DNA from: an uncultured bacterium
GTDB taxonomy: Bacteria > Bacillota_I > Bacilli_A > RFN20 > CAG-826
Length of the DNA: 64,000 nucleotides
Assembly (NCBI GenBank): GCA_949299195.1
Contig: CASFZN010000017.1
Location: 3,714 to 67,713 of the forward strand
Direction of reading: 5' to 3'
Shown: positions 1-64,000 of the stretch, piece by piece
Layout: every line of letters begins with the position of its first letter
How positions within the stretch are numbered: position 1 is the stretch's first letter
Translations under genes and position numbers: made by a program
The notes under the pieces: generated by a model
Told to the model about the DNA's origin: nothing
What the model saw: only the letters and a program-made list of their open reading frames with translations
Databases searched by the model: none

Positions 1-1033
1 TTAAAGCTTCTAAATTTAATTCATCTAAAGTTTCAAATTCAACTCCTCCATGTAATTTTAAGGCTCTAATTGTAGCAACTAAAACTACCATTGATGGGTG
101 TAAATTTCCTTCTTTACATTTAATATCAAAGAATTTTTCAGCTCCTAAATCACTAGCAAATCCAGCCTCCTCAATAACAATTGGAGCTAGTTTTCTTGCG
201 TATGTTGTTCCTATTAAAGAAGCGCAACCATGAGCAATATTTGCAAAAGGTCCTCCATGAACAATAACTGGATTATTTTCTTTTGTTTGAACTAAATTTG
301 GTAAAAGTGCATCTTTCATTAACATAAAAATTGCATCTTCAATTTCTAAATCTTTAAGATAAATAGGTTTATCGTCTAAAGAATATGCAATCAAAATTTT
401 ATTAACTCTTTCGATAAAGTCTTCCTTATCCTTACTTATACATAAAATTGCCATAAGTTCGCTAGCAACTGTAATTTGGAAGTTTTCAGTTCTTCTAATT
501 CCGTTAATAGAGGAGCCAAGTCCAATTTCAACTTCTCTAAGTTCACGATCATTAACATCAAGTGCTCTTTTCCATAAAACACGATCTTTATCGATATTTA
601 ATGGGTTTCCTTGATAAATAGAATTGTCAATTACTGCCGCAATTAAGTTAATGGATGAAGTTAAAGCATGTAAATCACCAGTAAAATGAAGATTAATATC
701 CATTGATGGTTCAATAGAAGCTTTCCCACCACCTGTTGCTCCGCCTTTAAGACCAAAGGTTGGTCCCATAGAAGGTTCTCTTAAAACTGGAATGCACTTT
801 TTATTTAATTTATTTAGTCCATCACATAATGAGATGGTAGTAAAAGTTTTACCTTCACCTGCTTTTGTAGGAGTGATTGCAGTAACTAAAATTAACTTTG
901 AATTCTTATAATCTTCCTTTTCAGTTAATACTTCTTCTTTTATTTTTGCTTTATAGTCGCCATAAAAAACTAAATCATCCTTAGTTAAATCGACCTTTTT
1001 AGCAATTTCTTCAATTCTTTTTAATCCTTCCAT
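1..1033 (-). CDS. fhs: Formate--tetrahydrofolate ligase, N-terminal 344 aa; the C-terminus runs past the window start
   Basis: Not in the ORF track. Minus-strand translation from the ATG at 1033 reads MEGLKRIEEIAKK...ITPTKAGEGKTFTTISL, the FTHFS P-loop signature, and the frame stays open to position 1. The SD GGAGAG lies 8 nt upstream (1041-1050). Confidence 0.8.
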   Translation of the reverse strand, partial: MEGLKRIEEIAKKVDLTKDDLVFYGDYKAKIKEEVLTEKEDYKNSKLILVTAITPTKAGEGKTFTTISLCDGLNKLNKKCIPVLREPSMGPTFGLKGGATGGGKASIEPSMDINLHFTGDLHALTSSINLIAAVIDNSIYQGNPLNIDKDRVLWKRALDVNDRELREVEIGLGSSINGIRRTENFQITVASELMAILCISKDKEDFIERVNKILIAYSLDDKPIYLKDLEIEDAIFMLMKDALLPNLVQTKENNPVIVHGGPFANIAHGCASLIGTTYARKLAPIVIEEAGFASDLGAEKFFDIKCKEGNLHPSMVVLVATIRALKLHGGVEFETLDELNLEAL

Positions 1034-1052
1034 TTTTAAAACTCTCCTAAAC

Positions 1053-1769
1053 TTATTTTATATCTAAATAATCATTTATAACGAATGCCCCAATTTTTAA
1101 TCCTGCTAAATTTGGGTTAAAGAAACTAGAAGCAATAACATCTTTGTCATTTAGTTCTTCTTTGATAGTTTCTAAAGAAAAAGCGCAATAAACTTTTGAA
1201 ATATCTACTCCTTCTTTTTTGAGTTCATATCTTAATTTTCTACCGAGTTTATCGTTAAAAGACTTATTTAATTTATCAATTATTACATCTTTTAGTAAGA
1301 ATCTTTTTCCCATACCTAACGAAGTAATAATTTTAATATTATGTTCGAGTGCAAATTTAATGAGTACTATTTTAGCCTTAATATCATCAATACAGTCAAC
1401 AATGTAGTCGACATCTTTTAAGATATTTAAATCGAATGAAGCATCTATTTTTAAATTATAGTTTTTAATATTTAAATCAAAATTCATTTTTTCTAACTTT
1501 TCTTTCAAAACATCAGCTTTATATTTATCTAAATCATCTAAATCATACGCAAGCTGACGGTTTAAGTTAGAAATTTCTACATTATCTTTATCTATAAGAA
1601 TCAAATTTTTAACATTGCTCCTTACTAAAGAAATTGGAACAATCGATCCAACTCCTCCTAAGCCAATAACAGCAACCTTAAGATTTTCTAATTTCTTTAT
1701 ATTTTCATTTCCATATAAAGAGATGCTTCTTTGATTAATTTGTTCTTTTTTCATAAAAACACTAATCAT
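1053..1769 (-). CDS. tcdA: tRNA threonylcarbamoyladenosine dehydratase (ThiF/MoeB/HesA family, TcdA/CsdL-like)
   Basis: Rossmann motif VAVIGLGGVGS. Neither ATG has a clear SD, so the alternative start at 1754 (MKKEQ) is possible. It is probably co-transcribed with fhs (19-nt gap). Confidence 0.7.
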   Translation of the reverse strand: MISVFMKKEQINQRSISLYGNENIKKLENLKVAVIGLGGVGSIVPISLVRSNVKNLILIDKDNVEISNLNRQLAYDLDDLDKYKADVLKEKLEKMNFDLNIKNYNLKIDASFDLNILKDVDYIVDCIDDIKAKIVLIKFALEHNIKIITSLGMGKRFLLKDVIIDKLNKSFNDKLGRKLRYELKKEGVDISKVYCAFSLETIKEELNDKDVIASSFFNPNLAGLKIGAFVINDYLDIK

Positions 1770-1782
1770 AATTATATTTAAT

Positions 1783-1811
1783 TTGACTTGGAAATAATAT
1801 CATTTTATATT
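1783..1811 (+). promoter_or_regulatory. Candidate sigma-A promoter for rdgB: -35 TTGACT (1783-1788), 17-nt spacer, -10 TATATT (1806-1811)
   Basis: Read directly from the sequence. The SD AAAGGT and ATG at 1820 follow. Confidence 0.4.
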
Positions 1812-1819
1812 TTAAAGGT

Positions 1820-2413
1820 ATGATTGAAATTGTAATTGCGTCCAATAATCTTCATAAAATTAAAGAATATGAAGATATGTTAAGTGAATATAAAGGTAAA
1901 ATTAAATTTTATTCCCTCAAAGACGAAGGAATAAAATCAGATCCTAGTGAAGATGGTACTTCTTATATTGAAAACGCCTTAATTAAGGCAAAAAGTATCG
2001 TTGATAAAACTGATAAATATATCTTAGCTGATGATAGTGGAGTTGAATTTGAAGCTTTAGGAGAACATTTTCCAGGAATTCATACTCATCGATATGCTAT
2101 TGAAAATGGCGGGAATATTAATTTAAATCCAAAATTAGCAAAAGAGATTCCAAACACCAAAGGAACTTTCTTTTGTGCTATCGCTTTAATTACTCCTAAA
2201 AAAGAAATCAAAACTTTCTTAGGAGAAGTTAATGGGAAAGTATCTCCAATTGTAGAAGGCGAACATGGGTTTGGATATGATCCAATATTTATAACTGAAA
2301 ATATGGAACACCCAAACGCTTATTATAGTGAAGAAGTTAAAAACTCAATTTCTCATCGAAGGAAAGCCCTTGATAAGGTTGTAAATTATCTTAAAGAAGA
2401 AGGAATTTTATAA
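1820..2413 (+). CDS. rdgB: Non-canonical purine NTP pyrophosphatase (dITP/XTP pyrophosphatase, Ham1/RdgB family)
   Basis: N-terminus IEIVIASNNLHKIKE; 197 aa; family signatures FPGIH and GFGYDPIF. Confidence 0.85.
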   Translation: MIEIVIASNNLHKIKEYEDMLSEYKGKIKFYSLKDEGIKSDPSEDGTSYIENALIKAKSIVDKTDKYILADDSGVEFEALGEHFPGIHTHRYAIENGGNINLNPKLAKEIPNTKGTFFCAIALITPKKEIKTFLGEVNGKVSPIVEGEHGFGYDPIFITENMEHPNAYYSEEVKNSISHRRKALDKVVNYLKEEGIL

Positions 2414-2582
2414 ATAATTCCTCTTTTTTTAAGGGAAAAATGGCTAAAATTAAAAAATAGTGACAACCAGCTGTCACCGAAAACCACCTTTCTTTAAATT
2501 TAATGTGAATAATTTTTTAATTTAAAACGTTTTTATATATAGAATAAAAACAACCTCACTCTTTATACCTTTTTCTATAATT

Positions 2583-2608
2583 AAAAAACTCCCTAGCTAA
2601 GTAGGGAG
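2583..2608 (-). terminator. Rho-independent terminator for the 2617..3573 gene
   Basis: Perfect 7-bp stem CTCCCTA/TAGGGAG with loop GCTAAG, followed on the minus strand by TTTTTT (the A-run at 2583-2588). Confidence 0.6.
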
Positions 2609-2616
2609 CCACTAAT

Positions 2617-3573
2617 TTATTTCATCGTCTTTTTAAAATAAATAATCATGTAAATAAGCGCAAGGCCTAGTGGAATAAAGGCACAATACGTGACAGCGTT
2701 ATTTGCAATATTTAAACCAACAATAAGTAAGATTAAGGCGATTAAAAGTAAAGCGCCTAAGACAATATAGAAAGTTCTAACTTGTTTTTGAAAATTTTTA
2801 TCTGGAACAATAATTTGTTCATCTTCTAATTCAGTTTCTTCTTTTTTAACGATATTGGTATTTAAATATTCGATTTCTTCTTTTTCTTCGTTATAAGTAA
2901 AATCACCTTTATTTACTAAATTAAAAGTTTTCTTTAATTCAGTTGTAACAATTGCCTTATATTTAGAGTAGCGGTCCATAAAACTAGCGTTATCTTCAAA
3001 ATAAGTTGCACGAGATTCTGAATGTAAAAGAGCGAAAACTTCATCAAAATAATCATATAAAGATTTAATGTCCTTTAAGCCCTTAAAATATGGCTTAACA
3101 TATTTTTCATTTATAAAAGAACCATCAACAATAATCTTTTCGTTATAGTATTTAATAAAAATATGGAAGTTTTGAACTAAATCTTTTAAAAATGCTAATA
3201 AAAGATAGGTATTTTCTTTGTCTAATGTAATTTCATGCTCTTCAAAAAGAGGAATGATTTTATCATAGTTAGATTCAGTATAGGTATTTAGATAAAGTAA
3301 ATTTAAACTATATCTAGTCAAAATATCAAAATTATCTGGATCTAAGTTTAATACTTCTTTATAACATTCATTGCTTTCTTTAAATTTTAATCTTGTATAG
3401 TATTTAAAACCTTTTTTAGTCATAGCCGTAATATAACTATTGAGAGTTTTTTTACCATCCATTACTGTAAAATTAAGATCACATTCACTACATTTTACTT
3501 CAATTTCATTCTCTTCATCAGCTCCAAAAACATGCTGACAATTTGGACACATAACTTTAATTTTCATAACCAT
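2617..3573 (-). CDS. Hypothetical protein with an N-terminal zinc ribbon (CPNC...CSEC) and two C-terminal transmembrane helices
   Basis: 318-aa ORF. Cys pairs are at residues 9-12 and 28-31. The tail LGALLLIALILLIVGL...IPLGLALIYMIIYF is hydrophobic. Confidence 0.55.
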   Translation of the reverse strand: MVMKIKVMCPNCQHVFGADEENEIEVKCSECDLNFTVMDGKKTLNSYITAMTKKGFKYYTRLKFKESNECYKEVLNLDPDNFDILTRYSLNLLYLNTYTESNYDKIIPLFEEHEITLDKENTYLLLAFLKDLVQNFHIFIKYYNEKIIVDGSFINEKYVKPYFKGLKDIKSLYDYFDEVFALLHSESRATYFEDNASFMDRYSKYKAIVTTELKKTFNLVNKGDFTYNEEKEEIEYLNTNIVKKEETELEDEQIIVPDKNFQKQVRTFYIVLGALLLIALILLIVGLNIANNAVTYCAFIPLGLALIYMIIYFKKTMK

Positions 3574-3611
3574 TATTATAAAGTAAATACTTTTCTTTTC
3601 TACTATTTTTT

Positions 3612-3627
3612 TATCTATGCATAGATA
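3612..3627. repeat. Perfect 16-bp palindrome TATCTATGCATAGATA in the 5' region of the zinc-ribbon gene
   Basis: Self-complementary. It is flanked by an imperfect extension, tactatttttt...aaaaagtagg. Confidence 0.5.
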
Positions 3628-3652
3628 AAAAGTAGGTATTTATTTTCAATTG

Positions 3653-3685
3653 ACTTTTTAAAAGGAGACCAAGACCGGTCTCCTT
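3653..3685 (-). terminator. Rho-independent terminator for the M18 aminopeptidase gene
   Basis: Stem AAGGAGACC/GGTCTCCTT, loop AAGACC, followed on the minus strand by TTTTAAAA. Confidence 0.6.
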
Positions 3686-3710
3686 GTTAAGCATATTAAA
3701 TTATTTACTA

Positions 3711-5075
3711 CTATTTAATATCAGTTAAGAATGCTATATAAGCTTTATATGCTTCATAAACATCAGCTTTAGAAACAATTTCCATTGGTGCGTGCATATT
3801 TAATACAGCAATTCCAGCATCAATAACATTCATGTTGAGGTTAGCTAAAATATAAGCAATCGTTCCTCCTCCGCCTTGATCAACTTTACCGAGTTCTGCG
3901 GTTTGATAAACGATTTCGTGAGTATCTAAAACATTTCTTAATTTAGCAATGAATTCTGGATTAGCATCGTTACATCCGCCTTTTCCTCTACTTCCAGTAT
4001 ATTTATTGAAAACAATACCTTTAGCAAAGAAACAGGAGTTTTTAAGTTCGTTGACTCCAACAAATAATGGGTCAACTGCTGCACTAACATCGCTTGAAAG
4101 CATATATGAATTTGTTAAAGCTTCTCTTAATTTTAAATCATTATAATCTTCAGTTTTTGAGATTAAAGTTGCGATTGTATCTTCGAAGAATCTAGATTGA
4201 GCGCCTGTAGCACCAACACTTCCGATTTCTTCTTTATCAACTAAAATGCAGCAACAAGTTCTTGATGGATTTTCAATTTCTAAAGTTGCCATTAATGAAG
4301 TATAAGCACAGACTCTATCATCGTGACCATATCCAGCAACCATTGATCTATCTAAACCATAGTCTTTAGTTTCGCCAGCCGGAACGATTTCAAGTTCAGC
4401 AGAAAGGAAATCTTCTTCTTCAATATCATATTTTTCTTTTAAAAGTTTTAAGATATTTTCTTTAACTTTATCTTTTTCTTTATCTTTTAAAGGAATTGAA
4501 CCGATAGTAACGTCTAAATTTTCACCTTCAATAACATTAGCAGCTCTCTTTTGGAGTTGTTCTCCTGAAAGATGGATTAAAAGATCTGAAATACCAACAA
4601 CTGGATCATTTGGCTCATCACCAATATTAATATCGACAACTGTGCCATCTTTTTTAACTACAACACCAACAATAGCAAGAGGAATTGTAACCCATTGATA
4701 TTTTTTAACACCACCATAATAGTGAGTATCTAAAAGTGCAAAATCATATGATTCATATAAAGGAACTTGTTTAACATCAAGTCTAGGAGAGTCGATATGA
4801 GCTCCTAAAATATTTAATCCATTTGTTAAAGGTTCAGTTCCGATAATGAATAATGCGATATTTTTCTTTCTATTGATAACATAAACCTTATCGCCTGCTT
4901 TTAATGTTTTAAATTCTTTTAAATCTTTAAAGCCCTTAGCTTCTGCTAATTTAATAGCTTCTTTAACAGCTAATCTTTCGTTTTTTGAATGAGTTAAAAA
5001 GTTTTTATAACCTTCATTAAACTCAAAAATTGGGCCGTGATCTTCATATTTTTCCCAAATATTTTTTTGATACAT
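3711..5075 (-). CDS. M18-family aminopeptidase (aspartyl aminopeptidase-like)
   Basis: Motif GAHIDSPRLDVK; about 454 aa. The start was moved to the second ATG (MYQKN) because GGAGGT sits 7 nt upstream of it, inside the apparent MEVEI extension of the ORF-track call. Confidence 0.7.
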   Translation of the reverse strand: MYQKNIWEKYEDHGPIFEFNEGYKNFLTHSKNERLAVKEAIKLAEAKGFKDLKEFKTLKAGDKVYVINRKKNIALFIIGTEPLTNGLNILGAHIDSPRLDVKQVPLYESYDFALLDTHYYGGVKKYQWVTIPLAIVGVVVKKDGTVVDINIGDEPNDPVVGISDLLIHLSGEQLQKRAANVIEGENLDVTIGSIPLKDKEKDKVKENILKLLKEKYDIEEEDFLSAELEIVPAGETKDYGLDRSMVAGYGHDDRVCAYTSLMATLEIENPSRTCCCILVDKEEIGSVGATGAQSRFFEDTIATLISKTEDYNDLKLREALTNSYMLSSDVSAAVDPLFVGVNELKNSCFFAKGIVFNKYTGSRGKGGCNDANPEFIAKLRNVLDTHEIVYQTAELGKVDQGGGGTIAYILANLNMNVIDAGIAVLNMHAPMEIVSKADVYEAYKAYIAFLTDIK

Positions 5076-5215
5076 AATTTCTACCTCCATTTATAAAATA
5101 ATATTTTCGAAACATTAATTAATATAAATTAATTAAAGAAATTGTCAAATAGAATAATCATTAATTTTTTGCATATTTTTTGCTTTTTATTGACTGAATT
5201 TGTGATAATAAAGCC

Positions 5216-5464
5216 ATGAAACAAGAAAAATTAATATTAAAAGATGAGAATACTAATAAAGAAATTGGATTTGTTCTTTATGAAGTCGATGAAGGAAACA
5301 AAGTTTTAACCATCCTTTCAACCCAAGTCCACCAAGAATATCAAGGTCAAGGCAAAGCCAAGATTTTAATGGAAAATATCGTTAAATTTGCAGTTGAAAG
5401 AGGATATAAAATTGAATCTTTCTGTTCTTATGCGACTAACTATTTATCTAAGAATCCTCTTTAA
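5216..5464 (+). CDS. Small GNAT-like N-acetyltransferase domain protein
   Basis: 82 aa with a QGQGKAK acetyl-CoA-binding-like motif. Its stop overlaps the zupT stop (TTAA). Confidence 0.45.
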   Translation: MKQEKLILKDENTNKEIGFVLYEVDEGNKVLTILSTQVHQEYQGQGKAKILMENIVKFAVERGYKIESFCSYATNYLSKNPL

Positions 5465-6270
5465 CCAAGCGAAACATCTAAGATCATCATTACTAAAAAT
5501 CCAAAAATAAACGAAAAGGTCCCAAAATGATTGGTGGAATTTAATTGTGACTCTGGGATTAACTCTTCAATCGTTACATAAATCATTGCTCCAGCACTAA
5601 AAGCTAAAGCATATGGCATAATTCCTTCAATATAATAAGCTAAAACTATACCAATTATCGCTGAAATAGGTTCTACTAAGCCTGAAAGCATTCCATATAA
5701 AAAGGATTTAAAAGTTGTCGTTTCTTCTTTAAAAGGTAAAGCAACCGCAATTCCTTCTGGAAAATTTTGAATACCAATTCCTATAGCAAGCATTAATGCT
5801 GATAAAAACATCGCATCGTTATTAGTATTTATTGCAACTCCAAATGCAATACCTACCGATAAACCTTCTGGAATATTATGAATTGTGACTGCTAAAAGCA
5901 TTTTAGTAGTCTTTTTTAGTTTCCTAGTTTTAACCCCTTCTTCTTCTTCTTCATCATTCTTATTTTTATGAATATGAGGAACTATCTTATCAAGTAAGAA
6001 TAAAAATAAGCATCCTAAGATAAAACCGATAACTACAACCACGACATTAGGAATATTTTTAGGAGTTTGATCTTCTAAAGCTGGAATAATAAGCGAAAAA
6101 ATTGAAGCCGAAATCATAACTCCACTAGCAAATCCTAAAAAGATTTGTTTTAAATTTATAGATAACTGTTTTCTAAAAAAGAATACAGCTGCTGCACCTA
6201 AAGTAGTTGTAAGAAATGTTATAAATACGCCAATAATTGTGTAAATTAGGTTAGTTGTTGATATAGCCAC
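5461..6270 (-). CDS. zupT: ZIP-family zinc/divalent-metal transporter
   Basis: HNIPEGLSVG signature and about 8 transmembrane segments. A GTG start is preceded by AGGAGG at 8 nt. An acidic, His-containing loop HIHKNKNDEEEEEG is present. Confidence 0.85.
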   Translation of the reverse strand: MAISTTNLIYTIIGVFITFLTTTLGAAAVFFFRKQLSINLKQIFLGFASGVMISASIFSLIIPALEDQTPKNIPNVVVVVIGFILGCLFLFLLDKIVPHIHKNKNDEEEEEGVKTRKLKKTTKMLLAVTIHNIPEGLSVGIAFGVAINTNNDAMFLSALMLAIGIGIQNFPEGIAVALPFKEETTTFKSFLYGMLSGLVEPISAIIGIVLAYYIEGIMPYALAFSAGAMIYVTIEELIPESQLNSTNHFGTFSFIFGFLVMMILDVSLG

Positions 6271-6287
6271 GATATTCTCCTCCTTTA

Positions 6288-6307
6288 TTGTTAGTTTAAA
6301 CTAACAA
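6288..6307. promoter_or_regulatory. Perfect 20-bp palindrome TTGTTAGTTTAAACTAACAA between the zupT promoter and its SD; candidate operator
   Basis: Self-complementary. It lies immediately downstream of a candidate minus-strand promoter (TTGTCA, 17 nt, TAATAT) and 4 nt upstream of the SD. Confidence 0.5.
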
Positions 6308-6363
6308 AATATATTAATAATAAATTAACTTTTTGACAAGAATTATGCATTCTTAAGCGGTTA

Positions 6364-6392
6364 TTGAAATTGATAGCAAAATACCTTATCAT
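6364..6392 (+). promoter_or_regulatory. Candidate promoter for the CNNM gene: -35 TTGAAA, 17-nt spacer, -10 TATCAT
   Basis: Read directly from the sequence. The SD GGAGAAG and ATG at 6446 follow. Confidence 0.35.
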
Positions 6393-6445
6393 ATTTCTCG
6401 TATTTATTTTATTTTAATTTAGAAATTATTGGAGAAGATACATTA

Positions 6446-7579
6446 ATGGACCCGTGGTTGCCCCAAATATTAACTGAAACAAGCAACAGTTATTCAACAG
6501 TATTAGGAATGCCTGATTATGTTGTGTGGATAATTATTGCAATATTATTACTTGTTAGTGGATTATATAGTGCTAGCGAAAATGCATATACAAACTGTAA
6601 TAAATATCATTTTAGAGCCAAAGCAAACAAAGGAAGTTTAACAGCTAAATTAATAGTTAGATTAATTGATAAATTTGATAATACATTAATCACTGTTTTG
6701 GTTGGAAATAATATCATTCAAACCTTCATGTCATTTTTAAGTGCCATGCTTTTTTATAATTTATCGATGGCTTTAGGCTGGAGTGATGGTTTAGAAGCGA
6801 TTCTTTCAACCGTTATTATGGCTGCTTTAGTTTATATTGTTAGTGATACTGTTCCTAAGATTTTATCTAAGGCTATCCCTAATAAAATGGCATATATTTT
6901 AGTATATCCAGTCACCTTTACCTATTATATTCTTTTCCCTATTATCTATATTTTTAAAGGAATATTATTATTAGTTCATAAAATCTTTAAGATTAAAGAT
7001 GATTCCTTATTAAGTAAGGATGATTTAATTCATTCCGCTTCTTTAGCGGTTAATGAAGATGAAGGAATTGATGAAGATAGTAGCGAAGATGAAAAATTAT
7101 TTGAAAACGATGAAGAAAAACTACTTTCAAATGCCTTTAAATTTGATTTATTAAAGGTCAACCAAGTTTATACTCCTATCGAAAAGGTAACAATGTTAAA
7201 TCTAGATGGATTATCAAATAACGAATTAAATAAAAAGTTGATTGATATTCCATATTCAAGAATTCCAGTATATGAAGAAACTACCGATAATATCGTAGGA
7301 ATTTTAGTTGTAAAAAGATATTTTGAAGAATATGTCAAAGATCGTCACTTAGAGATTAGATCAATTTTAGAAGATGCTATTAAAGTAGATATCAATTCCA
7401 ATATCGATGATACTTTTAGAGAATTAAATAAAGAAAAGGTACATTTAGGAATTGTAGTTGATAAAAATAATAACGATAAGTTATTAGGAATTATATCGAT
7501 GCAAGACGTATTAGAAGAGTTAGTCGAAAATATCGATGAAACTCATGATAATAGCGCTAAATTATTGGAGAATAAATAG
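6446..7579 (+). CDS. CNNM/CorC-HlyC family transporter (DUF21 membrane domain plus CBS pair), paralog 1
   Basis: N-terminal transmembrane region followed by CBS-like repeats; SD GGAGAAG. Confidence 0.7.
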   Translation: MDPWLPQILTETSNSYSTVLGMPDYVVWIIIAILLLVSGLYSASENAYTNCNKYHFRAKANKGSLTAKLIVRLIDKFDNTLITVLVGNNIIQTFMSFLSAMLFYNLSMALGWSDGLEAILSTVIMAALVYIVSDTVPKILSKAIPNKMAYILVYPVTFTYYILFPIIYIFKGILLLVHKIFKIKDDSLLSKDDLIHSASLAVNEDEGIDEDSSEDEKLFENDEEKLLSNAFKFDLLKVNQVYTPIEKVTMLNLDGLSNNELNKKLIDIPYSRIPVYEETTDNIVGILVVKRYFEEYVKDRHLEIRSILEDAIKVDINSNIDDTFRELNKEKVHLGIVVDKNNNDKLLGIISMQDVLEELVENIDETHDNSAKLLENK

Positions 7580-7581
7580 TT

Positions 7582-8937
7582 ATGAGTAGAGAAGTATTAA
7601 TAATTGTTTATTCGATAACCCTCTTCCTTCTATTAATATGTAGCTTCTTCTTTTCAAGTAGCGACATGGCTTATGGTAGTTTAGATCTTTTACGTTTTGA
7701 AAAAGAACAAAATAAAACTAGAAGAGGATTTAAAAGAGCCTATAAATTATCAAAAAATTACGATAATACAATTTCAACAATTCTTTTATTAAATGATACC
7801 GTTAATGCAGGTCTTGACTCTATTTCAACCCTTTTAGGTGTTAATTTAGCCTTCCTTATTTTAGGAAATAACTATCCTAATATCGAAACTGTTGCAGAAA
7901 ACTGGGGTTTAATTGCTTCAATGATCTGTTTAGTTACTAAGATTATTTTTGGAGAAATTGTCGCTAAAAGTATTGGTAAAATTTATAACTATCGTTTTGC
8001 TTTAGGAAATTCGTTTACTATCACTATTTTAAGTTATATTTTCTATCCTATAACATTCTTAGTTAGTGGATTTGGCAAAATCATAACTTATCCAATTACT
8101 AGAGCATCAAAAGATATTAAAATTGTTGAAGAAGATCTTCACGAAATGGTTAATGAAATTGAAAATCAAGGTAGTGTCGACGAAAAACAAGCTTCTCTTC
8201 TTCATGATGCAATTTATTATACAACTACTAAAGCCTATGAAATCATGACTCCTAGAGTTGATATTTATGCGATAGATATCGAAGATAATTTAGTTGATAT
8301 TATTAAAGATAGCAATCTATTTAAATATAGTAGAGTTCCAGTTTATGAAGATACAATCGATAATATTATTGGTTATGTTTATACTAAAGCCTTAATGTTA
8401 GCGGTTTTAAGTAAAAAGAAGGTTGATTTAAGAAGTTTACTTAAAGAACCTCTTAGATTCCCTCGTTCGATCGAAATTAATGAAATCTTAAAAACTTTCA
8501 AAAAAGAAAAACAACATTTCGCTCTTGTTATTGATGAATATGGTGGAATTGAAGGCTTACTTACTATGGAAGATATTTTAGAAGAATTAGTCGGTGATAT
8601 TTGGGATGAAAACGATGAAAAAGATGTTGAAATTTCTTCTCAAAGAAAAGATGGAAGTTATGTTATTGATGGTGGATTAAATCTTGAAGACTTCTGTAAC
8701 TTATTCGATTTAGATTATGATGAACTTGATACGGAATACGTTACAATCGGAGGCTTCATTATCGAACTTTTAGATGATAAATTCGCTAATGTTGGCGATA
8801 TAGTTACCTATAAAGATGTCGAAATGGAAATCTTGTCTGTTGATAAAAACATGGTAATTGATAAACTTCTTGCTCGTAAGATTGATAAGGAAGAGGAAGA
8901 AAATAAAGATAAAGATGAAGAAACTAAAAAGGACTAG
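7582..8937 (+). CDS. CNNM/CorC-HlyC family transporter (DUF21, CBS pair and CorC_HlyC C-terminal domain), paralog 2
   Basis: 451 aa with C-terminal transporter-associated-domain motifs. It sits 2 nt after paralog 1 and ends in an acidic, Lys-rich tail. Confidence 0.75.
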   Translation: MSREVLIIVYSITLFLLLICSFFFSSSDMAYGSLDLLRFEKEQNKTRRGFKRAYKLSKNYDNTISTILLLNDTVNAGLDSISTLLGVNLAFLILGNNYPNIETVAENWGLIASMICLVTKIIFGEIVAKSIGKIYNYRFALGNSFTITILSYIFYPITFLVSGFGKIITYPITRASKDIKIVEEDLHEMVNEIENQGSVDEKQASLLHDAIYYTTTKAYEIMTPRVDIYAIDIEDNLVDIIKDSNLFKYSRVPVYEDTIDNIIGYVYTKALMLAVLSKKKVDLRSLLKEPLRFPRSIEINEILKTFKKEKQHFALVIDEYGGIEGLLTMEDILEELVGDIWDENDEKDVEISSQRKDGSYVIDGGLNLEDFCNLFDLDYDELDTEYVTIGGFIIELLDDKFANVGDIVTYKDVEMEILSVDKNMVIDKLLARKIDKEEEENKDKDEETKKD

Positions 8938-8962
8938 AGATAATTCTCTAGTCGCTTTTTTA
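8932..8962 (+). terminator. Rho-independent terminator
   Basis: Perfect 9-bp stem GACTAGAGA/TCTCTAGTC with loop TAAT, then GCTTTTTTAT. The stem includes the TAG stop codon. Confidence 0.75.
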
Positions 8963-8987
8963 TAGTCTACTATTTTAAACGTTCTAT

Positions 8988-10451
8988 CTAATTATATTTA
9001 TTTTCTAAATCAGTAAGTTCTTGATCTAATTCATCGATTCTTGTTCTTGCTTCTTCAATTGCTGCATTTGCTTCTTCTAAAGCAAAATCGATATCTTCTT
9101 TATATTCTTCAAATTTTGCCTTATTTTCATCAATTTGAACATTTAAATCATCAAGTTGTTCTTTCATAGCATCAATACTTGCTTTTCCATCTTGATATAA
9201 TCCTTCCATTGAAGCATTGATTTGAGAAACGTTTTCTTCATATAAATGATTGAATTCAGCAATAATTTTCTCATATTCATCAAGTAAATTAATACTTGAA
9301 GCACTTGAATAACCTAAATCTAAATTGAATAAACCACTTATTATCGAATTATTTGAGAAATAAACTAAATATTTATCAACACTATCTCCGGCATTTTCTA
9401 AAGCATCAAAGGTGGATTCAAGTCTTGAACAATATGCATCATATTCTTCAATTTCATCTTTTGCGGCTTCGAAGCTAGTAATGAATGTATTATATTGGTT
9501 TTTAATATTATCAATTTCATCCATATATTGTTCTTCCAAATTAACCGCTTCTTCTTGAGCGGTGTTAATAGCTTCTAAAACATCGTCAATTTCACTAACA
9601 ACATCACGAAGATGAGACTTTTCAGTTGAAGTAACTTTAGGATTATTAATTAAAGCGTTACATCTTGATTTATAATCATTTAAAGTAACTTCCATTTCGC
9701 TTGATTCAGTTTTTAATGCATCGACTTCCTTTAAAGTTTCATCGATATAATTCATCATTTCATCAAGTTCACCTTTAGTAGCTTCAGTTTCAGAAATCAT
9801 ATTATCAGCTTCTAAAAGTAAAAGTTTAATATCATCATATGAATCATCTAAATTCTCTTTATTTCCCATATAATGAAGGGCAGAAGATACTTCATGTCCT
9901 CTTTCACCCATTTGATAATAAGGACTAATAGCTAAAGTTAAGAATAATAACATATGAATAGAGGTAACAATTCCTCCTAAAAGTCTTTTAAGCCATTTCT
10001 TATTTTCAAAAATATCACGGCCTTTAAAGGCACATTTTTTAATAATTGCATAAATTGCCCAAGCAATTCCATATGCCAAAAGGAAACTTATTAGTGCTGA
10101 AGCAATAAAACAAACATAACTTAAAGCGCCAGAAACTACAGCATTATAATAAGCATCATCTAAATAAATTCCACTAAATAAATACGCGTCATACCCTAAA
10201 GCATTTCCAACGCCACTTAATTCAGTGTTTACAGTTTCTAAATAACTTACTATTTCAGGTCCTAATGATTCTAACGATACATTAAATGCAGTTAAAATGC
10301 CTGGCGTAACGGCTGCTAAAAGGAAATATATGCCATAAGTGAACCCAACATATAATAAAAGATGGATTCCACACATTATTGGATTTCTTAAAAATACACC
10401 AATAACTACCCCAATTATTAATAAGGAAAAGAAAACAATGTCAACGATCAT
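8988..10451 (-). CDS. Hypothetical membrane protein: CvpA-like N-terminal domain with 4-5 transmembrane helices, fused to an acidic coiled-coil C-terminal region of about 300 aa
   Basis: The start was moved to MIVDIVFF (ATG at 10451) because AAAGGAG lies 11 nt upstream. The C-terminal half is heptad-like and rich in E, D and K. Confidence 0.5.
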   Translation of the reverse strand: MIVDIVFFSLLIIGVVIGVFLRNPIMCGIHLLLYVGFTYGIYFLLAAVTPGILTAFNVSLESLGPEIVSYLETVNTELSGVGNALGYDAYLFSGIYLDDAYYNAVVSGALSYVCFIASALISFLLAYGIAWAIYAIIKKCAFKGRDIFENKKWLKRLLGGIVTSIHMLLFLTLAISPYYQMGERGHEVSSALHYMGNKENLDDSYDDIKLLLLEADNMISETEATKGELDEMMNYIDETLKEVDALKTESSEMEVTLNDYKSRCNALINNPKVTSTEKSHLRDVVSEIDDVLEAINTAQEEAVNLEEQYMDEIDNIKNQYNTFITSFEAAKDEIEEYDAYCSRLESTFDALENAGDSVDKYLVYFSNNSIISGLFNLDLGYSSASSINLLDEYEKIIAEFNHLYEENVSQINASMEGLYQDGKASIDAMKEQLDDLNVQIDENKAKFEEYKEDIDFALEEANAAIEEARTRIDELDQELTDLENKYN

Positions 10452-10679
10452 AATTTTTACACTCCTTTTACTATTATATACTTTGGAAGAAATCTTTTTT
10501 ATTTCGAATTTAAAGAATTTTTCCAAAATATAGGAAAATGGGTCAATATTTGACACTTTTTACTATAAAATTATAACGAAATTGTTAATTTTTAGGTTAT
10601 ATACAAATTGGGTTAACATTTTATTTATTCAATAATTTGATAATAATATTAAAATTTATATAGTTTGAGGTAGATATAT

Positions 10680-11297
10680 ATGAAAGTTTTATTAATTAAC
10701 GGAAGTCCAAATAAAGAAGGCTCAACAAATGAAGCCTTAAAAATTATTGCTTCTTCTTTAAATGAAGAAGGAATTGATTGCGAAATTGTATGGCTAGGAA
10801 ATTCATCAATTAATGACTGCATCGCCTGTAGAAAATGTAGTAAGCTTAATAAATGCGTTTTTGATGATGTTGTAAACGAAGTTGCAGTTAAATGTTATGA
10901 AGCTGATGGATTCATTTTCGGTTCGCCAGTTTATTTTGCTCATCCTAGTGGAAGAATTCTTTCCTTTTTAGATCGAATTTTTTATTCTCATCGTAAAGCT
11001 TTTTCTTATAAACCTGCTGCATCAATTACAGTTGCTAGAAGAGCTGGAACAACTTCTACTTTCGATGTTTTAAATAAATATGCATCAATTTCTTCTATGC
11101 CAATTATTTCTTCTTCCTACTGGAATATGGCTTTTGGAGCTAAAAAAGAAGATATTCATCAAGATTTAGAAGGAATTGACACCCTTATTAATATTGGTAA
11201 AAATATGGCATGGATTTTAAAATGTATCGAACTAGGAAAAGAAAATGGAATTGATCATCCTATAAATAAAGCTAGAAAGACGAACTTTATTAGATAA
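10680..11297 (+). CDS. Flavodoxin-like NAD(P)H-dependent FMN reductase / iron-sulfur flavoprotein family protein
   Basis: N-terminus MKVLLINGSPNKEGST with a compact Cys cluster CIACRKCSKLNKC; SD GAGGTAG. Confidence 0.55.
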   Translation: MKVLLINGSPNKEGSTNEALKIIASSLNEEGIDCEIVWLGNSSINDCIACRKCSKLNKCVFDDVVNEVAVKCYEADGFIFGSPVYFAHPSGRILSFLDRIFYSHRKAFSYKPAASITVARRAGTTSTFDVLNKYASISSMPIISSSYWNMAFGAKKEDIHQDLEGIDTLINIGKNMAWILKCIELGKENGIDHPINKARKTNFIR

Positions 11298-11357
11298 TTT
11301 TAAGAGTCGAACATATTTTTGTGGCGTAATTTAGCGGAAAATATAAAATATGGTCAT

Positions 11358-11388
11358 ATAAAAACGCGATGGTTATCGCGTTTTTATA
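11358..11388. terminator. Bidirectional rho-independent terminator
   Basis: Stem ACGCGAT/ATCGCGT with loop GGTT, flanked by AAAA and TTTTTAT. It serves the flavodoxin-like gene on the plus strand and the tyrS-tRNA unit on the minus strand. Confidence 0.7.
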
Positions 11389-11474
11389 GTTCGAGCGAAC
11401 AAAGATCTTTTTATTACTGCCTCATTTAGATAATAAAAAAGTTCAACGTAATAGTCGAACTAAGTCTTTATAGA

Positions 11475-11550
<76 letters not shown>

Positions 11551-11566
11551 ATTTGTTTTAAATAAA

Positions 11567-11642
11567 TGGCGGACCAGACGAGAATCGAACTCGCGATCTC
11601 CACTGTGACAGAGTGGCATGTTAACCGCTACACCACTGGTCC
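11567..11642 (-). tRNA. tRNA-Asp (anticodon GTC), CCA encoded
   Basis: The minus-strand sequence GGACCAGTGGTGTAGCGGTTAACATGCCACTCTGTCACAGTGG...GTTCGATTCTCGTCTGGTCCGCCA has anticodon loop CTGTCAC. Confidence 0.85.
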
Positions 11643-11714
11643 GTTTCGAATATATTTAAACACACTTTCGCGTGCTTAAATATAATATCACAAGAGCTCG
11701 GGTAAAAACAAGCA

Positions 11715-12968
11715 CTATTTGAACACAACTAAATAATAATTTTTCTTACCGCGTCTAATAACTAAATATTTATTATATAAAGATAAATCTTTAGTAATTA
11801 TTTCTAAGTTGTCAGTATGTTTTTCGCCGTTAATTAATAAAGCGCCGTTTTTAATAAATTCTCTTGCTTCTCTTTTTGAAGATGCAGCTTTAATATGAAT
11901 TAATAAATCTTCTAAACTCATTTCAGTTTCAACTTCAACCTTTAAAGAACCAAATAATTCGTTAATTCCTTCTTCACTTAAAGAGGAAATTTCATTAGAG
12001 AATAAAACTTCACTCATCTTTTTAGCTTCAATAGCTTTTTCTTCTCTATGAACAGTTTTAGTAACTTCATATGCTAAAACTTTTTGAGCAATTCTTTGGC
12101 CTAAGTTTGCTAAATGCTCTCTTTCAATATTTTCAATTTCTTCTTTTGAAAGGAAGGTGAAAACTTTTAAATATCTAACAGCATCTTCATCGCTTTGATT
12201 GATAAAGAATTGATAGAGTTTATAAGGGGAAGTGAGATTTGGATCTAAAAATAATGCACCATCTTCACTTTTACCAAACTTTTTACCATCGCTTCTGGTA
12301 ATTAAGTGAGCAGTCATACATTCGGCTTCAGCTTCAGTTCCTTCAAGTTTTCTAATTAGTTCTAATCCGGCAGTTAAATTACCCCATTGGTCACTTCCGC
12401 CGATTTGAATATGACAATTCTCATCCTTATATAATTTATAGAAGTCAATTGATTGAAGGGTCATATATGAAAATTCTGTTAAAGAAATTCCGCTTTCTAA
12501 ACGAGAAGCAACAATGTCCTTATTAATCATGTAGTTGATATTAAAATATTTAGCATAAAGTCTTAAATATTCTAATAAAGATAATTTAGATAACCAGTCA
12601 TAGTTATTTAACATAATTCCTTTTTCTGGATCATCTAAATCTAAGAATCTAGATAATTGAGCCTTAATACATTCGGTGTTTTCTTTGATTTTTTCTTCGG
12701 TTAAGAAACTTCTTTCTTTAGATTTTCCACTAGGATCACCAATCATTCCGGTTGCACCTCCTGCAACTGCAATAATTCTATGACCTGCTTTTTGAAGTCT
12801 CATTAAAATAGAAATCATAACAAAGTTACCAATATGCATACTGGATGCACTTGGGTCAAAACCACAGTAAACTGTTTGTTTTTTATTAAACATTTCTTTG
12901 ATATGTTCTTCGTTAGAGTAGTCTTTAATTAAGCCTCTCCAATTTAATTCATCAATAATATTTTCCAT
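11715..12968 (-). CDS. tyrS: Tyrosine--tRNA ligase
   Basis: HIGH (HIGN) and KFGKS motifs plus a C-terminal S4 domain; 417 aa. The 58-bp upstream gap leaves no room for a T-box. Confidence 0.9.
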   Translation of the reverse strand: MENIIDELNWRGLIKDYSNEEHIKEMFNKKQTVYCGFDPSASSMHIGNFVMISILMRLQKAGHRIIAVAGGATGMIGDPSGKSKERSFLTEEKIKENTECIKAQLSRFLDLDDPEKGIMLNNYDWLSKLSLLEYLRLYAKYFNINYMINKDIVASRLESGISLTEFSYMTLQSIDFYKLYKDENCHIQIGGSDQWGNLTAGLELIRKLEGTEAEAECMTAHLITRSDGKKFGKSEDGALFLDPNLTSPYKLYQFFINQSDEDAVRYLKVFTFLSKEEIENIEREHLANLGQRIAQKVLAYEVTKTVHREEKAIEAKKMSEVLFSNEISSLSEEGINELFGSLKVEVETEMSLEDLLIHIKAASSKREAREFIKNGALLINGEKHTDNLEIITKDLSLYNKYLVIRRGKKNYYLVVFK

Positions 12969-13026
12969 AAATTAATATTTCTTCTTTCAATATCTATAAA
13001 AATTTAAATACCACTATTTTATTTAA

Positions 13027-13737
13027 CTAATCGCGATATTTAATGTAGGTTTGTCTACCATTTTTTTCAATTTGAACAATAGCGATAATATCAATTTTAT
13101 TAATTACTTCGCTTGTTCCATCTTCATAAGTGACTTCAATTTCATCTTCACTTACTTTTTTAGTGAATTTGCCTAAGTTTTTCTTACTATTTTTTAAACT
13201 TAATAAGTCACCTTCATGAATTCCATAGTTAACAATACTTGTAACAGGGATTCCTAACTTTTTATAGCCTTCTAAACTTCTTAGTTCAATTAAGAATAAT
13301 CCCATAATTGGAATACCACCTGCTTCTTTAACTAAATCAACCATTGCTTTAGCACTTCCGCCTGTAGCAAGTAAATCATCTAAAATGATGACTCTATCTC
13401 CTGGATTAATAGCGCCAACTGGAATTTCAATTGAGCTATGTCCATATTCAAGGTTATAAGTAACTTTATGGCCAACTAAAGGTAATTTTCCTGATTTTCT
13501 TGCTAATACTAAACCCTTATTATTCATTGAACATAAAGGTGCAGCAAAGATGAATCCTCTACTTTCGGCAGCAATAATCTTATCCCAGTTATCATAGCTA
13601 GGAAGTTCCTTATTTAAGTCCATAATAACTTGATGGAATACATCGCCATTTGCAAGTAATGGAGTGATGTCTCTAAATTTAATTCCTTCGATAGGAAAAT
13701 CGTTAATAGTACGAATATATTCTACATAAATATCCAT
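13027..13737 (-). CDS. apt: Adenine phosphoribosyltransferase with an extra C-terminal domain of about 65 aa
   Basis: N-terminus DIYVEYIRTINDFPIEGIKFRDITPLL plus a PRPP-binding loop. The start was moved to MDIY because AAAGGGG lies 7 nt upstream. Confidence 0.8.
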   Translation of the reverse strand: MDIYVEYIRTINDFPIEGIKFRDITPLLANGDVFHQVIMDLNKELPSYDNWDKIIAAESRGFIFAAPLCSMNNKGLVLARKSGKLPLVGHKVTYNLEYGHSSIEIPVGAINPGDRVIILDDLLATGGSAKAMVDLVKEAGGIPIMGLFLIELRSLEGYKKLGIPVTSIVNYGIHEGDLLSLKNSKKNLGKFTKKVSEDEIEVTYEDGTSEVINKIDIIAIVQIEKNGRQTYIKYRD

Positions 13738-13805
13738 AATAACCCCTTTAATTAACATTTTTAAAAGATTATTTAATAAAATAACCTAAAGTATTATATA
13801 AAATT

Positions 13806-14807
13806 TTAAAATCTAGTAGAATCTTTTTTCACATATATTGCTTCAATTCGATATTCTTTTTCAAATAACGTATTGTTAATTAGATCACTAAGCATATACA
13901 TTGCGCGTCTTCCAACCTCTTGCATATCGATATAGAAGTTAGAAATAGTAGGTCTAATAATTGAAGAATATTTGGTACCAATAAGTGATAAAACTTCGAT
14001 ATCTTCTGGAATACTTAATCCTGCATCATGAGCTGCGTTTAATACTGCTGCGGCAATAGAATCTCGATATGCAATGACATATTCCTTTCTTTTTTTCTTA
14101 AATCTTTCTTTAAAATCTAGATAAGTTCTTTGATAACTATCATCGCAATTTATAATGTCATATTCACGGTCATTTTCTAAATGAGTTTGGATAAATGCGT
14201 TTTCAATTCTTGATAATAATCGACCTGCGTTATGAACATGAAGGAAGGTCATTTTCTTATTACCTTTAACAAAAAAATCTTTTAACGCTCTTTTAAAAAT
14301 ATGTTCATAGCCAAAGTTAATACATGCAATTTTACTAGCTACGATTCTATTATTTACAGCAACTACTGGAACTGCGTAAGAGTTAAACATCTCAATATCT
14401 TCTTCATTTAATTCATCATCGAAGACGATTACTCCATCAGCATGAGATTTAATTGCTTTTTCGATTGAATTTATCGCATCTAATCTACTATGAGATGTGG
14501 TATATAAAGTAACTGTAAAATTATTTTCCTTACAGACTTCACAAATACCAGTTAGCATATTTGAAATATAAACATAATTGGCACTAGGAATAATAACTCC
14601 GATATTAGTTGATTTATTCGTTGCTAAAGCTTGGGCTAATCCACTTGGTTTATAGCCTAATTTCTTAATGACCGATAATACTTTATTGCGAGTTTCTTCT
14701 TTAACTGAATCGGTATCATTAATGACTCTTGAAACTGTTGCTAAAGAGACTCCTGCTGCTTTGGCAACCTCATATATAGTAACTCTGTCTTTAAAATCGC
14801 CACCCAT
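13806..14807 (-). CDS. ccpA: LacI-family transcriptional regulator, CcpA-like
   Basis: HTH motif VTIYEVAKAAGVSLATVSRVIN. It sits next to tyrS in a Bacillus-like yt-region arrangement. A -10 TATAAT lies only 10 nt upstream of the ATG, so the mRNA may be leaderless. Confidence 0.65.
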   Translation of the reverse strand: MGGDFKDRVTIYEVAKAAGVSLATVSRVINDTDSVKEETRNKVLSVIKKLGYKPSGLAQALATNKSTNIGVIIPSANYVYISNMLTGICEVCKENNFTVTLYTTSHSRLDAINSIEKAIKSHADGVIVFDDELNEEDIEMFNSYAVPVVAVNNRIVASKIACINFGYEHIFKRALKDFFVKGNKKMTFLHVHNAGRLLSRIENAFIQTHLENDREYDIINCDDSYQRTYLDFKERFKKKRKEYVIAYRDSIAAAVLNAAHDAGLSIPEDIEVLSLIGTKYSSIIRPTISNFYIDMQEVGRRAMYMLSDLINNTLFEKEYRIEAIYVKKDSTRF

Positions 14808-14829
14808 ACATCACTATTATATTAAAGTT

Positions 14830-14846
14830 ATGAAAATTTTTCATTA
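14830..14846. promoter_or_regulatory. cre-like palindrome site 1 (core TGAAAATTTTTCA), overlapping the -35/spacer of the ccpA-like promoter
   Basis: Perfect 13-bp core palindrome. A 16-nt stretch, tgaaaatttttcatta, is identical to site 2. Confidence 0.5.
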
Positions 14847-14870
14847 TTTTTTTACATTAAAATTAATATA

Positions 14871-14900
14871 AAAAAATGCGATAACTATCGCATTTTATTT
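14871..14900. terminator. Bidirectional terminator downstream of ytpR
   Basis: Stem AAATGCGAT/ATCGCATTT with loop AACT, flanked by AAAAAA and TTTATTT. Confidence 0.65.
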
Positions 14901-14929
14901 ACTTAATTATTAGTTAATAGAAAATTATA

Positions 14930-14946
14930 GTGAAAATTTTTCATTA
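14930..14946. promoter_or_regulatory. cre-like palindrome site 2 (core TGAAAATTTTTCA), exactly 100 bp upstream of site 1
   Basis: The 13-bp core is identical to site 1 and sits just 3' of the ytpR stop codon. Confidence 0.5.
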
Positions 14947-14949
14947 ATT

Positions 14950-15567
14950 TTATAAGCACTTAAAGAAATCATCACCTACTTTATATAAACTTTCATCAAG
15001 TTCAAGTAAGCCATAGATATTTTCATATCCTTTAAGTCCGAGTTCCCTTCCGCTACAAAGCATTCCATAGCTATCTACTTTTAATAATTTAGAAGGAACA
15101 ATTTGAGTTCCATCCCCCATAAAGGTAAAAGGAAGTGCGCATACACATAATAAATCTTTTTTGGCGTTAAAAGCACCACAAACAATAGTTAAAGGTTCTT
15201 TATCACTTCCTACATCAACCTTACAAATATGGAGGTGTTCACTATCTGGATGTTCCTCGATATCGATGATTCTAGCAACTCTATAGCCACTTTCTTCTTT
15301 ATAAGGAAGAGTGATAAAGTTAGCGTTTTTTAAAGCAAAATTAATAACATCAATAACTTCTTTATTTACTTCTTTAATTAATCCTTCAGCCTTTATTTTT
15401 ACAATATTTGAAACATTAAAAATGTTATATCCTACTAAAGTATCATCTTTAAAAAGTGCGACAATATCACCATTTTTTAATACTTTATTAGGTAATAAAG
15501 AAGGTTCAATCTCGATGATAAGAGTATCTTTTAAACTCTTATAGTTATAATATAATCCGTAATTCAT
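14950..15567 (-). CDS. ytpR: YtpR-family tRNA-binding protein (CsaA/EMAP-like OB-fold domain)
   Basis: Motif EEHPDSEHLHICKVDVG...TIVCGAFN; 205 aa. Confidence 0.7.
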   Translation of the reverse strand: MNYGLYYNYKSLKDTLIIEIEPSLLPNKVLKNGDIVALFKDDTLVGYNIFNVSNIVKIKAEGLIKEVNKEVIDVINFALKNANFITLPYKEESGYRVARIIDIEEHPDSEHLHICKVDVGSDKEPLTIVCGAFNAKKDLLCVCALPFTFMGDGTQIVPSKLLKVDSYGMLCSGRELGLKGYENIYGLLELDESLYKVGDDFFKCL

Positions 15568-15574
15568 AATGTCT

Positions 15575-16639
15575 TTAGTTATATTTATCTTCCTTTAATT
15601 CAATATATTTTTCGTAATTTATATTTTCAAGCATATATTTTAATGAATTTTTAGCATAAATAAAGTCTAAAGTATCAATTACTGTTGAAGGAGTGTGAAT
15701 ACTTCTTCCAACGATACAATGAGGAATAGTTAAAATGTTTTTAGGAGCTAAACTTGCGGCATTTGTTGTTCCTAATGTTGTGAAATATTGATATTTACCG
15801 TTAGTTTTTATAACTGCTTCTTTTTGATATTCAATAAAAGCATGAGGAGCAATATAACCCCTATCAATAATTCTTAATAAGACTCCTTCTCCTAATTTAC
15901 CTAAGCCTTGATTGAATTCATCTTCAGCTCTAGAGCAATCAAGAGCAAAAGCAATGTCAGGATTAACTCGAGTCAAAACTCCTTGAATCCCTCTTAATCC
16001 TAATTCTTCTTGAACAGAAAAAGATGCATATAAATCATAAGGAAGTTCTTTATCTTTAAGTTCGTTTAAAATATCTAAAATCAAAATAACTCCATATCGA
16101 TCATCGATAGCTTTTGAAAGAATTCTTTTTCCTTCATTTAAAAATTGAATTTCGCCTTTAATAGCGACCATATTTCCTTCAGATACACCATTATTAATAG
16201 CTTCATTTTTAGAAGAAAATCCAAAATCAGCTTTTAAATTATTTTCATTCACTTCGCCTTTAATATTAGAAACGAATGTTCCTTCAAAATATTTTTTATC
16301 AAATGTTTTAAGTAAGATTCTAGTTCCTAAAAAGTTTGAATAATCCATTCCTCCAAGAGGATAAATGGAAATTAAGCCGTTTTCTTCGATCTTTTTAACC
16401 ATAAAACCTACTTCATCCATATGAGCATCAAGTAAGATTTTAAATTTATTAGGGTTATTTTTACTTTCTTTTAAAGCAATAACGTTACCCATATTATCTT
16501 TAAATATTTGAAGATTTAATTTTTCTAATTCTTTAATAACATAGTTTGCGACTTCTTTTTCTTCGCCACTTACTGCGTTTAGTTGAGTAATTTCTTTAAA
16601 ATATTTAATTTCTAATTCATTTAATAACTTAGTTTCCAT
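15575..16639 (-). CDS. M42-family metallopeptidase (glutamyl aminopeptidase / YtoP-like)
   Basis: LLDAHMDEVGFMV signature. The start was provisionally moved to METKLL because GAGGA lies 11 nt upstream; the alternative start is 16666. Confidence 0.7.
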   Translation of the reverse strand: METKLLNELEIKYFKEITQLNAVSGEEKEVANYVIKELEKLNLQIFKDNMGNVIALKESKNNPNKFKILLDAHMDEVGFMVKKIEENGLISIYPLGGMDYSNFLGTRILLKTFDKKYFEGTFVSNIKGEVNENNLKADFGFSSKNEAINNGVSEGNMVAIKGEIQFLNEGKRILSKAIDDRYGVILILDILNELKDKELPYDLYASFSVQEELGLRGIQGVLTRVNPDIAFALDCSRAEDEFNQGLGKLGEGVLLRIIDRGYIAPHAFIEYQKEAVIKTNGKYQYFTTLGTTNAASLAPKNILTIPHCIVGRSIHTPSTVIDTLDFIYAKNSLKYMLENINYEKYIELKEDKYN

Positions 16640-16646
16640 ATCTTTT

Positions 16647-17300
16647 TTATTCCTCACTATTTTCATTTAAATTTCTTACTTTTTTAGCGATTATTCGATT
16701 GATTTTGATGCCACTATCTATATATCTTCTTTCAAATTCTGTTTCTGCATCAAAATCATTTTCTTTAACAAAGTAATTATTATCATCTATTAATAATTCA
16801 AAACCAAATTCAATGAATTTGGATTTTGAATATAAATAGAAATCATAATTATCACTTTTATAGTAGATATTATGACTCATTTTTAAGATATAAAGATAAA
16901 CTTTAATAAAATCATCATAGGTTAATCTTCTTTTTTCATGACGTTTCTTTCCCCAAGGGTCGGAAAAGTTTAAAAATATTCCTTCAATAGATTCTTTTTC
17001 GATTATTTCTTTAATTTTAAAGAAATCATCAGCAATCATTTTGACGTTAGTAATTTCTAAATCATCAATTTTTTTAAGGGCAATTCCTGCAACTGTATGA
17101 TTAATTTCGACAATTAAAAAATTAAATTCAGGATGTTTTCTTGCCATTTCAATGATAAATTGGCCTTTTCCTGGGCCTATTTCTATATAGGTAGGTTTTT
17201 CGTTAATAAAAGAAACTATTTTTTCTTTATCTTCAAGAGTAAAAATATTTTTAGATTCTTTTAAATAATCTACTGCCCATTGTTTATATTTAGTTCTCAT
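16647..17300 (-). CDS. trmB: tRNA (guanine46-N7)-methyltransferase
   Basis: Motifs IEIGPGKGQF and NFSDPWGKKRHEKRRL; 217 aa. Confidence 0.85.
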   Translation of the reverse strand: MRTKYKQWAVDYLKESKNIFTLEDKEKIVSFINEKPTYIEIGPGKGQFIIEMARKHPEFNFLIVEINHTVAGIALKKIDDLEITNVKMIADDFFKIKEIIEKESIEGIFLNFSDPWGKKRHEKRRLTYDDFIKVYLYILKMSHNIYYKSDNYDFYLYSKSKFIEFGFELLIDDNNYFVKENDFDAETEFERRYIDSGIKINRIIAKKVRNLNENSEE

Positions 17301-18651
17301 CTAAATTACCTAATGCATAAATTGCGTGAGCATATAAAGACATTGAAGTATAGAAATCTTCAAGATCTATTTTTTCGTTTTCATCATGAATATGATCTTC
17401 TTTTCCAGGGAAATGAGAACCAAAAGCTATAGTATTTTTAGCTTCTTTTGCATAGGTTCCGCCGCCTATTGTCATCATTTTATTAACAGTATCGCCAGTT
17501 TCTTCAACATAAACTTTCGCTAATTCTTGAATGAATTTATTCTTTTCTGGATCAAAATATAAGACTTCGCTTGGTTCTGCAAAAGTAATTTTAAATGGTG
17601 AAGATTCTTGTAATTTTGTTTTAATTTTTTCAATTTCTGCGTTTTCAGGGTATCTAAAATTAACAGTCATTGAAAATTTATTGTTTTCATAAGAAATTAA
17701 ACCGACGTTATAAGTTGTTTCACCTAAATTTTCACTTTTATAGTAACAATGTAAGTTTTTTCCGTTTACATTTTCGTATTCATTGGCCAATAATTGTAAA
17801 TATGGCTCGTTATAGCAATCTCCTAAAGTAGAAAGAGCGATAATTCCGGCATTTATTCCTAAATGAGGTAATGAGCCATGAGCGGCTTTGCCTTTAAAAA
17901 TATAGGTATCTTCAGCAACTTTTTCAACTTCAATTCTTGATCTTCTTCTTAAATAATTATCTAAAAGTTGAGGATTTCTAACCTTTACTTCTGCTTTATC
18001 GATGACTGAATTTGAAACAACTCCTGCTTTAATATAAACAATATCTTTAAAAGAAATTTCACCTTCATAGATATAATTCATAATTCCTTTTTCGCCATAA
18101 ATAAGAGGGAAGTCGCCATCTGGAGTAAAACCGTATGTTGGGTCTTCTTTCTTTAAAACTTTGAAATAATATTCTAAACAAGATGAGCCTCTTTCTTCAT
18201 CGCCACCAAAAACAAGTCTAACTCTAAAATTCTTAATTAATCCAGCATCTTTTAAAGCTTTTAAAGCATAATATGAAGCAATTCCTGGACCCTTATCATC
18301 GCTCGTTCCTCTAGCATAGATTTTTCCTTCTTCAATAGTTGGAGTAAATGGATAATATTTCCAATTTCCTGAAACTGGGACTACATCTTGGTGAGCAAGA
18401 ATATAAATTAATTTCTCTCCTTCACCACATTCAATTTCTAAACATCTACCATCACAGGTATCAACCTTGAATCCGTCTTTTAAAGCAACTTCTTTTAATA
18501 AATCAAAACAAGCTTTAACTCCTTTTCCATAAGGAGCATTTTCAGAAATGGTTGAAGCATCATAAATACTATTAATTGAAAGATCTTTCATTAATAAATT
18601 TAAAGCTTCATCGTTATATTTTTCTACCAATTTTTTAAAATTAATATCCAT
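17290..18651 (-). CDS. pepV: M20A-family dipeptidase (PepV-like)
   Basis: Motifs HQDVVPV, GTSDDKGP and GGDEERG; 453 aa. Confidence 0.7.
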   Translation of the reverse strand: MDINFKKLVEKYNDEALNLLMKDLSINSIYDASTISENAPYGKGVKACFDLLKEVALKDGFKVDTCDGRCLEIECGEGEKLIYILAHQDVVPVSGNWKYYPFTPTIEEGKIYARGTSDDKGPGIASYYALKALKDAGLIKNFRVRLVFGGDEERGSSCLEYYFKVLKKEDPTYGFTPDGDFPLIYGEKGIMNYIYEGEISFKDIVYIKAGVVSNSVIDKAEVKVRNPQLLDNYLRRRSRIEVEKVAEDTYIFKGKAAHGSLPHLGINAGIIALSTLGDCYNEPYLQLLANEYENVNGKNLHCYYKSENLGETTYNVGLISYENNKFSMTVNFRYPENAEIEKIKTKLQESSPFKITFAEPSEVLYFDPEKNKFIQELAKVYVEETGDTVNKMMTIGGGTYAKEAKNTIAFGSHFPGKEDHIHDENEKIDLEDFYTSMSLYAHAIYALGNLDEN

Positions 18652-18709
18652 ATCAAATTAATTCCCTTCAATTCTTAAAAATTATACATCTTTATCTTAT
18701 TTTTATAAA

Positions 18710-19426
18710 TTATTTAGCCCTATTATCTTTATTATATTTAATTCTCAATTTCATTAATAGCGCCATTAAATAGCAAAGTCCGATAATTGCAACTAATAAT
18801 ATAATCATCCAATAAAATACTCCGATTCCGTTTTCGCCAACATTAAACCAGCCTAATGTTTGATAATCTAAGAAAAAATATGGAGCAAACCCACCTTCTG
18901 CAGAGCCATTAAAGTCAACTCCTTGAGTACTGCAAATAAAGAAAAAGAATAAATAATATAAAGGCATAGAAATTCCAACAAGTGGATTAACCTTATTTAA
19001 TTTAATATTCTTGTCAAAATAGTAAAAGTCAAAAAGAGCTAAACAAGGAACCAATAAATGCACTGATATATTAGAATAAGATGTTAAATAGCCTGCTTCT
19101 GTAACCATTGGGGCTAACATTCCAAAGAAAACTAGCATAGTTATTGTAATTGCGACTGTAAATAAAAATTTAATTAAATAAAATGCGTTATGTGTTAAGT
19201 AATCTTTTTTAAATATTAAGAACAAAATGTCTTTAACAAGAAATAATAAAACTGCGATTAATATCGTAATATTTGACTGAATAGTAAAATATAGAAATAA
19301 AGTATAATTTCCAGCCATAAAACCACCATTATAAAAATTTACAATCAAGCCACTTATTCCAATCGCCAATATTAATACTTTAATAACGATTGAAATAATC
19401 TTATTAGTTAATGCATTTATTTCCAT
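18710..19426 (-). CDS. Polytopic membrane protein, Pr6Pr/FAR-17a-like
   Basis: 238 aa with about 6 hydrophobic helices and no other motif. Confidence 0.45.
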   Translation of the reverse strand: MEINALTNKIISIVIKVLILAIGISGLIVNFYNGGFMAGNYTLFLYFTIQSNITILIAVLLFLVKDILFLIFKKDYLTHNAFYLIKFLFTVAITITMLVFFGMLAPMVTEAGYLTSYSNISVHLLVPCLALFDFYYFDKNIKLNKVNPLVGISMPLYYLFFFFICSTQGVDFNGSAEGGFAPYFFLDYQTLGWFNVGENGIGVFYWMIILLVAIIGLCYLMALLMKLRIKYNKDNRAK

Positions 19427-19458
19427 AATTTGTCCCTCTTTTTTAGTAAATCCTTTTT

Positions 19459-19494
19459 ATTTCTTACTAAGAAATAAATCTTTCCACGTGGAAA
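19459..19494. repeat. Repeat locus A: ATTTCTTACTAAGAAATAA immediately followed by the 14-bp palindrome TTTCCACGTGGAAA
   Basis: Member of the dispersed GTTTCCACGTGGAAAC / CTTACTAAGAAATAA repeat family (see findings). Confidence 0.7.
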
Positions 19495-19640
19495 TATTTT
19501 CTTCCGTATTTTATCGAATTTGTAAGTAAAAATACACTTTATTCTAATCCTAAACTTCTTTAAAAAATTAACAAAAAATTTAAAGCTTAGTAAGAATAAA
19601 AAATAACCGATAATGTTCGGCTATTTTTATGTTAAATATA

Positions 19641-20333
19641 TTAAGGATTAACTTTACTTACCTTTGGCTTTTCAACTAATTTGATGAACTTCTTGTCATC
19701 CATTTCTTTAACGTATCTAACCCTTCTAATTGCAAAATATCCTGTTGGAACAACAAGTAAGGCTAAAACCGCTTCTCCTATCATTCCAAAAAGGGTGACG
19801 GTTCCAAGTCCAACCATAATAAATTGACCAACATTTTTGAATGGATTAAAGAATTCCGAAATTCCTAAAGCAGCAGTAATTCCAAATGGATCTAAAATTC
19901 CAAATAAATATAAACACGAAAGGGTTACAACTGAATGTAAAAGTGATAATCCACAAGCTAAAAATGGCAAAGAAATATAATAAGTTTTTAAGGTAGAATG
20001 TTTTTTAACTACATCAAAAACAAGTCCAGCAACAAGACCAAAAATAGCTCTTGGTAAAATTGAAATAAATGGATTTTGATAGATGATATCAATTGGACCA
20101 GTAGGCATAGTAATTGCTCTAATCATTGAAAATAATCCAAAAACAAAACCATATAATAATCCTCGTTTCCAGCCAAAAATAGCTGCGCCCATTAAAACTA
20201 AAACTGGCATAGTTGTTAAAGTTATAGCGCCTAAAGTAATATAACCCAAATAATTAACAAATGTAAAAAGAACGATTAATGCGATAAAAAGCGCATCAAA
20301 ACTTATTAATCTTAACTTCTCAAGTCTTTCCAT
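19641..20333 (-). CDS. ECF-transporter substrate-specific (S) component, probably for pantothenate given its coaX neighbour
   Basis: Six-helix membrane protein of 230 aa, lying 2 nt downstream of coaX. Confidence 0.5.
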   Translation of the reverse strand: MERLEKLRLISFDALFIALIVLFTFVNYLGYITLGAITLTTMPVLVLMGAAIFGWKRGLLYGFVFGLFSMIRAITMPTGPIDIIYQNPFISILPRAIFGLVAGLVFDVVKKHSTLKTYYISLPFLACGLSLLHSVVTLSCLYLFGILDPFGITAALGISEFFNPFKNVGQFIMVGLGTVTLFGMIGEAVLALLVVPTGYFAIRRVRYVKEMDDKKFIKLVEKPKVSKVNP

Positions 20334-20335
20334 AA

Positions 20336-21100
20336 TTACTTCTTCCCATCCTTATTTAATAAATAAATTTGATATAAACCTTCTAAAGATAAATTTTCTT
20401 CATAGTGATAACAAATAATTTCGTTTTTAACTAAAGCACCATATCCGCCAGTTAAAATTCTTTCAACCTTATAGCCAAGTTCGTTTTCAATTCGTCTAGC
20501 AAATTCACTAACCATGTAAGCTTGACCAAAAACAATACCAGATTGAATACTTTCGATTGAATTTTTACCAATTATTCTTTTAGGAGCAACAAGTTCAACA
20601 TCATAAAGTTGAGCAGCATTTTTTGCTAATCCTTCCATTGATATTTTCATGCCAGCGGTAATAATTCCTCCGACTAATGCCCCGTTTTTATCAACTACAG
20701 AGATTTTAGTAGCTGTACCTAAATCGGCAACAACAAAAGGTGGATTATATTTTTTTAATCCTCCTACAGCGGTAGCTATAAAATCAGCTCCTAATTCCTT
20801 TGGATTATCAATCTTGATAGGAATTTTTGTTTTAAGTGATGAATTTAATATTTTTGCGTCAACATTAAATACTTTTGAAACAGCAACCTTTAAGACCCTA
20901 GTTAATGAAGGAACAACAGAAGAGATAATAGCACCTTCAATATCGACATCTTTGATTAAAGATTTCAATTTAATAGCATATTCATCGCTACTTTCATCAA
21001 TAGCACTCTTAAGTGAATATTTGCTTGCTAATTCGTCTTTTGTTTCATCAAAAAGAGCAATCTTAATAGATGTATTTCCAATTTCAATACATAAGACCAT
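20336..21100 (-). CDS. coaX: Type III pantothenate kinase
   Basis: Motifs LCIEIGNTSIK and DLGTATK; 254 aa. Confidence 0.85.
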   Translation of the reverse strand: MVLCIEIGNTSIKIALFDETKDELASKYSLKSAIDESSDEYAIKLKSLIKDVDIEGAIISSVVPSLTRVLKVAVSKVFNVDAKILNSSLKTKIPIKIDNPKELGADFIATAVGGLKKYNPPFVVADLGTATKISVVDKNGALVGGIITAGMKISMEGLAKNAAQLYDVELVAPKRIIGKNSIESIQSGIVFGQAYMVSEFARRIENELGYKVERILTGGYGALVKNEIICYHYEENLSLEGLYQIYLLNKDGKK

Positions 21101-21232
21101 TTTTACTTTTTCCTCCTCTACAACCTAAAATAAATTAGTGTCGTGATTTGTAACGATGATATTCTATAACTAAATATTGATATTTTCTACTAAAATAGTA
21201 AGAAATATTTATTATTTACTTATTTATTTGTT

Positions 21233-21264
21233 AAAAAATTGAGACGATTAATCAGTCGTCTCAA
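21233..21264 (-). terminator. Rho-independent terminator for the 21248..22030 gene
   Basis: Perfect 9-bp stem TTGAGACGA/TCGTCTCAA with loop TTAATCAG (which contains the stop codon), then TTTTTT on the minus strand. Confidence 0.7.
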
Positions 21265-22030
21265 TTTTAATTGGTTCTTCTTTATCTATTTTCATTTTCT
21301 TTCGAGTTAAGTCTTCATTAAAGAATTTATTAATACCTAAATAGATAAGATACATCGAAGGTAAACCTAAGTTAGTTTCAATTAAACTATTAATTAATAT
21401 AGTTTGGATAGATGCTTCATTAAATGGCCTAATTCCATTAATTAAAAGTGAAAATTCCCAGCAGAATTGAACGCTTATTCCAATTAAGTTTAACAATAAA
21501 ACATTGATCAATTTCTTTTTGGTAAATAAAGAATAGATAATAACAGATAAATAAGAAACTACGAGGAATATCGCCATAAAATAGTGATATTGATTAGTAG
21601 TTCTATAGGTTTGGATGTTATTTTCTCCTCCAGCAACAGTAATTGAAGGTAAAACAAGCCGCCATCCAATAATTAAAGTAAGCCAATATTTTAAATATTC
21701 ATCTTTTCTTAAGCATAACCAGATGAATGCAAAATTAGTTATGCCATAAGATATGCTCATCCATAATAAGACCAAACAAGTATTTAAATTTCCCTGAATT
21801 ACTCCATCAATTGAAACGCTTCTACTACCACTTATTAGATAAAAATATCCATAATCTACGATAAAATAGAGAATTCCTCCAAATAAAGACCAAATGAGTG
21901 TTTGATATCTTTTTTTAAGGATTAATAAAACTAGTAATAAGACTATAAATATCGAATCTAAAATAATATAAAGTAGATTGAAGTTTCGAGTAGGAGTGAT
22001 TACACTCTCTAAAACATTTAATAAATTCAT
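21248..22030 (-). CDS. Hypothetical polytopic membrane protein
   Basis: 260 aa with about 7 hydrophobic segments and no recognisable motif. Confidence 0.45.
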   Translation of the reverse strand: MNLLNVLESVITPTRNFNLLYIILDSIFIVLLLVLLILKKRYQTLIWSLFGGILYFIVDYGYFYLISGSRSVSIDGVIQGNLNTCLVLLWMSISYGITNFAFIWLCLRKDEYLKYWLTLIIGWRLVLPSITVAGGENNIQTYRTTNQYHYFMAIFLVVSYLSVIIYSLFTKKKLINVLLLNLIGISVQFCWEFSLLINGIRPFNEASIQTILINSLIETNLGLPSMYLIYLGINKFFNEDLTRKKMKIDKEEPIKIETTD

Positions 22031-22068
22031 ATAGATAACAACATTTGTTTTTAAACACTTTTTAATAA

Positions 22069-24465
22069 TTAAATAGCAACAATATTTAAGATTTTGCCCT
22101 TAACATAAATAATTTTTTTGATTTCTTTATTATCGGTGAAGGCTTTAACTTTTTCGCTACTAAAGGCAAGTTCTTTAATTTCTTCTTCGCTAATTTCTTT
22201 ATTAACTTCTAAAACATCTCTTAATTTACCATTAACTTGAACTGCAACTTTAACGGTATCTAAGACAAGTTTACTTTCATCATAAGTAGGCCATGATTCA
22301 AATGTAATTAAGTTTTCATGTCCTAACATATTCCAAATTTCTTCTCCAACAAATGGGCAGATACAGTCAAACATTTTAACGAATCCTTCCATATATGGGC
22401 GATAGAGCGATTTAGCTTTATAAACATCATTCATAAAGATCATCATTTGAGAAATTGCGGTGTTAAATTGAAGATTTTCGAAGTCGTTGGTAACTTTTTT
22501 AACTAAATAGTTATAGGAATAATCAAGTTCGCCACTATTTCCATCACTAAATTTATCTAAGAATTCTTTTTCAGAATAAACTCTATAAACTCTATCGATA
22601 AATTTTCTAGCACCAGTACATGCACTTGGATTCCAAGGAAGCGATGCTTCAAGTGGACCCATAAACATTTCATAAAGTCTTAAAGTATCAGCACCTAAAA
22701 CTTCACAAACATCATCAGGATTAACAACATTTCCATATGATTTAGACATTTTTCTTCCATCTTCACCTAAAATCATGCCTTGGTGGAATAATTTTTTAAA
22801 TGGTTCTTTTGAAGAAACTATTCCTTTATCATATAAGAATTTATGCCAGAATCTTGCATATAATAAATGTAAGACTGCGTGCTCTTGTCCTCCAATATAA
22901 AGATCAACTGGTAACCAGTAATCGAGTAATTTCTTATCACCAATTTCGTTATCATTATGTGGATCAATATAACGGATATAATACCAACAGCTTCCTGCCC
23001 ATTGAGGCATTGTATTGGTTTCTCTTAATCCATGTTTGCCTTCAATAACAACTTCTCTCCATTTTGTTGCATGAACAAGTGGAGATTCACCAGTTCCTGA
23101 AACTTTATATTCATCTAATTCTGGTAATTCAAGAGGTAAGTTCTTTTCAAGAATTTTACTTCCATCATCCATTTGAATAATTGGAATTGGTTCACCCCAA
23201 TATCTTTGACGTGAGAATAACCAGTCTCTTAATTTATAGTTAACCTTATAATTTCCTGAATTTATTTCAATTAATTTATCAGTAACTGCTTTTTTAGCAT
23301 CTTCAATATTCATTCCGTTTATAAAATCAGAATTAATATGAGGTGCATCTTCAATCATTGCTTCATTGCTAATATCACCTTCAAGAACTTGAACAATTGG
23401 TAAATTATGAGCTTTTGCAAAGCCATAATCTCTTTCATCATGTGCAGGAACAGCCATAACTGCGCCACTACCATAACTTCCCAATACATAATCAGCAATA
23501 TAAATAGGAACTTCTTTATTATTAATAGGATTTATAGCGTATCTTCCCATAAATACACCGGTTTTTGCTTTATCTGTGCCAGTTCTTTCAAGGTCGGATT
23601 TAGATTCAACTTCTTTGATATATTTATCAACTGCTTCTTTACATTCACTAGTTACTAATTTTTGAACTAATGGATGTTCAGGAGCTAAACAACAATATGT
23701 ACAGCCAAAAAGTGTATCGGCTCTAGTTGTAAATACTTTAAAAGTATCATCGCTATCTTTGATTTTAAATGTAATTTCAGTTCCTAAACTTTTACCAATC
23801 CAGTTTCTTTGAGCCTCGATAGTAGAGTTTGGCCAATCTAATTCTTTTAAATCTTCTGCTAATCTATCAGCATATGCAGTAATTTTTAAATTCCATTGTC
23901 TCATTGGTTTTCTAATTACTGGATAGCCACCTCTTTCGCTTTTCCCATCAATAACTTCTTCATTTGCTAAAACTGTTCCAAGTTCAGGGCAAAAATTTAC
24001 AGGTTTATAGTCTTCATACGCTAAACCATCTTCATAAAGCATTGAGAAAATCTTTTGTGTCCATTTATAGTATTTAGGATCGCAGGTTGTAACTTCCCTA
24101 TCATAATCATATGAAAAACCTAATAATTGAAGTTGTCTTCTAAAATTATTGATATTGTTTAAAGTAAATTCATATGGATGACGATTCATTTTCATCGCAT
24201 ATTGTTCAGCTGGAAGTCCAAAAGCATCCCATCCGATAGGATGTAAGACATTATATCCTTGCATTCTCTTCATTCTTGCAACAATATCGGTTGCAGTATA
24301 GCCTTCTGGATGTCCAACGTGTAAACCTTGTCCACTTGGGAAAGGGAACATATCCATTACAAAGTATTTTGGTTTAGAAAAATCTGAAGTATCACATTTA
24401 TACTCTTTTCTTTCAAGCCAGATTTTTGACCATTTTGCTTCAATTTCCTTGTGATTGTAAGCCAT
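22069..24465 (-). CDS. leuS: Leucine--tRNA ligase
   Basis: HVGH (HIGH) and KMSKS motifs plus a CP1 editing domain; 798 aa; strong SD AAGGAGGAAG. Confidence 0.95.
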
Positions 24466-24833
24466 TTTCTTCCTCCTTGTTTTAATATAAAAGCGCCCTT
24501 ACTAGAAAAGACACTTTCAAATATCTTTTTTAATAAGGACGCTCAACTTTTAAATTAATTTTATAAGCGCGGTACCACCTTAATTCATCTAATTTATTTC
24601 TTAGTAAGGAATATTTTAATACCTACTAGAATGATAGTAGACTTTAAAGTTTCTACGCGGAAACTTTTTTAATGCTTACTAAGCTTTAAAAGATGCACTT
24701 ATTTATATAGTTTTTACCATACGTGAGACTCTTTTATTAATCTATTAACTTTCACCAACCGTTAACTCTCTAAAAGATTAATTTTTAAAAGATTAATCGT
24801 ACTAGACAATAATTTAACATAAATTTATTAACT
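24466..24833 (-). promoter_or_regulatory. T-box leucine riboswitch leader for leuS
   Basis: The T-box sequence AATTAAGGTGGTACCGCGC is the reverse complement of 24567-24585. The specifier CUC-A is the reverse complement of 24725-24727. Terminator halves AGCGUCCUU and AAGGGCGCUUUU lie at 24489-24545. A candidate promoter, TTGTCT-17-TAAAAT, lies at about 24781-24809. Confidence 0.75.
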
Positions 24834-24855
24834 AAAAAAGGGGAAGTTTATCCCC
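24834..24855 (-). terminator. Rho-independent terminator for glgA
   Basis: Stem GGGGA/TCCCC with loop AGTTTA, then TTTTTT on the minus strand. Confidence 0.6.
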
Positions 24856-24862
24856 ATTTTTA

Positions 24863-26314
24863 TTAATCGTTATAAGATAAAGCAAGTCTATATAATTTTA
24901 AATATTCCTCAGCAGATTCATTCCATGAATGATCAGTATTTAAAGCGTTTTTAACTAAATTATCCATAACATCCTTTTTATAATAATAAGTAGTTAATGC
25001 ACTTGAAACACATTTTAATGCATCAATAATGGAATAATCATCGAACCCAAATCCATTAGCAATATCTTCATTCTTTCTTTCGGCATCATAACAGATAACT
25101 GAATCTTTTAAGCCGCCAGTTCTTCTAACAAGAGGTAAAGAACCATATCTTTGGGCAATCATTTGACCTAATCCGCATGGTTCAAATGCACTTGGCATAA
25201 TGAAGAAATCACTAGCTGCATATAATTTATGAGCGATATCTTCGCTATAACCTATATATACATAGTTATGAGATGGATTTCTTGCATAAAGATTATTAAA
25301 CATATCTTCTGCATATCTTTCGCCGCTTCCTAAAACCGCGAAGTTGCCACCTTCATGAGTTAAAAAGTCTGCCATAGCATAGATTAAATCTAATCCTTTT
25401 TGGTCAGTTAGTCTTGAAACAACTGCGAAAAGTGGTAATTCTGGATCAAGATTATTTTCTTTACAGAATTCTTCTTTGTTAATCTTTTTATTAGTTTTAT
25501 AGTTATTAACGGTAAAATTCTTATAAATTGTCTTATCTTTTTTAGGATCAAAAGCGGTATAATCCATTCCGTTTAAAATTCCAACAAAGTCATTTTGTCT
25601 TAAAATTAAGTCATACCATAACCCCTTACTTCCTTCGACAGTTGTAAGTTCATAAGCATGAGTTGGACTAACGGTTGTGATTTTATCAGCGAATTTAATT
25701 CCAGCTTTTAAAGTTGAAACTTGATCATCGAATCTAACACTTCCATCATCATATAACGAGGTAGGGAGATTATATAAATCATATAAAGAGTCTCTTCCTA
25801 AATAACCTTTAAATAATGGATTATGAATGGTTAAAACGGTTCTAACTTTCTTTAAGTCGGGATCGTTATGGTAACAAGTTTTTAAAATACATGGAATCAT
25901 TCCACCTTGCCAGTCATGAACATGGGCAATATCAACTTTAAATGGGAGTTTTTTAAGTAAAAGAGTTGAAGCTAAAGCAAAGAAAGCAAATCTTTCACCA
26001 TCATCATAGAAGCCATAAATATTTCCAGGACGATTGAAATAGTAATCATTTTTGATAAAGAAATATTCGATTCCTTCATAGAAAAGATGATAAACTTCGC
26101 ATTCTTTATATCTCCAGTTCATCTTTACTTCATAGGAAAATAATTTTTTTAATTTTGGATATTTGTCGAAATTAATTTTGGAATATAAAGGGGAAACAAC
26201 TGCTACTTTTTCACCCTTTTTAACATATTCCATACTTAAAGAATATGCGACATCACCTAAGCCACCAGTTTTAGAAAATGGATAGCATTCACTTGTTACC
26301 ATTACAATATTCAT
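24863..26314 (-). CDS. glgA: Glycogen synthase
   Basis: Motif SECYPFSKTGGLGDV; 483 aa. Confidence 0.9.
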   Translation of the reverse strand: MNIVMVTSECYPFSKTGGLGDVAYSLSMEYVKKGEKVAVVSPLYSKINFDKYPKLKKLFSYEVKMNWRYKECEVYHLFYEGIEYFFIKNDYYFNRPGNIYGFYDDGERFAFFALASTLLLKKLPFKVDIAHVHDWQGGMIPCILKTCYHNDPDLKKVRTVLTIHNPLFKGYLGRDSLYDLYNLPTSLYDDGSVRFDDQVSTLKAGIKFADKITTVSPTHAYELTTVEGSKGLWYDLILRQNDFVGILNGMDYTAFDPKKDKTIYKNFTVNNYKTNKKINKEEFCKENNLDPELPLFAVVSRLTDQKGLDLIYAMADFLTHEGGNFAVLGSGERYAEDMFNNLYARNPSHNYVYIGYSEDIAHKLYAASDFFIMPSAFEPCGLGQMIAQRYGSLPLVRRTGGLKDSVICYDAERKNEDIANGFGFDDYSIIDALKCVSSALTTYYYKKDVMDNLVKNALNTDHSWNESAEEYLKLYRLALSYND

Positions 26315-26316
26315 AA

Positions 26317-27441
26317 TTATATTTTTTCTCCTTGTGGGACATAAATGATTTCATTTTTTGCACCACATACTTCATTTTTATTAGCAAAAACGCAGAGTTT
26401 ATCGCTAACTACTTTCTTTAAATGGACTCCGCTTTTAATGACACAGTCACTAAAAATAATTGAATCTTCAACAGTTGCACCTTCTTCAACAACAACATTA
26501 CGTGCTAAAACTGAGTTTTTAACCTTTCCATAAACACTACATCCATTTGCGACAACGCTATCTACAACATCGCAGTTAGGCCCATATAAAACAGGTCTAG
26601 TGTCGTGAGTTCTGGTATAAATTTTCCAATCTTCGGAGAAATAATCTTCATTTAAATTCTCTAAATTGTCTTTTAATTTCATGGTTGCTTCATAATATTT
26701 TTCTAAGCTATTAACATAGGTTAATGCTCCATCAAATTTAATACCATGAATTTCATAGTTTGAATATCTTTGAATATAAGTCATTAAATCTGCCATATTG
26801 TAGACATTTGAAATATTTTTGACTAAATCTAGACATTCTTTTAAATAATCCTTATCAAAGATATAGGTTCTTAAAGAGATAAAGACGGTTTTATCTTTTG
26901 GATCGACCTTATCTACTTTTTGGACATTTCCTAAAGCGTTGATAGTGATTTTATTTAAACCTAAATAGTCTTTTCCAGCATTTTCAACTTCACTATAAAG
27001 AACTGAAACTTTCTTATTAGATTTAATGTGTTCTTCAACAACCTTACGATAATCAACCTTCATAACAAATCCAACAGGTACAAAAAGTACATATTTTGAA
27101 TCTTTATCATAAAGGAAATAATCGTTTGCTCTTAAGTTATTAATATCGGTATTTAAAAATGGATTATGGAAACCTTCTTCATGAATCATCCATTGAAAGA
27201 ATCCGGTTTTTGGATTTTTTAAATACGCATTATCGCTTCTTATGTGTTTAATAATACTTCTTGAATAATTTTTAATCATGATTCCAACATTATCGACACC
27301 TGAATTTGTTAAATTTGATAATGCAAAATCAATAAAGGTATATCTTCCTAAAAAAGTTGTAGAAGCAGCAGGTCTTTTTTCAGTTAATAAACCAAATTCA
27401 GGAGTTGAATAAAGATTAATTAAAGCAACTGTGTTTTTCAT
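26317..27441 (-). CDS. glgD: Glucose-1-phosphate adenylyltransferase, GlgD regulatory subunit
   Basis: Homolog of GlgC lacking the catalytic GGxGxRL motif, followed by a LbH repeat domain; 374 aa. Confidence 0.75.
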   Translation of the reverse strand: MKNTVALINLYSTPEFGLLTEKRPAASTTFLGRYTFIDFALSNLTNSGVDNVGIMIKNYSRSIIKHIRSDNAYLKNPKTGFFQWMIHEEGFHNPFLNTDINNLRANDYFLYDKDSKYVLFVPVGFVMKVDYRKVVEEHIKSNKKVSVLYSEVENAGKDYLGLNKITINALGNVQKVDKVDPKDKTVFISLRTYIFDKDYLKECLDLVKNISNVYNMADLMTYIQRYSNYEIHGIKFDGALTYVNSLEKYYEATMKLKDNLENLNEDYFSEDWKIYTRTHDTRPVLYGPNCDVVDSVVANGCSVYGKVKNSVLARNVVVEEGATVEDSIIFSDCVIKSGVHLKKVVSDKLCVFANKNEVCGAKNEIIYVPQGEKI

Positions 27442-28574
27442 TGTTGTAAATTCCTCTCATAATCTAATAATACGATTTTACCGGTATTTTTATTGATTTC
27501 TTCTTTTTCTTTAATAACGGTATTAGGGCCTAAAATTGCATTTTCAACATAGGCACCTTTTCTAATAATTACTCCAGGCATTAAGACTGATTTAACAACC
27601 TTTGCACCCTCTTCAATCATAACTTCATTAGAAATTACGCTTTCAGAGACATCGCCAAATATTCTTGCGCCTTGATTTATAAGTGAATCTTTAACCTTTG
27701 CTTTTTTATCAATAAATTGTGGTAAAGAATTGGTATCTTCACTAAATACTTTTGGATATTCATCAAAATGAATGGTATCTTCAGTTCTTTTTGATGGTAA
27801 TAATTCCATATTTGCTTGATGTAAACTATCAACAGTTCCAACATCTCTCCAATAGCCTTTAAAGCGATAAGCTACGAGTTTTTTATTTTCTTTTAACATC
27901 TTAGGGATAATATTTTTACCAAAATCGTTTTCACTATTTGGATCTTTATGATCTTCAATTAAAGCGCTTCTTAAGGCCTTATAAGTAAAGATATAAACGC
28001 CCATACTTGCTAAATTTGATTTTGGTTCTTTTGGTTTTTCGACGAATTTAGTAATAACATCATTACTATCAACCTCTAAAATACCAAATCTTGATGCTTC
28101 TTTAATATCAACTTCTAAAACGGAAATTGTACAATCGGCCTTACTTTCAGTATGTAAACGAATCATTTCATCATAACTAGTTTTATAGATATGATCTCCT
28201 GAAAGAATAAGGACATATTTTGGATCCTCTTCATCCAAAAAGTCGATATTTTGATAAATTGCATCTGCAGTACCCTTATACCAATTAGCTCCGCTTTCAG
28301 TTTGTCTTGGCGCTAAGGCAACACAAGTTGAGTCAACTCCATCGAATCCCCATTTTGAGCCGTTACCGATGTAGTTGTTTAAAACGACTGATTCATACTG
28401 TGTTAAAACACCACATGAATCGATTGCTGAGTTAGCTACGTTTGATAAAGAAAAGTCAATAATACGATACTTACCACCAAAATAAACTGCAGGTTTTGCA
28501 ATTTTTTTGGTTAATTGATGAAGTCTCGTTCCTTTACCTCCGGCTAAGATCATCGCTACAACATTTCTACCCAT
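27438..28574 (-). CDS. glgC: Glucose-1-phosphate adenylyltransferase
   Basis: Motif ILAGGKGTRLHQLTKKIAKPAV; 378 aa. Confidence 0.9.
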   Translation of the reverse strand: MGRNVVAMILAGGKGTRLHQLTKKIAKPAVYFGGKYRIIDFSLSNVANSAIDSCGVLTQYESVVLNNYIGNGSKWGFDGVDSTCVALAPRQTESGANWYKGTADAIYQNIDFLDEEDPKYVLILSGDHIYKTSYDEMIRLHTESKADCTISVLEVDIKEASRFGILEVDSNDVITKFVEKPKEPKSNLASMGVYIFTYKALRSALIEDHKDPNSENDFGKNIIPKMLKENKKLVAYRFKGYWRDVGTVDSLHQANMELLPSKRTEDTIHFDEYPKVFSEDTNSLPQFIDKKAKVKDSLINQGARIFGDVSESVISNEVMIEEGAKVVKSVLMPGVIIRKGAYVENAILGPNTVIKEKEEINKNTGKIVLLDYERNLQQ

Positions 28575-28669
28575 ACTTTCCTCCCATTTAGATAAAAATA
28601 TTTATTTATAATCAATTTTTATTGCCTTCTATTTTTAAAATATTAAAGAATAAAAATTAATTTAATATA

Positions 28670-31600
28670 TTAGTTAAGATTTTGGGAAATTTCTTTAAAT
28701 GTTAGAACATTGCTTGTGTTTTTATTATGTAATACAACTAAAGTCTCATCGACTAGTTCGGAAATATCTGCAACTTTATCGGTAGGACAGGAGATAATGA
28801 CTTGAAGGTTAAACTTTCTTAATAATTTAACTGCTTCTTTAATTCTACCTCTATCCATCTTTGAGAATGCTTCATCGAAGATGATTAATCTTGAAGTATT
28901 AGCAATTTCGCCTTCTTCATTAACGTGATAAAGTTGGGCAAATGAAGCTAATACTGAGATATAGAATGGAGTTTGAGTTTCACCACCACTCTTTTTCTTA
29001 ATCATCTTAGATAATCTTTGTTCTTCGTTATTTTCACGGTTATAGACAATTAAATCGAAGTCTAAATAGGAACGATAATCAGTAAATTTTTCGATATTCT
29101 TCAATAATTCTTCATTATTTTCTTCAAGATTATTAACATCGACTATTTGTTTGAATAAATCTTCCATGACATCTTTATATTTGTCTAAGAAAAGCGATTC
29201 ATCCTCTCCACCTTCTAATATTATATCATCTTTAAGCATATCGTAATATCTTTTGAATGTGATTGAAGGTTTTACAGTGAATCTATAGGAGTCTCTTCCG
29301 AATGAAGATTGTTCGAGTGCTTCATTTAAATTAGAGATTTGATCTTCTACTTCTTCGATTGCACTTCTTAATTTAAAGATAAAGTCGTCTTTAAATTGTT
29401 GAGTTGCTTTTAAATAAGAATCATGAATTTTTTCACGGTATTCTGGGAGTTTTACCTCTTTAAATTCAATTAATTCCTTTTGGAAGACTTCGTTATCTCT
29501 AACATCTGGATCATAAGAAAGATGATAGTCATGGACATATTCCCTTCTTAATTTACATAAACTTGAGAAAAGATTATTTGATAAATATTGAAGTCTCGAT
29601 AAGGAAGAGTTGGCTTCAGTTAAAATATCAAAATATGTACGACCTCTATTAAGTTGTTCATTTAATAAAGGAAGAGCGTAAATATCGACAAAATCTTTAC
29701 TATATTTATCTTTTAAGGCCTCTTTTCTAGCTTCAATTGATTTTTCTTCATTAACAATTTTTTCAGTTTTTAAAGATTCAATTTCATGGGTTAAATTACC
29801 TTTTTCAATTAAAACATCATCTTTTAATTTGGTAATTTCTTTAATATCTTCTTCAACATCTTTAAGGCGTTTATCTAAGCTTTCAAGTAAGGCGGTGTCA
29901 TGGCTTTCAAGTTCACTATTAAAATATTCTAATGAAGAATTTAATCCCTTGAGTTCGTTACCTCTTGAGATAATTTTTAATAGATGTTCAATTTCACCAC
30001 TTGTTAAAACTTCTAAGTTATTAGCTTCGGTAATGGCTCTATAAATAGTTTTATAAACACTTAAATTTTGATTATTTGCTCTTAATTGTGCTTGTTTTTC
30101 TTCAATAAATCTATCATTTATCTTAACTCCGATAAAGGATTCTTGATAAAGTCGAGGATTCATTTTTGTTAACGAGAAAGCGCGATATAAATCACAACTT
30201 CTAGTAATTCCGTTCCCGCTATCTCTAGCTTCTTCAATATCTCCAGCTTTATATAATCTACCAATTAAATAGTTGGTATAAGCTCTTGCTCCTTCATGAG
30301 TTGTTTCAATTTCTTCTGCTAAAGAACCTTCTTCCATATTGAAATTTCTTTCAATAATCTTTTCTTGGTCAACAAGCGCAGTTGCGTAATAATGATATTC
30401 TTCTAAGATTCTTCTTAAAATCTTATAGGCTTCACTATAATATTTTGGTGGAACAAAAAGATTGAATTTTTGATTATATAAATAACCTTCAATAGCATTA
30501 GCCCAAGATTGGTCTTTAATATCAATAAGGTCACAGAATAATTCGACCTCAATTTTTTTATTAAATCTATTTGATAATTCGGTTTGTAAAGCTTCTTTAA
30601 TACTTTTTAATCTATGATCAAAAGATTTAGAACCTTTTTTAACCATTAATTCTTCTTCTTTTAAACTTTGGATTTTCTTTTCTAAGTTAGCGGTAATTCT
30701 TGCTAAAGAGGTAGCTAAACTTGAAACATTATCTTTAAATTCTTTTAATGCATCTTTAAAAGTTTCTAAATCGGTTTTAGAAACAAGCATTAAATCTTCA
30801 TCTAATTTAGTTTTAATTTTAATTGAAACTTCTTTAACCTTTTTACTAGAAAGTATAATATTTAAAATTTCTTCTTCTTTATCTTCATCATTGATTGCAT
30901 CTTTATCAACAGCACTAAGTTCATCAATTAAATTGGTTGCTTCTTCTTCATAAGATTCAATATATTGCATTAAAGTGTCTTTAACGCCATTTAATTCGTT
31001 CTTAATTGCTCTAATTTTTTCTTCAGTATCACGTTTTTGGATATAAATATCTTCAGTGATTTTAGCAACATCATTATTAGTTCGATCTTGAATAAGTTTA
31101 TATTTTCTTTTTTCGAGTTCTTTAATAGTAGCTGCGTGTTCTTCTAATTCACTTTCAATTTCATGAATTCTTTCTTCAGATTTAATAACTTCATTTTTAA
31201 AGGCTTTAACCTTTTCTTCGCTATTAAAAAGTTCGCATCTATCGATAAAATATTTTGAAACATTGAAATCTTTTTCAATGTCTTTATAAGATTCATAAGA
31301 AGTTTTAATCTCTTCAAGTCGCTCGATTCTTCTTTCAATATTTTCACTTTCTAATTTTAATTTAGAATATTGAATAATATTATCTTGAAGATGAGTAAGA
31401 TCTAAATTTTGTTGCGGATCACAGACATATTCAGTAATAAATGTTGTGATATCGGTAATTGGAGTAAAAGATGTTGCTTTCTTTAAAAGTGAAAAATATT
31501 TATCTTTTAAGCCACCAAATCTTCTTTTTAAGAATTCTTGATATTGTTTATTTGAATCAAAAAAGCGATAACTACCAGCATAATTTTCACTTAAATAGGC

Positions 31601-32056
31601 AGCTAAATCCTTATAAGAAAGTGGGACGTTATCAACAATAAATTCATTTTCTGGGATTGGAGCTTCAACGTTAAAGAAGCGATGTTCTTCACTTCCATCA
31701 TCATAAGAATCAAAAACAATTCCCATGGTAAAGTCTTTATTTTCAACATCGTCATGAAATTCTAAAGCGATATAGGAAGTAAATCTTCCATTTCTTAAAT
31801 ATTTAAAGCCACCTTCTTGGTCATCACCAAGTTCACCTCTTAGATAACCTTTTAAAGTTCTAGCGCTTTTATCTAAAGCTGCTTTGTTAAAGCTTCTTCC
31901 ACTTGTATCACCAAGTAAAACAACTTCAAATGCGTCAACAAGAGTGGATTTACCACTACCATTAAGGCCAGTTAAAAATACAATTTGGTCGATATTAAAA
32001 CTTTCATTCCAGAAATAATGCCAGTTAATTAATTTAATCTTCGTTAATAATTTCAT
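28670..32056 (-). CDS. SMC-like ATPase of the MksB/JetC (MukB-like) family
   Basis: N-terminus LINWHYFWNE...FLTGLNGSGKSTL (Walker A), about 900 aa of coiled-coil, then C-terminal SGGETQ signature and Walker B LIIFDEAFSKMD. The start was moved to the ATG at 32056 (SD GTGAGGAAA), which overlaps the end of the upstream gene by 23 nt. Confidence 0.75.
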   Translation of the reverse strand: MKLLTKIKLINWHYFWNESFNIDQIVFLTGLNGSGKSTLVDAFEVVLLGDTSGRSFNKAALDKSARTLKGYLRGELGDDQEGGFKYLRNGRFTSYIALEFHDDVENKDFTMGIVFDSYDDGSEEHRFFNVEAPIPENEFIVDNVPLSYKDLAAYLSENYAGSYRFFDSNKQYQEFLKRRFGGLKDKYFSLLKKATSFTPITDITTFITEYVCDPQQNLDLTHLQDNIIQYSKLKLESENIERRIERLEEIKTSYESYKDIEKDFNVSKYFIDRCELFNSEEKVKAFKNEVIKSEERIHEIESELEEHAATIKELEKRKYKLIQDRTNNDVAKITEDIYIQKRDTEEKIRAIKNELNGVKDTLMQYIESYEEEATNLIDELSAVDKDAINDEDKEEEILNIILSSKKVKEVSIKIKTKLDEDLMLVSKTDLETFKDALKEFKDNVSSLATSLARITANLEKKIQSLKEEELMVKKGSKSFDHRLKSIKEALQTELSNRFNKKIEVELFCDLIDIKDQSWANAIEGYLYNQKFNLFVPPKYYSEAYKILRRILEEYHYYATALVDQEKIIERNFNMEEGSLAEEIETTHEGARAYTNYLIGRLYKAGDIEEARDSGNGITRSCDLYRAFSLTKMNPRLYQESFIGVKINDRFIEEKQAQLRANNQNLSVYKTIYRAITEANNLEVLTSGEIEHLLKIISRGNELKGLNSSLEYFNSELESHDTALLESLDKRLKDVEEDIKEITKLKDDVLIEKGNLTHEIESLKTEKIVNEEKSIEARKEALKDKYSKDFVDIYALPLLNEQLNRGRTYFDILTEANSSLSRLQYLSNNLFSSLCKLRREYVHDYHLSYDPDVRDNEVFQKELIEFKEVKLPEYREKIHDSYLKATQQFKDDFIFKLRSAIEEVEDQISNLNEALEQSSFGRDSYRFTVKPSITFKRYYDMLKDDIILEGGEDESLFLDKYKDVMEDLFKQIVDVNNLEENNEELLKNIEKFTDYRSYLDFDLIVYNRENNEEQRLSKMIKKKSGGETQTPFYISVLASFAQLYHVNEEGEIANTSRLIIFDEAFSKMDRGRIKEAVKLLRKFNLQVIISCPTDKVADISELVDETLVVLHNKNTSNVLTFKEISQNLN

Positions 32057-32681
32057 CGCTAGTTTCCTCACTTTCACTCATTTCTTTATCTAAAGCAAGT
32101 GACATTGCTCTAATTTTTTCATTATCAAGGGCATAACAAATTGAAGGGAGAATATAAAAAGCTACGCTACCTTCATCATAATTTCCGCTAACCTTAGTAA
32201 TAATATTGTGGCTTGCTAAAAGTCTTAAACTTTTAGCGATACCTCTGCCGCTTAATTTCTTTCCAGGCATTAAAATTCCATGTTCAAGCATGGTACGGAT
32301 TAAAACTGGAGTTGTAATATAAATAGATTCTCCAGCTAAATTTGATTCTTTTCTTTCATTTTCATAAATCATTCTTAAAACAAAAAGAATTAAACTTGTT
32401 TCTCTATCAAGACGAATATGGTTTTCGCCACTGAGATTAACTAAACTAACAACTCCTAAAATCTTATCAATTTCAATTGACCAGTTTGAGAAGTTTAAAT
32501 ATTCATTAATTAATTCATAATTTCTTTCAATATATCGATAATCTGGAGAGATTTTAATGATTTTTTCTCTAGGATCAAAGATGTCTCTTACAATAAATCC
32601 TTTTAACAAGATACGGTTTATTGTAGTTCCAAAGGCGTTTTGATCAGAATATGATAATTCGTTATATTTTTCTTCAAACAT
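32034..32681 (-). CDS. MksE/JetB-like (MukE-like, DUF4194-type) subunit
   Basis: 215 aa. Assigned from size and conserved F-E-B gene order; SD AAGGAGA. Confidence 0.45.
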   Translation of the reverse strand: MFEEKYNELSYSDQNAFGTTINRILLKGFIVRDIFDPREKIIKISPDYRYIERNYELINEYLNFSNWSIEIDKILGVVSLVNLSGENHIRLDRETSLILFVLRMIYENERKESNLAGESIYITTPVLIRTMLEHGILMPGKKLSGRGIAKSLRLLASHNIITKVSGNYDEGSVAFYILPSICYALDNEKIRAMSLALDKEMSESEETSDEIINED

Positions 32682-32683
32682 TG

Positions 32684-34126
32684 TTACTTATTCTCCTTTT
32701 CTTTTTCTTTTCTTATAAATGTGACGTTTGGAATTAAGAAATAATTGGTAATAATTCCAGCGTTAGGATAGATTTCATCTATTTTATAGAATGAGTTTTC
32801 ATCTTCACTTTTAACAGTTGCAAGAATTAAGCAGATAAGTTCATCAAAATTTTCAATATTGAAATCTTCGGTAGTAATCTCTCTACTTCTTCCGAATTCT
32901 CTTTCCATAAAGGAATAGATTTTCTCATCAGTATACATATTGGAAGTTTCTTCTAAGAATGATGATTTTAAATAATCATCAATATCAGAGAAGTCTTGAA
33001 TTTCCATTGGTTCTCCAATTTCTTTATATTTACGCATAATTGGTAAAGAAACAGATTCACTATCAAGATAACCTTGTTCATAAAGAGTGAAGGAATCTTG
33101 CATTTTTGATAAGACTTTAGCAAGTTCGCGTGGTTCATTTATCTTATTTGCGTAATGTTTAAAGATATTTTCTAAATGACCTTTAACGGTATGATCAGCG
33201 TTATTTAAATACAAAATCTTTTGAGTTGAAGATTTAGTATAAGCGTTATTTTCTTTATCGATTGAAGCGATTAAAGAATTTAAGGTTTCATAAGTATCAC
33301 TGATATAGTTGATTTTTTCGATAATATCGGCTTCAATTTCTTTTTTGTTATTACTTTTAGAATTGATTGAAGCTTGGAAGATTAATTTTTCTCTAATTTC
33401 TTTGGTTTCTAACCAGTGATTTAAAATCTTAATAATTGGTCTTTTATATTTAGCGACACTATCAAAAGTTTTAAGCGGATGGTAGTATCGATCGGAAATC
33501 TTTCTTTTATAAATATCAAAATAAGAATGTAAAACCTCATTAGTATCGAATAATTTTGATAATTTATTTTGGAAGATTCTAATAGAATGAGTTAAGGTTA
33601 TGAGTTCTACTTTTAACTTTTTAGTATTTTCATAACATCTTAAAAGGGTTGGATAAAGGAGTTCATCCATATCTTCATCTTCTAACTTTAATTCACTATA
33701 AGTAGAGTGAACTAAAGAAATATAAGGAGATTCTTCATCACTTACGATATCACTAAAAGTTTTAAGTAAGGATATTGAATAGGGAGGAAGGATTACTATT
33801 TCTTCATAATTGTCAATATCCATTGAAATATCAATCCATCCACATTCCTCTAATTTTCTTACAATATAAGAAGCTTTTGAGGAATTATTGTAATCGTTTT
33901 TTAAGTTTTCTTTCTCTTCATCGCTTATTTCTTCTTCAGTTAAATCAAGAAGAGATAAATCTTTTTCTCGATCCTTTAAAGCGTTTAAAAAATCAACCTT
34001 TCTAATGAAGGTTTCATCATTTTGAAGTAAAGAATAAAGTATCGATAAACTCTCTATATAAATCTCGCGATTTTTACCTTGAAAAATTGAAAAATAATTT
34101 TGCGGAACTATATTAAATAAATTCAT
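32684..34126 (-). CDS. MksF/JetA-like (MukF-like kleisin, DUF3375-type) subunit
   Basis: 480 aa, first gene of the three-gene operon. Assigned from size and order. Confidence 0.45.
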   Translation of the reverse strand: MNLFNIVPQNYFSIFQGKNREIYIESLSILYSLLQNDETFIRKVDFLNALKDREKDLSLLDLTEEEISDEEKENLKNDYNNSSKASYIVRKLEECGWIDISMDIDNYEEIVILPPYSISLLKTFSDIVSDEESPYISLVHSTYSELKLEDEDMDELLYPTLLRCYENTKKLKVELITLTHSIRIFQNKLSKLFDTNEVLHSYFDIYKRKISDRYYHPLKTFDSVAKYKRPIIKILNHWLETKEIREKLIFQASINSKSNNKKEIEADIIEKINYISDTYETLNSLIASIDKENNAYTKSSTQKILYLNNADHTVKGHLENIFKHYANKINEPRELAKVLSKMQDSFTLYEQGYLDSESVSLPIMRKYKEIGEPMEIQDFSDIDDYLKSSFLEETSNMYTDEKIYSFMEREFGRSREITTEDFNIENFDELICLILATVKSEDENSFYKIDEIYPNAGIITNYFLIPNVTFIRKEKEKENK

Positions 34127-34210
34127 ATTTTTTCTTTCTTTTTTTGACTTTTAAATTATAGCATCTAAACCATATATTTTTAATAAAAAAGTGTAAGAAA
34201 TTATAAGAAA

Positions 34211-34234
34211 TTCTTTCTTTATATAAAGAAAGAA
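34211..34234. repeat. Perfect 24-bp AT-rich palindrome TTCTTTCTTTATATAAAGAAAGAA upstream of the MksF-like gene
   Basis: Self-complementary, about 80 bp upstream of the ATG at 34126. Confidence 0.5.
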
Positions 34235-34260
34235 AAAAGAGAGACTTTGGTAGTCTCTCT
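34232..34260 (-). terminator. Rho-independent terminator for the GDPD gene
   Basis: Stem AGAGAGACT/AGTCTCTCT with loop TTGG, then TTTTTT on the minus strand. Confidence 0.65.
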
Positions 34261-34998
34261 TTAAGAATTATTAATAACTTCTTTTACCTTTTCTACCTCT
34301 AAATATTGGAAGGTAACTGAATCTACGAATTTAGTGTATTGAAGTAAGTCTTCTTCGTTTTCAATAGTCCAAGAAAAGATAACTCTTTTTTCTTTTAATG
34401 ATTGATATTTTTTATTCTTAAAATAAGTATATTCTAGATCTAATCCTTCGAATAAGTTTTTAATATGTAAGACATAGCGATGTTTATAATCTGCTAAAAA
34501 TAATCGAATATATCCATATTTTTTAAAAGGAAATAAACAAGAAGGATAAAAAGAAATGATAATGATATTTTCTTTTTTTAAATCTTTTATTAATTCGATT
34601 ACTTTTTGAGCTAATAGTCTACTATTTTTATGCTTTTTACTAGGTTTTAACTCAATAACCATCGGAGTTTCATTGTTATTTATTTCAATAACCTCTTTTA
34701 AAGTAGGAATAGTTTCGCCGTTTTTTAAGCGATAATTATCTTTAATTTCTTTTAAAGTTAATTCTTCAACTTCACCTTCTTTATCAGTTACTCTTTTAGT
34801 TTCACTATCATGAATTACAATTACTTCGTTATCTTTAGATAAATGAACATCAAATTCAAAAGGTAAATTTAAAGAAATTGCTTTTTTAAAACTAGCTAAA
34901 CTGTTTTCAGTTATAGTTTCTTTATCATGGAGTCCTCTATGAGCAACACCTTCAAAAAACTTCGGATTTAATCTAGCTTTTACTTCTTCTTTTTTCAT
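34261..34998 (-). CDS. Glycerophosphodiester phosphodiesterase
   Basis: Motif HRGLH...ENSLASF...FEFDVHLSKDNEVIVIHD; 245 aa. Confidence 0.8.
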   Translation of the reverse strand: MKKEEVKARLNPKFFEGVAHRGLHDKETITENSLASFKKAISLNLPFEFDVHLSKDNEVIVIHDSETKRVTDKEGEVEELTLKEIKDNYRLKNGETIPTLKEVIEINNNETPMVIELKPSKKHKNSRLLAQKVIELIKDLKKENIIIISFYPSCLFPFKKYGYIRLFLADYKHRYVLHIKNLFEGLDLEYTYFKNKKYQSLKEKRVIFSWTIENEEDLLQYTKFVDSVTFQYLEVEKVKEVINNS

Positions 34999-35000
34999 TA

Positions 35001-36434
35001 TTAGTCACCTTGATCCATTGCTTCTAGACCAGTTTTAATTGTAGTTTTATCGATTTTTACGCTCTTAATAAATAAAACGATTATTAAGGAAACAGTTCCA
35101 CAAATTAATGCATAGAAAGGTAAAATTCCAAAATCAAAGCCTTCGATTAACATTAAAGTACCAAGTAACATTGGGGTAATAGTTTGAGCAACCATACTTG
35201 AAGCATAATAATATCCAGTAAAGGCACCGATTTTTTTAGATGAACAAAGCTCAACAACCATTGGATAGGAATTAACATGAACTAAACTCATACCAAATCC
35301 TTTAATAAACCAAATAATATATAAAGCAAATGGGAACTCTCCAACTCCATAAGCAAAACTTGGAGCACATTCACTTAAAATTCCCCAAACAGCATAGGAA
35401 GCAACCGAAAGAGTTAATCCACTAAAAACAGTCCATTTTCTACCGATTTTACCAGCAATAATTCCACCTAAGGCAAAACCAATAACACTACCTACACCAC
35501 CAACAATGGTATTAATCATAGTTCCTTGAGTTGAACCACCTAAATGATAAATTGTGTAGTTAGACATGAAAGTTCCAATTCCGTTATCAGCCATAAACCA
35601 GAAGAATTCAGCTACTAAAATTAAAATTAACATGATTTTATTAGCTTTAGTCATTGGTTTATCATCATCGACTTTATCAGTAATTTCTGCGTATTCTTCA
35701 CCTCTTTTGAGTTCGTCTTTCATTTCTTCAGCAATTTTATTTTCTTTAATTGTGAAAAGTAAGACTAAAGCAGAAACAATCATTAAAATAGACGCAATTA
35801 AAAATGGAGCTTCAATAACCCAAATATTTTGATATGCCCATTCAGCACCTTCATTTAATTTTAAATAATCACTTAAAACAAAGATAATACCGGTAACTGT
35901 CGCAAAAGCGCCACCAATATAACCCATGATATTGATAATTCCATTAGCTTTACTTCTTAAAGGTTTTGGAGTCATATCAGGCATTAAAGAAACTGCAGGG
36001 TTTCGATACATCATCATGAAAATCATGACAATTGCCATCATTACAACAACACCAACCGCATTATTATAATGATATAAAACAGGAATAAATGGGAAAGCTA
36101 CAGCCGAAACAAAGGTTCCTACTAAAATATAAGGCATTCTTTTTCCTAGCGGCGTTTTTGTTTTATCCGATAATTTTCCGAATATTGGTAATAAAATTAA
36201 AGCGGCTAAATTATCTAAAGCCATGACAACACCAACTAAATATTGAACTTGGGTTTCATCATTTACACCAAAAGCTTCACTAAAAAGCGAAGTTAAAAGA
36301 GTTGGACACCGTGAGTCATAGACTTGCCAAAATAAAAGAATTCCAAAGAAAGCGAAACCAATAATAAATGTTCTTTTATAGTTAAGCTTAAATCCTCCAT
36401 CTTTTACCTGAATAGAATTATTTTCTTTTTCCAT
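35001..36434 (-). CDS. MFS-family transporter
   Basis: 12 transmembrane helices. The start was moved to the ATG at 36434 (MEKENN) because the ORF-track start is TTG. Neither candidate has a clear SD. Confidence 0.65.
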   Translation of the reverse strand: MEKENNSIQVKDGGFKLNYKRTFIIGFAFFGILLFWQVYDSRCPTLLTSLFSEAFGVNDETQVQYLVGVVMALDNLAALILLPIFGKLSDKTKTPLGKRMPYILVGTFVSAVAFPFIPVLYHYNNAVGVVVMMAIVMIFMMMYRNPAVSLMPDMTPKPLRSKANGIINIMGYIGGAFATVTGIIFVLSDYLKLNEGAEWAYQNIWVIEAPFLIASILMIVSALVLLFTIKENKIAEEMKDELKRGEEYAEITDKVDDDKPMTKANKIMLILILVAEFFWFMADNGIGTFMSNYTIYHLGGSTQGTMINTIVGGVGSVIGFALGGIIAGKIGRKWTVFSGLTLSVASYAVWGILSECAPSFAYGVGEFPFALYIIWFIKGFGMSLVHVNSYPMVVELCSSKKIGAFTGYYYASSMVAQTITPMLLGTLMLIEGFDFGILPFYALICGTVSLIIVLFIKSVKIDKTTIKTGLEAMDQGD

Positions 36435-36450
36435 AAACAACAATTTAGAT

Positions 36451-37089
36451 TTAATCTTTAAAAACTTCTTCGAGTTTTGAAGGTAATTCTTTCAAAGAAG
36501 AAATTTTATAAACATCTTCTTCAATTACCCCGAATCCATATGAAGCATGGATGAATTTTACATTTGCTTTTGTTGATTCAACATAATCTTTTAAAGTGTC
36601 ACCAACATAAACTACTTCATCAATTCCTTCTTTTTCTTTTAAAAGTTTTATATTTTGGTATTTTTCTAATCCAGTATCTCCTGCAGAAAGATGACCTTTA
36701 AAATATTTAGACATATTCAAAGATTCTAAATAATTTTCAATATAGCCTTTATCACAGTTAGACACGATATAAAGAGGGTATTTTTCTTTTAAAAGAGAAA
36801 GAACTTCTTCTTCATCTTTATACATATTTCCAGGATTATTTCTTAAATGCTCAATTTCTTTATGAATACAGAGTTTAAAATATTCTAATCCTTTTTCTAT
36901 TGAGACATCTTTAAATGCTAAAACAACTGTTTCAAGGGGAGTTAATCCCATGTATGACTTTATGGTCTTATAATCAAAAGAATATGATAAGTTATTTTCC
37001 TTCATAGCGATGTTCCAACTTTCCATAATTGGAGTAATCGCATCCCAAAGGGTACCATCTAAATCGAAAAAAACAGCCTTTTTGCCCAT
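36451..37089 (-). CDS. HAD-IA family hydrolase/phosphatase
   Basis: Motifs FFDLDGTLWD and VGDTLKD; 212 aa. Confidence 0.75.
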   Translation of the reverse strand: MGKKAVFFDLDGTLWDAITPIMESWNIAMKENNLSYSFDYKTIKSYMGLTPLETVVLAFKDVSIEKGLEYFKLCIHKEIEHLRNNPGNMYKDEEEVLSLLKEKYPLYIVSNCDKGYIENYLESLNMSKYFKGHLSAGDTGLEKYQNIKLLKEKEGIDEVVYVGDTLKDYVESTKANVKFIHASYGFGVIEEDVYKISSLKELPSKLEEVFKD

Positions 37090-37221
37090 TTAAAAAATAG
37101 ATCACCAATAAAAATTCATTTATTTTTAAAGATTAATCTTTCCTCCTAATTGCTATAATTTTATCATTAACAAATATTTTTTAAACTTAAAAAATGTAAA
37201 GGAAAAATAAGGAAAATATCT

Positions 37222-37253
37222 TCTAGACTTAACCTATTCGTTTGTGGTATTAT
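37222..37253 (+). promoter_or_regulatory. Candidate extended -10 promoter for rpmB
   Basis: -35 TAGACT (37224-37229), 18-nt spacer, TGgTATTAT (37245-37253). The SD AGGGAGGAAAAAG follows. Confidence 0.4.
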
Positions 37254-37287
37254 ACATAAGCAATTTAATACTAGGGAGGAAAAAGAA

Positions 37288-37479
37288 ATGTCAAGAGTTT
37301 GCCCAATTACTGGAAAAAAACCTATCAGTGGTAACAATCGTTCTCACTCTCTTCGTGCTACTCGTAGAAGATGGGATGTAAATCTCCATACTTATAAAAT
37401 TGAAATTAACGGTCAAATTGTTAAAGTCAGAATGAGTGCAAGAGCATATAGAAGCCTTCATAAATCACAAGCACAATAA
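37288..37479 (+). CDS. rpmB: 50S ribosomal protein L28
   Basis: MSRVCPITGKKPISGNNRSHSLRATRRRWDVNL; 63 aa. Confidence 0.9.
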   Translation: MSRVCPITGKKPISGNNRSHSLRATRRRWDVNLHTYKIEINGQIVKVRMSARAYRSLHKSQAQ

Positions 37480-37489
37480 TAGTAAGTTA

Positions 37490-37519
37490 GATCTCTTAGT
37501 TAATTCTAAGAGATTTTTT
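37490..37519 (+). terminator. Rho-independent terminator for rpmB
   Basis: Stem TCTCTTAG/CTAAGAGA with loop TTAATT, then TTTTTTA. Confidence 0.7.
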
Positions 37520-37605
37520 ATTACTATTTTTTTATTAAAAATAAATAAAAAAACTAATATTGGTAGTTTTCTAGTATACTAGATTTCTACCAGTCAAAAA
37601 TAAAA

Positions 37606-37628
37606 GTTTCCACGTGGAAACTTTTTTT
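37606..37628. repeat. Repeat locus B: perfect 16-bp palindrome GTTTCCACGTGGAAAC followed by TTTTTTT, acting as a bidirectional terminator hairpin
   Basis: Flanked by AAAA and TTTTTTT, between two convergent genes. The sequence is identical at 47852 and 61536. Confidence 0.7.
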
Positions 37629-37650
37629 CTTATCTTATATATCATTATTA

Positions 37651-38307
37651 TTAATACAAAGAAACGATTAAAGGGAAGAAACTAATGATAAATCCTAAGA
37701 AACTTCCCCATTCCAGCATTGCAAGATAATTATATTTAGGGCGATTATAAGTTTGGGCATCAACTTTAACCATCTTATTCCAAGTTTTATATGTTGGATT
37801 AATTAAAATTATTAACATAAATAATAAAGTAATAATTATTACAACTATATTTAATACAGGATTTGAAATAACTACTACATTATTACTAGTTAAACAGAAT
37901 AATTCGGTCACTAAGGTTAAAAGTGTAGAAAAATAGAAAATAAGCGCTAAAACTAGATGAAGCTTATAGGCGCTTAATTTAGTAAAGAATAATAAATTAA
38001 ATGCAATAATAGCAACAAAAATAACCGCACAAATAAAATATAAAATCGAATGATTATAATAATATAAAAGATAGAAAACTAAGCCAAAAAGTAAGAGTAA
38101 TGAGGCTAAAATCATCATCGTTACATATATGGCAGTAATCTTATTATGGCGTTTAAATTGATTTAATTCATAAGGGAATCTACTTAAAAAGTTATATTTC
38201 CCACTTCCAGTTTTATTATAAGAAAGAGTCATAAATAAAAAGGAAAGAATAAAAACAATTGTTCCAGCTATGATACAAGTTATCGTTACATATTTATATG
38301 CTTCCAT
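37651..38307 (-). CDS. Hypothetical polytopic membrane protein
   Basis: 218 aa with about 6 hydrophobic helices. Confidence 0.45.
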   Translation of the reverse strand: MEAYKYVTITCIIAGTIVFILSFLFMTLSYNKTGSGKYNFLSRFPYELNQFKRHNKITAIYVTMMILASLLLLFGLVFYLLYYYNHSILYFICAVIFVAIIAFNLLFFTKLSAYKLHLVLALIFYFSTLLTLVTELFCLTSNNVVVISNPVLNIVVIIITLLFMLIILINPTYKTWNKMVKVDAQTYNRPKYNYLAMLEWGSFLGFIISFFPLIVSLY

Positions 38308-38318
38308 TTTCTTACCTT

Positions 38319-38978
38319 TTACTCTCCTAATAATTTTTTGATGGCTTCTTTTTTATCTTTAGCTTTAAAAATATATGATCCGCTAACCAAAATATCAGCT
38401 CCAGCATCAACAACACTTTTTGCAGTTAAATCATTGATTCCACCATCAACTTCGATGAGATAATTATAACCATTAACCTTTTTCAAATCATAGAGTTTTT
38501 TTATCTTGTTTATCGAGTTTTCCATAAATTTTTGTCCACCAAAACCAGGCTCTACAGACATAATTAAAACTAAATCTAAATTAGGTAAAAACTCTAAAAT
38601 TTCTTCTACCCCTGTATTAGGTTTAATTGAAATTCCTACTTTTACCCCTTTTTCCTTTATTTTTTTGATTAGTTTAAAAATATCTTCTTTATTCTTTAAA
38701 GCTTCATAATGAAAAGTAATAATATCAGCGCCAGATTTTATAAAGTCAATGAAAAACTTGTCTGGATCGTCAATCATTAAATGAACATCTTTTATTAAAT
38801 TAACATCTTTAATCGAGTTTAATACATGACTTCCAAAAGATATGTTAGGAACAAAATGGCCGTCCATAACATCAAAATGTAAATAATCTGCACCTTCCTC
38901 TTTTAAATATTTGATTTCATTATATAAATTTTTAAAGTCTGCAGATAATATTGAAGGAGCTATAAAAACTTTTCTCAT
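38319..38978 (-). CDS. rpe: Ribulose-phosphate 3-epimerase
   Basis: Motifs IAPSILSADF and HFDVMDGHFVPNISFG; 219 aa. Confidence 0.9.
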   Translation of the reverse strand: MRKVFIAPSILSADFKNLYNEIKYLKEEGADYLHFDVMDGHFVPNISFGSHVLNSIKDVNLIKDVHLMIDDPDKFFIDFIKSGADIITFHYEALKNKEDIFKLIKKIKEKGVKVGISIKPNTGVEEILEFLPNLDLVLIMSVEPGFGGQKFMENSINKIKKLYDLKKVNGYNYLIEVDGGINDLTAKSVVDAGADILVSGSYIFKAKDKKEAIKKLLGE

Positions 38979-38990
38979 ATCTAATTTTTA

Positions 38991-39890
38991 TTATATTTTA
39001 TTCTTTTTCTTAAATCCAAAAATACGTTGGAAAAATGAAGTTGATTTCTTCATTGATTCTTTATTTTCATATAAATCAATAACATCTTTTTTCATTTCGG
39101 CAGCAGATTTATATCTAATATTTAAATCTTTTGCGACGCCCTTAGCTATAATCTCTTCAAACTTTTTAGGTAGGTTTGGCATATAGTTTAAAGGTGAAGG
39201 GAATTCACATCTAACATGATCAATAGCAATTTTATTAACGTTTGTTCCATCAAAAGGTAAATAACCAGTTACAAGTTCAAAAAATGAGACAGTTATCGAA
39301 TAAATATCAGATTGGGCACTTGCTGGTTTTCCTCTAATTACTTCTGGAGCTAAATATTGAGCGGTTCCTACAACCTTTTTTCTCTCATCAACATCAAGTT
39401 CTTTCCCTTCGATAATCGAGATTCCAAAATCACTAACCTTTACAAGTCCATCGCTTCCATAAAAGATGTTTTGAGGTTTAATATCACGATGAATAATGCC
39501 TTTTTCATGCATATTTTCAGCTGCATCTAAAATTTGCATCATTATTTGACAAGCTTCAGGAAGCGGGAAATATCTTTTAAAAGTTAATGCATCTTTTAAG
39601 GTTTGTCCTTTTTGATATTCGTTAACAATAAAAGGTTGTTTTCCATAATAATCATAATCATAAATTTTAACGATATTTGAATGAGATAAACTTGCTGCAA
39701 TAAAAGCTTCGTTTTCAAATCTTACGACATTTTCGTGATTTTTCATCGATTCTTCGCTTAAGATTTTAAAAGCGACACTTCTTTTCATAATAATATCTTG
39801 GGCTTCATAAACATCACCCATTCCGCCATGTCCAATTAGGGCTTTGATTCTATATCGATCACAAATTAAATCATTAATGTTAATCATCAT
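38991..39890 (-). CDS. Ser/Thr protein kinase (Hanks-type) with no PASTA or transmembrane region
   Basis: Motifs GHGGMGDVYEA, HRDIKPQN, DFG and APE. Its start overlaps the PP2C stop (ATGATGATTAA). The exact start, 39890 or 39887, is uncertain. Confidence 0.8.
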   Translation of the reverse strand: MMININDLICDRYRIKALIGHGGMGDVYEAQDIIMKRSVAFKILSEESMKNHENVVRFENEAFIAASLSHSNIVKIYDYDYYGKQPFIVNEYQKGQTLKDALTFKRYFPLPEACQIMMQILDAAENMHEKGIIHRDIKPQNIFYGSDGLVKVSDFGISIIEGKELDVDERKKVVGTAQYLAPEVIRGKPASAQSDIYSITVSFFELVTGYLPFDGTNVNKIAIDHVRCEFPSPLNYMPNLPKKFEEIIAKGVAKDLNIRYKSAAEMKKDVIDLYENKESMKKSTSFFQRIFGFKKKNKI

Positions 39891-40635
39891 TACTCTCCCA
39901 TAATATACATGAAATATTATCGCTACCACCGTTATAATTTGCTAAGTTAACCAAGGAATGAACCTTGTCTTCTGGAGTATTTTTACTATTTAAATTAGCT
40001 TCAATATCTTTAAAAGAAACGTTATTATATAGACCGTCACTACATAAAAATATTTTTTCGCCGTTATATTTATAAATTTTTAAATCGAATGAAAAGGAAG
40101 GAAAAATTCCGACTGCATTCGTAATATAGTGCCTTTTTGGATGAGTTAAAGCTTCACTTGGAGTAATTTCTCCTTTGTCAATTAGATAATTTACGTAAGT
40201 ATCATCATGAGTTAAACATCCAAGTTTTCCATCCTTTACAATATAACATCTAGAATCGCCAGCATTAACTACAATCAATTTTCTTTTTATAAGCATTGCG
40301 CAACAAATTGTAGAGCCCATTCCGCGATAGTCTTCATTTGTATCTTGGAGTTTAAAAACATTTTTATTAATTTTTCTTAATTCATTTTGAAGCCAAATTG
40401 AGCCACTAATAGAGTTTAAAAAAGCTCTTTTTTTACGGAAATCATTACCCAAAGTATCAACAATTTCTTTAGAAGCATAATCTCCTTTTTTATGACCACC
40501 CATACCATCAGCAACACAAAGTAAAACATCTCCATTAGAGTTAATGAAGCCTTTTACTTGATCTTCGTTAGTGATTCTAACTCTTCCCTTATCACAAACG
40601 TATGAGAATAATCCGTTATACTTTTTCTTTTTCAT
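39880..40635 (-). CDS. PP2C-family Ser/Thr phosphatase
   Basis: Motifs LCVADGMGGH and GGSDNIS; 251 aa. Confidence 0.85.
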   Translation of the reverse strand: MKKKKYNGLFSYVCDKGRVRITNEDQVKGFINSNGDVLLCVADGMGGHKKGDYASKEIVDTLGNDFRKKRAFLNSISGSIWLQNELRKINKNVFKLQDTNEDYRGMGSTICCAMLIKRKLIVVNAGDSRCYIVKDGKLGCLTHDDTYVNYLIDKGEITPSEALTHPKRHYITNAVGIFPSFSFDLKIYKYNGEKIFLCSDGLYNNVSFKDIEANLNSKNTPEDKVHSLVNLANYNGGSDNISCILWESNDD

Positions 40636-41665
40636 TTTTTGCTCTTAATTGGCCACAAGCGGCATCTATATCAGTTCCAAATTCCTTTCTAATTGTAGCA
40701 GTTACACCACATTTTGTCAGTGTATCGAGAAAATCGTGAACATTTTTATCATCGCTTCTTTGATAAACTAATTCTTTAATAGGGTTATATGGAATTAAAT
40801 TAACATAAGCTAAAGTGCCTTTAATTAAAGCGGCTAATTCTTTAGCGTTTTCTTTAGAATCGTTAATTCCTTTCAATAAAATATATTCAAAAGTTACCCT
40901 TCTTCCTGCTGTTTTTTCATAATATTTAACAGCATCCATAAGTTCTTCCATATTGTATTTTAAAGATATAGCCATTAATTTATTACGAATTTTATCGTTA
41001 GGAGCATGAAGTGAAATTGCTAAATTAATTTGTAAGCCTTCATTAGCATATTTTCTAATTCCTTCAGTTAATCCGCATGTCGAAACCGTAATATGTCTAG
41101 CTCCGATTGCAAACCCATATGGATGATTTAAGATTCTTACAAAATCTAAGACATTATCATAATTATCAAAAGGTTCTCCAGTTCCCATAACAACAACATG
41201 AGTAACTCTTTTGTTTTCACCTTCTTCTTTTAATAATTGATCTAAAACTAAGACTTCTCCAATCATTTCACCGGTCGTTAAGTCTCTTTTTTTCTTTAAA
41301 AATCCGCTAGCACAGAAACTACATCCCATATTGCAGCCAACTTGAGAAGAAACACAGGCAACATTTCCATAGTTATAACGCATTAAAACCGTTTCAACTA
41401 AGGATTCATCTTCCATTTTTAATAATAATTTTATAGTTCCATCACTGCTAACTTGTTTTTTAAAAATAGTAGGAATAAAAAGTTTAAAATCACGAGTTAA
41501 AATTTCTCTAAAAGCTAAGGAAATGTCGCTCATTTCATCAAAATTTGTAACTCTTTTTTCATAGATCCACTTAAAAAGTTGAGTAGCACGATACTTCTTT
41601 TGAAAATAATTAGTCATTAAAAGTTCTTCTAGTTTTTCTATTTTAAAATCGTAAAGATTATACAT
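40616..41665 (-). CDS. rlmN: 23S rRNA (adenine2503-C2)-methyltransferase, radical SAM
   Basis: Motifs CVSSQVGCNMGCSFCASG and GTGEP; 349 aa. Confidence 0.9.
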   Translation of the reverse strand: MYNLYDFKIEKLEELLMTNYFQKKYRATQLFKWIYEKRVTNFDEMSDISLAFREILTRDFKLFIPTIFKKQVSSDGTIKLLLKMEDESLVETVLMRYNYGNVACVSSQVGCNMGCSFCASGFLKKKRDLTTGEMIGEVLVLDQLLKEEGENKRVTHVVVMGTGEPFDNYDNVLDFVRILNHPYGFAIGARHITVSTCGLTEGIRKYANEGLQINLAISLHAPNDKIRNKLMAISLKYNMEELMDAVKYYEKTAGRRVTFEYILLKGINDSKENAKELAALIKGTLAYVNLIPYNPIKELVYQRSDDKNVHDFLDTLTKCGVTATIRKEFGTDIDAACGQLRAKNEKEKV

Positions 41666-41667
41666 TT

Positions 41668-42909
41668 TTATTTAATTCTCCTAATGATTGCATAATAAAG
41701 AAGGGAGTTTTCTTCTTTATTTGGTAAATAAACTTTTTCTTCAATAAGTTCGAATTCTTCTTTATTTTGTTCAATAAATTCTTCGATTAAATATCTTGTT
41801 TCTTTTAAATTAATCGTAGGAACTAAATATAAAAGTTTGCCATCAACTTCTAAATATTTAGAAATATTTCTAATTCCCGATTTTAAATCGTTAATAATAA
41901 AATCGAGTTCTTCGATTTGGAAATAAACTCCATATTCCGGATTTCTTCTGAATAATTCAAAGTTTGATGAACGTGGAGAATAAAGAATAAAATCTTGTCT
42001 GACATTAAAAATATTTTCTAAATGATTTTCGCTAGCTTCATAAAAATGAGTATTTGAAAGTTTTAATCCCTTCAAATAATCAAACATTTTATAATTTCTT
42101 TCTAAAGTTGCACTGATAAAATTAAGTTCACAGTTTGTATCAGCAAATTTCTTTAAAAAGTCGTAAGCGATGGTGTTTTCTTCGCCTAAAAAACAGGTAA
42201 GTTTTCCAAGATTATATTCAAATTTAGATATCACTTCGTGATATCCAACTTGGGTTAAATAAATCTTTTTATCATGAAAATCATCTTCTTTTCTAATCGA
42301 GGTGTCTTTGGTATATAAATAAAGATCATCGGCCATCTTTTTAAAATCGTTTGAAGGAGCAAAACTCTTTAAGTAATAGGTAGAAACATATTGAGATGGC
42401 ATTGAAGACATTTCATAAATAATACGTAATCCATCGGTTTTTCCATATTGTCTTGAAAGCATTTTAATCAGCCATTTAGGTTTATTAAATCTTAAAGAAT
42501 AATATTCTAAACTACCGTTTTTAACATCAAAGAATCTAAAGGTTCTTTTAACAGAAATTACATTTTTAATAAATGAAATTTCATCTCTAGAAATTTGATA
42601 TTTCCTTTGAATAATAAAGGTTAAAAAGTCATTAAACATCTTATTTTGATCAACTCTTTTTAAGAAAGCATTATTAACATAAAGTAATCCTAAAAAGATA
42701 AATTCATCACTTTTTTCAGGGAAGTTTAAGAATTTAGCAAGATGTTCGATTAAAAAGTAGTTTCTAAAAAATAAGCCACAGATACTTGAAACTTCTAAGG
42801 ATTCATAGCGAGTTAATTCAACAGTTTCTTTTTTTAAGCCATCCTTAAAATTATAAATACCATGAATTACATTTTTGATTATTTTTGTTGAAACTACGAA
42901 TAAATCCAT
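41668..42909 (-). CDS. RsmB/Sun-like (NusB-fold plus m5C RNA methyltransferase fold) protein with degenerate catalytic motifs
   Basis: Occupies the rsmB slot of the fmt-rsmB-rlmN-stp-stk operon. The KPKWL...YG region is conserved, but the SAM motif, the PCS Cys and the TCS Cys are all absent (they read SPRSS and VPTIN). Confidence 0.5.
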   Translation of the reverse strand: MDLFVVSTKIIKNVIHGIYNFKDGLKKETVELTRYESLEVSSICGLFFRNYFLIEHLAKFLNFPEKSDEFIFLGLLYVNNAFLKRVDQNKMFNDFLTFIIQRKYQISRDEISFIKNVISVKRTFRFFDVKNGSLEYYSLRFNKPKWLIKMLSRQYGKTDGLRIIYEMSSMPSQYVSTYYLKSFAPSNDFKKMADDLYLYTKDTSIRKEDDFHDKKIYLTQVGYHEVISKFEYNLGKLTCFLGEENTIAYDFLKKFADTNCELNFISATLERNYKMFDYLKGLKLSNTHFYEASENHLENIFNVRQDFILYSPRSSNFELFRRNPEYGVYFQIEELDFIINDLKSGIRNISKYLEVDGKLLYLVPTINLKETRYLIEEFIEQNKEEFELIEEKVYLPNKEENSLLYYAIIRRIK

Positions 42910-42917
42910 GTTTTTTC

Positions 42918-43460
42918 CTATTTTTTACCTTTTAATTTATCTTCAAAATCTTCAAAAGCGTTGCCTAAAAAGATATCGTTTTCGTTTTCTAAATCTAAAT
43001 TATGATAGTGATGGTGTTCATGGTGATGAGTTTCTTCCACATCTTCACCTTCTTCTTCATAATCATATTCTTCATCATATTCATATTCATAATGACCATC
43101 TTCATTATTTTCGTCTTCTTTCATAAAGCGAGGATAATTTTCATTTAAAGTAAGATGGTAATTATCCATAGAATAATATGAAAATACACACTTAATGTTA
43201 ATTGATACATTCTTAAAATAGTGCTCTAAAAGAGTAAAAGCATCTTCTTCTAAAACACTTACCTTTTTAGGGGCAACAACTTCAATAAATATATTCCAAG
43301 TGTTTTGTTCAACTCCTTTATGGACGATTAAGCCTTCACTGCCATAAAAATCTATTTCATCCTCACTAATTTCATATAAAGAAGCTAGTTTGGAAGTTAA
43401 ATCTTCAGAAATATCTCTAAGTAAATATGGATCTAAACCAAAAACCTTAATAACTATCAT
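42918..43460 (-). CDS. Hypothetical small acidic protein with a His-rich tract (HHHEHHHYHN) and a Tyr/Glu-rich tail
   Basis: 180-aa ORF with no recognisable catalytic motif. Confidence 0.45.
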   Translation of the reverse strand: MIVIKVFGLDPYLLRDISEDLTSKLASLYEISEDEIDFYGSEGLIVHKGVEQNTWNIFIEVVAPKKVSVLEEDAFTLLEHYFKNVSINIKCVFSYYSMDNYHLTLNENYPRFMKEDENNEDGHYEYEYDEEYDYEEEGEDVEETHHHEHHHYHNLDLENENDIFLGNAFEDFEDKLKGKK

Positions 43461-43573
43461 TTTTATTTTCCTTATTATTGACTCTAATTATATTACTCAA
43501 AAATAGTAGTAAAATCAAAAATAATCGCTACATTATATGAATATCTAAATTAATTATATTAATTTAAGAAAGA

Positions 43574-45739
43574 TTAATAGAAGTCAATATAGATTCTTAG
43601 TTCTTTATTTTTCATCACTTCATCAATAAATTCTTTTAAAATCTCTCTAGTTTCTTTTAAATTCTTTGTTTTTATAGCAATTTCATACGAAAAATAGTTT
43701 TTATATTTATTTTGTAAAAAAGATGAGGTAACTATATTATTTCCTAAAATTCTTTTTAAATAGGTAGTTATTGAATAAACTTCCTTTTTTAAAGATTCAA
43801 TATTTAATGAGCACACCTTCATAATATAAAGATTATAAAATGGAGGGTATTGATACTTATTTCTTAAAGATATTTCATAATTAAAAAATCCATTATAGTC
43901 GTTATTTATCGCATAATTTATGATTTTATTATTAACTAATGATGTTTGAATATAAGCTTCTCCATCGATAAATCTTCCGCTTCTTCCAATTGTTTGAACA
44001 AGTAAAGAAAAAGCGTTTTCGTGTGCCTTAAAGGTAGGAATATTAATTAATGAATCGGCATCAATAATTCCTACTAAAGATACATCTTTAAAGTCGTGCC
44101 CTTTGGCAACAATTTGAGTACCAATTAAAACTTTAATTTCTTTATTGTTAAACTTTTTTAAAATTGTTTGAATTTCGTTTAAAGTAGGAGTGTCATCACT
44201 ATTTAAAACTCCAAAAGGTATATTTTTAAATAATTTTTTAAACTCTTCGACAACTCTTTCTATCCCAATCCCTGATAATTTAAAGCTTTTTGAATCACAA
44301 ATTGGACATTTATTAATAAATTTAATTTTATAATCGCAATGATGACACCTTAAAGAATCATCATCACGATGATAGATTAAAGGTAAATTGCAGTTAAGAC
44401 ATTTATAAACATAACCACATTCATTACAAATAACGCTTCTCGCATATCCTCTTTTGTTTACAAGTAATATTATTTGCCTGCTGTTTTTAAGATTTTCTGC
44501 GATTTTTTGAATTAAAGTTTTAGAAAAAATTGAAGAGTATATCATTTCTTCTTTATCTTTTATATCAATAATTTCAACACTATTTTTAGCTTCTGAATAA
44601 TATTTTTGATGAAGTTCTTCTAAGTCGTACTGTTTATTTAAAGCTTTAGCCATACTTTCAATTGATGGGGTGGCGCTTCCAAAAATAACTTTAAGGTTTT
44701 CGATTGAACTTCTTAAAATCGCTACATCTTTTGCTGAATAAGTAAAATCAAAATCTTGTTTATAAGATTCGTCATGTTCTTCGTCGATAATAATATATTT
44801 TAAATTTTTTAAAGGGGCAAAAATTGCACTTCTAGTACCAATTACAATTCTTGCAATTCCTTGAGAAATTTTACGATATTCATCATATCTTTCTGATGGT
44901 TTAAGAGATGAATGTAAAACCGCAATTTCTTCATCAAAATAAGAAATAATTCTTGAAATCATTAAAGGAGTTAAAGCAACTTCTGGAACTAAAATTAATG
45001 CACTTCCGCCATTTAATAAAGCTTCTTCAATTAACTTGATATAAATTTCAGTTTTGCCACTCCCAGTAACACCTTTTAAAAGAATTAACTTATTATTAGA
45101 TATCAAAATATTTTTAAAAACTTTATTTTGTTCGCTAGATAGCTCAATTTTTTTAGAATATTCAAAGCTTTTCTCAATTTTATAGCGATATTTTTCTTTT
45201 CTTATTAACTTAATAACATTTTTACCAACCAAAGCATCTAAAGTTTTAGATTTATAAATTAAGTTTTTGCCTACTATTTTTGTTAAATTATCGAACTTTT
45301 TTAAGATTTTCTCTTCGTTTTTATTAATAGGAATATATTTTATATTGATTAATTCATAAAAATAGTCGTATGCAATTTTAGGCTTATTTAAAGATGAAGA
45401 CTCTCCTCTTAAAGAAGGCGGAAGCATCGTATTTAGTATCGAAATTAAAGGAACAAAATATCTTTCTTTTAAAATATATGCAAGATTAATTAAATTATCG
45501 TTTAAAATTGGTTTTTCATCGATAATATCCGTAATTTCCTTGATTTTGAAACCGAGTTCTTTTTCTTCTTTTTCAATATCAAAAACTTCATTTACATCAA
45601 GCACAAAGCCTACTAAATATTGTTTATGAAAATTAATTGAAACTCTACTTCCTTTATAAACGAAGTCTTTAGAAAAATAATAGAACGTTTGATCTATTGA
45701 ATATACTTTATGTTCAGTTAATACACTTAATAAATACAT
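43574..45739 (-). CDS. priA: Primosomal protein N' (replication restart helicase)
   Basis: Walker A GVTGSGKTE, a DEEH box and a Cys4 zinc-binding region CNECGY...CLNC...CHHC...CPIC; 721 aa. Confidence 0.9.
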   Translation of the reverse strand: MYLLSVLTEHKVYSIDQTFYYFSKDFVYKGSRVSINFHKQYLVGFVLDVNEVFDIEKEEKELGFKIKEITDIIDEKPILNDNLINLAYILKERYFVPLISILNTMLPPSLRGESSSLNKPKIAYDYFYELINIKYIPINKNEEKILKKFDNLTKIVGKNLIYKSKTLDALVGKNVIKLIRKEKYRYKIEKSFEYSKKIELSSEQNKVFKNILISNNKLILLKGVTGSGKTEIYIKLIEEALLNGGSALILVPEVALTPLMISRIISYFDEEIAVLHSSLKPSERYDEYRKISQGIARIVIGTRSAIFAPLKNLKYIIIDEEHDESYKQDFDFTYSAKDVAILRSSIENLKVIFGSATPSIESMAKALNKQYDLEELHQKYYSEAKNSVEIIDIKDKEEMIYSSIFSKTLIQKIAENLKNSRQIILLVNKRGYARSVICNECGYVYKCLNCNLPLIYHRDDDSLRCHHCDYKIKFINKCPICDSKSFKLSGIGIERVVEEFKKLFKNIPFGVLNSDDTPTLNEIQTILKKFNNKEIKVLIGTQIVAKGHDFKDVSLVGIIDADSLINIPTFKAHENAFSLLVQTIGRSGRFIDGEAYIQTSLVNNKIINYAINNDYNGFFNYEISLRNKYQYPPFYNLYIMKVCSLNIESLKKEVYSITTYLKRILGNNIVTSSFLQNKYKNYFSYEIAIKTKNLKETREILKEFIDEVMKNKELRIYIDFY

Positions 45740-46314
45740 TAACTTAATTTTAATTTATTTTTAATGATTTGTTTAATAGCGGTTGCGCACTTTTTAGGAT
45801 CGTCGTTATCAACTACATAATCATATAAAGGAGCTAATTTTAATTCTTCTCTAGCTTTATTGAGTCTAGAGAAAATACTTTCTTCATTTTCGGATTTTCT
45901 GCCTCTAATTCTTCTTTCAAGTTCACTTAAAGAACTACAAGTAATAAAAATTGAGATTTCATCATCCTCATTAAGCTTAGAAATAATTTGTCTAGCACCT
46001 TGAGTTTCAATCTCAACAATAACATTTTTGCCTTCGTTACGGAGGTTTTCAACATAATCTTTTAATGTTCCATAACAATTGCCGCAGAATTCTGCGTGTT
46101 CTAAGAAGGCGTTATTTGATAATCTTTTTTCGAATTCTTCATGGCTTATGAAAAAATAATCTCTTCCATCAACTTCACCAGCGCGAGGTGAACGAGTTGT
46201 ACAAGAGACTGAGAAGGCAAGTTTTAAAGAAGGTTCATCCATTAAGAACGACCTGACCGTACCTTTTCCTACGCCGCTAGGGCCACTTATAATAATCAAA
46301 AGTCCTTTTTTCAT
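45739..46314 (-). CDS. gmk: Guanylate kinase
   Basis: Motif ISGPSGVGKGT; 191 aa. Confidence 0.9.
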   Translation of the reverse strand: MKKGLLIIISGPSGVGKGTVRSFLMDEPSLKLAFSVSCTTRSPRAGEVDGRDYFFISHEEFEKRLSNNAFLEHAEFCGNCYGTLKDYVENLRNEGKNVIVEIETQGARQIISKLNEDDEISIFITCSSLSELERRIRGRKSENEESIFSRLNKAREELKLAPLYDYVVDNDDPKKCATAIKQIIKNKLKLS

Positions 46315-46463
46315 AGGTTTATAGTATATTATATAAATTAATTTGGCGTTTCAATAAAAATTAAGATACTTACTTGAATTTTTAATAAATTGTTAATATT
46401 TTCATAACGATTTTCATTTAAAAATATAGATTATTTAGTCTCTTAAAATTTATAATAATACAC

Positions 46464-47852
46464 GTGAATAAAATTGAATTTTTAAAAGATAGAGTTTATT
46501 TAATTAACGAATCCTTAAAAGGAGCGTATGTTAACAAGATTATTGAAGTTACTTCGAGTGATTTTGAGTTCATTTTTTCGCGTTCTCAATCACCTTCTAT
46601 AATAATTTCGCTTAATTCTTCTTCTCCTTTTATTAAATTAACTAAAGAAAAGTATAAATCCACTCTATCATCATTATTTTTTACTCAACTAAAAAACAAA
46701 TTAATAAATTCCTGTTTTATTGAAGCTTCTTTATATAATGAAGACTCAATTATAGATTTAAAATTTATTAGAACCACAGATACTTACGATAAAATCGAAT
46801 ATCATCTACTTTTTGAAGTCTTTAAAGGCAACACTAATCTTATATTATTAAAAGAAGATAAGATTGATTTAGCTTTTAGATATCATAGTTTAGAAACTTC
46901 ACATCCTTTGATTTTAAATACCATATATTTACCACCTAAAAAGATTGAAATATATAAAGAAATTGATAAAGAAAAGGAAGAATCAAAAGAAAATACTTAT
47001 TTAGATAACTTAAAAACTAAATATTTGACCGAAAAATATAACTCTTTAATCCATCAGCTTAAGAGAAAAAGAAAATCTTTAGAAAATAAAAAAGAAATCT
47101 TAGAAAACGAGATTAAAAAAGCTGAAGAAAACCTTAAATATAAAGAATATGGTGATTATTATCTAACGATAATGGATGAGATTAAAAAAGGGGATACTTC
47201 TTTTACTTATGAAGGAGTTACTATTCCATTAAAAGCTAATTATTCCGTTACCGATAACCTTACTTATTTATATAAAATTTATAAAAAGGCAAAAAATACG
47301 ATCTCTTTAACAAGTAATTTTTTAAATGAAACCATAAATGATCTTTCTTATATTGATTCAATTTTGGCATTGAAAGAAATTTATACTGAAGAAGACTATG
47401 AAATTTTAATTTCTGAACTCAAAAAGAAAAACATTATTAAGATAAAGATGAGATCTAAAGAAAAAGAAATCAAAGCTTCTTTACCATACTATTTTGAATA
47501 TAAAAACGTAAAAATTGGATATGGTAAAAATTCTTTGCAAAATAACGAACTCACCTTCAAAATTGCTAGAAAAACCAATACTTATCTACATATTGCATCA
47601 ACTCATGGATCTCATGTTGTTGTTTTTGATGAACTTGAGAAGATGGATGATGAAGTTTTAGAAGTTGCATTAGAGCTTGTTTTATATCTTTCTAAAAAAG
47701 ATGACGGAGAAGTTTTTGTATCTCCTATTAAAAACGTTAAAAAAGGTAGTTTTTTAGGCGAAACAAACCTTTTAAAATACGAAACATATTACTATAAAGA
47801 TAAAAAATATAATATAAGCCAACTTATTAAGGACTCAAAAAGATTCCAATAG
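46464..47852 (+). CDS. RqcH/FbpA (NFACT) family protein, short form
   Basis: NFACT-N-like N-terminus, a coiled coil, and a NFACT-R/DUF814-like motif ASTHGSHVVV. GTG start; 462 aa against about 570 for B. subtilis RqcH. It is gmk-adjacent, as yloA is in Bacillus. Confidence 0.55.
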   Translation: MNKIEFLKDRVYLINESLKGAYVNKIIEVTSSDFEFIFSRSQSPSIIISLNSSSPFIKLTKEKYKSTLSSLFFTQLKNKLINSCFIEASLYNEDSIIDLKFIRTTDTYDKIEYHLLFEVFKGNTNLILLKEDKIDLAFRYHSLETSHPLILNTIYLPPKKIEIYKEIDKEKEESKENTYLDNLKTKYLTEKYNSLIHQLKRKRKSLENKKEILENEIKKAEENLKYKEYGDYYLTIMDEIKKGDTSFTYEGVTIPLKANYSVTDNLTYLYKIYKKAKNTISLTSNFLNETINDLSYIDSILALKEIYTEEDYEILISELKKKNIIKIKMRSKEKEIKASLPYYFEYKNVKIGYGKNSLQNNELTFKIARKTNTYLHIASTHGSHVVVFDELEKMDDEVLEVALELVLYLSKKDDGEVFVSPIKNVKKGSFLGETNLLKYETYYYKDKKYNISQLIKDSKRFQ

Positions 47853-47969
47853 TTTCCACGTGGAAACTTATAAAAGCGATAAATATCGTTTCTATCAATA
47901 AAAATTATGGCTAATTTCTAGCCATATTTTTTAATGCTTACTTTAATGCTTACTAAGAAATAAAGTAAG
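47852..47969. repeat. Repeat locus C: GTTTCCACGTGGAAAC (47852-47867), then a terminator hairpin, then a tandem AATGCTTACT unit and AATGCTTACTAAGAAATAAAGTAAG (47933-47969)
   Basis: The palindrome begins at the G of the rqcH TAG stop codon. Confidence 0.7.
47907..47932. terminator. Rho-independent terminator between two convergent genes
   Basis: Stem ATGGCTA/TAGCCAT with loop ATTTC, then ATTTTTT; an A-run lies on the other side. Confidence 0.7.
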
Positions 47970-47971
47970 TT

Positions 47972-48478
47972 TTAAAATATAAAATCTTCACCTTTAATTG
48001 TTTCAACAGTAGCAAGATCAAAGAAATTTCCTTGTCTTAAAGCTTCATATAATACAATCGCTACACAGTTGGATAAGTTTAAACTTCTTGAAGATAGGGT
48101 CATAGGAATTCTTATACATTTATCTAAATGTTCTTTTAAAACTTCTTTAGGAATCCCGGTTGATTCTCTACCAAACATAAAAGAATAGTTTTTAGTAACA
48201 TTGCTATAATCACAAGATGAATATATTTTTTTAGCATATCTAGTTACATAATAGATGTTTTCATCCTTATAAAGTTTTAAAAAATCCTCATAATTATCGT
48301 ATATTTCAATATCAGTAATCGAAATATAATCCATCCCTGCTCTTTTCAAAGCCTTATCATCAAGAGTAAAACTTAAAGGACCTATAATTACTAATTTTGC
48401 ATTGATTGCGCTACATGTTCTAATGATATTTCCTACATTAGAAGGTTTCTCTGGTTGATATAAAATTACCTTATACAT
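47972..48478 (-). CDS. trmL: tRNA (cytidine/uridine-2'-O)-methyltransferase TrmL (SpoU family)
   Basis: Motifs KPSNVGNIIRTC and GRESTGIP; 168 aa. Confidence 0.8.
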   Translation of the reverse strand: MYKVILYQPEKPSNVGNIIRTCSAINAKLVIIGPLSFTLDDKALKRAGMDYISITDIEIYDNYEDFLKLYKDENIYYVTRYAKKIYSSCDYSNVTKNYSFMFGRESTGIPKEVLKEHLDKCIRIPMTLSSRSLNLSNCVAIVLYEALRQGNFFDLATVETIKGEDFIF

Positions 48479-48529
48479 ACAAGAATAATATTATCATTAA
48501 ACCCCAACTTTTTGTATAATAAATAGGGT

Positions 48530-49357
48530 ATGCAAGTAAACGTAAAAGAGTTATTTAAGGAAATTACAAAAAAAGAAATCCGTAGTTCTAACTATTTAGA
48601 AGGTGGAATCACTAATGATAACTACCTTTTTAACGATTCCTATGTTTTAAGAGTTCCTAAACCTTTCCCAGAAAAGGCAGTTAATTATCTTCAAGAAAAG
48701 AATAACTATAAGGTTATTGAACCTTTAAAAATGAGCGAAAAACTCCTTTATTTAGATGAAGTTAATGGTTTTAAAATCACTAAATTTATCCATAATACTC
48801 ATTATTATGGAGTTATCGATAATGATGTTATAACTCAAGTTGCTAAACTTTTAAAAAGACTCCATGGGGCAAATATTAAAGTTCCTTATGGCTATCAAGC
48901 ATTTAAAAGATTAGAAAATTATAAAGAAAACATCTCTCCAAAATATTATTTAAAACCTGAATATGAAGAAAAAGTCATTAAAGACGTTAGAAAAGTATAC
49001 GCAAAAGATGAATTTTGTTTATGTCATAACGATTTAGTTAAAGGCAATTTATTATTCACTTTTAATACTGCTTTTATAATTGATTGGGAAAATGGAGGAA
49101 TGAATAATCCTACCTTTGATTTAGCATCTTTTATAAGCGAAAATAACTTATCTTATGACCAAAAAATCGCTTTTTTAAAGAAATATTATGGCTATAAATA
49201 TAGTGAATTAAAATTAAAAAGAGTCGATATCTTCATCGCTTTTTTAGATGTCTTATTCTATTATTGGGCAATGAGTTATTTTAAAGACCGTAAAGAAGAA
49301 ATCTATTTAAGAATCGCTCAAGAAAAGTTAGAAAGAATAAAAATGAACTTTAATTAG
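48530..49357 (+). CDS. Choline/ethanolamine kinase-like phosphotransferase (APH fold)
   Basis: Motifs CHNDLVKGNLLF and IIDWENGGMN; 275 aa. Confidence 0.6.
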   Translation: MQVNVKELFKEITKKEIRSSNYLEGGITNDNYLFNDSYVLRVPKPFPEKAVNYLQEKNNYKVIEPLKMSEKLLYLDEVNGFKITKFIHNTHYYGVIDNDVITQVAKLLKRLHGANIKVPYGYQAFKRLENYKENISPKYYLKPEYEEKVIKDVRKVYAKDEFCLCHNDLVKGNLLFTFNTAFIIDWENGGMNNPTFDLASFISENNLSYDQKIAFLKKYYGYKYSELKLKRVDIFIAFLDVLFYYWAMSYFKDRKEEIYLRIAQEKLERIKMNFN

Positions 49358-49358
49358 A

Positions 49359-49889
49359 TTAAAGTTCATTTTCTTTATAATTATCTATTGATTCTAAAAT
49401 AATTCTTTCAGCTTCATCTTGATCTGAAATTCCTATAATTTCAGTTTCTTTACCTTCTAAAAATTTATAAACAGAGAAGAAATGTTCAATTTCATCAACT
49501 AAGTGTATTGGTAATTCTTCAAAAGATTCGAAGTTTTTATAAAACGGATCATTAGTAGCAACTGCTAAAATCTTAAAATCTTCCTTTCCGCCATCAAGCA
49601 TTTTAATCACTCCTAACGCTTTACACATAACAAATGAAAAAGGAATAATCTCTTCACTACATATAACAAGTACATCAAGAGCATCACCATCTTCACAAAG
49701 AGTTAAAGGAATATATCCATAATTATGAGGATAGTGAGTTGAAGTATATAAGATTCTATCAAGTCTTAATAATCCAGTTTGTTTATCGATTTCATATTTA
49801 TTCTTACTACCTTTAGAAATCTCAATAACAACTGGGAATAATTTCTCAGTAAACTTAAAGTTTTTAAATCTTCTATCTGTTGGATTCAT
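49359..49889 (-). CDS. ppa: Inorganic pyrophosphatase, family I
   Basis: Motifs HYPHNYGYIP and DGDALDVLV; 176 aa. Confidence 0.85.
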   Translation of the reverse strand: MNPTDRRFKNFKFTEKLFPVVIEISKGSKNKYEIDKQTGLLRLDRILYTSTHYPHNYGYIPLTLCEDGDALDVLVICSEEIIPFSFVMCKALGVIKMLDGGKEDFKILAVATNDPFYKNFESFEELPIHLVDEIEHFFSVYKFLEGKETEIIGISDQDEAERIILESIDNYKENEL

Positions 49890-49897
49890 ATCAATAA

Positions 49898-51100
49898 CTA
49901 TTCTCCGCCTTTACATCTAACGAAATTATCGAATTCTTTGACCTCTTCCCAAGATTTAAACTTAGCGACAAAGAAAGAATCTCCCATATCATCTCTTAAT
50001 GCATAAGGGAATTCGCCATAAAAACATAAACTATTTTTATATTTTTCAATAATTTCTTCTTTTGAGTGTAAATATTTATACATATAACGACGGTGTGCGC
50101 TACATGCATAATATTTTTCTAAATCCATATTTTGACGGTTTTCATCATATGCCATAACATCAGCATATAATTGATAAATATCGATAGAATTCGCAAAATC
50201 AATCAAATCAGGAGTATATGCTCCAGCAACTCTAAAATTAGATTCAAGTGGAACAAACGTTCCTTTTGGCCCTAAATATGGATGATCTTCAGTTAATTTA
50301 AAGAATTCAAAATGGAAAAGTCTACGGTTTAAACCAAAAACTTCAACGCTTTTTCTTCCGGCTTCTAATAATGCATCAGGTATTTTTGGTAAGCAACAAT
50401 ACATATCATCAGTTGAAGAGTTAACAACATCAAAAGTTGGAGTCGCAAAATAGTGACAAGTATTAAAGATTACTTTTCCTTGTGAATTAGTAACTCCATC
50501 ATAAGAATAGAGCTCACCTTTAATATATTCTTCAAAAATATATTCTTTTTCAGGTGGCAAACTTGTTGCAAAATCTATAAGTTCGATTTCATTATCAATT
50601 TTCTTTCCACCTTGAGCACCAACTCCTACATTAGGTTTAGCAAAAATTGGGAATCCGACTTTAGAAGCGAATTCTTTTAATAAATCATGATCTTTAGTGA
50701 CAATATATCTAGCAGGTTTTAATCCAGCACGAATAAAATATTCTTTTTGGTTACATTTTTGCATTTTCCATGCTAAATCATTCTCATTAAAGGAAGTTTT
50801 AATTCCAAAAACATCTCTTAAACGAGCATCTTTGATTAACCAATATTCATTGTTGGATTCAATATATTCAATTTCTCCGTATTTATCTCTAAAATATTGA
50901 ACTGCTCTTTTTTCATTTTCAAAAGTATCCATGAAAGAACATAGATAATATTCTTCTAGCGCATACTTACATTGTTCAGGAAGCTCATTATATGGAGCGT
51001 CTCCTATTCCTAAAACGTTAAAGCCATGACTTTTTAAAGCCATACAAAACTTCCAGTAGGAATCTGGAAAATGTGGGGAAACAAAAATAAAATTTCTCAT
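49898..51100 (-). CDS. ATP-grasp domain protein of unknown substrate
   Basis: 400 aa with Gly-rich loops characteristic of the ATP-grasp fold (FAKPNVGVGAQGG). It does not look like a canonical Ddl. Confidence 0.5.
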   Translation of the reverse strand: MRNFIFVSPHFPDSYWKFCMALKSHGFNVLGIGDAPYNELPEQCKYALEEYYLCSFMDTFENEKRAVQYFRDKYGEIEYIESNNEYWLIKDARLRDVFGIKTSFNENDLAWKMQKCNQKEYFIRAGLKPARYIVTKDHDLLKEFASKVGFPIFAKPNVGVGAQGGKKIDNEIELIDFATSLPPEKEYIFEEYIKGELYSYDGVTNSQGKVIFNTCHYFATPTFDVVNSSTDDMYCCLPKIPDALLEAGRKSVEVFGLNRRLFHFEFFKLTEDHPYLGPKGTFVPLESNFRVAGAYTPDLIDFANSIDIYQLYADVMAYDENRQNMDLEKYYACSAHRRYMYKYLHSKEEIIEKYKNSLCFYGEFPYALRDDMGDSFFVAKFKSWEEVKEFDNFVRCKGGE

Positions 51101-51128
51101 AAACCAAAATACCTTTATATAGACTATT

Positions 51129-53862
<2,734 letters not shown>

Positions 53863-53876
<14 letters not shown>

Positions 53877-55389
53877 TATGTAAATCTAATTCACCTTTAA
53901 ATTCTTCAATAATTTTTCTTAGTTCATCTCTTTGAGGTTTTTTAATGTCTTTTGTTTTGTCAATTTCATCTAATAGTGATTTATAATGAGTAGAAATTCT
54001 TAAATATAATTTCTTTAAAAATGGCTTAATATACGCAATTTCTAAATCATCTAAATATCTATTTTTAGCAGCGAAAAGATAGACTACTTCTTCTAAATAA
54101 GAAAGTGGGGAGTTTTGATTTTGTTTTAAAACTTCCATTAAAGCTTTACCATGTCTGATAATATCCTTTGTATTTTCATCTAAATCACTACCAAATTGAG
54201 TAAATGCTAATAAATCATTAAAGTTAGCAATTTCCATTTTTAAAGATGAAGAAACTTTTTTAACACCTTTAAATTGAGCAGCACTTCCAACACGAGAAAC
54301 TGATAAACCAATATCAATAGCAGGACGTTGCCCAGCATTAAATAAGTCAGTTTTCAAGAAAATTTGACCATCAGTAATTGAGATGACATTAGTAGGAATA
54401 TAACTAGAAATATCTCCAGCTTGAGTTTCAACAATTGGTAAAGCAGTGATACTTCCGCCGCCATTTTTCTCGTTTAATTTAACACATCTTTCTAATAATC
54501 TTGAATGTAAATAGAAGATATCACCTGGATAAGCTTCTCTTCCTGGACTTCTTTTAAGTAATAAGGATAAAGCACGATAACTAACGGCGTGTTTTGATAA
54601 ATCATCAAAAACAATCAAGACGTCTTTTCCTTGTTTACACCAATATTCAGCCATGGTGACACCTGTATAAGGAGCAATATATTGAAGAGGCGAAATCTCT
54701 GAAGCGGTAGCGTTAACTATAACGCTATATTCCATTGATCCGTTTCTTTCTAATTTTTCATAGATTGCTGCAACATTGGCATTTTTTTGACCGATTGCAA
54801 CATAAATACAAATAACATCTCTTCCTTTTTGATTTAAAATTGTATCGATAGCAATCGTTGTTTTTCCAGTTTGTCTATCACCGATCAATAATTCTCTTTG
54901 TCCCTTTCCAATAGGAATCATTGAATCGATTGTTAAAATACCAGTTTCTAAAGGTTCATTAACGCTTTCTCTTGCCATTATTCCAGGAGCAATCTTTTCA
55001 ATAGGTGAAGTTTCTTTATAATCGATTTCTCCTTTTCCATCAATTGGGCGTCCTAAAGCATCAACGACTCTTCCTAAAAGCGCGTCTCCCACAGGACAAG
55101 CGATAACTTCTTTTGTTCTTTTAACCTTATCACCTTCTTTGATGGTGTTAGTGTTTTTAAGTAAAGCTACTAAAACACTATCTTCTTCTAAATTCATGAC
55201 AATTCCATAATCATCATCATTAAAAAGAATTAATTCTCCTAACATTGCTTTTTCAAGTCCATAAATTAAAGCGATGCCATCGCCAATTGTAACGACAGTT
55301 CCAATATCGTTTGATTTTTTAATATCATTTTCAAATTCTTTAATTTCTTCTTTGATTAAAAGCGAGATTTTGTTTGCGTTAATTCCCAT
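53863..55389 (-). CDS. atpA: F0F1 ATP synthase subunit alpha
   Basis: Motif GDRQTGKT; 508 aa. Confidence 0.95.
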
Positions 55390-55392
55390 AAT

Positions 55393-55926
55393 TTATTCCT
55401 TCACCAAGTAATTTTTTAAACTATCTAACTTTGTTTTTATCGATGCATCATAAATATTATTTTTTAAAACTACCTTAAAACCGCCGATTAAATCGGGTTT
55501 TATTACAATATTTAAGTCGATTCTTTTATTCAAATCTTTTTCGATGGTTTCTATTATTTTTTTAATGTCTTCGTCGCTAGGCTTTTTAGCAACATATAAT
55601 GTTCCAGACTCGATATTTAAATAATCATCAAATCGATATAAGGATTCTTTAATAATTTCATACATATAAAAAGATATATTGTTTTTAACAATAACTTTTA
55701 AAAATGAACGTGTATGAGAAGATAAATCTTTAAAACTACGATCAATAAGATCGTATTTTTCATTTAAAGAGATATTTTTGCCATATAAAATTCGTTGATA
55801 TTCTTTATTTTCTTTTAAAACATTTTTTAGAATTTTTAACTCTTCACGGTCATTATTAACGCTTTTTTCTTGTATCGATAAATCTAAAAAAGCTATGGCG
55901 TAACGATTAAAAATATAATTTTCCAT
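55393..55926 (-). CDS. atpH: F0F1 ATP synthase subunit delta
   Basis: Operon position; 177 aa. Confidence 0.8.
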   Translation of the reverse strand: MENYIFNRYAIAFLDLSIQEKSVNNDREELKILKNVLKENKEYQRILYGKNISLNEKYDLIDRSFKDLSSHTRSFLKVIVKNNISFYMYEIIKESLYRFDDYLNIESGTLYVAKKPSDEDIKKIIETIEKDLNKRIDLNIVIKPDLIGGFKVVLKNNIYDASIKTKLDSLKNYLVKE

Positions 55927-55928
55927 TT

Positions 55929-56525
55929 TTATTTACTAGTATTTTTGACAAAGTCATCGATAATTTTTTTATTGTCGCTATCATTTACTTCACGTTCTAG
56001 GATCTTAGAACTCATCTTTATTGCAACATCAGAAATCTCATTTTTGAGTTCTTTTTCAGCCTCTTTTTGATTTCTTTCAATTTGAACATTGGCTTCTTCG
56101 ATTTTTTTAGTAGCTTCTAAATTTGCACTAACTAAGATTTTATCTTTTTCTTCATTAGCTTCTTTAATAGAATCTTCGATAATCTTCGAAGCTTTTTGAT
56201 GTGCTAAGGCTACTTCTTTCTTACTATTTAATAAATTTTCTTCACTTTCTTTTTTATTTTTAAAAGTGTCTTTAACTTCTTTATCCATGAGTTCTTGTCT
56301 TTTTTCGATATATTTTTTAATTGGTTTATAAGCGAAAATAAAGATTAAGATAATCATGATGATAAAGGCGATAAATTGCACCAAAAAATCCCAGACATTA
56401 GGGAAAATTTTGTCTGCCACGCTATCACTAATATTAAAATACTCACTTAAATCGCAACTACTTAAAAATAGTGATGAAGGTAATAAAAGTAAGATTTTTA
56501 ATAACCCTTTATTCTTTTTAAACAT
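55929..56525 (-). CDS. atpF: F0F1 ATP synthase subunit b with an N-terminal lipoprotein-type signal
   Basis: N-terminus MFKKNKGLLKILLLLPSSLFLSSC (lipobox LSSC), one transmembrane helix, then a charged coiled coil. Confidence 0.8.
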   Translation of the reverse strand: MFKKNKGLLKILLLLPSSLFLSSCDLSEYFNISDSVADKIFPNVWDFLVQFIAFIIMIILIFIFAYKPIKKYIEKRQELMDKEVKDTFKNKKESEENLLNSKKEVALAHQKASKIIEDSIKEANEEKDKILVSANLEATKKIEEANVQIERNQKEAEKELKNEISDVAIKMSSKILEREVNDSDNKKIIDDFVKNTSK

Positions 56526-56540
56526 AAAAAATTAAATAAA

Positions 56541-56816
56541 TTAAATAAATAAAAGTAAAATAGCGAGTAATAAACAATAAATTGCAGTAGTTTCTGTTAA
56601 AGCACAACCTAAGATCATTCCGGTTCTTAATTTAGAATACATCTCTGGGTTTCTACTCATTGAATTAACAGCACATGCACAAATATAACCTTCACCTAAA
56701 CCTGAAGCCATCATTGAAATACCACACATTCCAATTGCAATATAAGCAAATGAACGATCAGTAAAGGTAGATTCAAAGATCATAAGGGTTTGTGCTAAAT
56801 TCATTAAAAATTCCAT
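56541..56816 (-). CDS. atpE: F0F1 ATP synthase subunit c
   Basis: 91-aa helical hairpin with a conserved carboxylate in helix 2. Confidence 0.85.
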   Translation of the reverse strand: MEFLMNLAQTLMIFESTFTDRSFAYIAIGMCGISMMASGLGEGYICACAVNSMSRNPEMYSKLRTGMILGCALTETTAIYCLLLAILLLFI

Positions 56817-56819
56817 AAA

Positions 56820-57650
56820 CTAAGCCTCCTTTTGAATTTGTTCAGCACTGATTTTATCAATAATTTTATCCTCATCTTCATCGTTTTGTTCTTGAGCGAT
56901 AAAAATCATTGTTAACATTGAGAAAACAAGAGTTTGAATAGCGGAGCTAATCAAATCAAAATAAACATGGAAAATAGGGGTGATTAAAGGAGCCAAAATT
57001 ATATCTGGACCCTGTATTCCTCCTCCAGTTGCCATTCCAAAAATCGGTCTAAAAATATCGGCACTTAAAGCTTCTAATGCGCCATAAAATAAAGCCATTA
57101 TACAGAACCCACTTAAAGCATTACCAAACATACGTAAAGTTAAAGATAAAAGCGGAGCCCACATTGTAATAAGATTAATTGGTAAAAATACTGGGAAAGG
57201 ATCGATATATCTTCTAAAATATCCCCATTTATTCGTTTTTACTGCGGTTGCATGAATTAAAATAAAAGTCCAAGCGGTAACCGATAAAGGCATAACAATA
57301 TAAGTAAATGGACTTGATAAACCAGTTAATCCAAAAGAAAAACCAAAGAAAACATATAAGACAAGTCCAAACATATAACCTGAAAAATTGCGATTCTTTT
57401 CGCCCATTGTTGAAGTAACAAAGTTTTGAATTACATTAAAAAACCATACTCCTAAAAAAACTAATCCTTTAGGTTTTTTTAATGGATCTTTCATCGCATG
57501 TTTAAAGGTGAAGAAAATAACTAATGAAAAAAGAATTAAAATCAACATTAAAACAAGCGAAAAGAAAATTTCGTTTCTAACATTAAATTTAAGTAATTTA
57601 TCGATTATTTCGCTACTTTCGATATATGTATTAACGCTATTAACTATCAT
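56820..57650 (-). CDS. atpB: F0F1 ATP synthase subunit a
   Basis: Polytopic protein of 276 aa; motif MFGNALSG with a conserved Arg. Confidence 0.85.
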   Translation of the reverse strand: MIVNSVNTYIESSEIIDKLLKFNVRNEIFFSLVLMLILILFSLVIFFTFKHAMKDPLKKPKGLVFLGVWFFNVIQNFVTSTMGEKNRNFSGYMFGLVLYVFFGFSFGLTGLSSPFTYIVMPLSVTAWTFILIHATAVKTNKWGYFRRYIDPFPVFLPINLITMWAPLLSLTLRMFGNALSGFCIMALFYGALEALSADIFRPIFGMATGGGIQGPDIILAPLITPIFHVYFDLISSAIQTLVFSMLTMIFIAQEQNDEDEDKIIDKISAEQIQKEA

Positions 57651-58023
57651 ATTTACTTCTAAAAATAACTACCATTAAATTCAGAAATATTGGAATTAAT
57701 CCAAGCAATAAATATAAATAAGGATATATTTCACCGCTATTTTGATTTAAAAAATAGATACATAAAGCACTTAAAACTAATCCAATTCCTAAAAGTAAAA
57801 ATCTAAAAAATCCCATTAACATGAATGAAATTTTAGAGTCTTCTCCTTCTTTTTTAGCACTATATAAATTTATCAACACTACGAAATATGTAAAAAATGA
57901 GGTAATAGAAAGTACAATTAGTGGCTCATAGACATTAAATGCTATTCCAGTTAAAGAAATCACAATCAAAATTAATGAAACAAGGATATAAACTAACTGC
58001 GCCCTCAAACATGTTTTGAACAT
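57640..58023 (-). CDS. atpI: ATP synthase protein I-like small membrane protein
   Basis: 127 aa with 4 hydrophobic helices; first gene of the atp operon. Confidence 0.6.
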   Translation of the reverse strand: MFKTCLRAQLVYILVSLILIVISLTGIAFNVYEPLIVLSITSFFTYFVVLINLYSAKKEGEDSKISFMLMGFFRFLLLGIGLVLSALCIYFLNQNSGEIYPYLYLLLGLIPIFLNLMVVIFRSKYDS

Positions 58024-58157
58024 CCATAATATTATAAATTATTAAAAGATTTTGTCCACACCTAGAGGGGTTAAAAATCTACTTAAACTTTATACTTTTT
58101 TCCTTTATAATAATTGAACCAGCAAATTTTATATATAAAATTTAGAAAGGAAAAATT

Positions 58158-59801
58158 ATGAGTTTTGAAGTTACAATTAATAATGATGTAAGACACTTTG
58201 AAAAGAAAGTGCGTTTAAAAGACTTAACTAACGGCAATTATAATTATATTGGAGCCTTAGTTAATGGAAGAGTTCGTGAACTTGATTACGATTTACATTA
58301 CACTTCTAATGTTAAATTCTTAACAACTAGTGATTCAATAGCCAGTGGAATCTATGAAAGAGGTATCCGCTATCTTTTTGTTATGGCTGTTAAAAGAATT
58401 TATCCGGAATTAAGTTTTAGACTATCATATTCTATTTCTAGATCGATTTATGCTCATGAAATAGATGATAAAAAATTAACCCAACAAATGGTTAAAAAAA
58501 TCGAACAAGAAATGAGAAATATTGTCGAAAAAGACTATATTTTTGAAAGAATTATTATTTCTAATGAAGAGGCTGAAAAATTATATCAAGAAACTAGAAG
58601 GGTTGATAAAATTGAGATTTTAAAATATCGTCCTGAAAAAACAGTCCATATTTATAAATGTGATGGATATTTAAACTATATGTATGGAAAAACGGTCCCT
58701 TCAACCGGTTATTTAAAAGATTTTAAATTGATTTATTATCCACCTGGAATCTTAATTCAATATCCTCGTAGTGAATTTAATGGAAAAATCCCACCATTTA
58801 AAGATGAACCAATCTTTAGTGACACTTTAGGAGGTGCTGATGCTTGGAGTAATTTAGTTAACTTATCAACTATTGCTGAAATTAATAAGCTTGCAGTTGA
58901 ATATGAAGGAACAAATATCATCAATATCTGTGAAAATAGGCATAATAGAATGCTTGTTGAACTAGGACAAAAAATCTACGATAACATCGGATCTATTCGT
59001 CTTATTTGTATCGCTGGTCCTTCAAGTAGCGGTAAGACTACTTTCAGTGATCGATTAACCCTTGAACTTATCTCTAGAGGTATCAATCCAATTAGAATCT
59101 CACTTGATGATTATTATAAAGATAGAGAAGATGTACCTTTAGATGAATTTGGAGAACCAGATTTTGAATCTTTAGATGCTTTAGATGTTGATTTATTTAA
59201 TGAAAACTTAGTTGATTTACTTAGTGGCGAAGAGGTTGGAATGCCTCGATTTGATTTCCAACTCAAAAAGAGAGTCTATGATAAAAGAATTAAAATTGAA
59301 AAAGGACAACCTATTATTATTGAAGGAATTCATGCTTTAAATGAAGCTTTGACTCCTTTAATTCCTAAATCAATAAAATATAAGATTTATATTTCTCCTC
59401 AAGCTCAAATCAATTTGGATAACGAAAACCCAATTTCATTAACTGATATTAGACTTATTAGACGAATTGTTAGAGATTCAAAATATCGTAATTCTTCAGC
59501 TGAAGATACCTTATCAATGTGGCCTTCAGTAAGAAGAGGAGAATTTAAATGGATCTATCAAACTCAAGAAGAGGCAGATTATGTTTTTGACTCCTTCTTA
59601 AATTATGAATTATGCGTCTTAAAAAAATATGCCTATCCATTAATCAATAAAATCGATAAAGATGGGCCATTTGGACCAGATGCTGAAAGATTATTAAAAT
59701 TACTTAAATATTTTGTCGATTTAGATGAAAAATATATCCCTTGTAATTCAATTCTTAAGGAATTTATTGGGGGTTCTTGTTATCGTGATGCTGGGTTTTA
59801 A
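58158..59801 (+). CDS. udk: Uridine kinase family protein with an N-terminal ThrRS/TGS-like domain
   Basis: C-terminal P-loop ICIAGPSSSGKTT and DDYY motif; 547 aa. Confidence 0.75.
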   Translation: MSFEVTINNDVRHFEKKVRLKDLTNGNYNYIGALVNGRVRELDYDLHYTSNVKFLTTSDSIASGIYERGIRYLFVMAVKRIYPELSFRLSYSISRSIYAHEIDDKKLTQQMVKKIEQEMRNIVEKDYIFERIIISNEEAEKLYQETRRVDKIEILKYRPEKTVHIYKCDGYLNYMYGKTVPSTGYLKDFKLIYYPPGILIQYPRSEFNGKIPPFKDEPIFSDTLGGADAWSNLVNLSTIAEINKLAVEYEGTNIINICENRHNRMLVELGQKIYDNIGSIRLICIAGPSSSGKTTFSDRLTLELISRGINPIRISLDDYYKDREDVPLDEFGEPDFESLDALDVDLFNENLVDLLSGEEVGMPRFDFQLKKRVYDKRIKIEKGQPIIIEGIHALNEALTPLIPKSIKYKIYISPQAQINLDNENPISLTDIRLIRRIVRDSKYRNSSAEDTLSMWPSVRRGEFKWIYQTQEEADYVFDSFLNYELCVLKKYAYPLINKIDKDGPFGPDAERLLKLLKYFVDLDEKYIPCNSILKEFIGGSCYRDAGF

Positions 59802-60927
59802 TCTTCACAAATTTATTAACATATTGAAGATTAAGTGACTTATGAATAACGAGTAATTCATTCATATAAACATTTCTTAAATTCAAATATCTAGCGTATT
59901 CTTCTTCGGTGGCGATTTCTTTATAGAAGGTATTAAAAACACTTTCGAGTCTAAAGAAACTTTCATATAAATTAATCATTGTAATTAGAAAATAATATTC
60001 TCTATTAGAATAGATTAAAAGCGGAGAAGAATGCGCTATTTCACTAGATAATTCATATATTTTAGAATATTTTTTTAATCCAGCCATATTCTCAACGCCA
60101 TCTCTAAAGTTAAGTTTATAATCAACTAAATATTCTTTATCCTTGATTGCAAAAAGATAGCCATATTCGATAAATTTTTTCATATCTTTACTTTTTAAGC
60201 CTTTTTCTTTCATCTTTTCTTTAATCTCGGCGAATATTTCGTCGGTTTTTTCTTTGCTTTTGATTTGGCCTCGATATGCTAAAGAATATTCAATATGTCT
60301 AAAATAGGCATCAAATACATCTTTTCCGTTTAATACTAGTACATATAATATCGATTCATTTTCATGTGTAGTTCTCCAGGTTGAAAAAGCCTCGACATCA
60401 AAACCATTAATTAAAAGATTTTGAATACATTGAGATAAAGAAAATGAATTTTTAAGCATATCTTTAATTAATCTTTGATATTTATCGTATTCAACGTTTT
60501 GGCGGTTAAGGATGTTTAAACAGAAGTTCAAATATAAGGCCATGGTTGAAATTTGAGGATTAAATTTATTTAAATATGCTTGAGATTTATAGTTTAATTG
60601 TTCATTTGTAAGATATTTATCGCAAATAACTGAACATAAATAATGATAAAAATCCTCATCCTGAAGCATTTTTTCAATACTTACTTTCTCTCCCCATCTA
60701 ATTGAATGAGCAAACTTAATTTCATTTAAAATATATAAAAGAACAACGATTGGATTAACAAAGTTAAACTCTTTAAATTCACTTTGTTTTAAAACAGTTT
60801 CAATCGCTTCAGTAACTGTTTCATATATGTCATATAAAAGATCGCTAGAATCTAAAAAATCTTGTTCTACATTAAGTCTTTTTAAGGTGCTATCGAATTG
60901 AGGTTTATTTATCTTCATTACGTTCAT
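59764..60927 (-). CDS. Hypothetical protein
   Basis: 387-aa ORF. It overlaps the udk 3' end convergently by 38 nt and has no recognisable motif. Confidence 0.4.
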   Translation of the reverse strand: MNVMKINKPQFDSTLKRLNVEQDFLDSSDLLYDIYETVTEAIETVLKQSEFKEFNFVNPIVVLLYILNEIKFAHSIRWGEKVSIEKMLQDEDFYHYLCSVICDKYLTNEQLNYKSQAYLNKFNPQISTMALYLNFCLNILNRQNVEYDKYQRLIKDMLKNSFSLSQCIQNLLINGFDVEAFSTWRTTHENESILYVLVLNGKDVFDAYFRHIEYSLAYRGQIKSKEKTDEIFAEIKEKMKEKGLKSKDMKKFIEYGYLFAIKDKEYLVDYKLNFRDGVENMAGLKKYSKIYELSSEIAHSSPLLIYSNREYYFLITMINLYESFFRLESVFNTFYKEIATEEEYARYLNLRNVYMNELLVIHKSLNLQYVNKFVKIKTQHHDNKNPQ

Positions 60928-60964
60928 AGTATCTATTATTTTATAATAGTTTAATTATTTTTGC

Positions 60965-62293
60965 TTATACTTTTAGATTTAAATAAAAAAGGGATGAAAT
61001 AGAGTGTAATTTTCCTTCAATTTGTAGAGGATATTTTACTCTCTTATCCAGTAAGATAACCGTTTCTTTAGCTTTTTCTTTAATTTTAGTTAAAACAACA
61101 TAATTTTCTTTTAAAATTTCAAAAAGCAGCGCATTATCAATCTTATCTTTATTTTCATAAATAGTAGGAATAATAACAATTTCATCAGTTTCTTTAATTT
61201 CATTTAAATGTGAGAAATCATCGATAGTTATCTTTGATTTATTATCCATTAAAACAGAAAAAGTCATCATCGATAAATAAAAAATAAATAAATTTATAGA
61301 TGTTAAATTATAATGAGGATTCTTTTTTAATGAATCTTTAAAAAATTCGATAAAATCCTTTTCTTTTTTATGCTTACTAAGAAATAAGTAAGGTTTATTT
61401 TCATTGTCTTCTTTCTTATTTTCTAAAAAGATTTTAAGGACTTTTTTATAGTTTTTCCTATCACATTTTCTTAAAATTGAACGTAATAAAATAAATGAGT
61501 TTAATTCAATAAATCGACAAGAATCATTAAAATTAGTTTCCACGTGGAAACTTTTTTCAAATTCTAATGCTTTCTGCATCTCTTTCGTCGACTCAAAAAG
61601 AAATAAAACATTCTTTCCGCCACTATTTACTTTGGAAATTGTATTTTTAATAAAATAAATTACGCACTCGATTTTAAGATCGACTTCTTCTATTTTTATA
61701 TCTTTTAAATAATCTCCAAAAAAGATATCTTCTAAAACAATATCTTTGTTATTTTTTATATTTTTTGTATATGTTTGAAGAATTATATTTAAGTTTAAAA
61801 TTTTTCTTAAAGTTGAAACATTTTTAAAATTATTTATCGTTGCTGAAAGATAAGAAAATAAAGGGAGATTGCTTTTAAAAGGTAAAAACTTTTGATATTG
61901 GTATTTATATAAAAAATTGATAATGATGCACTTTTTTCGATCATTATCTTTAACATCTTTTTTTATTATCTTAAATGTTTCTTTATAAAATAAAGATTTT
62001 AATCTTTTGTATCTATCTAAATACTTATTTTTGGTGTTTTTATCTTCAATTTCATCGATTATTCTTTTAATTATTAGTAAAATTCTATTTTTCTTATTAT
62101 CTTTAAAGTTTTCAATTGTTGCTAATTCACTAAAAATTAATTCTAAATATCTCGTTGAATATACGATTTCATGTTTTTTAGTAAGGGATACTTCTTCTAA
62201 TTCAATATCATAAATTTTAAGCTCATTTAGGCTCATTAAATATTGTCGAATTAATTTAAAATCCGTTTCAACTTTATATATTTTTAGCATCAA
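60965..62293 (-). CDS. Hypothetical K/N/I-rich protein that contains both repeat-family units in frame
   Basis: 442-aa uninterrupted ORF. The codons for LFLSKHKKEK and EKSFHVETN are encoded by the repeat units. Confidence 0.4.
   Translation of the reverse strand: MMLKIYKVETDFKLIRQYLMSLNELKIYDIELEEVSLTKKHEIVYSTRYLELIFSELATIENFKDNKKNRILLIIKRIIDEIEDKNTKNKYLDRYKRLKSLFYKETFKIIKKDVKDNDRKKCIIINFLYKYQYQKFLPFKSNLPLFSYLSATINNFKNVSTLRKILNLNIILQTYTKNIKNNKDIVLEDIFFGDYLKDIKIEEVDLKIECVIYFIKNTISKVNSGGKNVLFLFESTKEMQKALEFEKSFHVETNFNDSCRFIELNSFILLRSILRKCDRKNYKKVLKIFLENKKEDNENKPYLFLSKHKKEKDFIEFFKDSLKKNPHYNLTSINLFIFYLSMMTFSVLMDNKSKITIDDFSHLNEIKETDEIVIIPTIYENKDKIDNALLFEILKENYVVLTKIKEKAKETVILLDKRVKYPLQIEGKLHSISSLFYLNLKV
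61369..61557. repeat. Repeat locus D: ATGCTTACTAAGAAATAAGTAAGG (61370-61393) and GTTTCCACGTGGAAAC plus TTTTTT (61536-61557), inside the 442-aa ORF
   Basis: Same units as loci A-C. The spacing is about 145 bp. Confidence 0.7.
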
Positions 62294-62297
62294 TTAC

Positions 62298-63779
62298 TTA
62301 TTTAAATAGTCTTGTAGCTTCGATTGCTTTTTTCCATTTATATTCAATTTCTTGGACTTTTTCTTCTTCTAATTTAGGTTCAAATTCTTTTGAAATTTGA
62401 TGAATTTTTCCAATTTCATCGATATTCTCCCAGAACTTTGAATATAATCCTGCTAAATACGCTGCACCTAATGAGGTGGTTTCTAAATTTTTAGGCAAAA
62501 TGACTCTTGATGATAAAATGTCGGCTTGATATTGCATCAAATAATTATTTGTAGTTGCTCCGCCATCAACTCTTAAGGTTTGGATTTTTTTATTAGAAAT
62601 TCTTTCGATTTCACGAATAACATCCTTAGTTTGTAGAGCAATACTATTTAAAGTTGCTCTAATGAAGTGTTCTTTAGTAGCTCCACGAGTTAATCCAAAA
62701 ACTGCACCACGACATTCGTCATCCCAATAAGGAGCTCCTAGTCCTACAAAAGCAGGAACAACATAAACTCCAGCGCAATCCTTACATTTATTTGCATAAG
62801 TTTCACTATCTGCTGCAGTTTTAATCATTCTCATTTGATCTCTTAGCCATTGAATTGAAGCGCCACCAATAAAAACCGATCCCTCAATTGCATAAGAAAC
62901 TTTCCCATCAATTTCCCAAGCAATTGTAGTGATAAGTCCATTTTTATCGATAATAAAATCATCACCTATATTCATTAAAACGAAACATCCAGTACCATAG
63001 GTTGATTTAATATCACCCTTATTAACACAGTTTTGACCAAATAAAGCTGCTTGTTGGTCACCTGCTACACCTAAAATTCTTAAATATTTATCGAGTCTTG
63101 ATGCATATCCAAAAAAATGAGATGAAGGACAAACTTCAGGCAAAATACATTTTGGAATATTGAAAAGTTCTAATAATTCTTCATCCCAGGAAAGGGTTTT
63201 AATATTATAGAGCATCGTTCTTGATGCGTTTGTGACATCAGTTTTAAAAATGGTTTCTTCTGATAACTTATACATTAACCAAGTATCAATCGTTCCAAAC
63301 ATTAATTCGCCTTTTTCTGCTTTTTCTTGGCCATTTTCAATATTATCTAGAATAAATCTAATCTTAGAAGCACTAAAATATGGATTGATTATTAATCCTG
63401 TTTTTTCTCTAACAAAATCAGTTTTATCTTTTAAAGCATCACAAATATATGCTGATTGACGAGATTGCCAAACTAAAGCATTATAAACAGGCATTCCAGT
63501 TTCTTTATCCCAGATAACAGTTGTTTCTCTTTGATTAGTAATCCCGATAGAATCGATATTTTTATAGGTTAGATTGGTTTTTGCAAGTAAATCATTAATG
63601 ACATTCAAAACAGATAAATAAATATCTAAAGCATCTTGTTCAACCCATCCATCATGAGGAAATAAACAAGCGACTTCTTGTTGCGATTTATAAAAAATAT
63701 TTCCTTCATGATCAATCAAAGAAGCTCTAGTTGATGTTGTACCTTGATCAATTGTTAAAACATATTTATTCTTATTCAT
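62298..63779 (-). CDS. glpK: Glycerol kinase
   Basis: N-terminus ILTIDQGTTSTRA plus FGGY-family motifs; 493 aa. Confidence 0.9.
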   Translation of the reverse strand: MNKNKYVLTIDQGTTSTRASLIDHEGNIFYKSQQEVACLFPHDGWVEQDALDIYLSVLNVINDLLAKTNLTYKNIDSIGITNQRETTVIWDKETGMPVYNALVWQSRQSAYICDALKDKTDFVREKTGLIINPYFSASKIRFILDNIENGQEKAEKGELMFGTIDTWLMYKLSEETIFKTDVTNASRTMLYNIKTLSWDEELLELFNIPKCILPEVCPSSHFFGYASRLDKYLRILGVAGDQQAALFGQNCVNKGDIKSTYGTGCFVLMNIGDDFIIDKNGLITTIAWEIDGKVSYAIEGSVFIGGASIQWLRDQMRMIKTAADSETYANKCKDCAGVYVVPAFVGLGAPYWDDECRGAVFGLTRGATKEHFIRATLNSIALQTKDVIREIERISNKKIQTLRVDGGATTNNYLMQYQADILSSRVILPKNLETTSLGAAYLAGLYSKFWENIDEIGKIHQISKEFEPKLEEEKVQEIEYKWKKAIEATRLFK

Positions 63780-64000
63780 CTGCTTTCTCCTCTTTTCCCC
63801 ATGAAAATAGGTGAATTTTCTTTAATTTTGGATATTCAACTCGATCTTTTAAGAAGTTTTTCGTATAAGAATCAACTAAATCTTTAATTAAATATCTAAT
63901 ATTTTTCTTCTTTTCTTCATCAATATCTTTAACAGCCGTTAAGTAAGAATCGGTTTCAAAAAATAAATCTTTTGCAAGCCCCCCAAGAGTAAAAATGTTA
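63772..64000 (-). CDS. Partial CDS: last 76 codons of an upstream gene; the N-terminus lies beyond the window end
   Basis: The minus-strand frame is open from 64000 down to a TAA at 63772-63774 and overlaps the glpK ATG by 8 nt. The tail reads ...LKKIHLFSWGKEEKADE. Confidence 0.4.
   Translation of the reverse strand, partial: NIFTLGGLAKDLFFETDSYLTAVKDIDEEKKKNIRYLIKDLVDSYTKNFLKDRVEYPKLKKIHLFSWGKEEKADE

Follow-up and report, generated by a model that had tools for sequence, protein, structure and literature searches.

Why does one 16-bp palindrome recur across the 64,000 nucleotides that we analyzed (the window), and is it the kind of sequence that a protein would read? The palindrome, which we call P1 (GTTTCCACGTGGAAAC), is present exactly at 37606, 47852, and 61536, and two variants that each match it at 14 of 16 positions lie at 19480 (CTTTCCACGTGGAAAT) and 24649 (GTTTCTACGCGGAAAC). 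The initial annotation had these five copies right in both position and sequence (it gave the one at 19481 as a 14-bp core), and it was also right that there are more of them than chance would give. Allowing up to two mismatches, there are five matches against 0.01 expected (three exact copies and two variants, spanning 42 kb), and none of 100 shuffles attained five. P1 copies are few, clustered, and indifferent to gene boundaries: they lie in a promoter-proximal spacer, a T-box leader, a gap between convergent genes, across a stop codon, and in the interior of an ORF, with a local density of about one site per 10–13 kb. We found no further copies in the flanking 33 kb of the roughly 75 kb that is available for this species. 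The clustering is marginal (P ~0.055), and we counted this statistic against the parS reading that we put forward below. Isolated half-sites occur in the window at the frequency expected by chance.

A second unit, P2, had been proposed to accompany the palindrome, and it is real. Its core (CTTACTAAGAAATAA) is found exactly at 19463, 24594 (- strand), 47949, and 61373; GCTTASTAAG has five matches in the window (0.19 expected), and the shorter CTTASTAAG has six (0.5 expected), all of which are within 170 bp of a P1 copy. The tandem AATGCTTACT that had been noticed is indeed at 47933/47945. The P2 motif consists of a T-run, CTTASTAAG, and either AAATAA or CTTTAAA, and an HMM built from the six copies found no additional ones in the 64 kb. 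The proposal that every palindrome has a P2 nearby holds at four loci and fails at 37606, which has none within 200 bp. P2 is anywhere from 0 to 143 nt away from P1, in either orientation, and the units are ordered differently from locus to locus, as in a mosaic. Outside the P1 blocks of ~24 nt and the P2 blocks of ~25–33 nt, we found no similarity between loci. The features at the five loci (L1 to L5) are:

19456–19478, no strand: P2 at L1, TTTATTTCTTAcTAAGAAATAAA, a 23-bp palindrome directly adjoining P1
19480–19495, no strand: P1 at L1, CTTTCCACGTGGAAAT, with the 14-bp core (19481–19494) intact and only the outermost pair different
19585–19603, + strand: second P2 at L1 (L1b), GCTTAGTAAGAATAAAAAA, inverted relative to the one at 19463, so that the two flank P1
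24466–24862, - strand: leuS T-box leader (Rfam T-box), host of the L2 module
24591–24609, - strand: P2 at L2 (L2a), CCTTACTAAGAAATAAA as read on the - strand
24649–24664, no strand: P1 variant at L2 (P1v), GTTTCTACGCGGAAAC, with two core mismatches, within the leuS T-box leader
24665–24684, + strand: P2 at L2 (L2b), TTTTTTAATGCTTACTAAGC, directly after P1v
37606–37621, no strand: P1 at L3, exact, within a 24-bp perfect palindrome (37602–37625)
47852–47867, no strand: P1 at L4, exact; it starts on the final G of the TAG that ends the NFACT/RqcH gene (+ strand, 46464–47852)
47927–47969, + strand: P2 at L4, TTTTTTAATGCTTACT-TTAATGCTTACTAAGAAATAAAGTAAG, with the tandem AATGCTTACT
61364–61393, + strand: P2 at L5, TTTTTTATGCTTACTAAGAAATAAGTAAGG, in the same 442-aa ORF as P1 and 143 nt from it
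61536–61551, no strand: P1 at L5, exact, inside a 442-aa ORF (- strand, 60965–62293), where it encodes S-F-H-V-E-T

At L1, ~55 nt separate P1 from the downstream start of a gene for a 238-aa membrane protein (- strand, 18710–19426), and this is the only promoter-proximal copy among the five. The adjoining P2, folded as single-stranded DNA, has an energy of -6.1 kcal/mol (z = -5.2), and the other P2 at this locus directly follows the terminator of an ECF-S gene (19599–19628, - strand). The inverted CTTASTAAG pair delimits a 132-nt module around P1. A similar pair closes an 84-nt module around P1v at L2, where the 9-mer in L2a is the exact inverted partner of 24675–24683. The inverted repeats that bracket P1 at these two loci are 9–16 nt long, and their topology is opposite at the two. 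The host leader at L2 matches the Rfam T-box model with 45.4 bits (E = 1e-8, under the gathering score). In an alignment with three related species it is ~170 nt longer than their leaders, and the block of P2b, P1v, a hairpin, and P2a makes up ~100 nt of that difference. P1v has probably decayed or does not bind. At L3, P1 lies between the convergent genes rpmB (+ strand, 37288–37479) and a 218-aa membrane-protein gene (- strand, 37651–38307). At L4, P2 adjoins the stop codon of a SpoU methylase gene (- strand, 47972–48478) and is directly preceded by a bidirectional terminator (47906–47926). At L5, P2 and P1 both lie inside the 442-aa ORF, which is an ORFan, and on the + strand P1 is followed by TTTTTT and then by a degenerate P2 (AATGCTTTCT, 61566–61575).

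The initial annotation had suggested a search for presence or absence in related genomes, and the outcome was uniform. At all five loci, the P1/P2 copies are in DNA that is missing from four related species (L107, L109/L186, L110, and L187), which are roughly equidistant from each other and from the window species. Among strains of the window species, we found no presence/absence polymorphism of the loci. The 238-aa membrane-protein gene and its spacer at L1 are missing from L107, L109, and L110; the L3 junction of the relatives has ordinary, unrelated terminators; and in the relatives the convergent SpoU and NFACT genes overlap, which makes all 119 nt of the L4 spacer lineage-specific. In L187, the 442-aa ORF of L5 is missing and glpK adjoins a DUF5677 gene. 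Within the window species, P1 is conserved at L3 in all strains and at L4 in seven strain contigs despite SNPs in the flanks. Two strain polymorphisms affect P1, and both are restricted to its outermost pair: strain L001 has GTTTCCACGTGGAAAG at L1 (on the gene-coding strand), and strain L002 has TTTTCCGCGTAGAAAA at L2 (on the - strand), a symmetric change. No P1-like sites were found in 22 kb of orthologous sequence from three related species, which counts against the parS reading below. Another species (L054, 79% LeuRS identity) has an exact P1 in a non-orthologous place, with a T-run, after the stop codon of metK and ahead of the hpf promoter; a 1.7-Mb genome of this composition should contain ~7e-5 exact copies by chance. 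Two further sites in L054, TGTTTCACGTGAAAAC within priA and GTTTTCACGTATAAAC ahead of rpmB, compare with 0.01 expected. The L054 sites and the restriction of strain polymorphism to the outermost pair fit a reader that acts in trans.

P1 itself is not lineage-specific, and the same sequence turns up in several phyla. By scanning public genomes and metagenomes for exact matches, we collected 166 P1 loci, of which 53 have chromosomal-type parA and/or parB, usually as an entire parA-parB operon. P1 is upstream of parA-parB in Omnitrophota, Planctomycetota, Elusimicrobiota, and others, and the distance from the nearest P1 to parA is 4–624 bp (median 55; within 500 bp at 49 of 50 loci). The proteins have the Pfam domains ParA and ParB_N, HTH_ParB, and ParB_C, and the Soj proteins are 54–62% identical to that of B. 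subtilis. At one locus (L171), the order is gyrB-dnaN-dnaA...yidC-P1-parA-parB. All of the parS-like sites in the P1-parAB loci belong to the class GTTTYCACGTGRAAAC, and none is canonical. Canonical parS is also not found anywhere in the window. The documented pairs of P1 and parAB are all outside the phylum of the window organism, and parA, parB, noc, and dnaA were not found in the ~75 kb available for its species; both points count against the parS reading below.

The central 12 bp of P1 are identical to those of the parS of P. aeruginosa, P. putida, and M. xanthus (TGTTCCACGTGGAAC(A/G)), and P1 agrees with the Pseudomonas/Myxococcus site TGTTCCACGTGGAACA at 12 of 16 positions overall. Like the chromosomal parS sites that ParB/Spo0J binds, including that of B. 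subtilis (TGTTNCACGTGAAACA), P1 is a 16-bp perfect palindrome with T-rich arms and a central CG; the C/T wobble that parS tolerates at position 5 also occurs in the P1 variant class; and both types of site are found in few, clustered copies, in coding and non-coding DNA alike, with P1 in other phyla lying beside parAB and oriC. They differ in that positions 1–2 and 15–16 of P1 read GT..AC instead of TG..CA, and in that P1 in the window is tied to a second motif and lies in lineage-specific insertions. The outer GTTT..AAAC of P1 matches the parS of Burkholderia chromosome II (gTTTATGCGCATAAAc), the Bsr type of Burkholderiales secondary replicons, which is likewise a 16-bp palindrome with a GTTT arm, a 6-bp core, and a central CG. 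However, the core of P1 is of the chromosomal type (CCACGTGG, not ATGCGCAT), and the ParA and ParB proteins encoded beside it are chromosomal-type rather than plasmid-like as in Bsr.

The ParB proteins encoded beside P1 differ from canonical ones at a position that matters for specificity. In parS-specific ParBs, an invariant arginine (R173 in Caulobacter) reads guanine 1, and in Noc a glutamine reads adenine 1 (Jalal et al. 2020). P1 has T where canonical parS has guanine 1, and 39 of 40 ParBs beside P1 have the motif GKDK[ST]T, with lysine at the R173 position (Spo0J has GKSR). Going by the sequences, residue and site co-vary, with lysine in place of Arg173 accompanying the P1-type site. The Firmicutes ParBs characterized so far have arginine and TGTT-type sites (Jalal et al. 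2020), which also counts against the parS reading. In five of six parS sites tested, the outermost pair (1–16) tolerates substitution better than any other position (PMC5450999), and this tolerant distal pair is a further likeness between P1 and Bsr parS. P1 replaces the conserved G of position 2 and the C of position 15, a change that canonical ParBs reportedly do not tolerate (PMC5450999; Jalal et al. 2020).

The association with parAB, the 12 shared base pairs, and the co-variation with ParB make P1 a candidate protein-binding site, so the earlier judgment that this is a repeat "rather than an operator" is not supported; a binding site for a protein was the alternative that the initial annotation had set against its own reading. 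We think it probable that the P1 copies in this uncultured, low-GC Bacilli genome are parS-type binding sites for a ParB-family protein, and that lineage-specific DNA brought them in as short mosaic modules. We infer that a protein of this family binds P1 in the window organism. The putative reader would be a dimer of ParB/Spo0J, or possibly a Noc-like paralogue, on the 16-bp dyad. By analogy with established ParB biology, each helix-turn-helix would read one 8-bp arm, and binding would set off CTP-dependent closure of the clamp; clamps would then slide to flanking DNA to form a partition complex, which ParA would move and which would load SMC. As a member of the GTTTYCACGTGRAAAC class, the proposed site differs from canonical TGTTNCACGTGAAACA only at two outer positions per arm, and the window would hold a cluster over 42 kb in which three sites are perfect, one is nearly so, and one has decayed. 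Placement without regard to gene structure is what one expects of parS and not of terminators or REPs. The sites in the window species would have come on modules that also hold P2, and P2 most likely belongs to the duplicated module as a hitch-hiker or as an inverted repeat; a second site for protein binding would be the less likely alternative. A simple parS model does not predict the linkage of P2 to P1 (six of six) or the location of every copy in lineage-specific DNA, and both suggest that the copies originated through mobility or duplication.

The centromere of the phage/plasmid P1 is bipartite, with ParB boxes A and B arranged around an IHF site at a fixed spacing and orientation. The pairing of our palindrome with P2 resembles it in having two different short motifs, but in the window the gap is not fixed, orientations are mixed, and one palindrome lacks P2; in other lineages the palindrome occurs without P2 altogether. 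A bolder version of the parS-type reading, which we offer as a tentative possibility, is that lysine-type ParBs (GKDK[ST]T) and GTTTYCACGTGRAAAC sites form a third class of ParB/Noc DNA specificity, and that the sites in this Bacilli-like metagenome-assembled genome were seeded via P2-bounded modules. If so, this class would stand beside arginine with parS and glutamine with NBS (the Noc-binding site), and we found no description of it. The modules would then amount to "portable centromere sites" that reached new positions in a T-box leader, at a gene junction, and inside an ORF.

Alternatively, P1 and P2 might together make up a mosaic repeat of the REP/BIME or MITE kind, spread by recombination or by something like a transposase, with a resemblance to parS but no role in partitioning. 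Part of what the initial annotation had in mind here is supported. There are two co-occurring short palindromic units in mosaic orders and orientations, inverted CTTASTAAG pairs flank P1 at L1 and L2, the module at L2 forms an insertion of ~100 nt in the leuS leader, the relatives lack the DNA at every locus, and P2 is species-specific. E. coli BIMEs, the Correia elements of Neisseria, pneumococcal BOX/RUP, and the RPE of Rickettsia share such features, including copies within ORFs (RPE) and copies that double as terminators. Yet P1 is identical in different species and adjoins parAB in distant phyla, which is unlike any REP or MITE; only P2 has the narrow distribution expected of one. Nor are the copies many or extragenic: there are five of P1 and six of P2 in ~75 kb, none of them in the 33 kb of flanks, with two units in an intact ORF and one across a stop codon. 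The loci are similar in two short blocks only, with inconsistent order and orientation, no extended consensus or common internal sequence, and no target-site duplication. We found no transposase- or RAYT-like gene in the strain-contig gene lists or in a Pfam scan of ORFs (100 aa or longer) close to the loci, which covered ORFs outside the run at 53010–55926 in the ATP-synthase gene block. We consider a mosaic repeat of this kind unlikely. A small structured-RNA family had also been raised, and it finds no counterpart: searches with Rfam covariance models at the P1/P2 loci (E-value threshold) matched only the host T-box, and at the gathering score only two tRNAs were reported.

P1 could also be a regulatory or nucleoid-occlusion site, read by a Noc-like or other non-partition paralogue of ParB or by an unrelated dimeric transcription factor that recognizes a CACGTG core. 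Its outer TTTCC..GGAAA is shared with the outer part of NBS (ATTTCCCGGGAAAT), also a dyad site of the ParB family; the site density exceeds that of many parS sets; the L1 copy is just upstream of a gene; and Noc is confined to Firmicutes (Jalal et al. 2020). Against this, P1 adjoins parAB in phyla without Noc. When the centers are aligned, P1 matches parS at six of eight positions per arm versus four of eight for NBS, and an alignment by the outer parts leaves P1 2 bp longer. The core of NBS is CCCGGG instead of CACGTG, and P1 has A at position 6, which accompanies Gly201, the ParB residue, and not the arginine of Noc. NBS sites are spread over the chromosome outside the terminus region, the comparison here covers 75 kb, and four of the five P1 copies are not promoter-proximal. 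All told, a site of this sort seems improbable to us, and a parS-type site remains our preferred reading.

Finally, P1 might be a recurrent intrinsic-terminator hairpin and P2 a terminator-adjacent sequence. The palindrome with its T-run had been read as a terminator hairpin, and at 37602–37625 this stands, as the segment scans as a bidirectional terminator-like hairpin. P2 copies do come after T-runs, in two cases also after an unrelated terminator. The reading does not carry over to the other four window copies: L1 lies 5' of its gene, L2 has no U-run in the RNA sense and precedes the terminator of the T-box itself, L4 has no T-run and a separate, proper terminator 40 nt away, and L5 is within an ORF. 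The T-runs after the copies at 24649 and 61536 are antisense to the genes. Furthermore, the stem is weak (-4.7 kcal/mol folded as DNA), the stems of other terminators in the window are unrelated to it, and a hairpin does not require identity at 16 of 16 positions across species and phyla. We consider it very unlikely that termination accounts for P1 as a family. The copies at 37606 and after metK in L054 are described equally well as terminators, and the former probably also terminates transcription of the neighboring gene.

P1, the 16-bp palindrome, has the sequence GTTTCCACGTGGAAAC. There are exact copies at 37606, 47852, and 61536; the copy at 19480 is changed only in its outermost pair, and the copy at 24649 has two core changes. 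With up to two mismatches allowed, P1 has five matches in the window (28% GC, standard genetic code), versus 0.01 expected. The companion motif (P2) has a 9-bp palindrome, CTTASTAAG, as its core, with a T-run before it and AAATAA or CTTTAAA after it. P2 is present at four loci, in six copies altogether (expectation for the 9-mer, 0.5), and an HMM built from these six copies found no additional P2. Among long words in the window, none is more over-represented than P1 and P2. Given the observed and expected counts, a chance origin of the family is excluded, and the dispersed repeat family that was proposed in the initial annotation is real. Its composite of both motifs at five loci holds for four of them: every P2 (6/6) has a P1 within 170 bp, but the P1 at 37606 has no P2. 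The sequence of this species could be extended past the right end of the window by 7.2 kb and past the left end by 3.7 kb (total ~75 kb), and neither extension contains further copies of P1 or P2. The five loci, in window positions, are:

L1, 19456-19603 (P1 at 19480): in minus-strand order, the terminator of an ECF-S gene, an inverted P2, 90 nt, P1, and a palindromic P2 that abuts P1
L1, palindromic P2, minus strand: ends ~30 nt upstream of the start of a gene for a 238-aa membrane protein
L2, 24591-24684 (P1 at 24649): within the leuS T-box leader (24466-24862, minus strand; Rfam T-box, 45 bits versus a gathering score of 93)
L3, 37606: P1 in the gap between the convergent rpmB and membrane-protein genes
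L4, P1 at 47852: P1 overlapping the NFACT stop codon, and P2 directly adjoining that of the convergent SpoU gene
L5, P1 at 61536: P1 and P2, 143 nt apart, both within an intact 442-aa ORF

The placement of P1 ignores gene boundaries. At L5, the ORF lies in DNA of 24% GC, and by our own calculation the probability that it is open by chance is ~1e-18, so it cannot be open by chance. At L2, an 84-nt block is closed by two inverted copies of CTTASTAAG and contains the degenerate P1 and another hairpin, while at L4 a separate, proper bidirectional terminator lies between P1 and P2. L3 is the only P1 copy in the window that scans as a terminator; the terminator hairpins of the initial annotation are thus retained at L3 and not at the other copies.

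A repeat search and pairwise local alignments of the five loci on both strands found nothing in common beyond the two short blocks, P1 and P2, so we rejected a longer shared element. A unit of P1, 6-10 T-rich nucleotides, and CTTASTAAG is recognizable at L1 and L2; at L4 it has a 59-nt insertion, and at L5 it is degenerate. At L1 and L2, P1 is bracketed by one P2 of each 3' flavor (AAATAA and CTTTAAA), inverted. In two cases, the T-run that P2 follows belongs to an unrelated terminator, and in one case to the P1 hairpin. P2 is restricted to this species: the relatives lack it, and no other lineage was found to have it near P1.

Several other identities for these motifs were rejected. Rfam, with gathering and E-value thresholds, gave no match at the loci other than the T-box, and none for P2, so a known RNA family was rejected. 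P2 copies have no convincing -35/-10 arrangement in common (including by inspection), which speaks against a promoter. As a mini-ORF (MLTKK*), P2 would have no ribosome-binding site and, in three copies, no ATG. P2 is not a relic of the gene for the 442-aa protein or of its DUF5677 neighbor, as the two proteins have no similarity and the ORF is an ORFan. Scans of viral contigs with 18-mers of P1 and P2 gave just one match each, so a phage origin was rejected as well.

The initial annotation had proposed a presence/absence comparison with related genomes. We considered four related species, whose LeuRS are 75-81% identical and PriA 51-63% identical to those of the window species and among themselves. 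All five P1/P2 segments are missing from all four. At L1, the ECF-S gene of the relatives abuts an M20 peptidase gene, without the 238-aa gene. At L2, their leuS leader is ~170 nt shorter; of the three expansions in the window species, the P2-P1-P2 block accounts for ~100 nt, and the other two lie in the antiterminator region (~19 nt) and the terminator loop (~27 nt). At L3, the rpmB junction has ordinary, unrelated terminators. At L4, the SpoU and NFACT genes overlap in the relatives, so the whole 119-nt spacer is new. At L5, glpK abuts the DUF5677 gene, without the 442-aa ORF.

Within the species, the P1/P2 sites are fixed. P1 and P2 at L4 are unchanged in seven strain contigs despite SNPs in the flanks, and both of these contigs that reach L3 also retain its P1. 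Changes between strains inside P1 copies (window 19480/19495 versus strain L001:14971-14986 and window 24649/24664 versus strain L002:9619-9634) affect the outermost base pair only. In strain L002, the change at L2 replaced both bases of the pair (G..C to T..A), which keeps the dyad.

Other lineage-specific genes are inserted near the P1 sites (window 18710-19426, which is the 238-aa gene; 21248-22030; and 34261-37089). The second of these is a 260-aa gene flanked by leuS and coaX, and the third is a HAD-MFS-GDPD block flanked by rpmB and jetA; these two and the 238-aa gene are all missing in the related species. The 442-aa ORFan (60965-62293, minus strand, 24% GC) lies between glpK and the DUF5677 gene and is absent from the related species L187. 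No homologues of it were found outside the species. Between strains it shows two synonymous and five non-synonymous differences, and its start codon has a 3-nt indel. Searches of Pfam, NCBIfam, and PADLOC yielded no match for the 442-aa, 260-aa, and 218-aa proteins and only a weak MAGa3780-family match for the 238-aa protein. Independent assemblies also break at the same places: contig L178 ends 83 nt past a P1 of the 37606 type, and the left ends of contigs L188 and L190 are within ~70 nt of each other. This hints at assembly trouble from the P1 palindrome or from a repeat just outside the contig.

The docking site of ParB, parS, is commonly regarded as a single sequence with almost no variation, and it serves as a marker for bacterial chromosomes. 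The window lacks a canonical parS, and lone half-sites are at chance level. The central 12 bp of P1 are those of the parS of P. aeruginosa, P. putida, and M. xanthus, TGTTCCACGTGGAAC(A/G), and its outer GTTT..AAAC is the outer part of the Burkholderia chromosome II parS. We collected exact P1 matches (at least 103 loci in GTDB species genomes and 63 in JGI metagenomes, the latter using a pattern with a TTT flank) and identified parAB by tblastn with B. subtilis Soj and Spo0J as queries, with the matches validated by Pfam. Chromosomal-type parA and/or parB, usually the whole operon, are present at 53 of the 166 P1 loci listed, while parAB would be expected in a random 8-kb locus ~0.2% of the time. 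Among the matches listed, 49 of the 50 loci with parA have their nearest P1 upstream of that gene, at a distance of 4-500 bp (median 55 bp). For example, the gene order is gyrB-dnaN-dnaA...yidC-P1-parA-parB in locus L171 and yidC-jag-P1-P1-parA-parB in locus L119. The genome loci with parAB (within L004-L105) are from Omnitrophota, Planctomycetota, and Elusimicrobiota. All of the parS-like sites in the parAB loci are GTTTYCACGTGRAAAC, and none are TGTT..AACA. Across L004-L175, which includes unassigned metagenome contigs, GTTTYCACGTGRAAAC replaces the canonical parS in the parAB promoter region (for example, L171:4217, L119:3894 and 4766, L036:4500, and L032:184).

The ParBs beside P1 carry the motif GKDK[ST]T[IV]SN, with Lys at the position of Caulobacter R173 (GKSR in Spo0J) in 39 of 40; two plasmid-like ParBs have GKSK. 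Jalal et al. 2020 report that parS-specific ParBs always have Arg173, which makes contact with guanine 1 in the half-site, while in Noc, Gln reads adenine 1. In P1, the position read by Arg173 is T, and the G is one step further out. Because this T is accompanied by Lys in the adjacent ParBs, P1 would represent a coherent variant class of parS with a matching change in its reader, and GTTTYCACGTGRAAAC together with the Lys-type ParB (GKDK[ST]T) looks like a distinct ParB/parS specificity class. In the searchable literature, we did not find P1 or the variant-class strings in the context of parS.

By comparison with these loci, the P1 palindrome in the window is best read as a putative variant parS, that is, a protein-binding site of a known kind, carried in short lineage-specific mosaic modules. 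The window sites are probably bound by a ParB-family protein, but we hold this with some reserve because neither a ParB-family gene nor dnaA is present in the ~75 kb assembled for this species, the documented Lys-type ParBs are all from phyla other than the host's, and the P1 sites cluster only marginally within the 75 kb (P ~0.055). A parS would explain the three exact 16-mers, the indifference to gene boundaries, and the strain variation in the outermost (1-16) pair, which is the most substitution-tolerant position in five of six parS sites tested (PMC5450999). It would also explain why L054, from a species whose LeuRS is 79% identical, has an exact P1 at another locus, downstream of metK; a genome of such composition is expected to contain ~7e-5 copies. 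In that species, priA contains the hybrid TGTTTCACGTGAAAAC, and GTTTTCACGTATAAAC lies close to rpmB (0.01 expected), which a parS would explain too. TGTTTCACGTGAAAAC combines one canonical arm with one GT-type arm. At the same priA position, two related species have the parS-like sequences TGTTTCACGTGAAAAC and CTTCTCACGTGAAAAC (L186:10642-10657 and L187:10636-10651), and this site is lost in the window species.

That P1 and P2 are purely a selfish mosaic repeat of the REP/BIME kind seems unlikely to us. The regularities of P2 and the evidence for insertion do support such a module as the vehicle, but the orientation and order of the units are inconsistent, there is no target-site duplication, no mobilizing enzyme was found among the genes examined in the ~75 kb, and the identity of P1 across phyla is left unexplained. 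The REP/MITE-like repeat of the initial annotation is thus supported as the vehicle and unlikely as the full account; its view that the repeat was not an operator is not supported, given the association with parAB across phyla, by which P1 is better read as a parS-type binding site. We give still less weight to a Noc-like or other reader of P1, which would be quite surprising. A family of terminators would fit L3 and the L054 copy, but only those two, and a conventional operator would fit L1 alone.

If the variant parS class is real, with ParBs that replace the "invariant" base-reading Arg, it would be a case of natural specificity switching in the ParB/Noc family, and motif-based annotation of parS and origins would miss these lineages. 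In the host, the P1 sites would predict where ParB loads and hence the rough position of the origin domain. That the sites lie only in lineage-specific DNA, with a companion motif, raises the question of how centromere-like sites can emerge anew and spread when the genome is very AT-rich and the origin of a 50%-GC 16-mer by point mutation is implausible.

Other variants of the site were seen in metagenomes. Ten AT-rich contigs, mostly from JGI sample Ga0302238, contain ATTTCACTCAAAGTTTCCACGTGGAAACAAGGTGTGAAAT (L113, L114, L120, L122, L127, L130, L131, L156, L161, and L164), and eight of the ten end within ~70 nt of the site. Several kb from it, L130 and L161 have genes for divergent ParA-like and ParB-like proteins (GKSK motif). 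ATTTCACTCAAAGTTTCCACGTGGAAACAAGGTGTGAAAT could be the end or the centromere of a plasmid- or phage-like replicon. In eight metagenome contigs of 65-69% GC (L117, L132, L143, L147, L151, L162, L163, and L166), P1 forms part of a longer perfect palindrome, TGTAAAAGTTTCCACGTGGAAACTTTTACA, which is AT-rich and spans 28-30 bp. These eight loci are short, and no parAB was detected in them; L145, which is of similar composition, has a ParB-like gene beside the site.

The gene content of the window is typical of Bacillota (leuS with its T-box leader, ECF transporter parts, RqcH/NFACT, PrkC/PrpC, PriA, and the atp operon). The same sequence is also present in ENA, Logan, and NCBI metagenome assemblies, and the more distant PriA homologues have source labels of Bacilli, Candidatus Onthovivens, or Erysipelotrichaceae. 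The window also encodes a Wadjet/MksBEF-like SMC complex, jetA-jetB-jetC (28670-34126, minus strand), with glgC directly next to it and no adjacent jetD. The trio is kept beside rpmB in all four related species, which suggests a housekeeping condensin rather than a mobile defense island. This operon sits in the middle of the P1 cluster.

Follow-up and report, generated by a model that had tools for sequence, protein, structure and literature searches.

What does a Wadjet-type SMC operon do for a bacterium when the nuclease gene is missing from its locus? A hypothesis current in the SMC field derives MukBEF and MksBEF from Wadjet systems that were domesticated once the nuclease had been lost; the examples known so far are too diverged to reveal the transition from Wadjet to condensin. 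The window considered here, which is the whole 64-kb stretch of DNA that was analysed, comes from a small, AT-rich gut bacterium and carries three genes, jetA, jetB and jetC, for which the first-pass annotation had left two readings, namely a chromosome-organizing condensin or a Wadjet whose nuclease is encoded elsewhere. The locus is laid out as follows.

32684..34126, minus strand: jetA, mksF-like kleisin, 480 aa
32034..32681, minus strand: jetB, mksE-like KITE subunit, 215 aa
28670..32056, minus strand: jetC, mksB-like SMC ATPase, 1128 aa
34155..34183, minus strand: promoter-like site for jetABC, TTAAAA-17 nt-TATAAT with extended TG, 10/12 consensus matches
34236..34262, minus strand: terminator-like hairpin, 11-bp stem and T run, closing the upstream GDPD gene
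34261-34998: GDPD gene, upstream of jetA
37288..37479, plus strand: rpmB (L28), divergently oriented, conserved as the upstream anchor of the synteny
28575..28669, minus strand: jetC-glgC spacer, 95 nt
27438-28574, minus strand: glgC, 95 nt beyond the jetC stop
24863..28574, minus strand: glgC-glgD-glgA, conserved downstream neighbours (Pfam, identical contig L001), outside the complex

The three co-oriented ORFs lie where the first-pass annotation had placed them, with the same lengths, and form one minus-strand operon in the order A-B-C. The gap of 2 nt between the jetA stop and the jetB start, the overlap of the jetB 3' end with jetC (23 nt), and the position of glgC 95 bp downstream and of the GDPD gene upstream also agree with that description. 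The jetC ORF (28670-32077) gives 1135 aa if a GTG is taken as the start and 1128 aa if translation begins with the ATG of position 32056, a start which is common to all homologues (M1 and K2 are invariant) and is preceded by a GAGGA Shine-Dalgarno sequence. The promoter-like site, with a -10 hexamer that ends 29 nt ahead of the jetA ATG, is a consensus match only, in a region that shows no enrichment of such sites. Since the terminator-like hairpin closes the upstream gene, jetABC would be a separate transcription unit. The jetC-glgC spacer contains no terminator-like hairpin and, by JetD HMM, no trace of jetD, and transcriptional read-through into glgCDA is possible. The link between jetABC and glgCDA is stable, and its functional meaning is not obvious. 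In the source species, rpmB and jetA are separated by an inserted HAD-MFS-GDPD block (34261-37089).

The assignment of the three subunits to their families is far above chance. JetA matches Pfam PF18982 JetA (DUF5716; 3e-87, model positions 2-434 of 434) and, over its full length, PADLOC JetA1 PDLC00449 (1.1e-118); JetB matches Pfam DUF4194/JetB (1.7e-14) and, again over its full length, PADLOC JetB1 PDLC00502 (5.1e-62); and JetC matches PADLOC JetC1 PDLC00519 with E=0 and 1089 bits (model positions 1-1088 of 1097). These full-length matches bear out the MksFEB/JetABC type of SMC operon that had been proposed from the letters alone. In Pfam, JetC further matches SbcC_Walker_B (3.8e-24), AAA_29 (1e-16) and part of the MukB N-terminal family (E 2.9e-7, residues 7-59, i.e. 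53 residues); its SMC_N score of 19.6 bits is under the 40-bit cut-off, and none of the operon proteins matches the MukF or MukE families. The JetC motifs reported earlier are all present: LINWHYF, Walker A GLNGSGKST (aa 30-38), the signature SGGETQ (1023-1028) and Walker B LIIFDEAF (1057-1064). An exact-sequence look-up of the 1128-aa JetC returned no record, that of JetA did find one, the best homologue on PLSDB plasmids is a remote one with 28% identity, and in the literature no earlier description of JetABC from the CAG:826 / Ca. Onthovivens lineage was found.

The absence of a nuclease gene from the locus, already noted in the first-pass annotation, extends well beyond it. An HMM was built from the JetDs of the nearest JetD-bearing relatives; as a control, it recovered 7/7 outgroup JetDs at E<1e-200. 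Applied to all six reading frames of the window, it gave nothing better than a spurious E=1.3, and it likewise detected no JetD along the 74.7-kb contig from which the window is taken or at 72 syntenic loci, searched together with 8 kb of flanking sequence. When the JetD profile was compared with 5.8 billion proteins, none of the best 120 of 737 hits could be attributed to the lineage; these 120, with identities down to 38%, come from operons of the Clostridia type or from canonical AT-rich ones, and on no contig do they occur together with a lineage JetC. No smc, scpA or scpB was found in the window or on the 74.7-kb contig, and a search of the fetched loci for SMC/ParB signatures and long ORFs found none.

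The nearest outgroup JetCs, with 35-40% identity, fall in the same PADLOC sub-model (PDLC00519) and come from canonical jetABCD operons. Because these nearest operons still have JetD, the ancestor was probably a canonical jetABCD operon of the Firmicutes sub-family JetC1-PDLC00519 / JetD1-PDLC00533. One rival reading is that jetABC still serves a plasmid-cleaving Wadjet, with an unlinked JetD or a substitute nuclease joining the complex in trans. In all outgroup operons examined, however, jetD lies immediately 3' of jetC, while no JetD is found within 8-10 kb at the 72 lineage loci or on the source contig, and the JetD relatives among the best 120 of 737 hits are of other types. One of the outgroup operons, L172, has jetABCD inside a defence island with AbiEii and AAA_21-RloB; in contrast, jetABC of the lineage is flanked by housekeeping genes and no defence island is present, which agrees with the first-pass annotation, where no obvious island was seen. 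This context, the fixed synteny and the housekeeping-like dN/dS described below are atypical for defence genes. We thus regard a nuclease acting in trans as quite improbable.

An argument in its favour comes from JetC itself. In E. coli JetC, F919 is the JetD-docking residue (10.1101/2023.11.03.565488), and its putative counterpart F956 is invariant in the lineage, which would be unexpected if no partner docks there and counts against a nuclease-free reading. The mapping is tentative at about 20% identity: alignment with the solved JetC of Pseudomonas aeruginosa PA14 (PDB 8dk1), which is a distant match (E=1.4e-7), gives F956, whereas alignment with the E. coli profile places the counterpart about 4 residues upstream. 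On the other hand, of the 12 fixed substitutions in JetC between outgroup and lineage, three cluster at 960-964, directly beside F956, which suggests a remodelled surface near the putative docking phenylalanine. A sliding-window comparison of conservation in lineage and outgroup revealed no clearly relaxed region. For JetB, a profile gave no match to solved JetBs, so that the 'IFDR' motif, sought as a JetD-contact feature, could not be located. JetBs of the JetD-bearing Clostridial operons have a conserved C-terminal tail, [VI]IRG[DE], which was considered as a JetD-tethering peptide and rejected: it is encoded just upstream of the jetC start codon, in operons where the jetB stop and the jetC ATG overlap, and as deduced from the protein sequences, the codons of the tail would spell the Shine-Dalgarno-like AGAGG.

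Within the lineage, JetD-less jetABC occurs at one site, prkC-rpe-rpmB / jetABC / glgCDA-leuS, in about 70 GTDB species representatives, an order that is also seen in metagenome contigs (glgCDA has the same order in L005-L080). The radiation covered is order-level, and JetC identity among its members is 49-71%. They are uncultured Bacilli (Ca. Onthovivens, CAG:826 and "Mollicutes" MAGs) with the standard genetic code, and the label "Mollicutes-like" given earlier is only loosely apt. The ATPase motifs (Walker A, SGGETQ, Walker B) are undamaged in every complete jetC copy. Purifying selection on jetABC is strong and at housekeeping level: in 12 close genome pairs, dN/dS of jetA, jetB and jetC is 0.014-0.29, matching leuS, glgC and glgA in the same pairs. 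Inheritance in the lineage is vertical, to judge from pairwise divergences, which correlate with those of LeuS for JetA (r=0.88) and JetC (r=0.84) much as for GlgC (r=0.92) and GlgA (r=0.90); on average, JetC has diverged as much as GlgA.

These data also bear on the idea that jetABC is a decaying, functionless remnant left after the loss of jetD. That jetD is gone would fit such decay, as would the syntenic relative L091 (53% GC), in which the flanking synteny is identical and rpmB directly adjoins glgC, with the whole operon absent. L091 also counts against the condensin reading, since at least one related lineage does without jetABC and may not need it. The comparison comes from a GlgC-anchored metagenome scan in which, among the matches listed, most were unrelated Firmicutes and only L090-L094 were informative. 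However, the low dN/dS, the absence of pseudogenes and of any frameshift or stop across about 70 species, the invariant catalytic motifs and the retention of 5.4 kb in genomes of about 1 Mb all contradict decay; the remnant explanation is effectively refuted by the selection analysis and has hardly any probability left.

Of the two readings left by the first-pass annotation, the condensin half is thus favoured by synteny, selection and co-divergence with LeuS. Because of the synteny in about 70 species, the purifying selection, the co-divergence and the housekeeping flanks, we consider it likely that jetABC descends from a type I Wadjet, has been domesticated without its nuclease and functions as a condensin of the MksBEF type. 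JetC dimers would be bridged by the kleisin JetA and a KITE dimer of JetB; the complex would bind the chromosome, use ATP hydrolysis to drive DNA loop extrusion, and in this way help to compact and separate sister chromosomes, while DNA cutting would be impossible without JetD. Such chromosomal loop extrusion, with a role in chromosome organization or segregation, is suggested by analogy with MksBEF of P. aeruginosa and by the published view that JetABC motors extrude whatever DNA they load on. A nuclease-free, domesticated core also agrees with a hypothesis in the literature by which a Wadjet becomes locked into chromosome maintenance once JetD is lost.

The same motor could in principle serve defence without a nuclease, if complete loop extrusion senses small circular DNA that is then silenced, compacted or missegregated in a manner like that of Smc5/6. 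In favour of this, the ATPase is intact, and so is each of the three subunits. Yet the locus is fixed and syntenic across an order-level radiation, whereas defence systems usually turn over fast. The shape- and size-sensing activity is attributed to JetABC alone in PMC10586767, but in the systems studied there and in PMC10123090, restriction needs the nuclease. Defence by this route seems unlikely to us.

Domestication as a condensin leads to a further possibility, that a Wadjet without nuclease became the principal, perhaps the sole, condensin of this lineage in place of Smc-ScpAB. The MukBEF takeover in gamma-proteobacteria would then have a second counterpart, independent of it and much younger. 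We offer this tentatively and find it rather doubtful at present. MukBEF is the precedent for replacement of Smc-ScpAB by a Wadjet-like complex. If lineage genomes turn out to lack Smc-ScpAB, jetABC would stand beside MukBEF as an instance of condensin replacement, and if it did take the place of Smc-ScpAB, the operon would represent a natural intermediate between a defence system and a chromosome machine. The lineage operon is unmistakably type I Wadjet by sequence, yet behaves like a set of core, vertically inherited genes. Together with the Clostridial JetABCD operons, at 35-40% identity, it provides a sequence-close pair for asking how an immune motor becomes a chromosomal one; candidate changes for the conversion are the substitutions fixed in the hinge and around JetC 956-964. 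Programs that find defence systems should avoid scoring nuclease-free jetABC loci as degraded Wadjet.

Among known systems, the operon shares with type I Wadjet (JetABCD, also MksBEFG or EptABCD) the end-to-end JetA1, JetB1 and JetC1 matches along with the Pfam JetA and JetB matches, the gene order A-B-C with translational coupling, and the PDLC00519 model common to the lineage and the JetD-bearing Clostridial operons. It differs in lacking JetD (Toprim/DUF2220), and hence a cleavage module, and in its position: in about 70 species it has been passed on vertically at one fixed site among housekeeping genes, outside any defence island. Smc-ScpAB resembles it in having an ABC ATPase of the SMC type, whose coiled coil is long, and in an overlapping presumed function, but the partners in the lineage operon are JetA and JetB instead of ScpA and ScpB, neither of which is encoded nearby. 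MukBEF of the gamma-proteobacteria belongs to the same architecture class (SMC, kleisin, KITE dimer), and JetC has the partial MukB N-terminal match, whereas the sequences of the lineage are of the JetABC type, without MukF or MukE matches. MksBEF of P. aeruginosa, like the lineage operon, is a three-gene SMC/kleisin/KITE operon without nuclease; it is considered to derive from JetABCD via loss of JetD and to act on the chromosome (PMC10586767; 10.1101/2020.05.18.101659). The lineage operon differs from it in being fixed throughout an entire genome-reduced lineage, with a chromosomal activity that is putative, and its loss of the nuclease appears to be an event independent of MksBEF that took place in the Firmicutes.

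The jet operon lies on the minus strand, which carries almost all window genes, in uniformly AT-rich DNA (24-31% GC throughout the window), and consists of three co-oriented genes:

32684-34126, minus strand, jetA, 480 aa
32034-32681, minus strand, jetB, 215 aa, starting 2 nt past the jetA stop
28670-32056, minus strand, jetC, 1128 aa from ATG, overlapping jetB by 23 nt

All details of size, order, spacing and overlap in the first-pass annotation proved correct, as did its flanking genes. The glgC gene starts 95 nt downstream of jetC, and the GDPD gene ends 134 nt upstream of jetA with a terminator-like hairpin, followed before jetA by a promoter-like TTAAAA-17-(TG)TATAAT that matches the consensus at 10 of 12 positions. 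The jetC ATG at 32056 is preceded by a GAGGA Shine-Dalgarno sequence and is conserved in all homologues; an alternative upstream GTG would give 1135 aa.

Profile searches with Pfam and PADLOC bear out the proposed MksFEB/JetABC-type SMC operon, placing the three proteins in JetA, JetB and JetC; they neither assign the large protein to an unrelated ABC/RecN family nor separate its partners from MukF/MukE-like proteins. In Pfam, the 480-aa protein is JetA (PF18982, 3e-87, whole model covered), the 215-aa protein is DUF4194/JetB (1.7e-14), and the 1128-aa protein matches AAA_29 and SbcC_Walker_B, with a short MukB N-terminal match and an SMC_N match below the cut-off. In PADLOC, each of the three is an end-to-end match to type I Wadjet (JetA1 1.1e-118; JetB1 5.1e-62; JetC1 E=0, 1089 bits, model positions 1-1088 of 1097), and none reaches the curated cut-off of any NCBIfam model. 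JetC has the ATPase motifs Walker A (GLNGSGKST), signature (SGGETQ) and Walker B (LIIFDEAF).

The claim that no nuclease gene is present at the locus also stands, since the window contains no JetD-like ORF and no jetD adjoins the operon in any of 72 syntenic loci. A JetD HMM was built from seven JetDs whose genes immediately follow jetC; they come from the closest relatives with a JetD, which are Clostridia (Pfam JetD_C 1e-22 to 1e-28; PADLOC JetD1 PDLC00533 1e-124 to 1e-135). Searched against six-frame translations of the window and all fetched loci, it recovered only its source proteins (E<1e-200), the best spurious match having E=1.3. The remaining window and the adjoining 10 kb of the 74.7-kb parent contig hold ordinary housekeeping and metabolic genes, including priA, rlmN, prpC/prkC, rpe, the atp operon, leuS, tyrS and glycerol metabolism genes, and no smc, scpAB or Toprim gene.

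Regarding a JetD that acts in trans, a profile search of 5.8 billion proteins gave 737 matches, the best 120 of which reach down to 38% identity; among these 120, the named ones are all Clostridia-type, the AT-rich ones checked belong to canonical operons, and none was traced to contigs bearing a JetC of the lineage (uncultured Bacilli with JetD-less jetABC). For the best 120 of 737 matches, this is suggestive evidence that would speak against a lineage JetD. Residue F956 of the window JetC, the likely equivalent of the JetD-docking F919 of E. coli JetC, is invariant in JetD-less and JetD-bearing groups, which would favour action in trans; it carries little weight, because identity is about 20% and two alignments place the equivalent residue about 4 positions apart. 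JetD-bearing and JetD-less JetC are separated by twelve fixed substitutions, and the three beside F956 argue against a trans-acting JetD, which is quite unlikely. These three and the hinge substitutions are:

JetC 956-964, nt ~29165-29191, minus strand, H960Y, A963V and I964M, beside the putative JetD-docking F956
JetC 593-637, nt ~30146-30280, minus strand, F593Y, V597L, M622D, Q625R and W637Y, hinge

In seven JetD-bearing Clostridial operons (L081, L083-L086, L088, L089), the C-terminus of JetB is a conserved [VI]IRG[DE] that follows an acidic linker, a tail that is absent from the JetD-less lineage. It may be a JetD-tethering peptide, but is probably a by-product of the jetC Shine-Dalgarno sequence and not a peptide motif.

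Gut and bioreactor MAGs with the labels Ca. Onthovivens, Acholeplasmataceae, Bacilli or Mollicutes contain numerous JetC homologues at 56-70% identity. The 72 loci (JetC 49-71% identical to that of the window) come from a scan in which each GTDB species was represented by one genome, and all have the arrangement prkC - rpe - membrane protein - rpmB (divergent) / jetA-jetB-jetC / glgC-glgD-glgA - leuS. One insertion is found in the window's species only:

34261-37089, between rpmB and jetA, HAD hydrolase, MFS transporter and GDPD block

In relatives at 70% JetC identity (L005, L010-L012), rpmB lies directly upstream of jetA. Lineage contigs with the same synteny and 59-65% JetC identity (L014, L015, L017, L019, L020, L031, L078) also occur in GenBank bins titled Phocaeicola dorei, Bacteroidaceae, Slackia isoflavoniconvertens, Acutalibacteraceae, Parabacteroides goldsteinii and Lachnospiraceae, which are probably mislabelled or contaminated.

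All copies not cut by a contig end are intact and keep the three ATPase motifs. Pairwise protein divergence follows that of LeuS from the same genomes (JetA r=0.88, JetC r=0.84), about as closely as for GlgC (0.92) and GlgA (0.90), with JetC diverging at the rate of GlgA. Across twelve pairs of closely related genomes, jetA, jetB and jetC have dN/dS values (0.014-0.29) indistinguishable from those of leuS, glgC and glgA. Judged from sequence comparison, these intact copies, fixed synteny, LeuS-like divergence and housekeeping-like dN/dS indicate that jetABC is a vertically inherited core gene set, a pattern unlike that of a mobile defence system or a decaying remnant. A dead Wadjet remnant is effectively excluded by the intact copies and their dN/dS.

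Next in similarity, at 35-40% identity, are JetCs encoded in canonical jetABCD operons from Clostridia and other Firmicutes; these JetCs score 1263-1294 bits with the same PADLOC JetC1 sub-model (PDLC00519) as compared to 1089-1092 for the lineage. One AT-rich Firmicute (L172 1-21227, JBANRW010443545.1, 25% GC) carries a canonical jetABCD inside a defence island, next to AbiEii, AAA_14/DUF4143 and an AAA_21+RloB pair, and shows a mobile Wadjet in contrast to the window context. In the JetC tree, JetD-less sequences form one group with JetD-bearing ones outside, and jetABC also adjoins glgCDA in a second JetD-less subgroup (L092, L170, L171; JetC 39-40% identical). The simplest history is a single jetD loss in the lineage ancestor once a type I Wadjet was established beside the glg operon. 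A metagenome contig of 53% GC (L091 6768-16116, Ga0183100_1000279) has the same prkC-rpe-TM-rpmB/glgCDA-leuS order without jetABC, with 580 bp of non-coding DNA at its position. Since L091 is as distant as the deepest lineage splits and its position in the unrooted tree is ambiguous, either jetABC was lost there or it was gained after that split, L091 then representing the pre-insertion state.

Some relatives carry a gene X (285-346 aa) between jetC and glgC, the usual place of jetD. Its carriers are the deep-branching L048, L049, L053, L058, L062, L064 and L072-L077, plus the L092/L170/L171 group; in L171 X still adjoins glgC but lies apart from jetC, with an ABC transporter between them. The X proteins form one coherent family, with two long N-terminal helices resembling a membrane hairpin and then an alpha/beta domain. 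X occurs in none of 78 glgC loci without jetABC, nor in the window, and is not counted as part of the JetABC complex.

Elsewhere in the window, CGG is nearly unused (2 of 19,173 codons in all 54 ORFs of at least 150 aa: codon 124 of ORF 21248-22030 and codon 45 of the MFS gene 35001-36443), and TGA is the stop of one of these 54 ORFs. Reassignment of CGG from Arg to Trp in some Onthovivens genomes was described in a 2026 paper (PMC13092985). Three sizeable ORFs with little or no annotation adjoin glpK and the ppa region:

59764-60927, 387 aa, DUF5677 protein
60965-62293, 442 aa, no Pfam match
49898-51100, 400 aa, no Pfam match

In Wadjet, the SMC motor JetABC, a dimer of dimers, senses the shape of DNA through loop extrusion, and JetD alone is nucleolytic (PMC10586767; 10.1101/2023.11.03.565488). 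Because the locus closely fits a domestication scenario already proposed in the review literature, we adopt as mechanism that the window jetABC would encode a complex without nuclease that extrudes loops of the host chromosome, an activity that we infer with reasonable confidence. Nuclease-independent plasmid control by JetABC is an improbable alternative. That jetABC has replaced Smc-ScpAB in the lineage is conceivable, if rather doubtful.

No prior description of the lineage jetABC was found in the literature. Nuclease-free Wadjet-like condensins are already known and the window locus is another, which appears to be an independent event in Firmicutes; it is an unusually informative case, being close in sequence to nuclease-bearing systems and fixed in about 70 species with genomes of about 1 Mb. 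The locus differs from Wadjet (JetABCD) in genomic context and in lacking the defining JetD gene, belongs to neither MukBEF nor Smc-ScpAB, and agrees in every testable respect with a nuclease-free condensin of the MksBEF type.
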